This document shows, piece by piece, positions 1-52,885 of a DNA stretch of 52,885 bases. This DNA comes from a virus. Taxonomy: Duplodnaviria; Caudoviricetes. The notes under the pieces were generated by a model, which searched no databases, had not been told where the DNA came from, and worked only from the letters and a program-made list of their open reading frames with translations. Location: positions 1 to 52,885 of the IMG/VR virus record IMGVR_UViG_3300033144_005399. One strand, written 5' to 3'. The first letter of the stretch is position 1; the number at the start of each line of letters is the position of its first letter. A program made the translations under genes and the position numbers.

Positions 1-171
1 CACGACCGTGATCTGCTGGGGTGCGAAGGACATCAACGGCTCGCTCTAGTCCGACTCGGGCGAGGGCACACCACGTGCTCGTCCGCGTGGTGCGCTAGGG
101 CGGCGGTGTCGAGCCACACCGTCATCGTCGGATGGCTGGCGGGGGCTGCCCGACACTTTCGGAAGGGCTCG

Positions 172-1761
172 ATGTCAGATCGCGATCGGCTCCACAAGGC
201 ACCCAGCTTCGGTACTCCGGGGCTGGGTGTTCCTGCGACGAAGGAGTCATCGCGCTGGCACACCGGCGGGCCCGGTCACTTCCCGAGCTACAGCTCCATG
301 AAGCTGCGCGCGCTCGGGCGCTCGGGCATGGGCGAGCTGCAAGCGCTCACCATCGCGGTGAACAAGCTCTTCCGCACGGAAGACGAGTTCGGCCGCCCGC
401 CTCCGCACGTCATCACGGTCGAGGATGTGACGCGCGGCATCGTCATCGACCCGGTGGATCAGGAGAAGATTCAGCAGCTCGTTACGAACACCAGTGCGCA
501 CTTCGATCAGAAGTCGCAGACCCAGCGGCTCTTCCACGCGCGCGGCCGGCTGACCGAGGTGCTACGACATTCGTACAAGCACATCGAATCGGATACTCGC
601 ATGGAACTGGTGAGGCGTGCGGTAGCCTACTGGAAGCGCAATGGGCAGACGGACTACGGCAAGGACCCCACGGTTCGGTGGAGGAAGAGCATGAGGCTCG
701 TGATCCCAAGGCAGCGCAGCGCGCTTCACAAGGCGCTGTTCATCGGACCTCGCGGTGGTAAGTGGGCCGATGCGAAGCACACCATCCCGTGGGGGGAGCA
801 ACACGGGAAGAAGCCACGCCGGAAGCCTTCCGGGGGAGCGAAGAAGCTGCCTCGGAAGTTGGCTTTGGAGTCGCGGAACATCGACCTCCATCTGGCATCG
901 CTCAGCCGCAAGGGCACGTCCAGCTACACGGAGCGTGATGCGATCCAGATGAAGATGCGCTCTCTGTACAAGCGCAGAAAGGAGATCCGGCAGCAGTCCG
1001 GCGCGCGTGATCTGAGCGAGTTCGAAGCGATGGTCGCCAGAGGGGCGCTGAAGAAGAAGAAGCCGACGCACGGCGAGGAGGCTCGGCGTGCGCGCGCGAA
1101 GGCAGCGGAGGCACATCCTGATTTCCACGCAGCGATCGAGCAGGGCCGAGTGCAGGGCGACCTACTGCATCACGTCCACACCGCGAAGACCTTCCTCGCC
1201 GCTCACCGCGCAACGCTCCCCGCTCTCATGAACGTCATCAACGAAGCCGCGCCTCCGGGCGCGAGGGTACAGAGCCGCGTCAAGACGTTGGAGAGCACGC
1301 TCGGCAAGTTGGTGCGCAAGACGAAGTACGCCGACGCGACGAAGCTGCAAGACGCGACGGGTGTGCGAATCGTGTGCGGCACCATCGACGAGGTGAAGTC
1401 GACGGTCGCGAAGCTCAGAGCGAAGTACAGGATCATCGAGGAGGACGACTACATCGATTCGCCCGCCCCGGGCGACTACCGGTCGCACCATCTGATCATC
1501 GAGCACGGCGGCGTCGCGAAAGAGATCCAGATCCGCACGAAGAACCAGCACAAGATGGCGGACTGGACGCACGACATCTACAAGCCGCGCACACCCGAGC
1601 AGGCCGCGGCTGTCGAGCGATATAAGAAGGTGCTGGCCGCGTACTCGAAGCAGGCGGCGGATCACTTCTACAGCGCGGACAAGGGCGAGCATCCCCCCGA
1701 CCCGGACCTGCCGCCCTGTACACCGGTCGTGAAGACAACCCTGGGGTGCCTCGATGCCTGA
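172..1761 (+). CDS. Polyvalent protein with C-terminal RelA/SpoT-family (small alarmone synthetase-like) domain
   Basis: ATG at 172 follows GGAAGG (the track starts at GTG 106). The C-terminus has SRVKTLES, LQDATGVRI, DYRSHHL and EIQIRT, the synthetase motifs of the RelA/SpoT family. It also contains LHKA followed by a GPRGGKWAD tag. Confidence 0.85.
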   Translation: MSDRDRLHKAPSFGTPGLGVPATKESSRWHTGGPGHFPSYSSMKLRALGRSGMGELQALTIAVNKLFRTEDEFGRPPPHVITVEDVTRGIVIDPVDQEKIQQLVTNTSAHFDQKSQTQRLFHARGRLTEVLRHSYKHIESDTRMELVRRAVAYWKRNGQTDYGKDPTVRWRKSMRLVIPRQRSALHKALFIGPRGGKWADAKHTIPWGEQHGKKPRRKPSGGAKKLPRKLALESRNIDLHLASLSRKGTSSYTERDAIQMKMRSLYKRRKEIRQQSGARDLSEFEAMVARGALKKKKPTHGEEARRARAKAAEAHPDFHAAIEQGRVQGDLLHHVHTAKTFLAAHRATLPALMNVINEAAPPGARVQSRVKTLESTLGKLVRKTKYADATKLQDATGVRIVCGTIDEVKSTVAKLRAKYRIIEEDDYIDSPAPGDYRSHHLIIEHGGVAKEIQIRTKNQHKMADWTHDIYKPRTPEQAAAVERYKKVLAAYSKQAADHFYSADKGEHPPDPDLPPCTPVVKTTLGCLDA

Positions 1762-3130
1762 CACGATGATGCTGCGCCTGAACGCGCAACGAGCGATGAC
1801 GCCGAAGGCGGGTGAGGGTTTCAACGTCGTCGGCGTGGACTCCTTCGAGGAGGCGGGTGACGAGCTGTACCTCGTCGCTCACTTCGACACGCGCGTCGAG
1901 GCGGAGCGCAAGGTCGAGTCGTACCAGAAGTCGACGATGGATCGCATTCACATCTACGGGCAGTCGGGGCCCGGTCTGAAGAAGGCGCGCAAGGCGCGCG
2001 GTGGCGCGTACCACGTGCGCATCGTGCTCCCGAGCGGGAAGCTGAAGCACTTCTACGATCGGGGCGCATACGAGCGCTGGTGTGATCGTAACGACATCGA
2101 GCCGCACGTCACTGGCGAAGGCAAGCTGCGCGACGCGGCTGACCGTCGCGGGCACGCGCTGGTATCCGACGGCCCGCCGCAGGCTGCGACATACGGATGG
2201 GACAAGCTGGAGGATGACGTGCCCGGTCCGAAGCCGGGCGCGCGGCGCATGGAGCGGCTTCAGGGGAAGATGACGAACGGTGACTACGCCGCGCTCGGTG
2301 CCGCGTTCATGAGCGCGAAGAAGGAACCAGGCGCGCTACCGCCGCGGCGACCTTCGAGCCATAGCCGAACCCCGACACAAGCCCGCACGTCAGAGCGGGG
2401 CCGGCAGCGCACCGGAGAGCTTCGCGTGCGCCCCGGTGCCCCGCGCCGGAACGAGAACACCGGTAGCGTGTTCGACCGTCGGCACACCCCCTCGCCGGGA
2501 CTCACCCGCCGACACGGCCGTACCGTGTCGAGGCACACTCGGATACCGCACTCGCCGCCGAGAAGGGCCACCGACGTTCATCGCGGGCGCATGAGCGCGC
2601 CGATGATGGATACTGACTTCGCGCAGCTCGGTGCTGCGTTCATGAGCGCGAAGCAGTCGCGTTCCATCCTGCCGACTCGTCGCATGGGCGGGTTGCCGCA
2701 GCGGCTTCGTGATCGTCGCGCGGCTCGTGCGCAGGCGCAGCACGAGCTTCCCAAGACGGGGCAGGCGAAGATGAGCGACTACAATCGCGTGCGTGCGGCG
2801 CAGGCGGGTGAGGGCCGGTCTCGGATGGGCCGTGTCGATCGCTCCCCTCGCCGCTCGCTCGGCCGCACCATTCAGCATGCGACGCCGCGCCATCGGGGGG
2901 ATCGCCCGCCGCCGTCGATGTCGGGTGCCCCGGAGCGTGCGCATCGGCAGCTCCCGTCTGCGCCGCAGCCTCCGCGGAAGAGGAGTAGGACCAAGCCCTT
3001 GGCGACTTCGAGGCGGCTCCATGCGGCCATGGCGCGCTCTGATCTCGTGCGCCCCGATCTGAAGAAGCACACGGAGTCGCAGCTCGTCTACCGCACGCCG
3101 CAGTCGCGCAAGATCAGCCTGGAGTGGTAG
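1754..3130 (+). CDS. Hypothetical Arg/Pro-rich, largely disordered protein with (D/E)(Y/F)AxLGA repeats
   Basis: Overlaps the previous stop and has typical coding codon usage. Contains GKMTNGDYAALGAAFMSAK and GRMSAPMMDTDFAQLGAAFMSAK. Confidence 0.7.
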   Translation: MPDTMMLRLNAQRAMTPKAGEGFNVVGVDSFEEAGDELYLVAHFDTRVEAERKVESYQKSTMDRIHIYGQSGPGLKKARKARGGAYHVRIVLPSGKLKHFYDRGAYERWCDRNDIEPHVTGEGKLRDAADRRGHALVSDGPPQAATYGWDKLEDDVPGPKPGARRMERLQGKMTNGDYAALGAAFMSAKKEPGALPPRRPSSHSRTPTQARTSERGRQRTGELRVRPGAPRRNENTGSVFDRRHTPSPGLTRRHGRTVSRHTRIPHSPPRRATDVHRGRMSAPMMDTDFAQLGAAFMSAKQSRSILPTRRMGGLPQRLRDRRAARAQAQHELPKTGQAKMSDYNRVRAAQAGEGRSRMGRVDRSPRRSLGRTIQHATPRHRGDRPPPSMSGAPERAHRQLPSAPQPPRKRSRTKPLATSRRLHAAMARSDLVRPDLKKHTESQLVYRTPQSRKISLEW

Positions 3131-4183
3131 GTGCCGTTCCGCTCCGAAAAGCAGCGCCGCTACATGCACGCGAATCTGCCGAAGATCGCGGAGCGATGGG
3201 AGCGCGCGCACGCGAAGATGAGCCGGCCGGCGAAGGTGCACGCGTTCTACAGAGACCGCGCGAAGATGAAAGCGAAGAAGAAGCCGAAGCTCGGTGTCGC
3301 CGAGGGCGAGTCAGGTCCGCGTCTGTTCGCGCGCCTCGGCCTGTTCGCGATCGGCGATCCCAACGAGGACCGACCGGTGTTGCTGGAGCCCGGCGGTCAC
3401 GTGAGTGCCGCGCGCCCCGCGGGTACGCCGAGCGCGAAGATGAAGCGCCACATCGTCTTCGAGCCCAGCGCGAAGATGTCGATGAGGCAGCTCAATCACA
3501 CGGTCAACGGCGACGACGAGGGCGAGAACGGGCACCACGATGGGCACCCCGGCTCGCACGCGCGCGTGACGGACGTCTGGGGTGCGGACGCACTGACGGC
3601 CAGCTTCGTCACGCCCGGTGAGCTGCTGCGCAAGTCGAACATGAGCAGGCTGCCGCAGGTTGCCGCGATCGGCGGCAGCGCGCCGCGTGAAGAGACGCCC
3701 GCGTTGCCCGACTTCCAAGAGATCTACTACCAGCCTGAGAGCGACGAGAAGCACAAGCTGGAGCGCGAGCAGGCGGAGACGCGTCGGCTCGCGGACGCGC
3801 GTCGCAACACCGCGAGGTACGGTATCCACGGTCCCGCGATCACACCGACGCTGACGCCGCAGATCCGATGGGAGCCCGAGGAAGATCCGACCGAGCACAC
3901 CGGGCCGAAGCTCGGGCAGAAGAAACCGACGGTGCGTGCGGACATCGACCAGGAGCGCATCTACGCCGGCAGCGAGCATCAAGTCGGCACGCTGAAGCAG
4001 AAGACCGACGAGGGTCGTGTCCCGCGTTCGGGGGATCGCCGCGATGACGTCGCGTGGTGGGATACCGAAGACGACGAAGACGACGAAGACGACGAAGACG
4101 ACGAAGACGACGAAGACGAGAGCGCAGAGAAGGCGCTCCGTGTCATTTCACCGCGAGAGCTGCTACGAAAGGGGCGCGCGTGA
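3131..4183 (+). CDS. Hypothetical protein with a phage-type MPFRSEKQRRYMHAN N-terminus and an acidic (EDD)n tract
   Basis: GTG directly follows the previous TAG. The N-terminal motif resembles a recurrent small phage motif. Contains LLRKS and ends with LLRKG. Confidence 0.75.
   Translation: MPFRSEKQRRYMHANLPKIAERWERAHAKMSRPAKVHAFYRDRAKMKAKKKPKLGVAEGESGPRLFARLGLFAIGDPNEDRPVLLEPGGHVSAARPAGTPSAKMKRHIVFEPSAKMSMRQLNHTVNGDDEGENGHHDGHPGSHARVTDVWGADALTASFVTPGELLRKSNMSRLPQVAAIGGSAPREETPALPDFQEIYYQPESDEKHKLEREQAETRRLADARRNTARYGIHGPAITPTLTPQIRWEPEEDPTEHTGPKLGQKKPTVRADIDQERIYAGSEHQVGTLKQKTDEGRVPRSGDRRDDVAWWDTEDDEDDEDDEDDEDDEDESAEKALRVISPRELLRKGRA
4067..4119 (+). repeat. Tandem repeat (GAAGACGAC) x ~6 encoding EDD repeats
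   Basis: Five perfect 9-bp units plus 8 of 9 bases of a sixth, read directly. Confidence 0.95.
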
Positions 4184-4223
4184 CTAAGTGCGTGCCGAAG
4201 CGCAGTATCTAGCGCAGGAGATC

Positions 4224-7205
4224 ATGATGGACGCCATCGAGCAGCTCAATCACCTCTTCAAAGCCTTCCCCCCGAAGAAGGGCAAGGATGAGGAGAAGGA
4301 CGCGAAGAGCAAGGGTGGAGACTGCCCGACTTCCGACAAGGATGGCGACGGTACGCCGAACGCGCTCGACGCAGCGCCGGATGACGCGGGCGACGACTCG
4401 ACGGTCGGCGACGAAGAGGGGTTCCCCGAAGAGGGCGACACCTTCGGTGAAGAGGGTGACGAAGAGGGGTTCCCGCCCGAAGAGGGGGACGGCGAGTTCC
4501 CGCCCGAAGAGGGTGGCGGCGAGTTCCCGCCCGAAGAGGGTGGCGGCGGGATGGATCCGGCGACGGTCGAGCTGGTCGAGCAGCTCGCGGCGGCGGAGAA
4601 GGATTTCTACGCGGCGAAGGGGATGCACGGTCCCGATCACCACAAGGCCGAGATGGCGATGGAGGTGTTCCACAAGCTCGTGCGCAAGCTCGCGAAGCAG
4701 GTGCATCCCAACGTCGGCAAAGAACAGCCGATGGACAACGGCGAAGAGGGCAACGGTGCGCCTCCCTTCGGTCAGGAAGAGCAGGACAACGGCGGTGGTG
4801 CCAACGGCGACGCATATGGCGGCGCACCCTTCGGCGCGCAGGGTGGCGAGAAGGCCGGATACTCGCAGGACGACGGCGAGCAGGTCGGCGACTACGAGGG
4901 TGGCGAGGACAAAGAGAAGAAGCCCCCGGTCGACAAGGATGAGGTCGTCAAGGAAGCGAAGAAGGCGGGCATGAGCGACGAAGCCATCGAGATGATGGTG
5001 AAGGCGTTGTCGGCGAAACAGGAGATGCTGGAGCCGACGGTCGGCGAGAAGATGAAGGGGAAGATGGAGCCCGACATCGCGAACTACTCGGGCGACCCGA
5101 TGAGCGGCAAGTTCATCGATTGGGCGGGCACGGGTCTCGTCGGGCGCATGAACGAAGCGGACAAGGACGGCAGGCCGAGCGGCATCACCGGCGACAACCC
5201 CTACGAGGGCAGCAACGCAGGCGAGGCGCACCCGCACTACGCCTACAACGAGGGGCCGTTCAGCGGGCAGAAGTTCCCGACCAAGACGCCTGGTCCTCCG
5301 CACGGGAAGATGCACGCGAAGGTCGTGACGCCGAGCGACGTCGTGACGCCGAGCGACATGCAGGGCAAACAATACGCGGCGGGCGCCGGTCTCAGGATGC
5401 GCCCGAGCGCCGGCCCCGGTCCGAAGCAGCCGACGACGCAGCAGCGCGGCTTTCGTCCCGCCAACAAGCCGTCGCGCGCGGCGACGCTGCGGGGTCGCAT
5501 GAGCGAAGAGCCGAGCGGCGGCGAGTACGCAGCGCTCGGCGCGGCGATGCGGAGGGATACTCCTCCGGGTCCTCCGTTCAGCGCGAAGCAGAGCGGCTCG
5601 CGCGCAGCGCACGGGCCTTCGCATGCGTCGGGCCGCGCTGGCGGTCCTACGGCGAGCGTGCCGAAGCCGACGACGGGTGGGCGCACGATCAGCGGGCGCG
5701 ACTTCGAACGCACCGCGACGACGATGGTGCGGCGCGGTGCGGGAGTACGCCAGCTCCGCGACAAGTTTCACGGGCCTTCGCAGGCGTACCGTCGCCGGCC
5801 CCGCACGCAGTCAACGGCGTCGATGCATCCCGGTCTGCGTGGTCGCATGAGCGAGGGCATGGAGTTCGTCGAGCTGGGCGCGAAGATGCGCGGTGCCATG
5901 GAAGGCCCGCATGAGCGCCGTCCGAAGCCGCACGCCCGCCCGCCGCGCAGGACGCTCGGGTACGCGACGGCTGCGCGCGAGGCGGCGAGCGACGCTATCG
6001 ATCGTGTCCGGGGGTACGGTGACGCGGGTCCGAAGCGGTCGACGACGGCGCAGAAGAAGAACCCCCCCGGATCGCCGGGTCGTCCTGGGGGATCGAGCGA
6101 GCTGGGCGACCCGTATGCGAGCATGCACGGTAAGCAGCACCACGGGCCTGCCGCGCCGACCCCCGTCAAGACTGGCGGCGGCGGGCCGAGGATCGGGATG
6201 GGCGGTGCGCCTACCAACAGGGGCACGAAGCAGCCCGCGATCGGAGTGCACGGTCGGAGCCGCATGCCTCCGGGGCGCAAGCGCGTCCACGGCGGCGGCA
6301 CGGGTCCCAACCGGGGCCGTCCGCGCGTCGGACCGATCACGGTGCGGCGTATCCCGCACGCGAGCATGCGCGGGAAGATGGTCGTCGAGGCTCCGCACGG
6401 GCTCGACTACGCGCACCTCGGTGCGATGATGCGCGACCAGGATACCGGTCCGAAGCCGCAGTCCCCGAGCGGGGGCAAGCCTCCGATGTCGGGCGCGATG
6501 GACGACCCGGGTCCCAAGCGCGTCTCGCACCGTCAGACGTGGCCGCTGACGGGAAAGCCGGAGACGTCGTTGTCGGGGCAGATGACCGGCAAGCGGACTG
6601 GCGAGCGCCGGCCCGGCACGTTCGGGAGCGCTGGCTCCCAGAAGCCGAAGAAGCAGCACGGGGCGCGTCCTCGCCCCCCGTCTCCGCCTCCGCCCGAGCG
6701 CCCCGATGCTGGTCCGAAGAAGGTGGGTCGGGGACGCAGGCGCGGCCCCAACTGGGCTGAGCGGGCGGGCGTCGGCGTTACGCCCCGCCAGCGGCGCGCG
6801 GCACCGGCGAACGCGCGCGGTCGCGATCGGGCCATTCGGGCGCTGGACCCTGCCGACCGGTCGGCGACCTCGCTGGGCCGGGGGTTCGGTCCTTCTGCCG
6901 TGCGGGCCGTGGTGAGGGCGGGTGCGGCGGCCGGCGGGCCGCAGCGTCAGGGAAGGGCTCCCCACCATGCCGGACCGAAGACTGCGCGCGCGAAGATGAG
7001 CGCGAAGCAGACGGATACCCCTGGGTACGTGCGGCATTCGCCCGAGCAGTACCGGAGCGTGGCCGAGCACATGGTCCCGCGGTCGCCTCCCCCGAGGGCC
7101 GGGCGGAAGCGTGTGCACGGCGGCGGTGTCAGCGCGAAGATGAGCGAGGAGCCCCAGGGCCACGAGTACGCCGCGCTCGGTGCGTTCATGCGGCAGGGCC
7201 GTTAG
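4224..7205 (+). CDS. Large disordered protein (~990 aa): acidic N-terminal third, basic Arg/Pro/Gly-rich remainder
   Basis: AGGAG at 4216-4220 favours ATG 4224/4227 over GTG 4188. N-terminus MDAIEQLNHLFKA. Four (G/A)(K/R)M...(Y/F)xxLGA repeats. Confidence 0.8.
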   Translation: MMDAIEQLNHLFKAFPPKKGKDEEKDAKSKGGDCPTSDKDGDGTPNALDAAPDDAGDDSTVGDEEGFPEEGDTFGEEGDEEGFPPEEGDGEFPPEEGGGEFPPEEGGGGMDPATVELVEQLAAAEKDFYAAKGMHGPDHHKAEMAMEVFHKLVRKLAKQVHPNVGKEQPMDNGEEGNGAPPFGQEEQDNGGGANGDAYGGAPFGAQGGEKAGYSQDDGEQVGDYEGGEDKEKKPPVDKDEVVKEAKKAGMSDEAIEMMVKALSAKQEMLEPTVGEKMKGKMEPDIANYSGDPMSGKFIDWAGTGLVGRMNEADKDGRPSGITGDNPYEGSNAGEAHPHYAYNEGPFSGQKFPTKTPGPPHGKMHAKVVTPSDVVTPSDMQGKQYAAGAGLRMRPSAGPGPKQPTTQQRGFRPANKPSRAATLRGRMSEEPSGGEYAALGAAMRRDTPPGPPFSAKQSGSRAAHGPSHASGRAGGPTASVPKPTTGGRTISGRDFERTATTMVRRGAGVRQLRDKFHGPSQAYRRRPRTQSTASMHPGLRGRMSEGMEFVELGAKMRGAMEGPHERRPKPHARPPRRTLGYATAAREAASDAIDRVRGYGDAGPKRSTTAQKKNPPGSPGRPGGSSELGDPYASMHGKQHHGPAAPTPVKTGGGGPRIGMGGAPTNRGTKQPAIGVHGRSRMPPGRKRVHGGGTGPNRGRPRVGPITVRRIPHASMRGKMVVEAPHGLDYAHLGAMMRDQDTGPKPQSPSGGKPPMSGAMDDPGPKRVSHRQTWPLTGKPETSLSGQMTGKRTGERRPGTFGSAGSQKPKKQHGARPRPPSPPPPERPDAGPKKVGRGRRRGPNWAERAGVGVTPRQRRAAPANARGRDRAIRALDPADRSATSLGRGFGPSAVRAVVRAGAAAGGPQRQGRAPHHAGPKTARAKMSAKQTDTPGYVRHSPEQYRSVAEHMVPRSPPPRAGRKRVHGGGVSAKMSEEPQGHEYAALGAFMRQGR
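4491..4544 (+). repeat. 27-bp tandem duplication encoding GEFPPEEGG, with a degenerate third copy just upstream
   Basis: GGCGAGTTCCCGCCCGAAGAGGGTGGC occurs at 4491-4517 and 4518-4544. Confidence 0.9.
5322..5357 (+). repeat. 18-bp tandem duplication encoding VVTPSD x2
   Basis: GTCGTGACGCCGAGCGAC occurs twice in tandem. Confidence 0.9.
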
Positions 7206-7207
7206 TC

Positions 7208-8620
7208 ATGGAGAAGAGCATGGACGCGATCGACGCACTCGAAAGTCTCAGCAAGGGCGGCCCGTATGTCGGCCCCAAGGGCGGTCTGTGGGCCGACGCG
7301 AAGCACACGGTTTCGTGGAGCGACCGCAAGTCGAAGAAGCGGAAGTCGAAGGGCAAGGGTATCCGCGAGATCAAGACCCGCACGAAGAGCCACGGCAAGG
7401 GGATCACCGAGGTCATCAAGCTCGGCTCGAAGCGCGACATCGAGGAGAAGACGCTCCCCGCGTGGACGGGCGAGAAGAAGGGTACCTCGCGCCGCTACAA
7501 GGGCCCCGAGGGCGGGCTCCCTACGCCGAGCAAGGGACATCCGGTCGAGGACGCACCCGTGGGGGACGAAGGTCCCCAGACGCTGCGTCGCTTCAAGGGG
7601 CCGGCGGGTGTCTCGCCCGACACCAAAGAGGCGTACCTGGAGCGCTTCATGGGGACCGGCAAGGGCATCGACTTCGGCGGAGGTCCGGGGGGCTCGGGAG
7701 AGCCGGGCGTCCTGCGGCGCGACAAGGGCCCGGGGCGCAAGCCCTTCCCCTGGCAGACGGGACCGAAGGCGTCGAAGCCGCACTTTCTGGAGCGTGGGGA
7801 AGTGCCGCCGCCGCACACGCGCGAGAGTGCTCAGGCGCAGTACGACCGAGCACAGGAGTCAGCCGGCCGTGCGTACAAACGCAAGTACCGGAAGAGCATC
7901 GATGCGGAGGGGCGTCCGCTGATCAAGGGCGGTCTCTACAGCTTCCGCGATCCCCACGACGGCAAGGCGAGGCTGCTGCCGGCCGCGTACCTGTTCGACT
8001 ACCTGTGCGCGTTCGTCTGCGAGGCGTATGAGCACGAGGTCACGGAGCCCGCGCACAAGTTCACGAACGTGCGCGATCTGCCGACGACGATGGCCCGCGC
8101 GATCATGGGCGAGCTGGTCGTGAGGATGACGAAGGACACGAACCTTCGGCGCGCGTGCCAGAAGTTCAAGTGCACCGTCGACACGATCGCGACGCTGCTC
8201 GTGAAGAAGAACATCCTGAAGACGCACAGCGACGCGATGCCGACCGACAGCGACAGCGCCGCCGCGATGGGCGCAGGCATGCTCTCCGAGGCCGAGGTGA
8301 TGGCGTACAGCAAGCCGTCGCCGTGGATGCAGAAGAGCGACTCGCACGTGCACATCGGTGTGGGCCGGCTCGTCGACCGCACGCCCGAGAACCTCGCACA
8401 CACGCTGATCGACGACTCGCAGGATCCTCACGCGCTCGTGCGCAAGAGTATCCGTGACTCGGTGGTCGAGCACGGCTCGCAGCTCGCCCACCCGGAGGAG
8501 GTCGCGGTGACGCGCTCGGCTGACTGCCCGGTGCACGCGCGCGAGATACACAAGGCGATGAACCTGTGGAACCCGATGGGACCGTGCACGTGTGGCGCGG
8601 AGCCCAACCCATACGGCTGA
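7208..8620 (+). CDS. Hypothetical head-associated protein with an N-terminal LSKG+GPKGGLWAD tag and a C-terminal Cys/His cluster
   Basis: Begins MEKSMDAIDALESLSKGGPYVGPKGGLWADAKHTVSW. Ends with CPVH...CTC, a possible metal site. Lies directly upstream of the portal. Confidence 0.8.
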   Translation: MEKSMDAIDALESLSKGGPYVGPKGGLWADAKHTVSWSDRKSKKRKSKGKGIREIKTRTKSHGKGITEVIKLGSKRDIEEKTLPAWTGEKKGTSRRYKGPEGGLPTPSKGHPVEDAPVGDEGPQTLRRFKGPAGVSPDTKEAYLERFMGTGKGIDFGGGPGGSGEPGVLRRDKGPGRKPFPWQTGPKASKPHFLERGEVPPPHTRESAQAQYDRAQESAGRAYKRKYRKSIDAEGRPLIKGGLYSFRDPHDGKARLLPAAYLFDYLCAFVCEAYEHEVTEPAHKFTNVRDLPTTMARAIMGELVVRMTKDTNLRRACQKFKCTVDTIATLLVKKNILKTHSDAMPTDSDSAAAMGAGMLSEAEVMAYSKPSPWMQKSDSHVHIGVGRLVDRTPENLAHTLIDDSQDPHALVRKSIRDSVVEHGSQLAHPEEVAVTRSADCPVHAREIHKAMNLWNPMGPCTCGAEPNPYG

Positions 8621-8623
8621 CGC

Positions 8624-10795
8624 ATGGGGCTTTACGAGGACATCCGAGGAGCGACAGGCACTGGGCTGACGAGGCTCGGCGACTGGATGGCGGGAAGCGA
8701 CGACGACGTTTCCAAATCGGACATGAACGAGGTGCTCGCGAAGTCGGGCATGGGTCTGCCCGATCCGACTGAAGAGAAGCCCCGCGCTCTATTTCATGAT
8801 CCGTATTCGGTCATGGATTGGGGAGGCTGGCGACAGCGACCGTCGTCGCTGACGTATGAGACGCTGCGGCAGATGACGACGAGCAACACGGTCATCGCCG
8901 CGATCCTCAATCTGCGCATTCACCAAGTCGGTGCGTTCTGCCGACCGCAGCAAGGTAAGTACGACCGCGGATACCGAGTCATCCTCCGCGACCGGCGCGA
9001 CCAGAAGAAGGCGATGACGCCGGGCGAGCAGAAGGAAGCGGACGCCATCGAGCGCATGCTGGAGTCGACGGGCATGATGCTCCCCGACGAGCGCCCGAGC
9101 GACCGCGACAACTTCCGCTCGTTCAGCAAAAAGTCTGTGCGCGATGTGCTCACGTATGACCAGTGGTGCTTCGAGAAGATCCGCGACCGCAAGGGACGCG
9201 TGTCGCGCTTCATCGCGCTGCCTTCCGAGACCATCCGGCCGGCGGTATCCGACATCGAGCACATGGACCCGGCCGAGATCCGCAACCGCGTGTCGCACGT
9301 GCAGGTCTACGAGAACACCGTCATCGCGGAGTTCGCATCCGATGATCTCGCGTGGTGCGTGATGAACCCGCGCAGCGACCTGCGCACGAACGGTTTCGGC
9401 TTCAGCTTCACCGAGCAGATCGTTCGGCTCGTCACGTCGTGGCTGTTCGGCTTCGAATACAACACGAAGTTCTTCACGCAGGGCTCAGCGATCAAAGGAC
9501 TGCTCAACATCAAGGGCGCGATCCCCGATCGTCAAATGCGAGCTTTTCGTCGAATGTGGTACTCGCAACTTGCGAGCATACAGAACGCCTGGAAAACGCC
9601 GATCCTGAACTCCGACGACATCCAGTGGGTATCCATGCACTCGGCAAACCGAGAGATGGAGTACGCCGCCTGGATGGATTGGTTGTGCTTGGGAGGCGAT
9701 TCGGTCATCACTACCGAGAACGGCAACTTGCCCCTGCGCGAGCTGGTCGGCCAAGAGTTCCGAATCTGGGATGGCGACGGATACCACGCAGCGCGCGCGG
9801 TCGAGACGGGCGTGCGCGAGATCGCGATGACGAAGCTGTCCAACGGCTCCGAGCTTCGGTCTTCCCCGGAGCATCTGTTCCGCGTCCGGGTCGAGGGCGT
9901 TGTGGATTGGGTAGCGCAGAAGGATCTCGTACAGGGCGACGAGGTGCTGCTCGACCCGAAGACGGCGACGCCCGACGAGACCGAGTACCCCACGGCTGTC
10001 GTGGTCGAGGCGTGGCAAACGGGGCAGAGCGAGTCGATGTTCGACGTCGAGGTGTTCAACGATCGGCATCTGTTCTTCGCGAACGGAATCGCGGTCCATA
10101 ACACGAAGCTCATCTGCGCCGTGTTCGGCATCGACCCCGTGGAGATCAACTTCATCTTCGGCGGCGGAGGATCGGCCGGCGGCGGAAGCGCGATGTTCGA
10201 TCGCCGACCGAATGCGGCCGAGGTCACCGAGAGCAAGGACAAGGGCCTGCGTCCGCTGCTCACGCACATGGAGGACCACCTCAACCAGCACATCGTCTGG
10301 GATATGAATCCCGACTTCGAGTTCTCGTGGACGGGCTTCGACGCGGCGGCTGAAGCGGTCGAGCGCGAGGCGCGCATGACCGAGGTCACGAGGGTGAAGA
10401 CGGTCAACCAGATCCGCGCGGAGATGGATGAGCCCCCTCTCCCGGGCAAGCTCGGCGACCTGATTCTCGACCCGACCTTCTTCCAGTGGATGATGGCTCA
10501 GGAGGCCGCACAGCAGGAAGGCGGCGAGATGGGCGGCGAGATGGGCGAGGGCGGGCCCCCTGGAGCGCCTGGAGCGCCCCCGGGTGGCGCGGAGCCTCCC
10601 ATGGGCCCGACGCCTGTGGCGGCCGCTGAGGGCGGCGCTGAGGACGACGAAGAGGACTTCCTTCAGGGCATGCACCCCGGTGTCGACGACGACGACGACC
10701 ACGACGACCTGCTCGCAGCGAGCTACACGGTCATCGAGCAGACCGAGGACGTGCTACGGAAGAGCTGGTACGACGGCGATCTGGACGGAGGATAA
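8624..10795 (+). CDS. Phage portal protein interrupted by a mini-intein
   Basis: Portal-like motifs (VRDVLTYDQ, LPSETIR, NPRSD..NGFGFS, FFTQGS..KGLLNI, NAWKTPI, CAVFGIDPVEINF, SKDKGLRPLL, KTVNQIRAE) of the SPO1/Twort type. Acidic C-terminal tail. Confidence 0.92.
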   Translation: MGLYEDIRGATGTGLTRLGDWMAGSDDDVSKSDMNEVLAKSGMGLPDPTEEKPRALFHDPYSVMDWGGWRQRPSSLTYETLRQMTTSNTVIAAILNLRIHQVGAFCRPQQGKYDRGYRVILRDRRDQKKAMTPGEQKEADAIERMLESTGMMLPDERPSDRDNFRSFSKKSVRDVLTYDQWCFEKIRDRKGRVSRFIALPSETIRPAVSDIEHMDPAEIRNRVSHVQVYENTVIAEFASDDLAWCVMNPRSDLRTNGFGFSFTEQIVRLVTSWLFGFEYNTKFFTQGSAIKGLLNIKGAIPDRQMRAFRRMWYSQLASIQNAWKTPILNSDDIQWVSMHSANREMEYAAWMDWLCLGGDSVITTENGNLPLRELVGQEFRIWDGDGYHAARAVETGVREIAMTKLSNGSELRSSPEHLFRVRVEGVVDWVAQKDLVQGDEVLLDPKTATPDETEYPTAVVVEAWQTGQSESMFDVEVFNDRHLFFANGIAVHNTKLICAVFGIDPVEINFIFGGGGSAGGGSAMFDRRPNAAEVTESKDKGLRPLLTHMEDHLNQHIVWDMNPDFEFSWTGFDAAAEAVEREARMTEVTRVKTVNQIRAEMDEPPLPGKLGDLILDPTFFQWMMAQEAAQQEGGEMGGEMGEGGPPGAPGAPPGGAEPPMGPTPVAAAEGGAEDDEEDFLQGMHPGVDDDDDHDDLLAASYTVIEQTEDVLRKSWYDGDLDGG
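9686..10102 (+). mobile_element. Mini-intein (139 aa, no homing endonuclease) in the portal
   Basis: Starts CLGGDSVITT, has block B SSPEHLF and block F MFDVEV..HLFFANG, ends VHN followed by Thr. Removing it rejoins WMDWL/TKLICAVF. Confidence 0.92.
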
Positions 10796-10797
10796 CG

Positions 10798-11559
10798 ATG
10801 GGCGTGCGCACCAATGTCGAGCTGACGGTTCAGATCGGGCAGGACAACCAGCTTCTCGACTTCATCTTCGATCGGGATCTCTCGGCGCTGCTCGACACGC
10901 TCGACCGCGGGACCGCGATGGTCATCTCGATGGTATCCGGCGAGACGAACTACGCCGTGCCGTTCGGCGACGTAGCCGAGGCGCGGCTGGTCTACATCGA
11001 GGCCGACGGCGAGATCGCTGTGACCTTCGGTGGCGGGCTCGCCACGGCGGCGTTCCTCACGGGCGTAGGGGGCACGTACCCGACGACGTTCGTGGGAGGC
11101 GAGACGCTCTCGCTCGACATCGACGGCACGCCCATCGCGGTGGTGTTCACCATCGCCGCGCAGCTCCTCGCGGACGTCATCAACGAGATCAACGCGGCCG
11201 CCGCGCTGCTCGGGCTCGCGCCCATCGCGAGCGACGTCGCTGGGCAGCTTCGGCTCACCAGCCTGACCACCGGCGACCCCGGTTCGACGGTCGAGGTCGT
11301 GGCGGGTGGGACCGCGCTCGCGACGCTCGGACTCACGGCGGCGACTGCGGTCGGAGTGAACGCGACGGCGGCGACCTCGCCGGTATCCGTCCGGCGCCCC
11401 GCCGATCCTGCGGGTGCGAGTGCGGCCGCGGGGGTCGACGCGTTCCTGCTCGGAACGATTCAGACGACCTCCATCACCATCGACAATACCGCAGGTCAGG
11501 ACGTGCGCGTGCGCATCGCACTCGCTGGGGATCTGGTCGCCGACCCGGCGGCGTGCTGA
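10798..11559 (+). CDS. Putative virion structural protein (Ala/Thr/Gly/Val-rich, probably beta-rich)
   Basis: GGAGG RBS. Composition resembles the sheath insertion domains and other virion proteins here. No specific motif. Confidence 0.6.
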   Translation: MGVRTNVELTVQIGQDNQLLDFIFDRDLSALLDTLDRGTAMVISMVSGETNYAVPFGDVAEARLVYIEADGEIAVTFGGGLATAAFLTGVGGTYPTTFVGGETLSLDIDGTPIAVVFTIAAQLLADVINEINAAAALLGLAPIASDVAGQLRLTSLTTGDPGSTVEVVAGGTALATLGLTAATAVGVNATAATSPVSVRRPADPAGASAAAGVDAFLLGTIQTTSITIDNTAGQDVRVRIALAGDLVADPAAC

Positions 11560-11566
11560 GCGCTCT

Positions 11567-13255
11567 GTGGAAGAGACGCCGCAGGGGGTACAGCACGAGG
11601 TACCAGCGGACGACCGGCTTCGGAAAGCGACCGGTGAAGATCGGACGTTCGACACGCACCCCGCGATGTCGGAGCTGCACACCGCTGTCGGCATCGCGTA
11701 CAAAGCGCAGTTCAAGCGCATGCTGGAAGTCATCGAGGAGTACGTGGATCGCGTCGTACTGCTGCGCCCCGGTCCGCATCTGTTCACGCCGACCGACTTC
11801 GAAAAGATCCGCAGCATCATTCGCGACTTCCATCTCGCGTTCGTCATCGGCGTGGTGCATCCCGAAGCCGCAGCTCCTCGCATCGTTCAGGGGCTCATCG
11901 ACAAGGGGATACTGCCGAGCGATCTCGCCTTCACGTTTCAGCCGCCCTCGCCGCGCGTGCTGCCGCCGCAACGGCTGAGCCTCATCGACACCAGCTTCGA
12001 GTACGGGCGCTCGCTGCTTCCGTTGCGCGAGCACCGACGCGCACCGTCTGACGAGTCGCTCGTGCAGTTCGAAGCGCGACGCCCGGTGCCTCTGTCGATC
12101 GAAGAGCGGGCGGCGCGCGATTGGGCGCGCATGAGCGCGGCGACGCACATCACCGGTCTCGGTGATCGGTTCTCTGGGGACTTCACAACGCGTGCGGTCG
12201 AAGAGGACCGTGCGCAGCGGAAGCGCTACGAGAAGGTCGTGCGCGAAGCCGTCTCGACCAGTGCCAAAAAGCGAACGAGCTGGCGTTCCATCGCGAGTGA
12301 GATCGGGCAGAAGACCGGCGACTGGTCGCGCAACCTCGGCCGCATCGCGGCGACGGAATCGCAGGGCGCGATGCAGGCGGGTATCGTCGAAGGGCTGAAG
12401 AAGCGCGAGCAGAAGAAGCCCGAGGAGATCTATGTCGCGAAGCAACCGGCCCCTGACGCGTGCGACGACTGCGTGCGGCTGCATCTCGTTGGCGCGACGC
12501 GAGGCGCACCGCCGCGGATCTTCAAGCTCAGCGATTTGGAAGCGAACGGGACGAACATCGGGAAGACGCGCCCAGCCTGGCAAGCCGTCGTCGGCGCGAC
12601 CCACCCGTGGTGCGGGTGCGACCTAGTGCACGTGCCCGAAGGCTGGATGTTCGATGCGGACGGCAGCCTCGTGCCCGAGTTCATGACCCGCTCCGGGTAC
12701 CTGGAATCCGATCTGCGCAAAGCGATGGACATGACCTACGGCGACGCGGTGCCGCTGCACGGTATCTCGGTGCGCGTCGGTGACCCGACGGTGCGCGAAG
12801 AGATCGAGCGCATCATCGCGATCACACCGCGCGAGGTCTTCGACAAGCGCGTCGGCGTGACGTTGGTGACGACTGACATCCCGCGCGTGCAGAACCCGCT
12901 CGAAGAGCATGACTTTGCGTATTGGACTGCGAACGAGATCCGGCTCATGAACAATCTGCCCGCGGGGAAGATCGAGCGCGTGCTGCCGCACGAGATCGGG
13001 CACTCTCTGAACGTGTACCTCATGAACCAGCTCGGCGGAGTGAAGCCCGTGCGTGCGTGGCATGACAAGCTGTGGAAGATCAGCCAAGAGGAGGGCTTCG
13101 TCAGCGACTACGCGAAGAAGCTGCCGATCGAGAACGCTGCCGAGGTCACGATGCTCTACCTCTACAACCGTGCGCGGCTCATGGTCGTGTTCCCGCGACA
13201 GTTCGCGTTCGTCCACAAGGCGTACCGCGCCATCTTCAGGAAGAAGGCGGCGTGA
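11567..13255 (+). CDS. MuF-like head morphogenesis protein fused to a C-terminal HExxH zinc metallopeptidase
   Basis: RIAATE, ACDDC and THPWCGC are MuF-like. After DLRKA come HEIGH and VSDYAKK..ENAAE (zincin, lethal-factor-like). Start is uncertain (GTG 11567 or a downstream ATG). Confidence 0.8.
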   Translation: MEETPQGVQHEVPADDRLRKATGEDRTFDTHPAMSELHTAVGIAYKAQFKRMLEVIEEYVDRVVLLRPGPHLFTPTDFEKIRSIIRDFHLAFVIGVVHPEAAAPRIVQGLIDKGILPSDLAFTFQPPSPRVLPPQRLSLIDTSFEYGRSLLPLREHRRAPSDESLVQFEARRPVPLSIEERAARDWARMSAATHITGLGDRFSGDFTTRAVEEDRAQRKRYEKVVREAVSTSAKKRTSWRSIASEIGQKTGDWSRNLGRIAATESQGAMQAGIVEGLKKREQKKPEEIYVAKQPAPDACDDCVRLHLVGATRGAPPRIFKLSDLEANGTNIGKTRPAWQAVVGATHPWCGCDLVHVPEGWMFDADGSLVPEFMTRSGYLESDLRKAMDMTYGDAVPLHGISVRVGDPTVREEIERIIAITPREVFDKRVGVTLVTTDIPRVQNPLEEHDFAYWTANEIRLMNNLPAGKIERVLPHEIGHSLNVYLMNQLGGVKPVRAWHDKLWKISQEEGFVSDYAKKLPIENAAEVTMLYLYNRARLMVVFPRQFAFVHKAYRAIFRKKAA

Positions 13256-16200
13256 TGGCTATCGCTACCATCGCAGAGCTGCACGCCTTCGCGACCGGCG
13301 GGCCTTTCATCGGGCCACGCGGTGGAAAGTGGGCAGACGCAAAGCGCACCATCCCGTGGAAGGACGCGCCTGCGGATCGAGCAAAGGCTCGCGCGAAGGA
13401 GAAGCGCGCTGCACGGCGCGAGAAGCGCGAGCCCGGCGAGTGGGCGACCTCCCCCGAGGCGAAGGTTGCCACGCTGGACGCGGGCTCAGGCGAGCGGCTG
13501 TACCGGCTGTCAGCAGACGGGTACGACGTGCACTGGCACCACGAGAAGCACGGCTGGCGCGAGGTGGTGAACTACGACCAGAAGCAGAAGGTGAAGGAGC
13601 ACTTCGACCCGTCGCTGAAACGGACCGAGCCGCGTCCCGATCCATACGCACCCGAGCCCGAGGACGAAGACACCGGGCACCGCATGGGTCACCAGCCGTC
13701 GAAGTACGCGCCCGCGCACGCGTTGGAGAGTGTGCAGCCGGGCATCCTGAATGAGCCTCACCACTACACTGCGTTTCGCGAACAGCTCCGCGAGTTCTGG
13801 CCGAAGTTGAAGGCAGCGCAGGGCAACCCCGACGCGAAGATCACGATCTACCGCGCGCTGCCGAAGGGGAAGGAAGCGTTCGCTACCGGCGATTGGGTAT
13901 CTCTCTCCCGCATGTACGCGCAGGATCATGCCGAGGGCGAAAAGGGCTGGCGCGTAGCGGCGGTCGACGTTCCGCTCCGCGACTTGCATTGGGCGGGCGA
14001 TGACCTTGCCGAGTGGGGCTACTTCGGCAGTGACCTGAAGAAGGCCGGGCCTTTCATCGGACCTCGCGGTGGAAAGTGGGCAGACGCAAAGCGCACCATC
14101 CCGTGGAAGAAGAAGAAGCCGAAGAAGCGCGCGAAGCCGAAGAAGCGCGCGAAGCCGAAGCCGGAGCCGAAGACGGAGCCCGACGCAGGCGAGGCATGCG
14201 GTAGCTGCTACGAAGATGCCGCGAGCGCGATCAGCGCCCCGTTCGATGAGACGTTCGCGGACTGGAAGCTCGTGCACGGGCGTCCGCGCCTGACGCGCCC
14301 CCCGTTCGTGCGCTTCGGTCACGCGTGGCTGGAGAAGGGAGATACCGTCTACGACGCGGCCAGCGGTCGAACGCTGTCGAAGGCGCTCTACTACCACTCG
14401 GGTCAGATCACCGATGAGGAGCGCTACACGTACACGCGCACCGAAGCGCGCTTCATGATCGTCAAGCACCAGCATTGGGGACCGTGGGATGGCGTCGAGG
14501 CGAAGGGTCTCGGCTTCTCGTCTGAGCACGACGACCTGGAGAAGGGCCGTAAGCTCCACTACCGCACGAAGTTCCAAGGGCTGCCGATCAGCGTCGAGAA
14601 CCGTGCGGGCTCGCGGAGATACTGGACCGAGAGCAAGAGCGGTGAGTCGGGCAGCACGAAGATGATCGTCCCATACGGCTACATCCGTGGGTTCATCGGC
14701 AAAGACGGCGATGAGATCGATGTGTTCGTCGGGCCCGACAAAAAGAGCGAGCGCGTGTTCATCGTGAACCAGCGCGCGTCGGTCGACCTGCGCAAGTTCG
14801 ACGAGCACAAGGTGATGCTCGGCTTCGGTTCGGTATCCGCTGCGAAGAGCGCGTACCTGAAGCACTACGACAAGCGCGGCCCGAGCTTCCTGGGTTCGAT
14901 CCGTCAGTGGACGATGAGCCGGTTCAAGCGATGGCTCGAAGGCGGCAACCTGAGCGAGCCCGCGGCGAAGAGCGCATGGGAAGACGAGCTTCACAAGGCC
15001 GGTCCGTTCGTGGGTCCGCGTGGTGGGCTGTGGGCTGACGCGAAGCATACGATCTCATGGCGCGAGAGCATCGGGCGCGAGGGTCCGCGCACAGGTGCGA
15101 TCAGTGTTCCCGATGCGGCCGTGCATGCCGCTGTCGATGACTTGCTGTCGAAGCCGGGGCTGTCGTTCGGGGTCGTGCCCCGCAGTGGGGACAGAGACGT
15201 TACATCGCGGTGGAAGACGCGAGTGCAGTTCAAGGACGCGCGCGGAAAGGCACGCGAGATACTGGTGCGGGTGCAGCACGACCCGAGGCTGACCCATGAA
15301 CACCGTCGCGGGGGTTCTGGGATCAGTGGGCAGTACCAGAGCCAGTTCCAGACGTACATCGATCCGAAGACGAAGAAGCAAGAGGGTGTGATCACAGACC
15401 ACATCGAGCTGAATCTGCGTGCGGGAGATTGGGGTAAGGAAAAGCTCGCGAGCGCGATGCGCGACGTGCTGTCGCACGAGCTGACGCACGCTGCTGACCC
15501 GTGGCTCGCGGAAGCGACGAAGCGGCACTCGCAGTCGCCTGAAAAGGGCAGCCCCGTTCTCAGCGGAAGAACTACCGGCTTCCGGTCGGCCTACGTCGCC
15601 TATTTGAATCAGCCGGTAGAGGTCACAGCAACCATTCAGCAGATCAAGCGCGAGATCACCGACGTGAGGGTCGCAGCCGAGATCAAGGATGACCCTGAGT
15701 GGATGCGCCCCGAGTTCCTGCTCGGATACTCAGACCGATGGAAGAAGGTCGGCGAGCACTACACCGAGAAGAACAAGCGGCGGGTGCTGCGCGCGATCTT
15801 CGACATGCGTGAGTCGCTGCTCGCGGGAACGACGAAGCCGATCGCGAAGGCCGGTGTGCTCTACGTTCCGCTCGCGAAAGCGGGCCCCTTCGTAGGTCCG
15901 CGTGGAGGGTTGTGGGCTGACGCGAAGCACACCATCGCGTGGCGCGCGAACTACATGAACCGCGAGCGCAACGAAGCGCGCATCGAAGCGCTCGGTCGCC
16001 AGCTCGGCCGCGCCATCAAAGAGGGCAAGGAATCGGATCGTCGGTACGCGGCGAAGGCGCTCGAAGCGGACCACGGCGTGCCGGTCCATCATGAAGCGAA
16101 GGGTGAGCCGCCGAAGCCGCCGCCGAAGCTGAAGAAGAGGCTCTTCCACAGCGCACCCGCGCACGTGATGGAGAGCATCCAAGAGAACGGGCTCGTACCG

Positions 16201-19047
16201 CGGCAGGGCTCGGGTCTGTTCGAGCACGGGGGCTATGGCGCGCACTCGCAGGGCAAGGTGTTCCTGAGCGACAACTTCAGCGCGGCGAAGCAGTGGCACG
16301 GCAAGGTCGAGGACATGCTGCAAACGCGCGACGAGTCGGATACCTGGAAGCACGACGCCGTGATGCTGCGCGTGAAGCATCGCCGCACTGCGCGCGATCC
16401 TGTTGGCGACGACGATGTGAGCGGATCGCGGCAGACGAAGAAGACCGTCCCGCCTGAGCACATCGAGTACCACGACAAAGAGCACGGCTGGCGACCCGTA
16501 CATGAGTGGTCCGGGGGGAAGCACAGCGAGCTGGATTACGGCGAGGAAGCCGCGGCACACAAAAGCCACGGCGTGCTCGGCACGCTCAGCATCGGTGACC
16601 TGAAGCTGATCAAGTCGCAGCTCGCGAAGGGCTGCTCGGTCTGCGGCTTCTTCCACGGCTCGGGTAGCGACGGACCGACTCCCGATTGTGCGGATCTCGC
16701 GAAGGGCGGCCCGTACATCGGACCCCGAGGCGGGAAGTGGGCTGACATCAAGCACACGATCCACTGGACGGAGAAGAAGCCGAAGAAGCCGCGCAAGAAA
16801 GCGAAGCCGAAGAAGAAGAAGCGGCAGTATCCGTGGGGCGAGTCGGAGTGGACCGAAGAGCAGTTCACGGTCGGCGACTTCGACAAGAGCCCGGAGAACT
16901 GGCAGTGGTTCCATGAGCACGGGCGCGTTGCGATCGGAGGCCCCGACGGCGGCGTGCAGTTCGACTCGATGCACCCGGTGAAGTACGGGGGCAAGAAAGG
17001 CGCGCTCTACCAGATCGTCGGCAAGGGCGAAGCAGGCTGGTACCGGCTCCGCGATGTGAGCACGAACGAAGAGCGCACCGTCGCCGAGGATCGCGTGTTC
17101 CCCGTCTTCCATCAAAAGGGCGGTCGCTCGGGTATGCCCTTGCTGCCCCCGAAGACGAAGAGGGGGAAGAAGAAGCGCGCAGGGAAGCCCGCCAAGAAGC
17201 CCGCGGCGGGCACGGGTGGAATATGGCAGAAGCCGCCCGTCATCGAGACCGGCGAGGAGACTCCGCCCGCACCGGGGGAGACGACCGAGCGGATACCGAG
17301 CTTCGCCGACAGCCTCGCTGAGGAAGGTACCGCGCTCCATAAGATGGAGAACGGTGCCTTCATGCGGCACACGCGCATCGAGTACGAGGTCGACGAAGGC
17401 GACGTGCGCCAGCGCAACAAGGTCTCACGCAACGCGGTCGACAACCACACGAAGACGCAGCTCCTCGCCGAGTTCGAAGGCATGATCGTGAACACCGCGG
17501 TGGACGCGCGGAAGCGGTTCCGCCTCGACGCTCAGGAGCTGGAAGATCTGCGAGCTTCGGCGATGGAGGGATTGCTGGTCGCCGTCGAGCGGTATCCGGG
17601 TGGGCGCCCGTTCGCTGGGTACGCGCAGATCTACGCGCGGGAGTACGCGCGCATCTACGGCGCGAAGGTGATGAGCGATGTCGGCTCGCTGCCGCGTCGT
17701 GTGCGCAAAGCGATCCCGAAGTACCTCGCGGCGAAGGCCGAGGCGGCGGCCGCGCTCGGCACCATGAACCCGACGCCCGCACAGGTCGTGCCCTTCTGGC
17801 GCATGCAGAAGCGCGACATGCACAAGCTCGACGCGAAGGATCCGCAGCGCAACGAACCGCTGCCGTTGCGCACGTACAAGCTCGCGCAGAAGGAGCGCAC
17901 CGTCACCCCCGAGGGCAAGCGTAAGAAGGAGACGATCGCGAAGGACGTGCGCGAGCACCCGGGCAAGCGCGAGTGGGCCGAAAGAATCCACAAGTTCCTC
18001 ACAGGGCAGGCGACCGCGCAAGGGTCCGAGTTCTTTGAGGGAGGTCGCGATGTGCTCCCGGGTGTCCACATCGGCGCGGGGATGTCGGAGCGCGAGAAGA
18101 TCGAGATCCGTGCGTCGGTTCAGAAGGCGCTGGAGGGGCTCGACAAGCACGAGATCCGGGTGAAGACCGGACGGCAGACCAGCCTCTACCGCGGGGACAC
18201 CGCGACCATGGTCATGCAGGAGCTGGGACTCACGGCGAGCGGCGAGAGTGTTCCTCGCAAAGAGATCGCGGCGAACGTCGTGATCGAGCGGCGCACGCTG
18301 AAGGGTGACTGGAAGCAGCTCAGCCTCCGCCAGAAGGAAACCCTGGTCGGCGAGTTCTTGCAGCGCGGGTTCGCTGTGATGAAGAAGCGCATGGGCGGCG
18401 AGCTGGGGGAGAGCCTGGTCGGACGCGCCGCCGACATCGTGTCGCCTCCTCCGCCCGCGGAGCGCGGGCCGACATGGGCGCAGCGCGTGAAGGCGCATTC
18501 GAAGTCGGTATCCGTCGACAAGGTGCGCGCGTACCGCAAGCGTGAGCGTGATCGTCTTCGTCGAGTGCGCGACGGCATCCGTGCGCGAGCTGAGAAGATG
18601 CCGCACGGGCCCGACCGTGATCACCAGCTCGACCTCGCCGAGAGCACGAAGAATGTGCTGCGCCGCATCGACCGGATGAGCAACCGGCAGATCAAGATCG
18701 CCATCGCGCAGCACGAGATGACGACCGGGCCGAAGTCGGCCGCGATGCGTCGGTTGATGACGCAGGCGGCGGCGGTGGAGCCCTACACGTCCGGCGAGAA
18801 GGGCCTGTCCACGGTGGTGCTGACGGACCCCGCAACGGGGCGCAGTCGGAAGGTGCGTGTCTCCTCGATTCGCGACATCGCACCGGGTGGTCGCTTGACG
18901 AAGGCTGTCGAGACGACGGATACCGTGACGGCGGGGCTACTCTGGGACATGATGCACCGCCCGCGGTTGACGCAACTGCTCATGGCCGAGGACTCTGTAC
19001 CGAGTCTCGACCGTGCTCGGGTCGAAGCAATGATCGGACTGCACTGA
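13255..19047 (+). CDS. Polyvalent protein (~1930 aa): ART-like, papain-like, inorganic pyrophosphatase, zincin, second ART-like and sigma70-like domains
   Basis: TGATG overlap start. Motifs: IYRAL..GDWVSL..EWGY; CYE..HG..GHAW..YD; ISVEN..YGYIRG..DGDEIDVFVG..FDEHKVMLGF; HELTH; LFHS..SIQENGLVP..VFLS..VPPEHI; EDLRASAMEGLLVAVERY..FAGYA. Five tag copies. Confidence 0.88.
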   Translation: MAIATIAELHAFATGGPFIGPRGGKWADAKRTIPWKDAPADRAKARAKEKRAARREKREPGEWATSPEAKVATLDAGSGERLYRLSADGYDVHWHHEKHGWREVVNYDQKQKVKEHFDPSLKRTEPRPDPYAPEPEDEDTGHRMGHQPSKYAPAHALESVQPGILNEPHHYTAFREQLREFWPKLKAAQGNPDAKITIYRALPKGKEAFATGDWVSLSRMYAQDHAEGEKGWRVAAVDVPLRDLHWAGDDLAEWGYFGSDLKKAGPFIGPRGGKWADAKRTIPWKKKKPKKRAKPKKRAKPKPEPKTEPDAGEACGSCYEDAASAISAPFDETFADWKLVHGRPRLTRPPFVRFGHAWLEKGDTVYDAASGRTLSKALYYHSGQITDEERYTYTRTEARFMIVKHQHWGPWDGVEAKGLGFSSEHDDLEKGRKLHYRTKFQGLPISVENRAGSRRYWTESKSGESGSTKMIVPYGYIRGFIGKDGDEIDVFVGPDKKSERVFIVNQRASVDLRKFDEHKVMLGFGSVSAAKSAYLKHYDKRGPSFLGSIRQWTMSRFKRWLEGGNLSEPAAKSAWEDELHKAGPFVGPRGGLWADAKHTISWRESIGREGPRTGAISVPDAAVHAAVDDLLSKPGLSFGVVPRSGDRDVTSRWKTRVQFKDARGKAREILVRVQHDPRLTHEHRRGGSGISGQYQSQFQTYIDPKTKKQEGVITDHIELNLRAGDWGKEKLASAMRDVLSHELTHAADPWLAEATKRHSQSPEKGSPVLSGRTTGFRSAYVAYLNQPVEVTATIQQIKREITDVRVAAEIKDDPEWMRPEFLLGYSDRWKKVGEHYTEKNKRRVLRAIFDMRESLLAGTTKPIAKAGVLYVPLAKAGPFVGPRGGLWADAKHTIAWRANYMNRERNEARIEALGRQLGRAIKEGKESDRRYAAKALEADHGVPVHHEAKGEPPKPPPKLKKRLFHSAPAHVMESIQENGLVPRQGSGLFEHGGYGAHSQGKVFLSDNFSAAKQWHGKVEDMLQTRDESDTWKHDAVMLRVKHRRTARDPVGDDDVSGSRQTKKTVPPEHIEYHDKEHGWRPVHEWSGGKHSELDYGEEAAAHKSHGVLGTLSIGDLKLIKSQLAKGCSVCGFFHGSGSDGPTPDCADLAKGGPYIGPRGGKWADIKHTIHWTEKKPKKPRKKAKPKKKKRQYPWGESEWTEEQFTVGDFDKSPENWQWFHEHGRVAIGGPDGGVQFDSMHPVKYGGKKGALYQIVGKGEAGWYRLRDVSTNEERTVAEDRVFPVFHQKGGRSGMPLLPPKTKRGKKKRAGKPAKKPAAGTGGIWQKPPVIETGEETPPAPGETTERIPSFADSLAEEGTALHKMENGAFMRHTRIEYEVDEGDVRQRNKVSRNAVDNHTKTQLLAEFEGMIVNTAVDARKRFRLDAQELEDLRASAMEGLLVAVERYPGGRPFAGYAQIYAREYARIYGAKVMSDVGSLPRRVRKAIPKYLAAKAEAAAALGTMNPTPAQVVPFWRMQKRDMHKLDAKDPQRNEPLPLRTYKLAQKERTVTPEGKRKKETIAKDVREHPGKREWAERIHKFLTGQATAQGSEFFEGGRDVLPGVHIGAGMSEREKIEIRASVQKALEGLDKHEIRVKTGRQTSLYRGDTATMVMQELGLTASGESVPRKEIAANVVIERRTLKGDWKQLSLRQKETLVGEFLQRGFAVMKKRMGGELGESLVGRAADIVSPPPPAERGPTWAQRVKAHSKSVSVDKVRAYRKRERDRLRRVRDGIRARAEKMPHGPDRDHQLDLAESTKNVLRRIDRMSNRQIKIAIAQHEMTTGPKSAAMRRLMTQAAAVEPYTSGEKGLSTVVLTDPATGRSRKVRVSSIRDIAPGGRLTKAVETTDTVTAGLLWDMMHRPRLTQLLMAEDSVPSLDRARVEAMIGLH
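13300..14109 (+). repeat. Dispersed 63-bp direct repeat (13300-13362 and 14047-14109, 2 synonymous mismatches) encoding the GPRGG tag
   Basis: GGGCCTTTCATCGG(G/A)CC(A/T)CGCGGTGGAAAGTGGGCAGACGCAAAGCGCACCATCCCGTGGAAG at both positions. Confidence 0.92.
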
Positions 19048-19054
19048 GGGTGAG

Positions 19055-19345
19055 ATGTCAGAGATTTGGCAAATCGGACGCGTAGGGCCCAAGGGCAAGC
19101 TGTCGCATGCCTTCAATATCCGCCGCACGGATGACGGCGGGATCAAGCTCTCCAAGGCGCAGGGCCTGACCGAGGCCGAGCGTCATGATCTCTTCGCGCA
19201 CTTCGGCAGGGTGCATCAAGCGCGCACCGGCGGGTACCGCGACGGTGAGCATTGGGAGGGCTGGAAGAAAGTGGAACCCGGAACCGAGCAGCACTTCCTG
19301 AAAGCCGTCTGGAGTCTCCCCGGACTCTTCAAGGTGATGGGCTAA
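19055..19345 (+). CDS. Small hypothetical protein (96 aa)
   Basis: GAGGGTGAG upstream. Fills the gap between the two giant genes; its TAA overlaps the next ATG. Confidence 0.7.
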   Translation: MSEIWQIGRVGPKGKLSHAFNIRRTDDGGIKLSKAQGLTEAERHDLFAHFGRVHQARTGGYRDGEHWEGWKKVEPGTEQHFLKAVWSLPGLFKVMG

Positions 19346-22300
19346 TGCAGTACGTCATCCCCGCGCGACGCGCCGGTGTCGATGCGCTCGTGAAAGCCGT
19401 CTTCTCGCGAGGCCCGCGGCCCGGCGTGAAGTACATCAAAAAGGTGCCCTACTTCTCAGGTGGGAAGATGAAGTGGCGCTACTACTACCGCGACGAGCAC
19501 TCGCGGAAGCATGGTCGCGGGCACCATGATCCGTACAACGATCACGACCATCACCTCATCGGCGAACTGAAGGATCACCACAAGAACCTCGTCGGCAAGG
19601 TGCGCTCGGCCATCGAGACCGGCATGCAGTTCATCAAGGGACTCTTCGGTTTCAAAAAGCAGCCCGACACAGCGGCCGGTGCGGTGTTCACGCAGAAGTT
19701 CATCGAGCCCCCCATCGCGGCGGAGAAGGAAGGGAAGTCTCCCGACGCGAATGCCGCGACCGTGAAGATGGCGCAGGCGATCGAGATGTTGCCCGATCAT
19801 CTGAAGGCGATGGTCGACCCCGCCCAGATACCGAAGGTCAAGGGTGGGAAGTACAAGGGGCTGAAGAGCTTCTCGCTCCTCGACAACATGGAGGATCCGT
19901 ACCTCCTCCGTCTCGGGCTCCTGGGGATGCTCACGGTCGGCGGTCACGCCAGTCGCACGGAGGGGCATCTCATCGTCAACGGCCTGAGCTTCGAGGGAGG
20001 TAAGAAAGGCGTCACCAGCAAGCCCGATTTCAACTCGCCCGAGACGGTCACCGAGGAGGTGTTCTGGCACGAGTTCGGTCACCACATCCACTACGCCATC
20101 GAGGAGAGCATCACGCGCGGTGAGCTGACGTGGAAGAAGGCATGGGAGGAGTGGGCCGACGGGCTGGACGGGAAGAAGATCAGCGGGTACGCGGGCTCAC
20201 ACACGTATGAGGATTTCGCGGAGTCGTTCGCGTGCATGATCTCGCATCCGAAGCAGCTCGCGATGGTCTGCAAGGAACGGTACGAGTGGATGCAGCAGCA
20301 TCTGTTCGAGCATCTTCCCGAGCAGGAGAAGATGGTTCAGGTCGACGACGAAGAGCTGGCGTGGTGGAACGCCAAGCCGCACACGAAGGTGACTGCGGCG
20401 CTCTTCCAGGCGCGGAAGAAGGAGGGAGCCGCGGCTCCCTTCCACCCGATGCACTCGGAGAAGGATCAGTTCTACACGGTATCCATCGAGGGGCGCACCG
20501 TGTACCTCCGCATGGGCCCGCCGTCGAAGGTCGACGAGGCCGGCTGGCATCGGATGCCCGAGACGACGTACACCGAGACCATCGAGGGTGCGGACGGCAA
20601 GCCCGTGACGATCACGCTGCCGCGCAACGAGAATCTCGTCGGTGCGCGCTTCAAGGCTCAGAGCGCGGCGAAGGAGATCTACGACGAGCGCGGTGTCGCG
20701 CTGACGAATCACCAGGCGTTCCTGCACCTATTCCAAGACGACAAAGACCTCATCGATTGGATGCCCGATGACATCGCGGAGTACGGCAAGTCTCCGCGGT
20801 GGAAGAAGAACAAGGAAGGGAAGGACACGAAGACCCAGGAGAAGGATCCCGAAACGGGAGAGCCGCTCTGGGACTACCGCCCCACCGAGGTGCACAACCT
20901 CAGCCGCCGCATGTTCGAAGCGCTCGGTTTCAAAAAGGCGCACACGAAAGAGAACGAGCGCAAGCGGCTGCTGAAGGTCGTCGTCGCGCAGAAGGAATGG
21001 GACCGCGTAAAGGCGAAGCACGAGGCAGGGAAGAAGCTCACGAAGAAAGAGAAGAGCCTGCTCTTCGAGTACGAGAAGGTCACGTCCGAGAAGACCGGCA
21101 AGGAAACAGTCACGACGCACGTCGTCGCTGAGAAGCCGCGTCCTGACTTCGACGAGTACCAGGGCAAAAAGCTCGGCCGTATCCAGTGGGCTCCGCATGA
21201 GATGACGCGCCACGAGTTCATGCAGAAGAGCGGCACCTTCGCGTTCGGCGAAATGAAGGCGTCGAAGAAGACCGCGCCCTACCTCGCACGCGACGAAGAC
21301 GGCAACGTGGTCATGAAGGCCGACGGCACGCCGCTCACTACCGCGACGGTCTACGAACAGGAGAACCCGGACGGGAGCTGGACGAAGGTCACCGTCAACA
21401 CTTCGGCTCCGTTCAACCGAGGGGATACCATCTACGTGCCCGACAAGTCGGGCAACTGGAAGCGCCACACGCTCGACAGCGGTTCGATCGATCCCTTCAT
21501 CATCGCGCGTGAGCACGGCACGACCATGAAGGCGCTGCTCTCGCACAACGGCAAGTTCGCGCGCGGGCAGATCACCGATCCGATCCTCGCCGCGCTCATC
21601 AACCCAGGCGACATCCCGATCGCCGACTCGACGAAGCTCCAAGAGTTGATGCGCGAAGCCGCGTCGGTGCACAACGTCGACCCGGAGACGCAGGAGCCGT
21701 ACACCGGGCGGCGTGTGTGGGTAACGCTTGCCGGTGAGCCCGGTGGGGGGTCGGCGAAGAGCATGCGCGCGAACGCGCACATCCAGGTGGAGTTCGACGG
21801 CTCGGGCCCCCCGCGGGTGGTGGGGCCGTATTGGGAGCGCAAGCTCGGCAAAGCGCCCGTGCGTGTGGATGAGCTGCTCAACAAGTTCGACGAGATCACC
21901 ACGCCTCTGATCAAAGAGCAGAAGGCAAAGATCGTCCAGGCGAAGCCGGGCGGGCTGGTGTGGTTCGTAGACCCGAAGAGCGAGAAGCGTGTGCTCGGCA
22001 CGTATGTCAAGAAAAGGAAGGACCCGAAGACGAAGAAGGAGCTGTTCATGGTGCAGCCGCTTCCGGGTCAGGCGGCGGGTTCCGCGAAGCACATAGTGGG
22101 CGTGCAAAAGGTCGAACCGGTAACCGATGATCTCGTGCCCGGAAATCCGACGCTGCGGAAGCGGAAGGTGCAGCCGCTGGAGAAGGATCTGCTGCTCTAC
22201 ATGGATGAGGTGCCCCGCGGTTCGGCTACGAACGAGACGCGAGGGAACATCCGAATCCTTCTGCCGACCGACGGCTCCATCACGATGGAACAGGTGAAGA

Positions 22301-25300
22301 AGTATCCGGGCGTGCGGATCCTTGAGCCGACTCCCGGCGACAGAGCTTTGCGCGTCACGATCAGCCCGAAGGATCTTCCTGAGTTCCGCGCACGCGTCGG
22401 CGGATTCATGATGGGCAGTCGCGTGCTCGCGAAGCTCGCGGAAGAGGATACCCGCTCGCGCATCCTCGCGGAGGAGAGCGGCAAGCAACAGATCGTCGAA
22501 CCCGAAGACCTGGAGAACGACGAAGGCAACATCAACCCCGAGGGCCCGCTGCGCGGACTCGTCGAGGGCGACGACGGTATCCAGCCAGGCGAGCACCGCA
22601 TTCGCGCGCTCCAGAAGCTCGCGAAGAACAACGGCCGCCTCTACGCCGCGCACTTCATGGGCACCGGCAAGACCGCGCTCGCGATCATGGCGAGCCAGAT
22701 GATGCGCAACCTCGCGGATCCCAGCGACCCCTCGAAGCCGCATCCGAAGCAGCTCAAAAAGAAGGTGATGCACGTTGTCCCGCTGAACACGGCCGACGGC
22801 TGGTTCCAAGAGTATGTGCGCTTCCTCGGTGCACCGACCGTGGTCGGCGCGGAGTCACTGAGCGGTGCGCAGCAGCTTCCGAAGCTCCCGAAGCGCAATG
22901 CTCGGGAGAAGGATGAGAGCTACCGACAGCGCGTGATGACGTTCTGGAAGAACGCGATCAAGAGCAACCCGAAGCTCTGGAACCCGTGGACCGATGCCGG
23001 CGACAACGTGGTCGCACCGATGGAGTATTTCCGCGACAACGAAGAGGCGCTGCGCCTCACGGGAATGTTCGACGGCATGGTCGTCGATGAGGCGCACAAG
23101 GTCGCGCGCGAAAACCAGCTCTCGAAAGCCATCGAGCGCTGGAACCCGCAGATGAACCTGTTCCTGCTGCTCAGCGGGACGCCCATCACGAACAACCTGA
23201 AGGTGCTGCCTCGCATCGTGGATCTCGTCACGGCCGGTGAGGTGAAGCTCGGGACCGAGGAGGAGTTCACCGAGCGGTATCTCATCGAGAGCGCGACGAT
23301 GCGCGCGTACAACCGGCGCTCCGCCGTGAAAACCGATCTCAACCCGCAACGTGTCGGTGAGCTGGCGGGTATCCTTCAGCCGATCATGGACGTCGCGACG
23401 ACAGCCGACGTCAAGGGCAAGTCCATGCCCGCGGTACTGCTCGATGAGAACGAGCCTGCGCACATGATCGGGCAGCAGGCTCGCATGTACCGGCTCGCGA
23501 TGGCGCAGACCACCGACGCCGAGCGCGAGGCGATGGGAGCCTCGGCTGCGCTCGGACTCGACGAGGGGGGTCTGCTCTCGCCGGACGCGCGCCGCAAGAT
23601 CGCAGTCGCGCGCAGCATCGCGAACGCACCGAGCTACAAGGCCCCCGACGATCGCGAGGACGCGACCTACGAAGAGACCACCGCTCGTGTCGATCGACGC
23701 GGCAACCAGATCGTCGAGAAGACGACGCAGGTATTCGAGCTGCCGTCGCTCGGGAAGATGACGAACAAGCGGACGGATAGGGGCATCGCATGGGGCGGTG
23801 TGTGGCCCGACACCTCGGATGTCGTCGCCGGCCGCATCACGCAGGGTTACTACGAGGCGCTCCATAAGTACGTCCACCGCGTGCTGGGCGTTGGGTACGA
23901 GTTCCTCGAAGGCAAAAAGATCGCGGGCTCCCCGCAGGGGAAGAAGCTCCTCGCCGCGCTGCGCAACAAGGGCGAGTACATCACGAACACCGGAGAGAAG
24001 TGGCAGAAGGGTATCCGCTACTCGGGAGGAGGGAAGCTGAAGAACCCCGACTTCGGACCCGAGGGGATGATCTGCCGCGGCAAGCTCAATGAGCGGACCG
24101 GCGAGATCACGAAGCTCACGGAGATCGGCAAAAAGGCCGCGACCTACTACGACAGTCAGACCGGGCAGTGGAAGCCGGTAGAGGTGAAGCCTGGTCATCT
24201 GTTCGTGCGCGACACGCGCTCGAAGATGCTCGGCGTCTTCTACGATCAGGAGGATTGGGAGTTCACCGGTCGGTTCGACACGAAGGCCGAGAGCGGCACG
24301 ACCGACGACGGTGAAGACGGTCCGAAGATCCCCGACGTCAGCACGCTCACGCGTAAGCAGATGGAGGCGCTCGCGAAGAAGCACGAGATCAGCCTCCCCG
24401 ACGACATAGACGACGAGGTGTTCCGCGCGCTGCTCGAAGACGCGCTTCGGAAGAAGGTGCTCGGGCGCAAGGGCAATCAGCAGGGGCCGAAGGCAGGCCG
24501 CGAAGGGATGACCATCCAGCGTCACCCCGCGCGCCGCGAAGCACGCGCTCAGTTCGACATGGCGGTGACCACGAACAATGCGAAGTGCGACAAGCTCGAA
24601 GAGCACATGCGCGAAGCGCTGAAAGAGAAGACCGGCGGCGGTGCGCAGGATCAGGGGATCATCTTCGGCAACCGCATCGGCAGCGCCGTGCGCACGGCCG
24701 AGTCGAAGCTCCGCATGCTGGGCTACATGGATGTCAACGAGGCTCTCGGGAATCCCGAGTGGTCGACGGATCACGACAAAAAGCGCGCGCTGGGGACCCG
24801 CAAGTTCTACGTCACGTACATGGGCAAGGGTGCGACGCTCGGGGACCGCGACATCAACTCCGAGATCTTCCGCCACGTGCAGGATGACTTCGGTTCGGAT
24901 ACCGGTACGTCGATGTTCGTGCAGCGCTCGATGTACGGCACGTCGAAGAACCGGATGCTGCGCGCCGAGCAGATGGAAGAGCCGTGGGGGAAGTCGCAGC
25001 GGGCGAAGATCAAACAGAACTTCGTCGATGGCACCGGCGCGTCTACGAAGAGCGGAACGCCTCGCGGGCTTGAGGTGCCGATGCGTGTCGTCGGCTGGAA
25101 GAACGACGACGGCAGTGTCGGGCAGCGCTACGTCTATGAGAGTGAGCTGACGACGGCTGCGAAGCGTCAGGTCGCCGCGCTGGAGATCAAAATGCGCTCG
25201 CAGCGCGGCGCGGCGAAGGAGAAGACGAACCGTCAGGTCTACGAGATCATGAAGCCCTTCTTCTCGGAGAAGAGGCCGCTCACCGACGACCAGATCGACA

Positions 25301-26778
25301 TCTACAACAACTGTCAGATCATGGTCGCGTCGGACGCAGCGAACGTCGGCATGAACTGGCCGGTGAAGCATCTGTGGATGTACGACTCGCTGTTCAGCCC
25401 GATGGAGGAGTGGCAGCGCATCACGCGCGCGGCGCGCATGCTCCCGCCCGCAGTCCGCGGTCCCGCGAAGAAGCTCATCGAGAAGATCGGCGCGTACATC
25501 TCGAAGATCGAAGCGCAGAACGACTTCAAGGAATACGAGGGCGTCGACAGCGCGATGCTCATCGTGCGCGAAGCGATCGAGAAAGCGCTCACGCCAGCGG
25601 AGCGTGCGGAGCTGAACGACCTGCCTGGGGGTGCGCCCGATCAGATTCTGGAAGCGTGGTTCGCGAAGCGAGCGTTCGACAAGATCGCAAGTGCTCGCGA
25701 GGAGGTGGGCGCTCAGCTCCGACAGACCGGGGACATCCCCGACCCGACGCGCCCGCTAGAGAGCCTCATCCCGCCCGAGGCGATCACCGAAGCCGACATC
25801 ATGAATCACATCCTTCGCAACCACATGACGGGCTTCGATCTGGAGATCCTGAAGAGCCGCCGCTACCTCGTGGATGTGAAGCGCCTCACGGTATCCGTCG
25901 ATGTGCCCGAGTTCGTCGACATCACGGTCACCGATCCGATGACGGGTAAGCGGGGCAAGGTGCGGATCCCGACCGGGGAGATGCTCACCGAATCGCCCGC
26001 GCTCGCGGAGAAGAGCCAGCTCGCGCAGGGGCGCGCGAAGATGGTGCCTTACGAATACTTCCTGAAGGTCGTGCAGAACGAGCAGCCGAAGCACACGAAG
26101 TACGACTACACGCCCGCATGGCGCGGATCGCTCGCGGCGTTCTCGCTGCTCGAAGATGGGCAGGGCAACCCCGTGGGCGCCGCTCCCATGCTCGTCGAGA
26201 TCCAGAACGCTGACGGCTCGCGCAGCTTCGTCACGCAGGCGGAGTTCGAGGCGGCGGGCGGGAAGCTGAAGGAGCCACCCATCAAGGCCAAGACCGCGAA
26301 GCGCGAGGAGGGTCCGAAGAAGCAGGGCCCATCAACACCGATGGCGGCGGTCAAGGCGAAGCTCGGCGGAGACACCTTCGGTTGGAAGGGGGGCAGCGGG
26401 AAGATCTTCATCTCGACCCCGAAGGATGCGGGGCTCCCGTATCTGGCGGTCGACCCCTCGCACCGGCGCGAGGCACCCGCGGGGAGCGCTGACTACGCGG
26501 AGTGGAGTGCGACCTACGAGGTTCCGCTATACCGTGCGGTCGAAGACCGGCTGAAGAGTCTCGGGCTCGGGCATCTTTCCATCGAGATCGATGCGGGGGG
26601 CTACGTGCAGCTACACCCCGGCGCGTCGGGCGAGTACGGCACGACGCCACCTTCCGCGGCCGGCGCGGGCAAACCGAAGAAGGGCCGCAAAGCGCCGCCC
26701 GGGTTCGACCCCGAGGGCATGCAGCCCGAAGACCTGCGGAAGAAGTCGATGCGGTTCGTTGTGCCGCGGGGGAGATAA
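19345..26778 (+). CDS. Giant polyvalent protein (~2477 aa): N-terminal HExxH metallopeptidase and SNF2/SWI2-family helicase with large insertions
   Basis: TAATG overlap start. HEFGH (20068) with ISGYA..EDFAESF. Helicase motifs HFMGTGKT (22651), VVP, VVDEAH (DEAH at 23086), LSGTP, IIFGNR, ASDAANVGMN and QRITRAAR. Confidence 0.9.
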   Translation: MQYVIPARRAGVDALVKAVFSRGPRPGVKYIKKVPYFSGGKMKWRYYYRDEHSRKHGRGHHDPYNDHDHHLIGELKDHHKNLVGKVRSAIETGMQFIKGLFGFKKQPDTAAGAVFTQKFIEPPIAAEKEGKSPDANAATVKMAQAIEMLPDHLKAMVDPAQIPKVKGGKYKGLKSFSLLDNMEDPYLLRLGLLGMLTVGGHASRTEGHLIVNGLSFEGGKKGVTSKPDFNSPETVTEEVFWHEFGHHIHYAIEESITRGELTWKKAWEEWADGLDGKKISGYAGSHTYEDFAESFACMISHPKQLAMVCKERYEWMQQHLFEHLPEQEKMVQVDDEELAWWNAKPHTKVTAALFQARKKEGAAAPFHPMHSEKDQFYTVSIEGRTVYLRMGPPSKVDEAGWHRMPETTYTETIEGADGKPVTITLPRNENLVGARFKAQSAAKEIYDERGVALTNHQAFLHLFQDDKDLIDWMPDDIAEYGKSPRWKKNKEGKDTKTQEKDPETGEPLWDYRPTEVHNLSRRMFEALGFKKAHTKENERKRLLKVVVAQKEWDRVKAKHEAGKKLTKKEKSLLFEYEKVTSEKTGKETVTTHVVAEKPRPDFDEYQGKKLGRIQWAPHEMTRHEFMQKSGTFAFGEMKASKKTAPYLARDEDGNVVMKADGTPLTTATVYEQENPDGSWTKVTVNTSAPFNRGDTIYVPDKSGNWKRHTLDSGSIDPFIIAREHGTTMKALLSHNGKFARGQITDPILAALINPGDIPIADSTKLQELMREAASVHNVDPETQEPYTGRRVWVTLAGEPGGGSAKSMRANAHIQVEFDGSGPPRVVGPYWERKLGKAPVRVDELLNKFDEITTPLIKEQKAKIVQAKPGGLVWFVDPKSEKRVLGTYVKKRKDPKTKKELFMVQPLPGQAAGSAKHIVGVQKVEPVTDDLVPGNPTLRKRKVQPLEKDLLLYMDEVPRGSATNETRGNIRILLPTDGSITMEQVKKYPGVRILEPTPGDRALRVTISPKDLPEFRARVGGFMMGSRVLAKLAEEDTRSRILAEESGKQQIVEPEDLENDEGNINPEGPLRGLVEGDDGIQPGEHRIRALQKLAKNNGRLYAAHFMGTGKTALAIMASQMMRNLADPSDPSKPHPKQLKKKVMHVVPLNTADGWFQEYVRFLGAPTVVGAESLSGAQQLPKLPKRNAREKDESYRQRVMTFWKNAIKSNPKLWNPWTDAGDNVVAPMEYFRDNEEALRLTGMFDGMVVDEAHKVARENQLSKAIERWNPQMNLFLLLSGTPITNNLKVLPRIVDLVTAGEVKLGTEEEFTERYLIESATMRAYNRRSAVKTDLNPQRVGELAGILQPIMDVATTADVKGKSMPAVLLDENEPAHMIGQQARMYRLAMAQTTDAEREAMGASAALGLDEGGLLSPDARRKIAVARSIANAPSYKAPDDREDATYEETTARVDRRGNQIVEKTTQVFELPSLGKMTNKRTDRGIAWGGVWPDTSDVVAGRITQGYYEALHKYVHRVLGVGYEFLEGKKIAGSPQGKKLLAALRNKGEYITNTGEKWQKGIRYSGGGKLKNPDFGPEGMICRGKLNERTGEITKLTEIGKKAATYYDSQTGQWKPVEVKPGHLFVRDTRSKMLGVFYDQEDWEFTGRFDTKAESGTTDDGEDGPKIPDVSTLTRKQMEALAKKHEISLPDDIDDEVFRALLEDALRKKVLGRKGNQQGPKAGREGMTIQRHPARREARAQFDMAVTTNNAKCDKLEEHMREALKEKTGGGAQDQGIIFGNRIGSAVRTAESKLRMLGYMDVNEALGNPEWSTDHDKKRALGTRKFYVTYMGKGATLGDRDINSEIFRHVQDDFGSDTGTSMFVQRSMYGTSKNRMLRAEQMEEPWGKSQRAKIKQNFVDGTGASTKSGTPRGLEVPMRVVGWKNDDGSVGQRYVYESELTTAAKRQVAALEIKMRSQRGAAKEKTNRQVYEIMKPFFSEKRPLTDDQIDIYNNCQIMVASDAANVGMNWPVKHLWMYDSLFSPMEEWQRITRAARMLPPAVRGPAKKLIEKIGAYISKIEAQNDFKEYEGVDSAMLIVREAIEKALTPAERAELNDLPGGAPDQILEAWFAKRAFDKIASAREEVGAQLRQTGDIPDPTRPLESLIPPEAITEADIMNHILRNHMTGFDLEILKSRRYLVDVKRLTVSVDVPEFVDITVTDPMTGKRGKVRIPTGEMLTESPALAEKSQLAQGRAKMVPYEYFLKVVQNEQPKHTKYDYTPAWRGSLAAFSLLEDGQGNPVGAAPMLVEIQNADGSRSFVTQAEFEAAGGKLKEPPIKAKTAKREEGPKKQGPSTPMAAVKAKLGGDTFGWKGGSGKIFISTPKDAGLPYLAVDPSHRREAPAGSADYAEWSATYEVPLYRAVEDRLKSLGLGHLSIEIDAGGYVQLHPGASGEYGTTPPSAAGAGKPKKGRKAPPGFDPEGMQPEDLRKKSMRFVVPRGR

Positions 26779-26781
26779 CCG

Positions 26782-27093
26782 ATGGGACTCTACGAGAGCG
26801 GGCGCAGCGGGAGTGACCTCGATTTCTTCGAGGACATTTTCAACGTCGGTATCCCCTTCGAGGGGAAGATCGACGTCGGCTACTTCATCGACATCCCCAA
26901 CGCCGACATCGCACGCCGAGCCCTGCGGTTCCTCAGCGATCAGAACAACGAGTTCGAGCTGCGCGCACGGCACCCCGAGGACGACATGCTGCGGCTCTGG
27001 CGTGGCGTCTTCCGCGGGTGCATCGCGCACGGCGTCGAGATCCCGGCTGACCTGAAGGGCTACGCGAAGCGCCTCGGGATCATTGTCCCGTGA
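26782..27093 (+). CDS. Small hypothetical protein (103 aa)
   Basis: GGGGAG RBS and typical codon usage. Confidence 0.7.
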   Translation: MGLYESGRSGSDLDFFEDIFNVGIPFEGKIDVGYFIDIPNADIARRALRFLSDQNNEFELRARHPEDDMLRLWRGVFRGCIAHGVEIPADLKGYAKRLGIIVP

Positions 27094-27308
27094 CCGACTG
27101 CCCCCACTGCGACAAGCCTGTCTTTCGCAAAAGCGCGGACGGTCAGAAGCTGAAAGCGCGCACTCGGATCGTGGTGCTGCACAAGTCGGGCGGCGTCGAG
27201 ATCAACTGCGGAAGCTGCGGCAAGGGTATCCTTCTGCCGCTCGCGCGGGTGGAGGGCGAGGACATTCGCAAGGCCGAGATGCCGCGGCTGGTTGCGCGGC
27301 GGGGTTGA
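27090..27308 (+). CDS. Small zinc-ribbon protein
   Basis: CPHC...CGSC in 72 aa. GTGA overlap with the upstream gene. Confidence 0.7.
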   Translation: MTDCPHCDKPVFRKSADGQKLKARTRIVVLHKSGGVEINCGSCGKGILLPLARVEGEDIRKAEMPRLVARRG

Positions 27309-27334
27309 CAGTATCCGCAAACGGGTGCCATACC
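27305..27334 (+). promoter_or_regulatory. Candidate sigma70-type promoter
   Basis: Perfect TTGACA at 27305-27310, an 18-nt spacer, then TG-C-CATACC as a weak extended -10. Confidence 0.4.
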
Positions 27335-27364
27335 ACCCGAGTGGCCTAGTCGCGTGTGCGACAG

Positions 27365-27402
27365 AGAGGCGGGACAACCCTGAGGGGTCTCCCGCCTTTT
27401 TT
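27365..27402 (+). terminator. Rho-independent terminator-like hairpin just upstream of the protease gene
   Basis: AGGCGGGA...TCCCGCCT stem with inner ACCC/GGGT pairing, running into a six-T tract. Confidence 0.75.
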
Positions 27403-27416
27403 CATTCCTGAGCATC

Positions 27417-28127
27417 ATGAACTCCCCCTTCGCCTTCGACTTCGACGTAGAGGTCTTCGAGAAAGCCAGCGCGGCCGCCGGTAAGGAGCGCCGCATCGGC
27501 GGCATCATCTCGACCGACCACCTCGACAGGCAGGGCGAAGTGCTCATCGCTGAGGGCCTGGACCTGGATCCCTTCCTCTCCAAGGGCTGGTTCAATGACA
27601 ACCACAGCCCCGACACGGACGGCGTGGTTGGGTATCCAGAGTTCGCGGAGCTGCGGACGCTCCCCGGCGGGTTGCACAAGGGCTGGTACGTCGAGGGGTA
27701 CCTGCTGAAGACCGATCGCGCGACGCGCATCTGGGATCTGGCGAAGGATCTCCAGAAGCACGATCGCAAGCTCGGCTTTTCGGTCGAGGGCGGCATCACC
27801 GAGCGCGACACCAACGACTCGAAGAAGGTGCGCAAGGCTGTGGTGCGCGAGGTCGCGATCACGAAGTGCCCGGTCAACGTCGAGACGGCGCTGGAAGTGC
27901 TCGTGAAGAGTCTCAGCGCTGGCAGCGCGGGCGTGAACCCAGGCGCTGTGCCGGGCGAGGGTTTCGCACTGCGCACCGAGGCGCTCGAAGCCAAGAAGAA
28001 GAAGAAGAAGCGCCGCTTCAGGAAGTCTGAAGCGATCAACCTATTGATGCGCGCGAATCCTCGCGTCACGCGCGAGCATGCGACGAAGATCATCGACTAT
28101 GCGCTGCGCCATCACCGCGCTGCCTAG
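27417..28127 (+). CDS. Prohead (capsid maturation) protease
   Basis: IGGIIST..LDRQGE, GWFNDNH, YVEGYL, LGFSVEG and VAITKCPVN motifs. Lies two genes before the capsid. Confidence 0.92.
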   Translation: MNSPFAFDFDVEVFEKASAAAGKERRIGGIISTDHLDRQGEVLIAEGLDLDPFLSKGWFNDNHSPDTDGVVGYPEFAELRTLPGGLHKGWYVEGYLLKTDRATRIWDLAKDLQKHDRKLGFSVEGGITERDTNDSKKVRKAVVREVAITKCPVNVETALEVLVKSLSAGSAGVNPGAVPGEGFALRTEALEAKKKKKKRRFRKSEAINLLMRANPRVTREHATKIIDYALRHHRAA

Positions 28128-28139
28128 AGGAGACGAGCC

Positions 28140-29045
28140 ATGAGTGACGAGCAAGAAGAGCTGGAGATGGACGGAATCACCGCATCGCTCGATGAGCTGG
28201 TGAAGGCAGCCGACGCCACCGAGGTCGTGAAGTCGTATGGGGGCACCAACGTCGAGACGTCCGGCCGGTACGACGAGGACGGCAAGGGTGGCGGCGGCAT
28301 GGCCGAAGCCGGCGACATGGGTGGTCTCGACGACATGATGATCGGGAAGATGGCGCAGTCGCTCATCGACGCCGGTTTCGACGCTGGAGAGATCCAGGCG
28401 TTCATGACGGCGAAGCAGGAAGACGAAGACGAGGACGACGAGGAGGAGGAGTACGAGCGCGCCGCGCCCGTGGCCGCGCCCGAGGGCGAGCCCATGCGCA
28501 AGGCGATGGATGAGTACCGTGACGACTCCGACATCGCAGACGCGATCGACGTGTCTCCGTTCCTCGAAGCGCTCACGACGCGCACCGCCGATCAGCTCGA
28601 CGGTATCCGCAAGTCGCTGCTCGATCACCGCGGGCGCACTCAGCACGTGCAGCGCGCGACGGCCGCAGCCATCCACCAGATCGGCACGCTCCAGAAGGGC
28701 ATGGCCGACATCCTCGGCGCGCTCGACGACCGGCTGAACCTCATGGAGCGTCAGCCCGCCGGACGGCGCAGTGCCGGATCGCTCTCGGGCGCTCGCGCGC
28801 TCCAGAAGAGCATGCCCGGCGAAGCCGGCGGCGGCGGAGACACGCTCATGAAGAGCGAGGTCATCGGCACGCTCACGTACATGAACCTGGAGAAGGGGAT
28901 CAGTGACATCGGCGGTCGAGGGACCGGTCAGATGGCGATGATGCTCGAAGGTGGCGGCGTCATCGATCAGCAGACCGTCGATGCCGTGAACGGATTCCTG
29001 GCGGCTCATCCCGCCGAAGCAGACGCAGCGCGTAACTACCGGTAG
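28140..29045 (+). CDS. Putative scaffolding/core protein
   Basis: Acidic, helical 301-aa protein between protease and capsid. Carries eight hydrophobic-x-K-(A/S/G) motifs: LVKA, VVKS, MRKA, IRKS, LQKG, LQKS, LMKS, LEKG. Confidence 0.7.
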   Translation: MSDEQEELEMDGITASLDELVKAADATEVVKSYGGTNVETSGRYDEDGKGGGGMAEAGDMGGLDDMMIGKMAQSLIDAGFDAGEIQAFMTAKQEDEDEDDEEEEYERAAPVAAPEGEPMRKAMDEYRDDSDIADAIDVSPFLEALTTRTADQLDGIRKSLLDHRGRTQHVQRATAAAIHQIGTLQKGMADILGALDDRLNLMERQPAGRRSAGSLSGARALQKSMPGEAGGGGDTLMKSEVIGTLTYMNLEKGISDIGGRGTGQMAMMLEGGGVIDQQTVDAVNGFLAAHPAEADAARNYR

Positions 29046-29087
29046 TCCGGTCGGCGCACCAACGAATCGAACGGAAGGAATAGGAAC

Positions 29088-30506
29088 ATGCTCGGAGCTT
29101 TCGTAAGCGCTCAGGACTACCGTGACTACAGCGGGTACGGGACGGTGCAGTCGCCTGGGGAGATCGCAGATCTCCGCAAGGCGCTTAGCGCCGGACAGGA
29201 CGTCAACGATCCGGGTGTCGCACCCGGCGTCGGCTTCCCGCTGCGCACGGAGTCGCTCGAAGCGACCCTGAAAAATCTCACCTACGAGATGGACGAGATC
29301 AAGCTTTTCAAATCCATCCCCAAGGTACCAGCGACAAATACAGTTGAGGAGTTCAATCGCTTGCTGAGTTATGGCTCGGCGGGCGCGCGGCAGTTCAACC
29401 GCGGCTTCTTCGACGAAGGTGACCTTCCTGAGGAGGAAGATAGCACCTACGAAAGAGTGACGATCCTGATTCGATTTATCGGGATCACCGGCAGAGTGAC
29501 GCACGTCGCCAACACTATCCGCGCTGCACATGGAAATGTAGTTGCGCTCGAAACGATGAACAAAACGATGGAGCTGTTGCGCAACTTGGAGAACTCGTTG
29601 TTCTTCGGCGACAACACTCTTATCCCGCAACAGTGGGATGGTCTCGAACGTCTCATCACCGACGGCGCTCCCGACAACGTGATCGACCTTCGCGGCGCAC
29701 CGCTCACCGAAGAAGCGATGAACGACTTCCTGTTGCAGATTCGCGACAACTTCGGCATGGCGACCGACTGCTACTTCGGCACCGGTCCGTTCGCTGATCT
29801 CGCGAAGCAGGTCTACGACAGACAGAGGTTCGCGTATGCGCCCGCACCCGGTGTGCTCGGCGCAACCGTGACGGCCTTCCAAGGTCAGCACGGCAAGGTG
29901 AACTTGCATGACCACGTGTTCATCACGGACGGCGACACCGCTGTCGCCGCGGGTATCGGCCGCACCGACCGTCGTCCGCTCGCACCGACGAACCCCGTCG
30001 CAACCGCAGCCGCACCCGCCGTGGGTTCGGAGTTCCTCGCGGCCGACATCGGCACGTACATCTACCGTGTCGTCGCCGGCAACAGGTTCGGCCTGAGCGC
30101 TCCGATCGACACGGCGGGTGTCATCGTCGCCGCCGGTGACGGCGTGACGTTCACCGTCGCCGACGGTGGGCAGGACACGACGTTCTACGAAATCTATCGG
30201 ACTGCGATCGGCGCAGCGGTCGGTACCGCACGGTTGATGACGCGTGTCGCGCGCACGGGCGCAACGCAGGTCATCACCGACCTGAACGCCGACATCCCCG
30301 GCACGAGCAAGGGCTTCGTGCTCATGCAGAACCAGCGGTCGTTTGCATGGAGCCAGCTCTTGCCAATGACCCGCATCCCACTTGCGGCCATCGACACTTC
30401 CATACGCTGGGCTCAGGTGCTGTACGGCGCAATGAAGCTTTACACGCCTGCAAAGAACATTGTCGTCAAAAACATCGGTCGAGCAGCCGGCTCGCTCGGT
30501 AGCTGA
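29088..30506 (+). CDS. Major capsid protein (SPO1/Twort-type), predicted cleavage after Lys31
   Basis: LRKALSAG..LRTESLEATLKNLT, IPKVPATNTVEEF, FFDEGDLP, LENSLFFGD..QWDGL, VIDLRG, QLLPMTRIPLA, VLYGAMKLYTP..VVKNI. Confidence 0.93.
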   Translation: MLGAFVSAQDYRDYSGYGTVQSPGEIADLRKALSAGQDVNDPGVAPGVGFPLRTESLEATLKNLTYEMDEIKLFKSIPKVPATNTVEEFNRLLSYGSAGARQFNRGFFDEGDLPEEEDSTYERVTILIRFIGITGRVTHVANTIRAAHGNVVALETMNKTMELLRNLENSLFFGDNTLIPQQWDGLERLITDGAPDNVIDLRGAPLTEEAMNDFLLQIRDNFGMATDCYFGTGPFADLAKQVYDRQRFAYAPAPGVLGATVTAFQGQHGKVNLHDHVFITDGDTAVAAGIGRTDRRPLAPTNPVATAAAPAVGSEFLAADIGTYIYRVVAGNRFGLSAPIDTAGVIVAAGDGVTFTVADGGQDTTFYEIYRTAIGAAVGTARLMTRVARTGATQVITDLNADIPGTSKGFVLMQNQRSFAWSQLLPMTRIPLAAIDTSIRWAQVLYGAMKLYTPAKNIVVKNIGRAAGSLGS

Positions 30507-30531
30507 ACGTAGCGACACACGCTGGTAGGAT

Positions 30532-30565
30532 GGGCGAGCGGGCAATAGCTCGTTCGCCCGTTCTC
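30532..30565 (+). terminator. GC-rich hairpin after the capsid gene (terminator or processing stem)
   Basis: GGGCGAGCGGGC-AATA-GCTCGTTCGCCC forms a 12-bp stem with two G-U pairs. The U-tail (GTTCT) is weak. Confidence 0.6.
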
Positions 30566-30581
30566 GCTAAGGGAGATACCG

Positions 30582-31076
30582 ATGGAGATCCAGAACCCAA
30601 ACCTCGCGAACACGAGCGTCGGACTTCGCTACACGCGAGACGACGACGGTGTGCCGGTTGTCGTGCACGGTGACGAACGCGGTGTGTTCGACGTTCCCGA
30701 CAAGGACGGCGAGTTCATGGTTGCGACGCCCGGCTGGAAGAGGGTGCGCAAGGCGGTGCCCGTTCTCGGCGGCACTTCCGGCGATGACAGCTTCGGCGTG
30801 GACGCGCCCGAGCCTGCGCTCGTTCCGAAACCTCCGAAGCCCTCGACGGCTCGCGACGACGAGACGACCACGAAGGTGAGCTACGACGGGGATACCCAGC
30901 CACCGCCCGACGACGACGAGGGCGAGGAAGAGGAGTACGAGGAAGTCGACCTCGACTCGATGGACAAGGATGAGCTTCTCGCACTCGCCGAGGAGCAAGA
31001 GATCGAAGGCATCAACAAGCGCTGGGGTGAGGAGCGCCTGCGCGCACATCTCTCCGAAGCGCTCGAAGAGGAGTAA
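30582..31076 (+). CDS. Acidic protein with a C-terminal HeH/Rho-N-like motif
   Basis: C-terminal LDSMDKDELLALAEEQEI...LRAHL. Follows the capsid gene. Confidence 0.65.
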   Translation: MEIQNPNLANTSVGLRYTRDDDGVPVVVHGDERGVFDVPDKDGEFMVATPGWKRVRKAVPVLGGTSGDDSFGVDAPEPALVPKPPKPSTARDDETTTKVSYDGDTQPPPDDDEGEEEEYEEVDLDSMDKDELLALAEEQEIEGINKRWGEERLRAHLSEALEEE

Positions 31077-31079
31077 GCG

Positions 31080-31430
31080 ATGGCTGCCGAAGCTGACGAC
31101 CTCCGCTATTTCTATGGCGGAACCATCGGGCGCTCGCAGGAGCTGGCGATCACGGACGCGGCTTCGACCGAGCCCACCGAGTCGCTCCCGCTGGGGCGCT
31201 ACCTCGTGCACATCCTCGACGCGACCGGTCGCATCTACGTCGCGCAGGGAGCCTTCGGTACCGTCGCGGTCGCAGCTCCGGCTGCGGCTCCGGCCTTCCC
31301 GATGGACAACGATGGGATCAAGGCGTTCGAGTTCGTCTCGAAGCCCGGTCTCAACAGCATCGCGGCGCGCGCCACGGCAGCGGTGACTGCCACGCTCGTC
31401 ATCACGAAGATCAGCCGCGGCAAGAACTGA
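31080..31430 (+). CDS. Small putative virion protein (paralogue of 32058..32465)
   Basis: Shares LPxGRYL, FP, IAA and TLxIxxxS motifs with the 32058 protein. Confidence 0.7.
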   Translation: MAAEADDLRYFYGGTIGRSQELAITDAASTEPTESLPLGRYLVHILDATGRIYVAQGAFGTVAVAAPAAAPAFPMDNDGIKAFEFVSKPGLNSIAARATAAVTATLVITKISRGKN

Positions 31431-31437
31431 GGCGACG

Positions 31438-32061
31438 ATGCCCGGCAGCTCGTCATTGCGTTCGCGCCTCGTGAGTGCAGCGGTGCACCAAGGTCAGCCG
31501 GGGATGCTCGGGGAGGCTCCCGCGGGAGGGCTCCCCTTCGAGGCGTTCCCGGCGCTCTCGGATGGGAGCTGGGTCGACATCGCGACGCCCGTGCGCACGC
31601 CTGCACTCGCGGACCCTTTCGGGGGCACCGTCGCGGAGACCATCGAAGACGACAACGCGGCGGCGTTGGAGGGCATCACACGCACGACGACGCTCGCGCT
31701 CGTCGGCGGTCGGTCGTACAAGGTCGAGCACTACGTTCTCAAAGACCTCGACGAGACGCGCTTCCCCGAGCTGCAACATGTTCGCGGGGGGGATACCGCG
31801 CACTGCCAGCTCAACACGCGCACGGGTGCTTCGATGGTCCGCGCGTCGGCCGGTTTCACGGGTGTCGGCTTCGTCGTCGTCACGGCGCCTAGCAACGCGC
31901 TGTGGTGGAAGTGCACCACGGTCGTCACCGCGAACACCGCGGGGACCCTCACGAAGAATGTCCTCGTCGGCGGCAGCGCGGTCTTCGGGAACGCGCCGCT
32001 CGTCGGAGACCTCGGATCGATCGGATACTTCCCCGGTCAGCTTAGGCAGACTTCGCTGTGA
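31438..32061 (+). CDS. Putative beta-rich virion accessory protein
   Basis: GAGG RBS and Thr/Ala/Gly-rich composition. Tiles between its neighbours. Confidence 0.6.
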   Translation: MPGSSSLRSRLVSAAVHQGQPGMLGEAPAGGLPFEAFPALSDGSWVDIATPVRTPALADPFGGTVAETIEDDNAAALEGITRTTTLALVGGRSYKVEHYVLKDLDETRFPELQHVRGGDTAHCQLNTRTGASMVRASAGFTGVGFVVVTAPSNALWWKCTTVVTANTAGTLTKNVLVGGSAVFGNAPLVGDLGSIGYFPGQLRQTSL

Positions 32062-32465
32062 GCGGGGACGCCCATCGCGGCGACCACGACGTCGCGTATT
32101 ACGAAGCTGCGATCGAGAACACGGTCGCGCTGGTCGCGACGGTCGGCAGCCTGACCGAGACACCGGATGACGGTGGCGCGCTGCCGCCCGGCCGCTACCT
32201 CATCCAGGCGCTCGCTCTCGCCGACGATCAGGTCGTGTGGGTACACGTCGGGAAGTTCGTGAAGGGCACGGCGCTCGCGCCTGGGGCCCCTACCGCGGCG
32301 GGGGAGAAACGCTTCCCGCTCACGGCGACCATCGTCGCCATCGAGACCCACTGTTTGGCCGGATACTCTGATCGCATCGCGGCTCAGGTGAGCACGGGCG
32401 CGAACGTCACGCTCTACATCTCGCGCGTCTCGACGCAGGTTCAGAAGAGCAATCAGAGGGCGTAG
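32058..32465 (+). CDS. Small putative virion protein (paralogue of 31080..31430)
   Basis: GTGA overlap. GALPPGRYLIQ...RFPL...DRIAA...TLYISRVS. Confidence 0.7.
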   Translation: MSGDAHRGDHDVAYYEAAIENTVALVATVGSLTETPDDGGALPPGRYLIQALALADDQVVWVHVGKFVKGTALAPGAPTAAGEKRFPLTATIVAIETHCLAGYSDRIAAQVSTGANVTLYISRVSTQVQKSNQRA

Positions 32466-32782
32466 TGCTGACGCGCGGGTACACGGCGGGCGGGCTGAGC
32501 AGCGACGCGCACGAGAACCTCGACACGTTGGTACACAAGCTCGCGGAGACGAGCGAGACGGAGCTGTTCTACGCGGGGGGTGATCTCACGCGGCTGACGG
32601 TGTGGCAGACGGCTGCGCGGCTGATCAAAGTGCGGGAGTACATCCTCACCTACGGCGCCGGGGATCTGACAGACGCGGTGATCACGCAGCACGATGAGGT
32701 CGGCGTCGTGGTTCAGACTTTGACGAAGGCGTTCATCTACGCGGGCGGGGATCTGGTCACCGTCACCACGGTGGAGACGTAG
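32465..32782 (+). CDS. Small protein with internal Y(A/G)(G/A)GDL repeats
   Basis: FYAGGDLT, TYGAGDLT and IYAGGDLV. Confidence 0.65.
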   Translation: MLTRGYTAGGLSSDAHENLDTLVHKLAETSETELFYAGGDLTRLTVWQTAARLIKVREYILTYGAGDLTDAVITQHDEVGVVVQTLTKAFIYAGGDLVTVTTVET

Positions 32783-32786
32783 CGCC

Positions 32787-33692
32787 ATGTTTCCAGAGGC
32801 AGGTTGGAAACACACACGACAGGTGGGCGGGGTCGCGAATAACGAGACTCCCGATTTCCACGGGCGCACGCCCGCGAACATTATCAGCGGAGCGAAGGCC
32901 AACTACACCGCGGGGAACATCGCCACGGTCTCGGTGCAAGACGGCAACTGGGTCAACAATCTCAACTCGATCACGCTCGCCACGACGCGACGGCAGAACG
33001 CCATGTTCCGGTTCGACATCACGGCGCCCGGCACGCTGATCACGATGAGCAACTTCGTCGACTTCTCTCACGTCGTCGAAGGCACGCAGCGGAACCACAC
33101 GATCAAAACCTACGTGTGGAACGTCAACACGCTTGCTTGGGTGGAGCTTGCGTCGCACGGCGGGTTCGGCACGCCGCGCTCGATGAGCGGTCCGGTCACT
33201 GCGCCGTTCACCGATTACGTGGACGGAACAAACAAGTGCTACATCCTGATCTGGGATTACGAGGGCACGTACAATAGCGGTGGGACCGGGTGCGTTCGCG
33301 AGGGCTCGACGATCCAGACGCCGAGCGGGCCCGTGCTGGTCTCCAAGCTCAACCCCGGCGACCGGATACTGTCATGGGAGATGGGTAATCTCATCGAGGC
33401 GCTCGTGCATGAGGTCACGCATCACTACGAGGAGCTTTGGAGAATGTTCACCCTCACGACGTCGGCCGGAGTCGCGGTGGTGACGCACAATCACATCATC
33501 GAAACGGAGGCGGGCGACAAGGCCGCGGAGGATCTGACGCTAGACGACAGGATGCTGAGCTTGGCTGGTGTGTGGACGCCCATCGTTTCCATCGAAAGCG
33601 TCGAGGAGTCGTGCCACGTGTACGACGTCCAAGGACGTTGCCCCAACTTTTTTGTCGGCGACGGCATCGGCGTGAACGTGATGCAGACATGA
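32787..33692 (+). CDS. Putative virion protein with a C-terminal Hint (intein-like) domain
   Basis: SGGTG|CVREGSTIQTPSG (Cys codon at 33291), LNPGDRILS, VTHNH and VYDVQ..NFFV. No terminal HN and no C-extein. Confidence 0.8.
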   Translation: MFPEAGWKHTRQVGGVANNETPDFHGRTPANIISGAKANYTAGNIATVSVQDGNWVNNLNSITLATTRRQNAMFRFDITAPGTLITMSNFVDFSHVVEGTQRNHTIKTYVWNVNTLAWVELASHGGFGTPRSMSGPVTAPFTDYVDGTNKCYILIWDYEGTYNSGGTGCVREGSTIQTPSGPVLVSKLNPGDRILSWEMGNLIEALVHEVTHHYEELWRMFTLTTSAGVAVVTHNHIIETEAGDKAAEDLTLDDRMLSLAGVWTPIVSIESVEESCHVYDVQGRCPNFFVGDGIGVNVMQT

Positions 33693-34453
33693 GCTTGTGG
33701 GGTAAGTCGCTGCTCGACGCGTGGCGTCTCTTCGGGGACGGCAAGCTGGGCCAAGAGATCACGGCGAAGAATCTCTACCGCTGGACCACGAAGATCGGCG
33801 ACGTGGTGGTGGATGACGGCGAGTACACGTTTTTCGAGTACCTCTTTCCGCGGGCTCTCGTCGGCATGTGGGGTCTGTTTGATTTGGTGATCGCGTTGGC
33901 GATTCTGGACTGCGAGCTGTCCGTGGACCGGCAGCGCACGTGGGACATGCTGCACGTGGGCGCAGGGTCGGGCCGCCTCACGAGCGCCGTCTCCTCATGG
34001 AAGGCGCCGCTCCGGTGCTACTCCATCGACAACGACCCCAGCGCGATCACGCTCATGGAGGCGCGCGACGTTCCGTGCGAGTGGATGGACGCGCACGACA
34101 TGAGCGCGTTCGCCGACGACAGCTTTCCCCTCGTCGTGATCTCATTCTGGATGATCAGTCAGAGCACGGACATCGAGACCCTGATCGCGGAATGTGCGCG
34201 CGTCGCGTCCGAGAAGGTGATCGTGGCCGGTTGGTTCGCCAAGGGGCTCGGGCACGAGAGGCCCGTCAAGGTGGTCGAAACGATGACCGACTGGCAGGGC
34301 AACACGGAGGACTACTCGACTACGGCGTGGCATCGAGATCACGTACTCAGGCTGTTCGCGGCAGAGTCGATGAAGCCTACGGTAACGCGGACTTTTCTGA
34401 CGTTGGATGCTAAGCCCGACGAAATCTCATGGCTCGTAGAGGTAGGGTTCTAG
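33689..34453 (+). CDS. Class I SAM-dependent methyltransferase
   Basis: ATGA overlap. MLHVGAGSG (motif I), YSIDND, MDAHDM..FADDSFPLVV and ECARV. Confidence 0.8.
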   Translation: MSLWGKSLLDAWRLFGDGKLGQEITAKNLYRWTTKIGDVVVDDGEYTFFEYLFPRALVGMWGLFDLVIALAILDCELSVDRQRTWDMLHVGAGSGRLTSAVSSWKAPLRCYSIDNDPSAITLMEARDVPCEWMDAHDMSAFADDSFPLVVISFWMISQSTDIETLIAECARVASEKVIVAGWFAKGLGHERPVKVVETMTDWQGNTEDYSTTAWHRDHVLRLFAAESMKPTVTRTFLTLDAKPDEISWLVEVGF

Positions 34454-34454
34454 T

Positions 34455-36236
34455 GTGTCGGTCGGAAGTAACTCCAATCTTCGGATCTGGTACGAGACGC
34501 TCACGCTCATGTTCCCATCGCTCGTGTCGGCGGGCGCGCTGCTACGGAAGAGGGAGACGGATACCGTGCTAGTTGCTGGAGCTGTGCGAGACCTGATCGC
34601 CGTGGTGCACGCCACCGACGGCAGCCAGTTCACCGCTGCGACGTTCGGCGTGGTGCGCCTGGAGCAGCCGGGTGACGCAGCCGACGGTTGGTATTGGAAC
34701 GAGACTACGGTGGCGTGGGCGGCAGCGCTGACGGTCAATCAAGTCGCCACGCACTTGGAGGCGGGGCAACATCTCTACCTTCTTCCCGCCGCCGCGACGA
34801 CCGGCCGGGCTGGCGCGATCATTCATTTCACGTTCACCGACCACATGACCGAGGCGACGGCGACGACTGTCTGCACGGGCGGCGAGCATCTCGTCGTGAC
34901 CGACCCGCTCGACGGTCCGGTCGCGCACGACGCGCAGCTCATCACCACGCACGGCGCGGGGAGCTGGCAACAGGTGATCGCGACGGGGCAACTGAACGAG
35001 GTGCCCAACGCGAGCAGCGTGGTCACGACGGGAACGGTCGCGTCCGGCACCTACGCCAGCACGGCTTTGCTCGACGGTGTGTACTGGCAGATCCAAGACG
35101 ACACCGGTGAGATCGAAATGTATTTCGAGTTCCTCATCGCGGCCGATGGCGTCCCGGTGTCGGTGTCGCACGAGGGGCGGCTCTCTGGTGCGGGCGATGA
35201 CCTCGATGTGTTCGCCTACAACTGGCTCGGCACCGCGTGGGAACAGATCGGAACCTTGCTGGGCAAGAACTCGCCCGCCGATGAGGTGACCTCGTTTGCG
35301 CTGTTCTCTCAGCACGTCGGGGCCGGGGCGAACCTCGGCAAGGTCCGCGTTCGCTTCTACACCGCGGCCGGTCTGACCACGGCGAACTTCTATTCCGATC
35401 AGGTGATCCTGAGCTACGCCGTGATCAACCGCAGCGTGGGTTACGCCGATGGTGCCATCTGGGTCGACACCGCGAACGGCGCTGCGGGCTCGACCCCGTT
35501 CATCAACGGCGTCGCCGACAACCCGGTGCTCACTTGGGCCGACGCTCTGCTGCTCTCGGCAGCTCTCGGCATTCGACGCTTCAGAGTCGCGGGCGGGAGC
35601 ACGATCACGCTCACCGCGAACAGCGACGCTTTCCAGATCATCGGCGCGGAGTACACCTTGAATCTGGGCGGGCAGTCGATCGCCGCTGCCTTCATTCAGG
35701 GAGCGACTGTCGCGGGCATAAGCGCGGGGCTCGACGCGCGGTTCATCGGATGCCGGATCGGCACGACCAGCCTGACGCAGTGCGGGATGGGTGGCTGCGC
35801 GATCACCGATGTAATCACGCTTCTGTCGGCGGGGCCGTACATCCTCGACGCCTGTTTCAGTGCGGTCGCTGGGGTCGGGTCTCCCGTGGTCGACTTCGGC
35901 GCGGCGGTCGGCGACACGCAGCTCAACGTGCGACACTGGTCGGGAGGCATCGAAGTGCGGAACATGAACGCGGCCGGTACCGATACGATGAGCTTGGAAG
36001 GGGAGGGGCAGCTCATCCTCGCCGCGAGCTGCGTCGGCGGAACGATCGCGGTGCGAGGGGAGTTCACTCTTACCGACAACGCGGGCGGAGCGGTGGCGCT
36101 CTCCGACGACGCGCGGCTGACGCGCTCGGAGCTGGCCGACGCGATTTGGGATGAGCCGCACGCGGGGCACTTCGCGGCCGGGACGTTCGGATCGCTCGTG
36201 CGCTTGATTCGCGCGTGGCTGGGGCTCTCAGGGTGA
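34455..36236 (+). CDS. Putative virion appendage/fibre-like protein (593 aa)
   Basis: Ala/Gly/Thr-rich, with a possible beta-helix-like C-terminal half and a LADAIWDE motif near the end. Function not assignable. Confidence 0.55.
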   Translation: MSVGSNSNLRIWYETLTLMFPSLVSAGALLRKRETDTVLVAGAVRDLIAVVHATDGSQFTAATFGVVRLEQPGDAADGWYWNETTVAWAAALTVNQVATHLEAGQHLYLLPAAATTGRAGAIIHFTFTDHMTEATATTVCTGGEHLVVTDPLDGPVAHDAQLITTHGAGSWQQVIATGQLNEVPNASSVVTTGTVASGTYASTALLDGVYWQIQDDTGEIEMYFEFLIAADGVPVSVSHEGRLSGAGDDLDVFAYNWLGTAWEQIGTLLGKNSPADEVTSFALFSQHVGAGANLGKVRVRFYTAAGLTTANFYSDQVILSYAVINRSVGYADGAIWVDTANGAAGSTPFINGVADNPVLTWADALLLSAALGIRRFRVAGGSTITLTANSDAFQIIGAEYTLNLGGQSIAAAFIQGATVAGISAGLDARFIGCRIGTTSLTQCGMGGCAITDVITLLSAGPYILDACFSAVAGVGSPVVDFGAAVGDTQLNVRHWSGGIEVRNMNAAGTDTMSLEGEGQLILAASCVGGTIAVRGEFTLTDNAGGAVALSDDARLTRSELADAIWDEPHAGHFAAGTFGSLVRLIRAWLGLSG

Positions 36237-36325
36237 CGGCGAGCGGAGGCAGTGACTTGGGTGACAACGGAACAGGGCAGCATCGTCTCCCCGGTTACGT
36301 GGACGACGAGCAGAGGAGCAAGCCG

Positions 36326-36820
36326 ATGAGGAAACAGCGCGACTCTGATCCGGTGCCCGCGCATCTGAAGAAGACGAAGGCGGTCGTCGACTTCCTAAAG
36401 TACGTGATCGCGCTCGTCATCGGGATCGCTGCGCTCGGGTGGATGGGGCACGAGTACATCGGGCAGTTCCAGACCACGGAAGAGGCGGAGGCGGCAGCGA
36501 CGGCTGTGGCAATCGAGCGCGCTTCATCGCACGAGCATGTGCAGATCGCGATCGACGAGAACGGTGACGCGATCAGGAACGTGCGCATCCACGGCGTGCG
36601 CATCGAGCTAGAGCAGCGGAGCACGAACGATCGCCTCGACCAGCTCCTCGCGCTCCAGAGGGCGGATACCCGTGCGGAGCGCCGCGATGCAGAGCGCCGT
36701 GTCGATGAGCTTCAGCGCCGCATCGAGCGCCGCGAGCGCGTCATCCGAAACCCGGTCGCCTTGCAGCGGGTGGCGGATCAGGTCGAGGATGATCCACTAT
36801 CAGGGCTGGACGGACTATGA
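36326..36820 (+). CDS. Single-TM, coiled-coil membrane protein (possibly lysis-related)
   Basis: GAGGAG RBS. Hydrophobic FLKYVIALVIGIAALGWMG followed by a charged helical region. Confidence 0.6.
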   Translation: MRKQRDSDPVPAHLKKTKAVVDFLKYVIALVIGIAALGWMGHEYIGQFQTTEEAEAAATAVAIERASSHEHVQIAIDENGDAIRNVRIHGVRIELEQRSTNDRLDQLLALQRADTRAERRDAERRVDELQRRIERRERVIRNPVALQRVADQVEDDPLSGLDGL

Positions 36821-37920
36821 CTGCGAACACGATCCCCATCACGACCGTCGAGAATGCGAACGCACCGGCGATCAGCGCGGGTGCGCTCGGCACGTGCATC
36901 ACGGTATCCGTCAATGACGACAACGTGGCCGAGGTCATCGATTGCGGCTTCGATCGGCTCATCCTCGAACGCTCTCAGAACGGGGGCCTGAGCTGGGCCG
37001 AGATCACGCTGCCGAGCGAGCGCGGCGTGCTGGAAGCTGCCACGACGGAGTACAAGCTCGTCGACCGCAGAGGCGACGCCGCGTACTCGTACCGCACGCG
37101 GTACATGGCGAGCGCGGGCGCACTGAAGGGTGAGTGCAGCGACCCGAGCGAAGCCATCGCGGGCGAGGGGCTCGCGCTGCGTTCGCTGCTCACCGTGCCC
37201 GAGCTGAAGAACCGCTACTTCTTCGGCGTCGACATCACTGACGACGCAGGCAACCCGCTCACGAACGCGACGTTCCGGCACTACATCCTCACGGCGATCC
37301 GGTGGCTGGAGCACCAGCTCGACATTCCGATCCTGCCGACCTCGTTCTGCGAGTTTCACGACTACTACCGAAACGACTACGACGCATTCCAGTTCATCCA
37401 GCTCGACAACTACCCGCTGATCTCCGTGGAGGAGTTCCGCGTGCAGTATCCGTCGGGGCAGAATGTGATCGTGTTCCCGCAGGAATGGCTGCGCTTGAAC
37501 CTGCCCGAAGGGCACGTGCAGATCGTTCCGACAGCGGGCACGCTGAGCGAGATACTCGTCGGGCAAGGCGGCTCGTTCTTGCCCGCGATTTACAACGGCC
37601 TGTCGTACCTCCCGCAGCTCTTCCAGCTTCAGTACACGGCGGGCTTCGAAGACGGCAAGGTGCCGAGGAACATCATCGACGTGATCGGGAAGTTCGCGTC
37701 GCTCGGACCGTTCGACATCTTCGGCGACCTCATCGTCGGCGCGGGCATCGCGACGCTCTCGCTGTCGATGGACGGGCTCTCGCAAACCATCGGCTCAACT
37801 TCGTCGGCTACGAACGCCGGCTACGGGGCACGCGTAATCCAATACACTCGGTATATAAAGGATCAAATCCCGTTGCTCCGCCGCTACTACAAGCGACCCG
37901 GAAGGATGGTCGTGGCGTAG
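36817..37920 (+). CDS. Head-tail adaptor/neck protein
   Basis: YFFGVDITD..G, LEHQLDIPILP, YTAGF and GAGIA..SLSMDGLSQTI..TSSA..AGYGA resemble SPO1/Twort-type neck proteins. Confidence 0.78.
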   Translation: MTANTIPITTVENANAPAISAGALGTCITVSVNDDNVAEVIDCGFDRLILERSQNGGLSWAEITLPSERGVLEAATTEYKLVDRRGDAAYSYRTRYMASAGALKGECSDPSEAIAGEGLALRSLLTVPELKNRYFFGVDITDDAGNPLTNATFRHYILTAIRWLEHQLDIPILPTSFCEFHDYYRNDYDAFQFIQLDNYPLISVEEFRVQYPSGQNVIVFPQEWLRLNLPEGHVQIVPTAGTLSEILVGQGGSFLPAIYNGLSYLPQLFQLQYTAGFEDGKVPRNIIDVIGKFASLGPFDIFGDLIVGAGIATLSLSMDGLSQTIGSTSSATNAGYGARVIQYTRYIKDQIPLLRRYYKRPGRMVVA

Positions 37921-38768
37921 TGGCTGCGCGGAAGATCAAAGCGCCGACTCCGCGCGTGGAGTCTGACCGCATCGTCGTGGTGCCTCCGACGATCGCGGAC
38001 AAGGATACCGACGAGCCGCTGCCGCCGCTCGGCAAGGTGCGTTCGGACTTCAGGCCCGAAGAGTTCGTCCGCGTCCTGAACCAGCACGGGAAGTACGTCA
38101 TCTGGCGCAAGGCGCTGCTCTGCCCGTGTCTGAACGAAGACACCGGGCAAGCGTCGCTCGTCTGCACGGACTGTGACGGCAGCGGCTACCTCTACATCGA
38201 TCCTGTCGACATTCGCGCGCACATGGCGCAGTTCGACAAGTCGACGAAGATCTACGAGAAGTTCGGGCTCTGGCAGGAAGGCAGCGTTTCCGTCACCGTC
38301 GAGCCGAAGTACCGGCTCGGGTACCGCGACTCGATCGAGATGAAGGACTCGCTCATGTCCTTCAATGAGCTGCTGAAGAAGAATAACCGCAGGGGTATCC
38401 GATCGAAGCTCCCGGCCGGTGTCGACTCTGCGCGCTACCGCATCACGAACCTCACGAAGATGATCTACCGCGACGTGGCGAGCGGGCTCATCATCGCGCT
38501 GGAAGGCGGGACGCATTTCACAGTCACGAAGGACGGGTGGATCGAGTGGACCGCGAGCGGCAACACGCAGGTTCCCGCGGGCACCTTTCTCAGCGTGCAC
38601 TACGACTTCCATCCCGTGTTCCTGATCGAGAGCTGGCCGCACGCGACGCGTGACGATGTGAGCGGTCGCAAGAGCACGACGCCGCGCGTGATAAGCCTCC
38701 CGCTTCAAGCGATGGGCAAGCTCGACTTTCTCACGGACGTGAACGCGCCGGTGACGGGGGCCGTGTGA
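37920..38768 (+). CDS. Neck/head-closure protein with Cys cluster
   Basis: GTG overlaps the upstream TAG. WRKALLCPC..CTDCDGSG, typical of the second neck gene in this architecture. The track's 37302 start is a spurious extension. Confidence 0.75.
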   Translation: MAARKIKAPTPRVESDRIVVVPPTIADKDTDEPLPPLGKVRSDFRPEEFVRVLNQHGKYVIWRKALLCPCLNEDTGQASLVCTDCDGSGYLYIDPVDIRAHMAQFDKSTKIYEKFGLWQEGSVSVTVEPKYRLGYRDSIEMKDSLMSFNELLKKNNRRGIRSKLPAGVDSARYRITNLTKMIYRDVASGLIIALEGGTHFTVTKDGWIEWTASGNTQVPAGTFLSVHYDFHPVFLIESWPHATRDDVSGRKSTTPRVISLPLQAMGKLDFLTDVNAPVTGAV

Positions 38769-39562
38769 GGGTCAAAGTGAACCTCACGCCCGTGGCCGCG
38801 ACCATCCTCGCGGCGCTGCCGGTGAGCGCTGACCGCGCGCGGATCATCAAGGGGCTCGGTGCGGCCGCGATGGATCACTGGAAGCGGCTCGGGCGCGAGC
38901 GCCTGCGCTCGTCGTCGCAGGATTACCGCAAGGGACTTCAGTACCGCGAGTCGGGCGGCAAGGCGTACATCATCCTCGTCGGCCGCCTCGCGAACATGGT
39001 CGAGAACGGGTGGTCCGGCGGCGACATGCGCGACTGGATGCTCAGCGGTCCCGGTGTGCGCATCGGGAAGAAGGGCCCGTACCGGAACGTGAAGTTCCAG
39101 CACGGCACCCCCGGCACGACCGGGCGCAACGTAGGGCCCGTGGTGCCGCAGGCGATATACGCGCCGATGAAACGGCTGGAAGCGACGCTCTCGCGACCGG
39201 GCAAAGCCGTGGGCAAGGTCGGGGCGGAGACGACCGTGTGGGGCGAACGGCTGCACCCGGCGATGCCGATGAAGGACAAGGCGCGGCGGGTTCTAGAGCG
39301 CAAAGAGCGACCGTGGCACGCCACGTCGGTCTACACCGCGATGGTGCGTCACGGTCAGCACGAGAGCGATGGTAAGGGCGGCCACAAGATCTCAACCGCT
39401 GGATACTCGTCGTGGCGGCGCATCTCGCGCTTCAAGCCGAAGGGTGAGCGTCGCAACAGTTGGCTGCACGGCGGCATCAAGCCGGGCAAGTTCCTCGCGA
39501 AGGAAGTGCAGTCGCACATCGAGAGCCTCGCGTTTGGGATCGTCACGAAGGCCACGCGATGA
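38765..39562 (+). CDS. Basic neck/tail-completion protein
   Basis: Position, plus LANMVENG..DMR and WRRIS..SWLHGG motifs. Confidence 0.65.
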   Translation: MRVKVNLTPVAATILAALPVSADRARIIKGLGAAAMDHWKRLGRERLRSSSQDYRKGLQYRESGGKAYIILVGRLANMVENGWSGGDMRDWMLSGPGVRIGKKGPYRNVKFQHGTPGTTGRNVGPVVPQAIYAPMKRLEATLSRPGKAVGKVGAETTVWGERLHPAMPMKDKARRVLERKERPWHATSVYTAMVRHGQHESDGKGGHKISTAGYSSWRRISRFKPKGERRNSWLHGGIKPGKFLAKEVQSHIESLAFGIVTKATR

Positions 39563-40380
39563 CGAATCGGAAGGAGCGATTGCTGCGCAACCTCGGGGGC
39601 ACGTTCGAGCAGACCGACGAGCGCGCGCAGCCGTTCTTCGACGGCCCGATACAGACCGAGATGCGCACGTCGGTCGTCATGGCCGAGCGCATTCTCCTCG
39701 CGGTGCTTCGCTCCGAAGTGGCGCGGCTGTCGGCGGATACTGACGAGGCCCGTGGCGAGCTGACCCGCATCTTCAGCCACATCTTCGATCCGACCATCGG
39801 CGCGACCGAGCGCGCGTCGTTCGTGACTGACTTCCAACGGCGGCCCCCGACGACGGTCCTGGGGTACCCGCGGACCACCACGGAGATGCCCTGTTTCGCG
39901 ATGACGCTGGAGAACGACGAGGAGGGCGAGGCCCCGATCCTCGGGAAGTACGTCGGGCAGACGCTCGAAGGCGAAGACCCTCCGGGCGGCGAGGACGCGG
40001 AGTACGAGGGCGCGTTCTTCGACCAGACCTACGGTATCTACGTCTACGCGCAGCACGCGGATCAGTGCGCGTACCTCTACCAGTTCGGCAAGCTGCTGCT
40101 CTTCGGCGCGCGACAGGCTTTGGAGGCGGCGGGGATCATCGACCCGACCTACTCCGGCGGAGAGCTGACGCCCGAGGAGATGTACCTGCCCGAAAATCTG
40201 TACGCGCGAGTGCTGCGCGTCCGCGCGAAAACCTTGATGACGGTGCCCCGTTTGCTCCTCCATCGGGACGGGAGACGGCTCCGCGCAACTGGTATCTTCA
40301 TGAAAGATGTCGTAGTAGATGGGATGCGCGGCGGTGTGACACCCTACGCCGAGGTACCGGGAGATGAGAGCGATGGCTAG
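39559..40380 (+). CDS. Tail terminator/completion protein
   Basis: ATGA overlap. VLGYPR motif. Position just before the sheath. Confidence 0.6.
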   Translation: MTNRKERLLRNLGGTFEQTDERAQPFFDGPIQTEMRTSVVMAERILLAVLRSEVARLSADTDEARGELTRIFSHIFDPTIGATERASFVTDFQRRPPTTVLGYPRTTTEMPCFAMTLENDEEGEAPILGKYVGQTLEGEDPPGGEDAEYEGAFFDQTYGIYVYAQHADQCAYLYQFGKLLLFGARQALEAAGIIDPTYSGGELTPEEMYLPENLYARVLRVRAKTLMTVPRLLLHRDGRRLRATGIFMKDVVVDGMRGGVTPYAEVPGDESDG

Positions 40381-40699
40381 AGGCAGGCGAGGACGCGCCA
40401 CGGTCGAGGTCGAGGAGCCTTCAGAAGCCCCTCAGACGGCTCCGAGCCCCGAGGTGGGCGAGGACACACCCGAGGTCGCCCCCGCGGCCCCTGCGCCTGC
40501 TCAGGCGGCAGCAGCCCGTCGTGGCCGCGCCCGAGGTCCCCAGGAGATCGGCGCTCGTCGTTTCTTCGGCGCTCGCATCGGTCAAGACCCCATCGTGCGA
40601 GCGTTCGTGTCGGTCGACAAATCCGAGCACGGCAACCGAAAACTGTCCCGCGAAGAGTGGGTCAAGGCGTACCAGAGCTTCTGCTCTGCCCCCCGTTGA
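40364..40699 (+). CDS. Small hypothetical protein preceding the sheath
   Basis: Start at 40364 or 40373. C-terminal SREEWVKAYQSF. Confidence 0.6.
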   Translation: MRAMARGRRGRATVEVEEPSEAPQTAPSPEVGEDTPEVAPAAPAPAQAAAARRGRARGPQEIGARRFFGARIGQDPIVRAFVSVDKSEHGNRKLSREEWVKAYQSFCSAPR

Positions 40700-40720
40700 T
40701 CTGAGGAGAAGGATACCCGA

Positions 40721-43006
40721 ATGGCAACCGCGATTTTCTTCAACGGGCGGCGGATCAACGTCCCCCAAGCGGTCAGTGAGATCGACGCTTCCGCGTTGGC
40801 GGCCGTGTCGCCTTCAGCGGTCGGCATCGTCGCGCTCCTCGGCACGGCCGAGGGTGGCAAACCGCTCGACGCGTGCGAGGAGTTCGCTGACTCCACGCGC
40901 TCGGACTCGCTGCGCAACAAGTATCGGTCCGGCGACCTGCTGACGGCCGGTCTCTTCGCGTTCGAGCCGAGCGCCGACGACGCGGTTCCCGGCGGCGCGC
41001 AGCGACTTGTCACCGTGAAGGTGAACGACTCTACGCAGTCGATCGCGACGCTGGTCGATGCCGCCGTCGCGGACGCGGTGGATCTGACGTCCAGCGATTG
41101 GGGTCAGTTCACCGAGCAGATCAACATCGACGTCGCGGCGGGCACCGTCCAGGGCAAGCTGATCACGATCATCTTCGAGGACGTCACCGAGACGTTCGAC
41201 GACGTGGGCGGCGACGCGATCATGGACGTGCTCTACACGCCCGGCACCGACGGCTGGGACGTCCCGATGCCTGCTGCCATCGCCGCGCTCGGCTTCACCG
41301 CGACGGGCTCCAAGGCGGAGACCGGGCTCGGCGCGGAGATGACCGCGGTCATCCCCGCGGGTCTTCCCGCAGGGTTGGAGATTCTGAGCGCGGGCGCGGA
41401 GCCCACGCAGCCGACGGTGACCATCTATGGGCTCGTCGGCGTCGTGGCGACGCGTGAGACGCTCACGCTCACCGCTGCCGGTGTGACGGCCGTGCCCACC
41501 GCGTCGCTTCTCTGGGACAAGGTGCTCGGGGCATCCATCTCGGGAACGACGGCGAACACCGTTACGGTGCGCGTTGCTGGCGGTGGTGCGACGGCGCTCA
41601 CCATCGGCGCCGGTGCCGACGGTACGGCCGGTGTCGTGCTCGTCTCGAACGGCATCGCCGCGGGCGTGCTCACGGTCAGCATCGACGTGAACGCTGCGTT
41701 CGACGCCGCGTACTTCGGCATCAACTCAGCGGGCGCCGAGGTGCAGGAGCGCTTCGACATGACGCTCGGCACGACGCCGGTGGTCGGCGTGGTTCCCTTC
41801 GCGGACGTCGATGTCATCGCACTCGGCGACTTCATCGTCGGCCGCACGGTCACCGCGACCCTCACGACGATCAGCGTGCTGGTCGCGACCTTCCCGACGG
41901 TGCAGCGTGTCGTCGATCGGCTGAACGCGCTCGACGGCATCACCGCGAACGCGACGGTCAGCAACCCGACCACGTTCAATCTCGTCGATGCGGACTACGC
42001 AGCCGCCGCGGACATCACCACGCCCGCGCAGGAATACTACGCGGACCTCTACGAGTTCATCACCGCGATCAACGAGGGCAGCCAGTACATCGACGCCGCA
42101 CGTGCGACGGCCGCGTCGGCAGTGCCCGCGAATCTCGCGGCTCCGGTGTTCCTCGCGGGGGGTACCGAGGGCCCGTCGACCATCACCGAGTGGCAGACGG
42201 CGTTCACGGCGCTTCAGAAGCGTCGCGTGAACATCATCGTGCCGCTCTCGCGCGACCCCGCGGTCCACAGTCTGTGCCTCACGCACCTCGTCGCGCGCGC
42301 CGGCCGGCTCCGCAGCGAAGCGAACGGCTACATCGGTCACGCGGATACTGACCTCGCGGGCACCTCGCTCACGGTCACGAAGAGCGAGATCGTCGCACTT
42401 CAGTCGCGGCACCTCTCGCATCTCGCACAGGAGATTCAGCGCTTCGACGCGGTGACCGGAGAGGCGACGTTCTACTCCCCGTACCACCTCGCCGCCATCT
42501 GCGCGGGCATGCAGGCGGGCAGCGCCATCGGCGAGCCGCTCACGCGCAAGCGTCCCATCGCGACCGACATCCGGCAGGACAGCTCGTGGACGGTCGAGGA
42601 CAACGTGGAGTCGCTCATCGACGCGGGTCTCATGATGTTCGAGAAGATCGACGGCATCGGTATCCGTTGCGTGCGCAGCATCACCGGACATCTCGCCGAC
42701 GACAACCTCGTCTTCACGGAGATGAGCGCGAATGAGTCGGCGAACACCGCGGTGTTCGAGTTCCGCACTGCGCTGGAGCGGAAGATCGGCCAGCGCGCGC
42801 TGGCGGGAACGGCCGCGGCAATCAAGGGTCTCGCGAACGACGTGCTCGGACGTCTCATCGACGACGAGATCATCGTCGCGTACCGCGCGCTTCAGGTGGA
42901 ACAGATCGGGGACGTGTTTCCCGTGAGCGTCGAAATCGCGCCGGTGGTTCCGGTCAACTTCATCCCCATCACGGTGCACCTCGTCGCGCTTCGGACCGCG
43001 GCGTAA
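40721..43006 (+). CDS. Tail sheath protein (761 aa, with insertion domains)
   Basis: GAGGAG RBS. N-terminal IFFNG..VALLGTAEGGKP, LAGGTEG..W, GEPLTRK, LIDAG and C-terminal PVVPVNFI. Confidence 0.93.
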   Translation: MATAIFFNGRRINVPQAVSEIDASALAAVSPSAVGIVALLGTAEGGKPLDACEEFADSTRSDSLRNKYRSGDLLTAGLFAFEPSADDAVPGGAQRLVTVKVNDSTQSIATLVDAAVADAVDLTSSDWGQFTEQINIDVAAGTVQGKLITIIFEDVTETFDDVGGDAIMDVLYTPGTDGWDVPMPAAIAALGFTATGSKAETGLGAEMTAVIPAGLPAGLEILSAGAEPTQPTVTIYGLVGVVATRETLTLTAAGVTAVPTASLLWDKVLGASISGTTANTVTVRVAGGGATALTIGAGADGTAGVVLVSNGIAAGVLTVSIDVNAAFDAAYFGINSAGAEVQERFDMTLGTTPVVGVVPFADVDVIALGDFIVGRTVTATLTTISVLVATFPTVQRVVDRLNALDGITANATVSNPTTFNLVDADYAAAADITTPAQEYYADLYEFITAINEGSQYIDAARATAASAVPANLAAPVFLAGGTEGPSTITEWQTAFTALQKRRVNIIVPLSRDPAVHSLCLTHLVARAGRLRSEANGYIGHADTDLAGTSLTVTKSEIVALQSRHLSHLAQEIQRFDAVTGEATFYSPYHLAAICAGMQAGSAIGEPLTRKRPIATDIRQDSSWTVEDNVESLIDAGLMMFEKIDGIGIRCVRSITGHLADDNLVFTEMSANESANTAVFEFRTALERKIGQRALAGTAAAIKGLANDVLGRLIDDEIIVAYRALQVEQIGDVFPVSVEIAPVVPVNFIPITVHLVALRTAA

Positions 43007-43018
43007 CGGAGACGGAAC

Positions 43019-43453
43019 ATGACGACCCGAGGCTTGGTTCTCACCGGCGCACGCGCGCGCTTGCTCATCAACGGTGTCAAGGTAGCTCTCGCTACCAACG
43101 TCTCGTACAGTGAGGAGATCGCGCATGACCCCCTTGAAGTTTTGGATGATTTCGCGGTAGCCGAACACGTGCCGACCGCCTACCGCTGCACCTTCAGCGC
43201 GCAGATGGTTCGCGTGATCACGAACACGATCAAGAACCGCGATGGCGTTGTCATCATGCCGCGCCTCGAAGACATCCTCACGGCCGAGGAGCTGACGGCG
43301 ACGGTCGAAGACGCAGGCACCGGCAGCGTGCTCGCGAACATCGAGCGCGTGAAGGCGGTGCGCTACACGAACAACATCGGCGCTCGGGGCATGGTCCTGA
43401 CCGACGTCGAGTTCGTCGCGATCCGGGTTCGCAACGAATCCGAGATCGTCTAG
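43019..43453 (+). CDS. Tail tube protein
   Basis: 144 aa directly after the sheath. LTGAR..INGV..VAEHVPT. Confidence 0.88.
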   Translation: MTTRGLVLTGARARLLINGVKVALATNVSYSEEIAHDPLEVLDDFAVAEHVPTAYRCTFSAQMVRVITNTIKNRDGVVIMPRLEDILTAEELTATVEDAGTGSVLANIERVKAVRYTNNIGARGMVLTDVEFVAIRVRNESEIV

Positions 43454-43496
43454 CTGACGCACGCGGCTGGCTCGCCGCGCGCAGAAGGAGATACCC

Positions 43497-44021
43497 ATGG
43501 AAAGCCCCGACGAGATCAGCAAGCGCTTGGACGACGCGCACGCGGATCTCATCCAGACACCCGAGGAGAAGGCCGGCGCCTTGACACCGGTCACCACCAT
43601 CCAGCTCGATGCGAAGGGCACGACCCGGCATTGGGCTGGCGAGTTCACGTACAAGGTCCCGACGCTCGCCGACCAGATCAAGATCGGCGCGATGAAGACG
43701 GCGTACCTGCCGATGGGCAGCGCCAACGATCCGACCGCGGCGATGCTCGTCGAGCAGATCTGCTACCTGGAGATCACGCTCACGAAGAAGCCCGATTGGT
43801 GGAAGCCGATGGACTTCTACGACGCCACACCGGTATCCGCTTTGTACAAGGAGGTGACTCAGTACGAGCGTCGATTTCACGGCGAGCGTGAGGACGCCAT
43901 TGCAGATGAAGGCGGAGCTGTCGGAGTGGAAGAACCCGATGGAGACGGTGGCGTTGATGTGGGCCGAAAAGTTCAGCCTCCCGCCCAACGATCCGAGACT
44001 CTTGTCTCTCACAGCGCGTGA
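43497..44021 (+). CDS. Tail assembly chaperone (G-like)
   Basis: Between tube and tape measure. AAGGAG RBS. GEFTYKVPT..D..KIG and KPDWW. Confidence 0.75.
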   Translation: MESPDEISKRLDDAHADLIQTPEEKAGALTPVTTIQLDAKGTTRHWAGEFTYKVPTLADQIKIGAMKTAYLPMGSANDPTAAMLVEQICYLEITLTKKPDWWKPMDFYDATPVSALYKEVTQYERRFHGEREDAIADEGGAVGVEEPDGDGGVDVGRKVQPPAQRSETLVSHSA

Positions 44022-44250
44022 GGCCATTGAGCAGATCAACGGGCTCGCGGCGCTAGAGATGGTACGCGCGGAGCGCGTGACGGCGGAGACCCAGAAGACC
44101 ACGATTCACAACGATCCCCGTGGACGCACAGACGAAGCAGCAGTCTCGATCGCGGATACTCCGCATCTGACCGGCGATCCTGAATGGGACGCGATCGAGT
44201 TGGCGGAAACCAACCCGACGAAGGAGCCCTTGAAGGTCGCTCATGGCTGA
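43876..44250 (+). CDS. +1-frame extension of the tail assembly chaperone (GT-like)
   Basis: The +1 frame is open from 43858 to 44250 and has no clear RBS. It encodes FSLPPNDPRLLSLT. Candidate slip site CGA TTT C at 43872-43878. Confidence 0.65.
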   Translation, partial: FTASVRTPLQMKAELSEWKNPMETVALMWAEKFSLPPNDPRLLSLTAREAIEQINGLAALEMVRAERVTAETQKTTIHNDPRGRTDEAAVSIADTPHLTGDPEWDAIELAETNPTKEPLKVAHG

Positions 44251-46492
44251 GCAGAGATACCGGACCGTCATCGAGATCGGGGTCGAGGACCGGGAGGTTC
44301 GCGGGCTCGACGAGACGATCTCTCGCGCCTTCGACGACCGGACGTTGATCGCCTTCGAGCGCGCCATCGAGCGCAGCACCCGCTCGATGTCGAAGCTGGT
44401 GCGGGAGAGCGAGAAGCTGGAGCGCGTGCTGCGGCGCGTCGAGGGGCTCCAGGGCGGCTTCGGAGGCGGAGGCGGCGCCGGTGGCGGAGGAGGGCTCGGA
44501 GCGCCTCCTGTCGGCGGTGGGGGCGGCGGAGGGGGCGGCGACATCGCGGCAGCCCTCAACAACGTCGCGCGGTCGGTTCAGCAGCTCCAGTCCATCAATC
44601 AGCAGCAGGGCCGGCAGCAGATCCGCCGGACGGCGGTGGGGACAGCCATCGGGCGCATGGCGACGGGAAGCATGGGGGGCACAGCCATTCAGTCCCTCGT
44701 CACGGCCATCCCGTGGATCGGGCCGGTCCTCGGCGCGGGCATGGGCGCGATGCAGCAGTTCTACCAGGAGCACATGGGTGTCCGCGAGGCCGAGGCGCGG
44801 AACTACGGCACGACCGGCATGCGGGGCACGCGCGGCACGCGCATGGCGGGTCCCGCGGGCCGCGGGCAGGGCTTCCAGCGCTTCGGCTACGACCCGGGTC
44901 AGGCGGTCTCGCAGGTCGCCAACATCTCCCGGCAGACCGGGCGACGTGGCGGCCAAGGCGGTGCGCGCGGAGGGCTCTACGGAGCCGGCGGCAGCTTCGT
45001 GCCTCGCTTGATGGAAGCTCAGGAGTACATGGGGCTCGGGCAGCTCGGCGGCATCACAGGGGCAGCAGAGACGGCTGGCGGTCAGGTCGCGGACCCAACG
45101 ACTCAGATCATGCAGGCGATCAGCTCGGGCGTCGTGACAGGTATCCGCGTCTCGCGCCTCGATCGCTACTTCTCGCAGATCGCTTCGACGGTCGAAGACA
45201 TGCGCTCGCGAGGCTTCGACATCTCGCCCGAGAGCCTCATGCAGGCGAGCCAGGGGTTCGGGCAGCTCGGGCGCTCCCCGGGAGGCGGCAACCGGTTCCA
45301 AGGCGCGTCAGGCGCGGCGATGGCGCGCAGCATGACGGGCGCGATGACGGGCGGTCTCGGCCGGACACCGGGCGTCGCGAGCCTGGTCGCGCTGCGGGCG
45401 GCCGGCTACGGCCAAGGGGGCGTCGGGTACCAGGAAGCGCTCCGCCGCATCCAGAGCGGAGACCCGGCTGTCATGCAATCGATCGTCACTGCGATCAACG
45501 ATGCAGCCGGGAACGATCCCGCGGTCGCGGCGGAGATGCACACGCAGCTTGGGCAGTCGCTCTACGGGCGGGTGCCGTCGCAGGTCGACGCGGACGCGCT
45601 GGCGAGTGGCGACACATCCTTCCTCACCGGAGGTGTCAGCACGAGACCGGGGCAAGAGGCACTCGCCGCTGCGGCCGAGGGTGGTACGCGCGCGCAGGCC
45701 GCCTCAGCCGGCGAGGCGGGATACCGTGCGGGGCGTCAACGTCTCGGTGGGCGCGTCGCGGCTGCGGGCGGCGTTCAGGCGATGCGCAACGCGGACCTGC
45801 GCGTGTTGGGTATCTTCCTTCCGCGCATTAGCGGTGCGATCGATTCGATCGTCGATTTCATCTCAGGGACGATGACGGCGTTCGACGAGGGCGGCATCAC
45901 GGGCGCGATGGCGCACATGGGGAGCGAGATCGTCGGAGGTATCCTTCGGCACATGAGCGCGGCCATCACCGAAGCCTTTGGCGGGATGGTCGTTCTAATG
46001 GCTCGGGCGCTCAACAGCATTCCGGGCGTCAGCATCGACATCGGCGAGCTGGAGACGCGCGTTGCCCAGCATGTAGCGGCCACACGGCGCATGGCGGACG
46101 ACCCCGAAGGTGCGATGGCGGGGGCGCGCGGCGAAGCGGGTACGGCGCGCAACGTCATCACCCCGCGCTCGGCCCGCAGCCGGCGGCAGCGAGAGCAGTT
46201 CCGAAATCTGGCGTCGCGTCATGCGATGGCGGGAGGTACGACCATGCCACCGCGCCCGGAGGGATCTTCTGTGTCCGCTGCGCGGTGGAGTCAGTTGTGG
46301 CGCGACTACCAAGAGGAATCGGGCGGGACGATGGATCTGCCCTTCGCGGATCAGATGGGCGGCGGTCCGCACGAGCTGGATCAGGAAGTCGCGAGGCGAG
46401 CGCAATCACTTGCCGATGTTCTTCAGCAGCGCGCGAGTCAAAGCGGCGGGGGCGGCGCGTCGGAGAGCACCGTGTCCCCCGGCGAGGAATGA
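44243..46492 (+). CDS. Tape measure protein
   Basis: Gly/Ala/Gln/Met-rich helical protein with hydrophobic stretches, following the chaperones. Confidence 0.8.
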   Translation: MAEQRYRTVIEIGVEDREVRGLDETISRAFDDRTLIAFERAIERSTRSMSKLVRESEKLERVLRRVEGLQGGFGGGGGAGGGGGLGAPPVGGGGGGGGGDIAAALNNVARSVQQLQSINQQQGRQQIRRTAVGTAIGRMATGSMGGTAIQSLVTAIPWIGPVLGAGMGAMQQFYQEHMGVREAEARNYGTTGMRGTRGTRMAGPAGRGQGFQRFGYDPGQAVSQVANISRQTGRRGGQGGARGGLYGAGGSFVPRLMEAQEYMGLGQLGGITGAAETAGGQVADPTTQIMQAISSGVVTGIRVSRLDRYFSQIASTVEDMRSRGFDISPESLMQASQGFGQLGRSPGGGNRFQGASGAAMARSMTGAMTGGLGRTPGVASLVALRAAGYGQGGVGYQEALRRIQSGDPAVMQSIVTAINDAAGNDPAVAAEMHTQLGQSLYGRVPSQVDADALASGDTSFLTGGVSTRPGQEALAAAAEGGTRAQAASAGEAGYRAGRQRLGGRVAAAGGVQAMRNADLRVLGIFLPRISGAIDSIVDFISGTMTAFDEGGITGAMAHMGSEIVGGILRHMSAAITEAFGGMVVLMARALNSIPGVSIDIGELETRVAQHVAATRRMADDPEGAMAGARGEAGTARNVITPRSARSRRQREQFRNLASRHAMAGGTTMPPRPEGSSVSAARWSQLWRDYQEESGGTMDLPFADQMGGGPHELDQEVARRAQSLADVLQQRASQSGGGGASESTVSPGEE

Positions 46493-48535
46493 GTGCCTCG
46501 CGAGGACCGGCAGCGGTGGAATCAGGCAACGCACACGCGTGCGGTCGTCTCGTTCCACACTGACGAGGGTTTCGACTCGGGCCTGATCCGTTTGCATCCT
46601 GACTTCGGTCAGATCGTCGGGGTATCCACGGACAAGAGTATGGGCGCGGCCGCGGGGTCGTTCACCGTCGTGGTGAAGAAGCCACCACGTACCGAGTTCC
46701 TGCGACGAAGCTGGCGGAACCTCTGGATCGATCCCGAGCAGGTATGGGTGCGCATCAAGTTCATCGTCGATGGCGAAACCATCGACACGATGTTCGGGCA
46801 GATCGACACCGTTAGCGAGAGCACTTCTCGTTCGGGCGGCGGTGCACGCAACGAGACGTTCACGATCTCGGGGCGCGACTTCGGCAAGGTGTTCGAGACG
46901 ACCGAGCTGTTCACGAACTTCTACTCATCCGAGGCGCAGTCGCAGGGGATACTGTCGATGGCTGCCCTGATCCGTGCGGGGATGGACAACATCTCAGGCA
47001 CACCGGCCCACTTCCAGCGGTTCCTCATCGAGACGTGGCTGGCGAACAACAACATCGGTGAAGCGCAGTGGCGGTTGCCGGCTTCGCTCGGCGGGGATGC
47101 GTTCTCCGCGCTGCTGAATCTCGGGACGATCCAGCGCATGACGCAGCGCACGAACGGAGTGCTCCACAACCCCACCATCATCGACATCAACGGGCAGCAG
47201 GGGAACAAGCTCTGGGAGTCGATGACGAACCTCTCTCATGGGCTGCTCAATGAGCTGTGGGTCGACCTCGCGCCCCCACCGTCAGCGCCTCCCGCTCAGC
47301 TTCCTTCCTCCGTGTTCCCGACGGCCACAATCACGAACGTGTCGAACCGACCGTCGGCAGCGAGCACGCCGCCGCTCGATGGGCTCGTGCCGAGCGTGTA
47401 CCTGCGCGAGCGACCCTTCCCGACACGCAACCGGGCAGGCACGCAGACCAACAATCGGAAATGGGATCAGCTACGCACACGCGTTCTGCAAAAGGGCGAC
47501 GTGCAGTCGAGACAGCTCGCGCGCGGCGGAGCGTCGCACCGGTACAACTATTGGCAGCTCGATGCCGTCGGGCTCGCGTCGCAGGATTACGGCAACGTGA
47601 ACATTCTCCAGCGCGGCATCGAGGGGGTCGACCCGGGACGCCCGGGGAACAACCCGATCTTCAATGAAGAGAGCATGCAGCGGCACGGTATCCGCCGGTA
47701 CTTCCAGTCGACCCGGTTCCTGCCTCTGCGTCAGACGGACCCCGATGCCGAGATCTGGATCCGCGCCGCCGCGGGCTGGCTGAAGAAGCTGCACGACTGG
47801 TACTCCATCGCACCCTTCCAGTTGAGCGGTTCGATCGGCACGACGCGCGTCATGCCTGAGATTCGGATCGGCGAGCGCATCAAAGAGGTGCGCGATGAGG
47901 GGACCATCGTCTACTACTGCGAGGGCGTGTCCCATGAGTGGCAGTATCCGAATGCAGGGCGCACCACGCTCACACTCACGCGCGGGGAGTACGAGAACGC
48001 CGATCTGCTCGGCCGCATCTACCGGCAGCATGAAAACCCGAGGACGCTGAGCGCGCGGGAGCGGTGCTTCGTGACGGCTGTGCAAACCGACGCGCAGCTT
48101 CAGACGGGCAGCGGGCAGTCGCCAGAGCTGATCGATCAGCTCGCTCGGGGCTGCACGTTCGCGGCGGTCGCAGGAGACGAGTCGGGGTTCACCACCGACC
48201 CGGGGGCGGGTGAGTTGTCGGGGCCGGGCGACGAGATCTCGCGCACGCAGCGCACGCTCACGGCCGAGCGCGACGGGACCGTACCTCCTCGGGTGGATCC
48301 CAACGCTCCCGCCACGCAGGATCCGGGCATGAACCCGACGCTCGACGACACCGACCCCGCCATCGGCGACGACGAGCTGCCGGCACCCGGCGCTTCGACG
48401 ACCGAGCCGGGTGATCCGGCGCTGAGTCGAGAGGGGCTCGAAGCGGGCGAGCCGATCGAAACCGAGGGGCTCGACGGACTCGACTTCGACGACGCGAGCG
48501 ACGATCCGATCTTGGGCATCGAGGACGTACCGTGA
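46493..48535 (+). CDS. Baseplate hub protein
   Basis: VSTDKSM..AAGSFT, ISGRDFGK, LNELW, LRERPF, IRIGER and YYCEGVSHEW..TTLTLTRG. Acidic C-terminal tail. Confidence 0.75.
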   Translation: MPREDRQRWNQATHTRAVVSFHTDEGFDSGLIRLHPDFGQIVGVSTDKSMGAAAGSFTVVVKKPPRTEFLRRSWRNLWIDPEQVWVRIKFIVDGETIDTMFGQIDTVSESTSRSGGGARNETFTISGRDFGKVFETTELFTNFYSSEAQSQGILSMAALIRAGMDNISGTPAHFQRFLIETWLANNNIGEAQWRLPASLGGDAFSALLNLGTIQRMTQRTNGVLHNPTIIDINGQQGNKLWESMTNLSHGLLNELWVDLAPPPSAPPAQLPSSVFPTATITNVSNRPSAASTPPLDGLVPSVYLRERPFPTRNRAGTQTNNRKWDQLRTRVLQKGDVQSRQLARGGASHRYNYWQLDAVGLASQDYGNVNILQRGIEGVDPGRPGNNPIFNEESMQRHGIRRYFQSTRFLPLRQTDPDAEIWIRAAAGWLKKLHDWYSIAPFQLSGSIGTTRVMPEIRIGERIKEVRDEGTIVYYCEGVSHEWQYPNAGRTTLTLTRGEYENADLLGRIYRQHENPRTLSARERCFVTAVQTDAQLQTGSGQSPELIDQLARGCTFAAVAGDESGFTTDPGAGELSGPGDEISRTQRTLTAERDGTVPPRVDPNAPATQDPGMNPTLDDTDPAIGDDELPAPGASTTEPGDPALSREGLEAGEPIETEGLDGLDFDDASDDPILGIEDVP

Positions 48536-49539
48536 AGCAGCCAGTTCGACTTCGAGGCGGCGTCATCGTGCAGAGCGGTATCGGCCTTCGCAACAGGCGT
48601 GCGGCCGAGAGCATGCATAGGCCCCGTCGCTCGCACTACCGCGCGCTCGTGGTGAACACGAACGTCACCGATGAGCAAGACGAGCTAGGCCCGCAGTACG
48701 CGGTCGAGTGCGACGTGCTCCTCGTGGGGAGCGGGGAGCGCTTGCTGGGCGTGCACGTGCTCCAGCGGCAGCATGGGATCAACAATGTGCACGACCTGTG
48801 GATCCCGCGTCCGAGCACGCGCGTGATCAGCGGCAATGGCGACCTGAACCTCGTCGCGGCGGTATCCCGTCGCGGCACGCGCATCGGGCCGATGACTCCC
48901 TTCGACGACACGGACGGGGACATGGTGCTCGTCAGCTTCATCGAAGGACGGCAGGACTGGCCGATCATCGTGGGAGCGCTTCCTCACCAGCGCACGAACC
49001 GCATCGTCATCGCGGGTGAAGGGTGGGCCGAGGGCAGCGGCGCAACCCAGCGCGGCGTGCCCGAGAAGAACGAATACTACGTGCACCACAACGGTGCGGA
49101 GATCCGCGTCAACGGTTCCGGCGAGGTGCTGATTGACACCGTGGGCGCGTACACGGATGAGACGACCGAAGACGAGTCAGCCGACGTCGGACAGGTGCGC
49201 ATCCGAGTGAAGGAAGCCGACGACACGTCGGTGCGCTTCACGGTCGCGATCGGCGAGGACGACGACGTGCTCGAAGTCTTCAAAGACGGTTCGCAGCTCC
49301 GCATCGATCTCGGTGCGGGCGCCGACGAGCAGCTCGTGCTCGGCAATCGTTTGAAGACCTACATCACCGACGAGATCGCGACGAAGGTGAACACGTTCTG
49401 GTCGGCGGTCTATGCGATCCACAAGCACACGATTCCGATGGCCGGAACCACCGGCGCCCCCGACACACCTCAGACCGAGACCATCGCGGTGCTCCCCGAC
49501 ACCGCTCTCTCAGATCTCGCGAAAACGAAAAAGACCTGA
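48532..49539 (+). CDS. Baseplate spike (gpV/gp5-like) protein
   Basis: GDMVLVSFIEG..PIIVG OB-fold motif, beta-repeat region, LVLGN and HKH near the C-terminus. Confidence 0.8.
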   Translation: MKQPVRLRGGVIVQSGIGLRNRRAAESMHRPRRSHYRALVVNTNVTDEQDELGPQYAVECDVLLVGSGERLLGVHVLQRQHGINNVHDLWIPRPSTRVISGNGDLNLVAAVSRRGTRIGPMTPFDDTDGDMVLVSFIEGRQDWPIIVGALPHQRTNRIVIAGEGWAEGSGATQRGVPEKNEYYVHHNGAEIRVNGSGEVLIDTVGAYTDETTEDESADVGQVRIRVKEADDTSVRFTVAIGEDDDVLEVFKDGSQLRIDLGAGADEQLVLGNRLKTYITDEIATKVNTFWSAVYAIHKHTIPMAGTTGAPDTPQTETIAVLPDTALSDLAKTKKT

Positions 49540-49817
49540 TGCCACTTCTAGCAGGAACAGCGACGACCGCGGACTCGATGGCGAAGGCGCTCTACGACGC
49601 GACGAACGCAGAGTTCGGGGTGGTGACCGGCGCTCTGGATACCGATCGGCAGCGCATGTGCGAGGTCTTCGCATCTGCCGTCGTGAGTCACATCGCAGGC
49701 TTTGCCGACGTGCGCATCAAATCAACCGACGCTGGGCTTCAGCGCGACCCCGTTGCCCCCAACGATCTCACGGACGCACCGGGCGCGGATGTAGTGCTGG
49801 TCGGTGCTGTCGAGTAG
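49539..49817 (+). CDS. Small baseplate-associated hypothetical protein
   Basis: TGATG overlap after the spike gene. Confidence 0.6.
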   Translation: MPLLAGTATTADSMAKALYDATNAEFGVVTGALDTDRQRMCEVFASAVVSHIAGFADVRIKSTDAGLQRDPVAPNDLTDAPGADVVLVGAVE

Positions 49818-49829
49818 GATGGTGCGGAA

Positions 49830-51626
49830 ATGACCGAGACGGGCGTAGCGGGGGGAGGGAATGCAGGTCCGGGCTCCCCGTCGGAGTTCACCTTGCAGGG
49901 TCCCGACGGGTCCGAAGCGAGTATCCACGAGCTGCGCGCGGGCTTTCAACAGGGCTTCGTTTTCGAGCTGGTCGATCTGTCGGCGCAGAGCGAGCCGCTC
50001 GAAGTGATCGTGCTCGTGCTCAATCCGCGCAGTTACACGCTCAGTGAGCCGTTCCAGCTCACGCTCACCCCGACCGAGGACAATACGGTCATCGCCGAAG
50101 AGAACGGCATCATCATTCGCGAGATCACCCTTGAAGGGACGTTCGGTCTCACGAAGAAGAAGGCGACCGGGTTCCTCGGCGCGCAGGGGAATGGTGCCTC
50201 GCTCAGCGGCACGGAGCATTTCAACAAGCTCCGCAATATGTTTCGACGCTACAGCTCGCTGAAGAAAGACCCAGCGCGCAACGCGGACATTCAGCTCATC
50301 TTCCACAGTCTTCGCGACGAAGATCACTTCATCGTGACGCCGCGTAGTTTCGAAACCCCGCGCGACGCGCGCACGACACGCGTGCATTACGATTACCGCA
50401 TACAGCTCGCCGCGATCGGGGCTGCCGAGACGAGCCTGCTGGAGCGTCAGCCGAGTACGTCGGATTTCGACTTCACCGATGTGCTGCGTGAGATCAATGA
50501 GGCGTTCAACGATGCGCGTGGCGCGTTCGCCGATGCGACGAAGCGGGTCAGCGAGATCAAGCGCAAGGTCGCGAACATCTCGACGGTGCTGAATAACGCG
50601 GCGCAGATCATCAACGCGGTCGGCGGCTTTCTCTCAGGCACGGCCGACCTGATCAACTTCCCGCTGCGCGCGGTGACGTCGGCTGCCGAGTCGCTCGCCG
50701 GTGCGGCCGACACGCTCGCGGATAGCATCGACGATGTGGCGGGCACGAAGACCGAGACGTTCTCCTCGGACTCACGGAACATCCGACGCATCGAAGCAGC
50801 GTTCGATCGCATCGCGATGTTCCCATCGAAGTTCGAAGACTCGATCGAGCGCATTAGCGGCACCTACCAAGGACCGCAGCGCTTCACGGTGTTCGACGTC
50901 GAGAACAATGTCGCTGGCGCACAGGACAGCGCGCGCACGGAAGCTGTGGCGGGATCAGCGCATCGGTTCGGGCTGGACCTCGACACCGGCGGTGGGACGG
51001 AGCGCGTGCGCGTCTCACGGACGGATACCATCGACTCGATCGCAGCCGACGCGGGAACGAGCCCCGAGACGATCATCATCATCAACGATCTGAGGCCCCC
51101 GTACATTAGCTCGGGGGGCGGGCCGGGTGTGAAGCGACCAGGCGACACGATGCTGATCCCGTCGCGAGCGGGCGGGGGAACCAGCACCGAGCCGGGCAGT
51201 GAGTATCTCTCTCCCGAGGACGCGCTCTACGGGGTCGACTTCAAGTTCGACGACGAGGTGCTCAGGAAGGAGGGGCGCTTCGACCTGAGTGTTGCGAACA
51301 GCCTCTTCGACGCCGAGCTGTCCAGCGGTGTCGCGAACGTGGTGCAGGGCACGCAGATCACGGTGCTGACCGAGATCGGTGCAACGGTGTTTGTTCCCGA
51401 GGTAGGGCTGCGGCGCAACGTCGGAACGAAGGGAACGATCCAGCATGTGCTACTCGCGAGCATTCGCTTGCGTGAGGGGATCCTGGTAGACCCGCGGATT
51501 TCTGGTATCCAGTCACTCCGTGTCGTTCTCGACGGCGATGTGCTGACGCAAGAGATTACACCCATCATCGGTACGTCTCGCCGAGGGGTGAAACTGGTGC
51601 TCCCGTTCGGGCGCGCTTCTGGGTAG
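49830..51626 (+). CDS. Baseplate protein: tube-initiator-like N-terminus, LysM-like domain and gp25-like C-terminus
   Basis: LNPRSYT..EITLEGTFG; VSRTDTIDSIA..INDL..PGDTMLIP (LysM-like); NVVQG..LTEIG..PEVG..DPRI (gp25-like). Confidence 0.65.
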   Translation: MTETGVAGGGNAGPGSPSEFTLQGPDGSEASIHELRAGFQQGFVFELVDLSAQSEPLEVIVLVLNPRSYTLSEPFQLTLTPTEDNTVIAEENGIIIREITLEGTFGLTKKKATGFLGAQGNGASLSGTEHFNKLRNMFRRYSSLKKDPARNADIQLIFHSLRDEDHFIVTPRSFETPRDARTTRVHYDYRIQLAAIGAAETSLLERQPSTSDFDFTDVLREINEAFNDARGAFADATKRVSEIKRKVANISTVLNNAAQIINAVGGFLSGTADLINFPLRAVTSAAESLAGAADTLADSIDDVAGTKTETFSSDSRNIRRIEAAFDRIAMFPSKFEDSIERISGTYQGPQRFTVFDVENNVAGAQDSARTEAVAGSAHRFGLDLDTGGGTERVRVSRTDTIDSIAADAGTSPETIIIINDLRPPYISSGGGPGVKRPGDTMLIPSRAGGGTSTEPGSEYLSPEDALYGVDFKFDDEVLRKEGRFDLSVANSLFDAELSSGVANVVQGTQITVLTEIGATVFVPEVGLRRNVGTKGTIQHVLLASIRLREGILVDPRISGIQSLRVVLDGDVLTQEITPIIGTSRRGVKLVLPFGRASG

Positions 51627-51629
51627 CCG

Positions 51630-52885
51630 ATGCCGATTTTTCAACCACGCAACAGGGTCCAGATTCTCCGCGAGATGGTCGCACGCACCATCGCACGCTC
51701 GCGTCTCGTCGGGCTCACTCGGAACTCGACCGTGTTCCACGCGCTCTCGGGCGCGGCGAACGAAGACGCCGAGCAATATTTCCAGATGGCTCGCCTGCGC
51801 GAGCTGTTTGCGATCGATCGCGCGACCGGCTCCGACCTCGACGAACGCGCCGCCGAGATCGTGCCCAACATCATCGTGCGCCGTGGCGCGCTGCACGCCA
51901 GCGGCACGGTCGTCTTCAGTCGGCCGGGTGTCGTGGGCACTGTCACGATCCCGGTGGGGTCGCAGGTCGCTGCCAGCGACGCGGACGGCGACATTCGCTT
52001 CCGCACGACGTCGGCCGGATCCATCCCCGCCGCGTCTACGGTATCCGGTGCCATCGACGTCATCGCGACTGAGGCGGGGATCCGCGGCAACGTCGAGGCG
52101 GCGGATATCGTCAAGCTCATCACCCGCATCCCCGGCGTGACGGGTGTGGCGAATGCAGCGAAGTACAGCAACGGTGCGGACCGCGAGAGCGACCAGAACT
52201 TCCGCGCTCGACTGAAGGCGTTCGTGCAGGCGATCAGCCGCGGCACGCCGACCGCGCTAGAAGCATTCGCGCGCAACGTGATCCTGAACGATGGCCGTCG
52301 CGTGATCTTCGCGAAGGACGTCGAGCCGGTGGTCGCGACCGGGCAGTCGGAGCTGTTCATCGATGACGGCACCGGCAGCGTGGAGGAGTACAGCTCCGAG
52401 TTCATCGCAGGCGCGGATACCTTCCTCGCGGCCGCGCTCGGTGGCGAGACCGAGCTGTTCACGACCTCGCGCCCGATTCGCGATGACGGATCGTTCGCGA
52501 TGGAGGTGGATACTCTTCTGGACGCGCCCAGCTTGGGCGCGGGCTTCGTCACGATCGTGCGCGGCACAGACTACGAGCTGAACTCGGCGAGGGGACAGAT
52601 CGAGCTGCTGAGCGGCGGCGCAGTTCCGGTGATGTTGGTCGGCTACGGCGCGCGAGCGAACTACCGGTACTACACCGGGCTCATCCAAGAGACGCAGCGG
52701 ATCATCGACGGCGACCCTGCGACGCCCACGCGCCGACCGGGCGTGCGCGCGGCGGGCACGACGGTGTTCGTCAAGGCACCGGCCACGGTGTTCCAGAGCG
52801 TCGCCGGTGGCGTCTCGGTGCTTCCTGACTTCGACACCGTGGCCGTCGGCAACGAAGTCGAGAGCGCGGTGCAGGACTACATCAA
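51630..52885 (+). CDS. Baseplate J-like wedge protein (truncated at window end; absent from the ORF track)
   Basis: Translated by hand from ATG 51630: MPIFQPRNRVQILREM..ATGSDLDERA..ASGTVVFSR..TIPVGS..GIRGNV..NGADRESDQNFRARL..ISRGT. Confidence 0.88.
   Translation, partial: MPIFQPRNRVQILREMVARTIARSRLVGLTRNSTVFHALSGAANEDAEQYFQMARLRELFAIDRATGSDLDERAAEIVPNIIVRRGALHASGTVVFSRPGVVGTVTIPVGSQVAASDADGDIRFRTTSAGSIPAASTVSGAIDVIATEAGIRGNVEAADIVKLITRIPGVTGVANAAKYSNGADRESDQNFRARLKAFVQAISRGTPTALEAFARNVILNDGRRVIFAKDVEPVVATGQSELFIDDGTGSVEEYSSEFIAGADTFLAAALGGETELFTTSRPIRDDGSFAMEVDTLLDAPSLGAGFVTIVRGTDYELNSARGQIELLSGGAVPVMLVGYGARANYRYYTGLIQETQRIIDGDPATPTRRPGVRAAGTTVFVKAPATVFQSVAGGVSVLPDFDTVAVGNEVESAVQDYI

Follow-up and report, generated by a model that had tools for sequence, protein, structure and literature searches.

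GGATACY, a strand-symmetric word over-represented in a lineage of Caudoviricetes viruses, tentatively read as the target of a DNA-marking system

Asymmetric targets of 6-7 bp are typical of Type IIS, IIG, III and BREX methyltransferases; they include GTATCC, the BciVI site, and hexamers methylated at the fifth A are typical BREX targets. The phage word described here, GGATACY, resembles such targets in being non-palindromic, of the same length, degenerate at one position and supplied with adenines on both strands. In phages, however, known methylation targets tend to be avoided or to occur at neutral frequency, whereas GGATACY is enriched 4- to 17-fold and its enzyme was not found in the sequences searched. 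In Neisseriaceae and Pasteurellaceae, DNA uptake sequences (DUS/USS) share with it equal use of both strands, even spacing, placement in coding DNA in all frames, a density of about one per kb and lineage "dialects", but they are 9-12 nt long, chromosomal and tied to competence machinery. Cluster A mycobacteriophage stoperators are likewise asymmetric sites found by the dozen through genes, with a consensus that differs by lineage and co-evolves with a phage protein; unlike GGATACY they are 13 bp long, follow the direction of transcription, serve as targets of the immunity repressor and occur ~25-35 times per genome.

HIP1 (GCGATCGC) and the alternate HIPs are described in PMC4390886 as short, hugely over-represented words occurring about once per kb throughout coding DNA, which some cyanobacterial lineages have swapped for others, as we find here among relatives. 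According to that account each HIP word is tied to an identified cognate methyltransferase, and its density is proposed to saturate because methyl-directed repair weakens ~1000 nt from a site (PMC4390886; Elhai 2015). The HIP words of that source are palindromic, GC-rich and chromosomal, in contrast to the non-palindromic phage word GGATACY with its TA step, for which our searches yielded no cognate methyltransferase. Chi sites in the phages treated in PMC12315714, LLS (23 sites, one per 1.86 kb) and MD8 (32 sites), also represent a short asymmetric word, many-fold enriched by DNA-level selection to a comparable density, but there the word is the host's own, biased in orientation (20:3 and 32:0) and clustered near one end. 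The nick sites of T5, phiKMV and tf have a phage-specific asymmetric consensus for which co-evolution with the enzyme is proposed, and differ from GGATACY in numbering 4-14 per genome, spanning at least 9 bp and lying on a single strand in the systems that PMC3517423 describes.

The window analysed here is a stretch of 52,885 nt of a Caudoviricetes virus (IMGVR_UViG_3300033144_005399; ~65% GC), or only ~53% of the phage genome. It holds exactly 76 GGATAC sites, 37 on the + strand and 39 on the - strand (GTATCC on +), of which 74 extend to GGATACY (~1 per 696 bp, 1.40 per kb; Table 1). These counts are identical to those of the initial annotation, and all 11 of its example coordinates recur in our site lists. 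The base following GGATAC on the + strand is C in 22 cases and T in 15, upholding the earlier statement that GGATACG is absent from that strand; GGATACA is absent as well. All genes of the window are on the + strand, and the sites occupy all six frame/strand classes (24, 18, 14, 8, 7, and 5). The non-coding site at 27311 has a GGATAC word at the matching place in the relative L001, with an alignment offset of one base. The capsid gene sits within the second-largest inter-site gap (28603-30890), its unused opportunities lying at 29313, 29933, 30173, 30373, and 30399.

Table 1. Positions of GGATAC sites and associated features in the window
Feature	Position	Strand	Basis or remark
GGATAC array, 76 sites (74 GGATACY)	591..52514	both	~1 per 696 bp
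GGATAC starts, part 1 of 3	591, 2541, 2608, 4060, 4857, 5555, 6440, 7013, 8969, 9779, 11907, 15724	+	
GGATAC starts, part 2 of 3	16338, 17291, 18918, 21423, 22446, 24897, 30890, 31791, 32023, 32361, 33364, 34559	+	
GGATAC starts, part 3 of 3	36664, 38003, 39401, 39735, 40711, 42343, 44154, 45719, 46947, 49637, 51023, 52415, 52508	+	
GTATCC-on-+ starts, part 1 of 3	2162, 3822, 6349, 7359, 8448, 9245, 9629, 10933, 11383, 14833, 16827, 17592, 18508	-	
GTATCC-on-+ starts, part 2 of 3	20479, 21179, 22302, 22577, 23369, 24011, 25891, 26849, 27226, 27311, 27632, 28603, 36904	-	
GTATCC-on-+ starts, part 3 of 3	37446, 38395, 42660, 43833, 45141, 45939, 46622, 47688, 47944, 48862, 49921, 51505, 52041	-	
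Non-Y site, reads GGATACG	6349..6354	-	one of two exceptions
Non-Y site, reads GGATACG	21179..21184	-	second exception; not conserved in relative L001
Non-coding site	27311..27316	-	inside 27309-27416, one of few non-coding stretches
GGATACY between GAGGAG ribosome-binding sequence and ATG of gene 40721-43006	40711..40717	+	flanking sequence, ORF start
Major capsid protein gene, site-free	29088..30506	+	SU10_MCP match; 0/5 synonymous opportunities used

Dinucleotide-preserving shuffles gave 4.30 +/- 1.98 GGATACY (maximum 10, n=100), and Markov models of orders 0, 1, 2, and 3 gave 9.6, 4.0, 5.2, and 8.9; the expectation for orders 1-3 is also summarised as 10-18, against the 76 GGATAC and 74 GGATACY observed. 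Shuffling synonymous codons within genes returned 21.1 +/- 4.0 GGATAC (maximum 34, n=1000) and shuffling codon order 21.0 (maximum 36, n=1000), so that no codon- or dinucleotide-preserving shuffle approached ~70, the count that the initial annotation had set against selection. With the synonymous shuffle as reference, no hexamer is more enriched than GGATAC (76 vs. 20.8, z 13.5). A spurious enrichment due to base composition, codon usage, amino-acid content or assembly was tested for and can be rejected almost with certainty: TA words do have a low expectation at 65% GC, which inflates z-scores, and Markov orders 4 and 5 (52-71) seemingly explain the count, but these orders are circular because GGATAC itself accounts for 76 of the 84 GGATA and 76 of the 100 GATAC, both codon shuffles stay far below the observed count, more than half of the sites lie on the - strand although every gene is on +, and four contigs of other assemblies show the same enrichment.

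The evidence at synonymous positions, both the shuffles and the codon choice at fitting places, supports the earlier claim that GGATACY is selected on DNA and not on protein. Asp-Thr pairs preceded by G are written GAT-ACY in 23 of 28 cases, whereas GAT is used in only 2 of 39 pairs after another base, and GTA-TCC encodes 14 of 76 Val-Ser pairs though GTA accounts for 5.5% of Val codons and TCC for 11.6% of Ser codons. At the protein level there is no excess of the dipeptides (DT 67 vs. 72.9 expected, GY 40 vs. 39.7). Protein-compatible opportunities for the word are used in 72 of 195 cases against 9.5 expected, and use climbs with falling codon cost, from 12/56 in the costliest sets to 25/48 in the cheapest; stocking is near saturation, limited by codon cost and achieved mostly through synonymous codon choice. 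ACG, 56% of Thr codons, occurs in none of the 23 motif-forming Asp-Thr pairs, yet ACT, at 5.8%, occurs in seven (a site-by-frame listing gives 24 in that frame), from which it follows that the seventh-position Y is part of the word, as the initial annotation held.

Gaps between sites are more even than under random placement (CV 0.75 vs. 0.99, P = 0.004), and the evenness persists when conditioned on opportunity positions (P 0.009) or weighted by codon cost (P 0.005). Unused opportunities lie a median of 137 bp from the nearest site, the site-to-site distance being 360 bp, and the spacing suggests diminishing returns with distance. The strand order of sites (43 runs vs. 39.0 +/- 4.3 expected) and the 37:39 ratio show that orientation of the word is immaterial, and spacing within a strand is no more regular than with random strand labels (P 0.85). 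This symmetry, set against the one-sided published systems, means that classical Chi and known nick systems fit poorly, as was argued from the start.

The word is a property of the lineage that persists with turnover in four further contigs: 21 GGATACY (11/10) in G009 against 0 for the reversed control, 23 (10/13) against 2 in the contig of L107, 10 (4/6) against 0 in that of L059, and 8 against 1.56 expected in L187, a probable member assigned by motif alone. L001, at 76-80% nucleotide identity, keeps 9 of 17 aligned sites and L107 keeps 3 of 8, the rest having turned over; where a site has turned over, the ancestral state is several substitutions away, and these are of more than one type. 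Enrichment in relatives thus holds for these contigs but not for the complete genomes G001, G002, and G003, which contain only 1, 4, and 9 GGATACY, respectively.

Sister lineages carry different words. G001 is enriched in GAWTC (461 vs. 194 expected, z 28) and GATTAC (69 vs. 33). It also has a methyltransferase gene; among solved structures, the GANTC enzyme CcrM is the best match to its product. GATC is enriched in G002 and G003 (z 13-14), CCGATA in L109 (28 vs. 7.1; YCGATA word), and GACAAT in L133 (42 vs. 18.5; CGACAAT word). Under the synonymous shuffle, for which gene calls cover 48-89% of most relative loci and only 17% of L075, GATTAC in G006 is at expectation (26 vs. 25) and the words of L121, L110, and L114 are weak or non-significant. 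G003 has a CcrM-like enzyme yet lacks GAWTC enrichment, and G002 is enriched in GATC but no adenine methyltransferase was detected in it. The link between word and methyltransferase in relatives is therefore loose, which counts against marking.

GGATACY is commoner and more even than chance or coding allows, and so something reads the word genome-wide. We infer that the reader is a protein, that it reads by modifying the DNA, and what purpose its mark serves; with a probability of roughly 0.35, GGATACY is recognised by a duplex-DNA reader specific to the lineage, the likeliest form being a methyltransferase-type marking system that would place a short-range mark about every 0.7 kb, on the model proposed for HIP1. 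The lack of even spacing within each orientation class counts against an enzyme marking one strand only. Amino-methyltransferase motif IV ([DNS]PP[YFW]) occurs in none of the window proteins, PF01555 was not found in the window, G009, G006, G007, or G008, and the sole methyltransferase domain of the window, Methyltransf_11 (33695-34453), is of the small-molecule type. Pfam scans of seven ORFs of L107 and seven of L187 (the polymerase ORF left out) revealed no DNA methyltransferase. The positive selection behind the originally proposed self-mark thus stands, while for its methylation, BREX or packaging role the window supplied neither a DNA methyltransferase nor another reader.

The next candidate, unlikely as it is, is a word dictated by the host, a Chi-like RecBCD/AddAB attenuator or uptake-like tag accumulated by the phage, with sister lineages differing because their hosts differ. 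GGATACY would suit this in being short, asymmetric, lineage-specific, dense and present in coding DNA in all frames with diminishing-returns spacing, the strand balance and evenness of uptake sequences are a precedent, and a phage-encoded reader was not found in the window. Uptake sequences are longer than 7 nt, however, known Chi words are rich in G and contain no TA, and none of 401 sampled Pseudomonadota genomes (one phylum, thinly sampled, including the unpublished genome G393) exceeds ~0.33 GGATACY per kb, against 1.40 in the window. A 2013 study by Bobay reportedly found that Chi sites accumulated in phages lacking recombination modules. Chi enrichment likewise marks phages without their own recombination genes in PMC12315714, whereas L187 encodes a RecA-family recombinase and a Mre11/SbcD-like phosphoesterase; the oriented, clustered Chi sites of that source also contrast with the random strand order seen here.

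It is somewhat less probable that the sites are an architectural array, nucleating or blocking a protein that coats, compacts or silences DNA with no chemical mark. Indifference to orientation and even coverage suit a duplex-binding protein, most of the sister-lineage words are built around a shared GAT(A/T) and include a TA step, and the capsid gene, the most highly expressed, is site-free here and in G001 lies in an 8.2 kb stretch without GATTAC. Rare-codon cost explains the site-free capsid gene equally well, however, and no candidate DNA-binding protein for the word was found in the window. A 7-bp site is also expected hundreds of times in the host chromosome, and the length and orientation of stoperators set them apart as a model.

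Entry points for a one-strand enzyme, a nickase like those of T5, phiKMV, and tf, a primase or a replication-restart factor, are a still more doubtful reading, in which both strands would need sites because forks or processing run both ways. At one site per ~1.4 kb per strand, the spacing is comparable to the length of Okazaki fragments; the genes of relatives include those for a DnaB-like helicase, an SbcC-like protein, a family A polymerase and a Toprim domain, to which L187 adds its RecA and Mre11-like proteins, and an endonuclease VII-like gene (30582-31076) follows the capsid gene. Known primases, however, read trinucleotides, for which enrichment is unneeded, and nickase, HNH, and primase genes were not found in the window. 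A strand-specific process also predicts evenness within each orientation, which is not seen. Co-evolution of nickase and site has been proposed between the related phages tf and LUZ24, but the nick systems described in that source (PMC3517423) have few, long, one-stranded sites against 76 split evenly here.

The poorest of the biological readings, and an improbable one, is a functionless by-product, in which very-short-patch repair, methyl-dependent mismatch repair of the kind proposed for HIP words, or biased gene conversion ratchets near-matches into the word. Over-representation may be an epiphenomenon in the Elhai model as presented in PMC4390886, sites turn over between relatives, and most one-mismatch neighbours of GGATAC fall under expectation (e.g., GGACAC 13 vs. 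30.5, CGATAC 6 vs. 21.2). The depleted neighbours, however, involve all six positions, unlike the outcome of a single-mismatch repair enzyme, and the ancestral states of turned-over sites are varied. Site use tracks codon cost and spares the capsid gene, and aligned sites are kept in L001 (9 of 17) more often than the share of ~0.19 that neutrality at six positions would predict for 76% identity. Such a ratchet needs a sequence-specific enzyme too, and so overlaps the marking explanation in all but purpose.

Returning to the marking system, GGATACY, positively selected on the phage DNA, would be recognised on the duplex regardless of orientation. The reader may be a sequence-specific DNA-marking enzyme of the methyltransferase or restriction-modification type, its gene lying either in the host or in the ~47% of the phage genome outside the window. 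Such a mark would work in cis within ~1 kb, like marks for strand discrimination or self-recognition, and owing to this limited range selection would add sites until each stretch of the genome has one nearby, and then stop.

The hexamer GGATAC occurs 37 times on the + strand and 39 times on the − strand of the window, and 74 of the 76 sites extend to GGATACY, giving densities of 1.44 and 1.40 per kb, respectively. The initial annotation had claimed a strand-symmetric over-representation of this heptamer, and the claim holds against every shuffle null. Dinucleotide shuffles produced 4.3 ± 2.0 GGATACY, with none of 100 reaching 74, and Markov models of orders 0–3 predicted 4–10. Shuffling synonymous codons within genes, which preserves each protein and each gene's codon usage, gave 21.1 ± 4.0 GGATAC (maximum 34, n = 1000) and shuffling codon order gave 21.0 (maximum 36), so that codon- and dinucleotide-preserving expectations both lie far under the observed counts. 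The codon-shuffle nulls err on the cautious side, since the rare codons that they reuse (GTA, ATA, GGA, GAT, and ACT) are partly owed to the word itself. Markov models of higher order reproduce the count only through circularity, since the word supplies most copies of its own sub-words (76 of 84 GGATA and 76 of 100 GATAC). Relative to the synonymous null, no hexamer is more enriched than GGATAC (z = 13.5). Its flanks are weak, with C at −1 in 45 of 76 sites and G after Y in 40 of 76, and the core is 7 nt. The enrichment is real, and composition, codons, and proteins do not account for it.

Selection for GGATACY acts on the DNA rather than on protein, as had been proposed from the sequence alone. 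Sites are found in each of the six strand/frame classes (24, 18, 14, 8, 7, and 5) with genes on one strand only. Asp-Thr pairs that follow a codon ending in G are written GAT-ACY in 23 of 28 cases, whereas after other codons Asp is GAC in 37 of 39. The codon ACG makes up 56% of Thr codons and is absent from motif-forming Asp-Thr pairs, none of which spells GGATACG on the + strand; ACT, at 5.8% of Thr codons, is present in seven of them. Val-Ser is written GTA-TCC in 14 of 76 pairs (codon frequencies of 5.5% for GTA and 11.6% for TCC). The dipeptides concerned are not enriched relative to amino-acid expectation (DT 67 vs. 72.9, GY 40 vs. 39.7, VS 76 vs. 64.9), which means that protein sequence has for the most part not been adapted to the word. 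Among 195 opportunities, places where GGATACY or its complement can be written without changing the protein, 72 (37%) carry the word, where codon usage predicts 9.5, and this fraction rises from 12/56 and 12/43 in the costliest codon classes to 23/48 and 25/48 in the cheapest. The capsid gene, presumably the highest expressed, uses none of its five opportunities.

The sites are more evenly spaced than under random placement (coefficient of variation of gaps 0.75 vs. 0.99, P = 0.004), with gaps of 67 to 2926 bp, and this evenness persists when conditioned on opportunity positions (P = 0.009) or weighted by codon cost (P = 0.005). Unused opportunities crowd near existing sites (median distance to the nearest site 137 bp, compared with 360 bp among the sites themselves), and it seems that a second site beside an existing one adds little. 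Sites of + and − orientation follow one another at random (43 runs vs. 39.0 ± 4.3 expected) and spacing within an orientation is no more regular than under randomly dealt labels (P = 0.85). Site orientation thus looks irrelevant, which fits a word read on duplex DNA and fits a process covering each strand less well.

The window is one virus contig with an estimated completeness of 53% (CheckV) and a GC content of 65.2%; its + strand has more G than C and more A than T. Genes cover ~97% of it, every convincing one on the + strand, and no tRNA genes were found in it. A search of cultured-phage DNA with the window gave no match, and in protein searches the closest cultured phages were 35% (capsid, Herelleviridae-like) and 31% (terminase) identical. 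Based on its gene content, the 100–109 kb genomes of complete relatives, and these distant homologues, the window covers the head-to-baseplate half of the genome of an uncultured myophage of ~100 kb.

Coordinates of features in the window and in related contigs
Feature	Sequence	Position	Strand	Remark
RelA/SpoT-domain protein	window	1-1761	+	truncated at left end of window
Portal	window	8624-10795	+	
1929-aa protein, InPase domain	window	13258-19047	+	
2476-aa protein, HExxH motif and SNF2 helicase	window	19348-26778	+	
Head protease	window	27417-28127	+	
SU10-type major capsid protein	window	29088-30506	+	
Endonuclease VII-like protein	window		+	
Tail-tube initiator	window		+	
Baseplate J	window		+	truncated at right end of window
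Recurring peptide module	window	739-792; 7220-7324; five places in 13258-19047		
Segment matched by the peptide module	L107	10210-10350		
Seven-gene block	window	31438-36820		between head and tail modules
Block gene matched in G003	window	32064-32465		
Hint-domain protein	window	32787-33692		in the block
Methyltransf_11 protein	window	33695-34453		in the block; small-molecule-type methyltransferase
RecA-family recombinase and Mre11/SbcD-like phosphoesterase	L187	5968-7089 and 7390-8274		adjoining family A DNA polymerase
Beta-class adenine methyltransferase of G001	L020	13210-14238		

Three very large proteins are encoded upstream of and between the portal and capsid genes. Their RelA/SpoT, InPase, and HExxH plus SNF2 helicase domains recall the "polyvalent" proteins of phages, which are probably virion-delivered; an ATLF-domain match is sub-threshold. 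A peptide module of approximately 24–35 aa recurs in several of the large proteins, all copies matching one segment of the aligned relative L107 at 57–94% identity, and may act in targeting or cleavage as an element common to them. The portal has an insertion of ~139 aa (residues 355–493) that is missing from the L107 portal, where both flanks are contiguous; a sub-threshold Intein_splicing match (E = 5e-4) falls across it, so that a mini-intein is its probable identity. The seven-gene block is mostly missing from the complete related genomes G001–G003, one of its seven genes being matched in G003, and it bears six GGATAC sites, all on the + strand.

We searched the window for a protein that could recognize GGATACY, using Pfam (39 of 40 called ORFs), PHROGs (20 of 40), PDB sequence (four), Atlas (two), and NCBIfam. 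These searches of the window turned up no DNA methyltransferase, no nickase, no recognition-domain nuclease, and no DNA-binding family, and no window protein contains the amino-methyltransferase motif IV. PF01555 was present only in G001 and G003 and PF00145 only in G002; PF02086 was in none of the five genomes searched. The SNF2 giant protein was rejected as a correlate of word enrichment: G003 and G007, lineages without a word, encode it, and the sampled sequence of G005 (68% complete), itself modestly enriched, yielded no copy.

Our preferred reading, to which we assign a probability of roughly 35%, is that GGATACY may be the target of a lineage-specific, methyltransferase-type reader of duplex phage DNA and would act in cis as a mark, its sites being kept at saturating density. 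Like the non-palindromic 6–7 bp targets of restriction-modification or BREX methylation, GGATACY is non-palindromic, 7 bp long, and degenerate at one position (Y in 74 of 76). By analogy, its nearest counterpart is the highly iterated palindrome of cyanobacteria, HIP1, with its alternates. These occur at ~1 per kb, have been replaced in some lineages, and each have a cognate methyltransferase, according to PMC4390886; in the model described there, a methyl-directed process loses its effect ~1000 nt away from a site, and density saturates for that reason. Such a model predicts the pattern in the window, where sites accumulate to roughly one per kb and a close second site gains little. GGATACY shares the extreme over-representation of HIP1 but is non-palindromic, phage-borne, and without a known enzyme. 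In the main texts of the literature we found no orientation-symmetric, non-palindromic phage word so enriched, the reported cases being ~1.4–1.5-fold and unexplained, as for restriction-modification sites (PMC4687349), oriented (Chi), or palindromic (HIP1).

It is unlikely, although the best placed of the alternatives, that GGATACY is a Chi- or uptake-like signal dictated by the host. It resembles Chi in being short, asymmetric, and many-fold over-represented. Chi, the RecBCD/AddAB hotspot, is strongly oriented with respect to the open DNA end or to replication, and it is enriched and skewed in the chromosome of the host, whose enzyme recognizes it. The initial annotation had argued that the lack of strand bias speaks against classical Chi or nick sites, and published systems bear this out: PMC12315714 describes Chi-hoarding phages with Chi at 20:3 or 32:0 in orientation, clustered near one end and tied by the authors to a missing phage recombination module, and the nick sites described for phages are long, low in number, and confined to a single strand (PMC3517423). 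In contrast, the window sites are split 37:39, randomly ordered, and evenly spaced, and L187, a metagenomic contig that probably belongs to the lineage, encodes RecA-like and Mre11-like proteins, suggesting that the phage has its own recombination machinery. None of 401 Pseudomonadota genomes approached phage density: read by eye, their maximum was ~0.33 GGATACY per kb (1.40 in the window) and their largest excess over a reversed control ~4-fold, in a thin sample of one phylum drawn evenly around the sole bacterial lead and including the unpublished genome G393. A related contig (L038/G010) sits inside a gammaproteobacterial metagenome-assembled genome; the phage is without a strong word and the bacterial assembly contains 584 GGATACY against 404 for the control. 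DNA uptake sequences have cores of 9–12 nt and are spread over the chromosomes of naturally competent hosts. GGATACY is like them in its equal use of both strands and its even spacing, but its core is only 7 nt and its flanks are weak.

The sites could instead form a binding array without chemical marking, which we consider quite unlikely; neither a DNA-binding family nor a DNA methyltransferase or nickase was found among the ORFs submitted from L107 and L187. Nick or priming sites are slightly less likely still, since there are 76 sites of 7 bp on both strands and no regularity within either orientation. The orientation of stoperators follows the direction of transcription, whereas the window sites are evenly divided between strands although all genes lie on one. 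A functionless repair ratchet is about as unlikely. The chance of an artefact is negligible, and the enrichment is common to four further contigs from other assemblies, with sites evenly split between strands.

In these contigs GGATACY counts exceed those of the reversed control or of shuffles: 21 (11/10) against 0 in the 16.2-kb G009, 23 (10/13) against 2 in the 17.4-kb contig of L107, 10 (4/6) against 0 in the 7.2-kb contig of L059, and eight against 1.56 expected in the 8.3-kb L187, where none of 200 shuffles reached eight. Synonymous shuffles gave 9.3 for the 21 copies in G009 (maximum 16, n = 200) and 10.3 for the 21 in the fetched part of L107 (maximum 17, n = 150), where all 21 sites have Y. 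L107 was reached by terminase alignment and L187 by a metagenome scan, the latter being put in the lineage by the word alone; queries with the left-end ORF and with RecA gave no match, and polymerase alignment in viral contigs yielded no GGATACY-rich locus. Between the window and its relative L001 (76–80% nucleotide identity) nine of 17 aligned sites persist, one of them shifted by a base in the alignment, and both sequences have private GGATAC sites; in the more distant L107 three of eight are kept. Density is therefore held while single sites turn over. An origin by editing or deamination was rejected, as 13 GGACAC persist in the window and turned-over sites show several types of change.

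The complete relatives G001, G002, and G003 contain only one, four, and nine GGATACY, and several relatives have other enriched words. G001 and its near-twin G008 are enriched in GAWTC (461 vs. 194 expected, z = 28) and, by synonymous shuffles, in GATTCC (204 vs. 76) and GATTAC (69 vs. 33), with GASTC depleted in G001 (158 vs. 225). By the same null, GATC is enriched in G002 and G003 (1018 vs. 789 and 1016 vs. 783, z = 13–14). Contig-level cases are TCGATA in L007 (26 vs. 8.1), CCGATA in L109 (28 vs. 7.1), GACAAT in L133 (42 vs. 18.5, preceded by C in 38 of 42), AGGATA in L134 and L141 (20 vs. 9.3 and 19 vs. 7.7), and the strand-biased TGCGGA in L122 (85 vs. 37.5, 59:26). We claim word selection in relatives for these cases only; apparent Markov-based words in G006, G005, L004, L110, L114, and L121 were weak or not significant under the synonymous null, with gene calls covering 48–89% of most of these loci, and L075, 17% covered by gene calls, counts as untested. 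A residual GATTAC enrichment in the window was dropped (Markov 10 vs. 1.9, synonymous shuffle 10 vs. 15.1). The more distant relatives L122, L124, L126, and L133 (terminase ~40% identical) have strongly enriched words of their own, TGCGGAA-like and strand-biased in the first three and CGACAAT in L133, and word-level positive selection may be widespread across the broader phage group.

One pairing of word with enzyme is suggestive. The only DNA methyltransferase detected in G001 is a beta-class adenine enzyme; its closest match among solved structures is CcrM, which acts on GANTC, and the genome that encodes it is enriched in GAWTC. Against this, G003 has a homologue of the CcrM-like enzyme and no GAWTC enrichment, and no adenine methyltransferase was detected in the GATC-enriched G002, nor any Dam-family gene in G002 or G003.

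Phage genomes typically avoid short words, restriction sites and PAMs among them. In the window, CTCGAG, GAGCTC, and CGTACG are absent (30.8, 28.9, and 21.7 expected from synonymous shuffles), and GGCGCC (14 vs. 46.5) and CCWGG-containing words are depleted. Given this avoidance of palindromic hexamers, the DNA is probably exposed to Type II restriction and not globally hypermodified. The second most enriched hexamer of the window is GAGCTG/CAGCTC (119 vs. ~55, 66 on + and 53 on −), which is also enriched in G003; its near-absence from G001 (one copy vs. 64 expected, z = −9.5) suggests a host restriction system in that lineage.

More tentatively, each lineage of these uncultured ~100-kb high-GC myophages may have its own 5–7 bp word (GGATACY, GAWTC/GATTAC, GATC, YCGATA, or CGACAAT) as a phage-borne code for genome identity or strand discrimination. 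The words would stand near one per kb, limited by codon cost, evenly placed and orientation-blind, and the reader would co-evolve with its word. Such a code would be analogous to HIP1, uptake sequences, and Chi, yet distinct from each. The same window avoids some words yet fills 37% of the permitted places with one asymmetric heptamer, which suggests that a strong benefit, or else a strong drive, operates over the full length of the DNA; sister lineages have gone over to different words. GGATACY would allow metagenomic fragments of a single phage lineage to be grouped by sequence alone, five contigs having been picked out here, and its reader, if found, would represent either a new way for phages to mark or manage their genomes or a host signal, likewise new, that they have copied.
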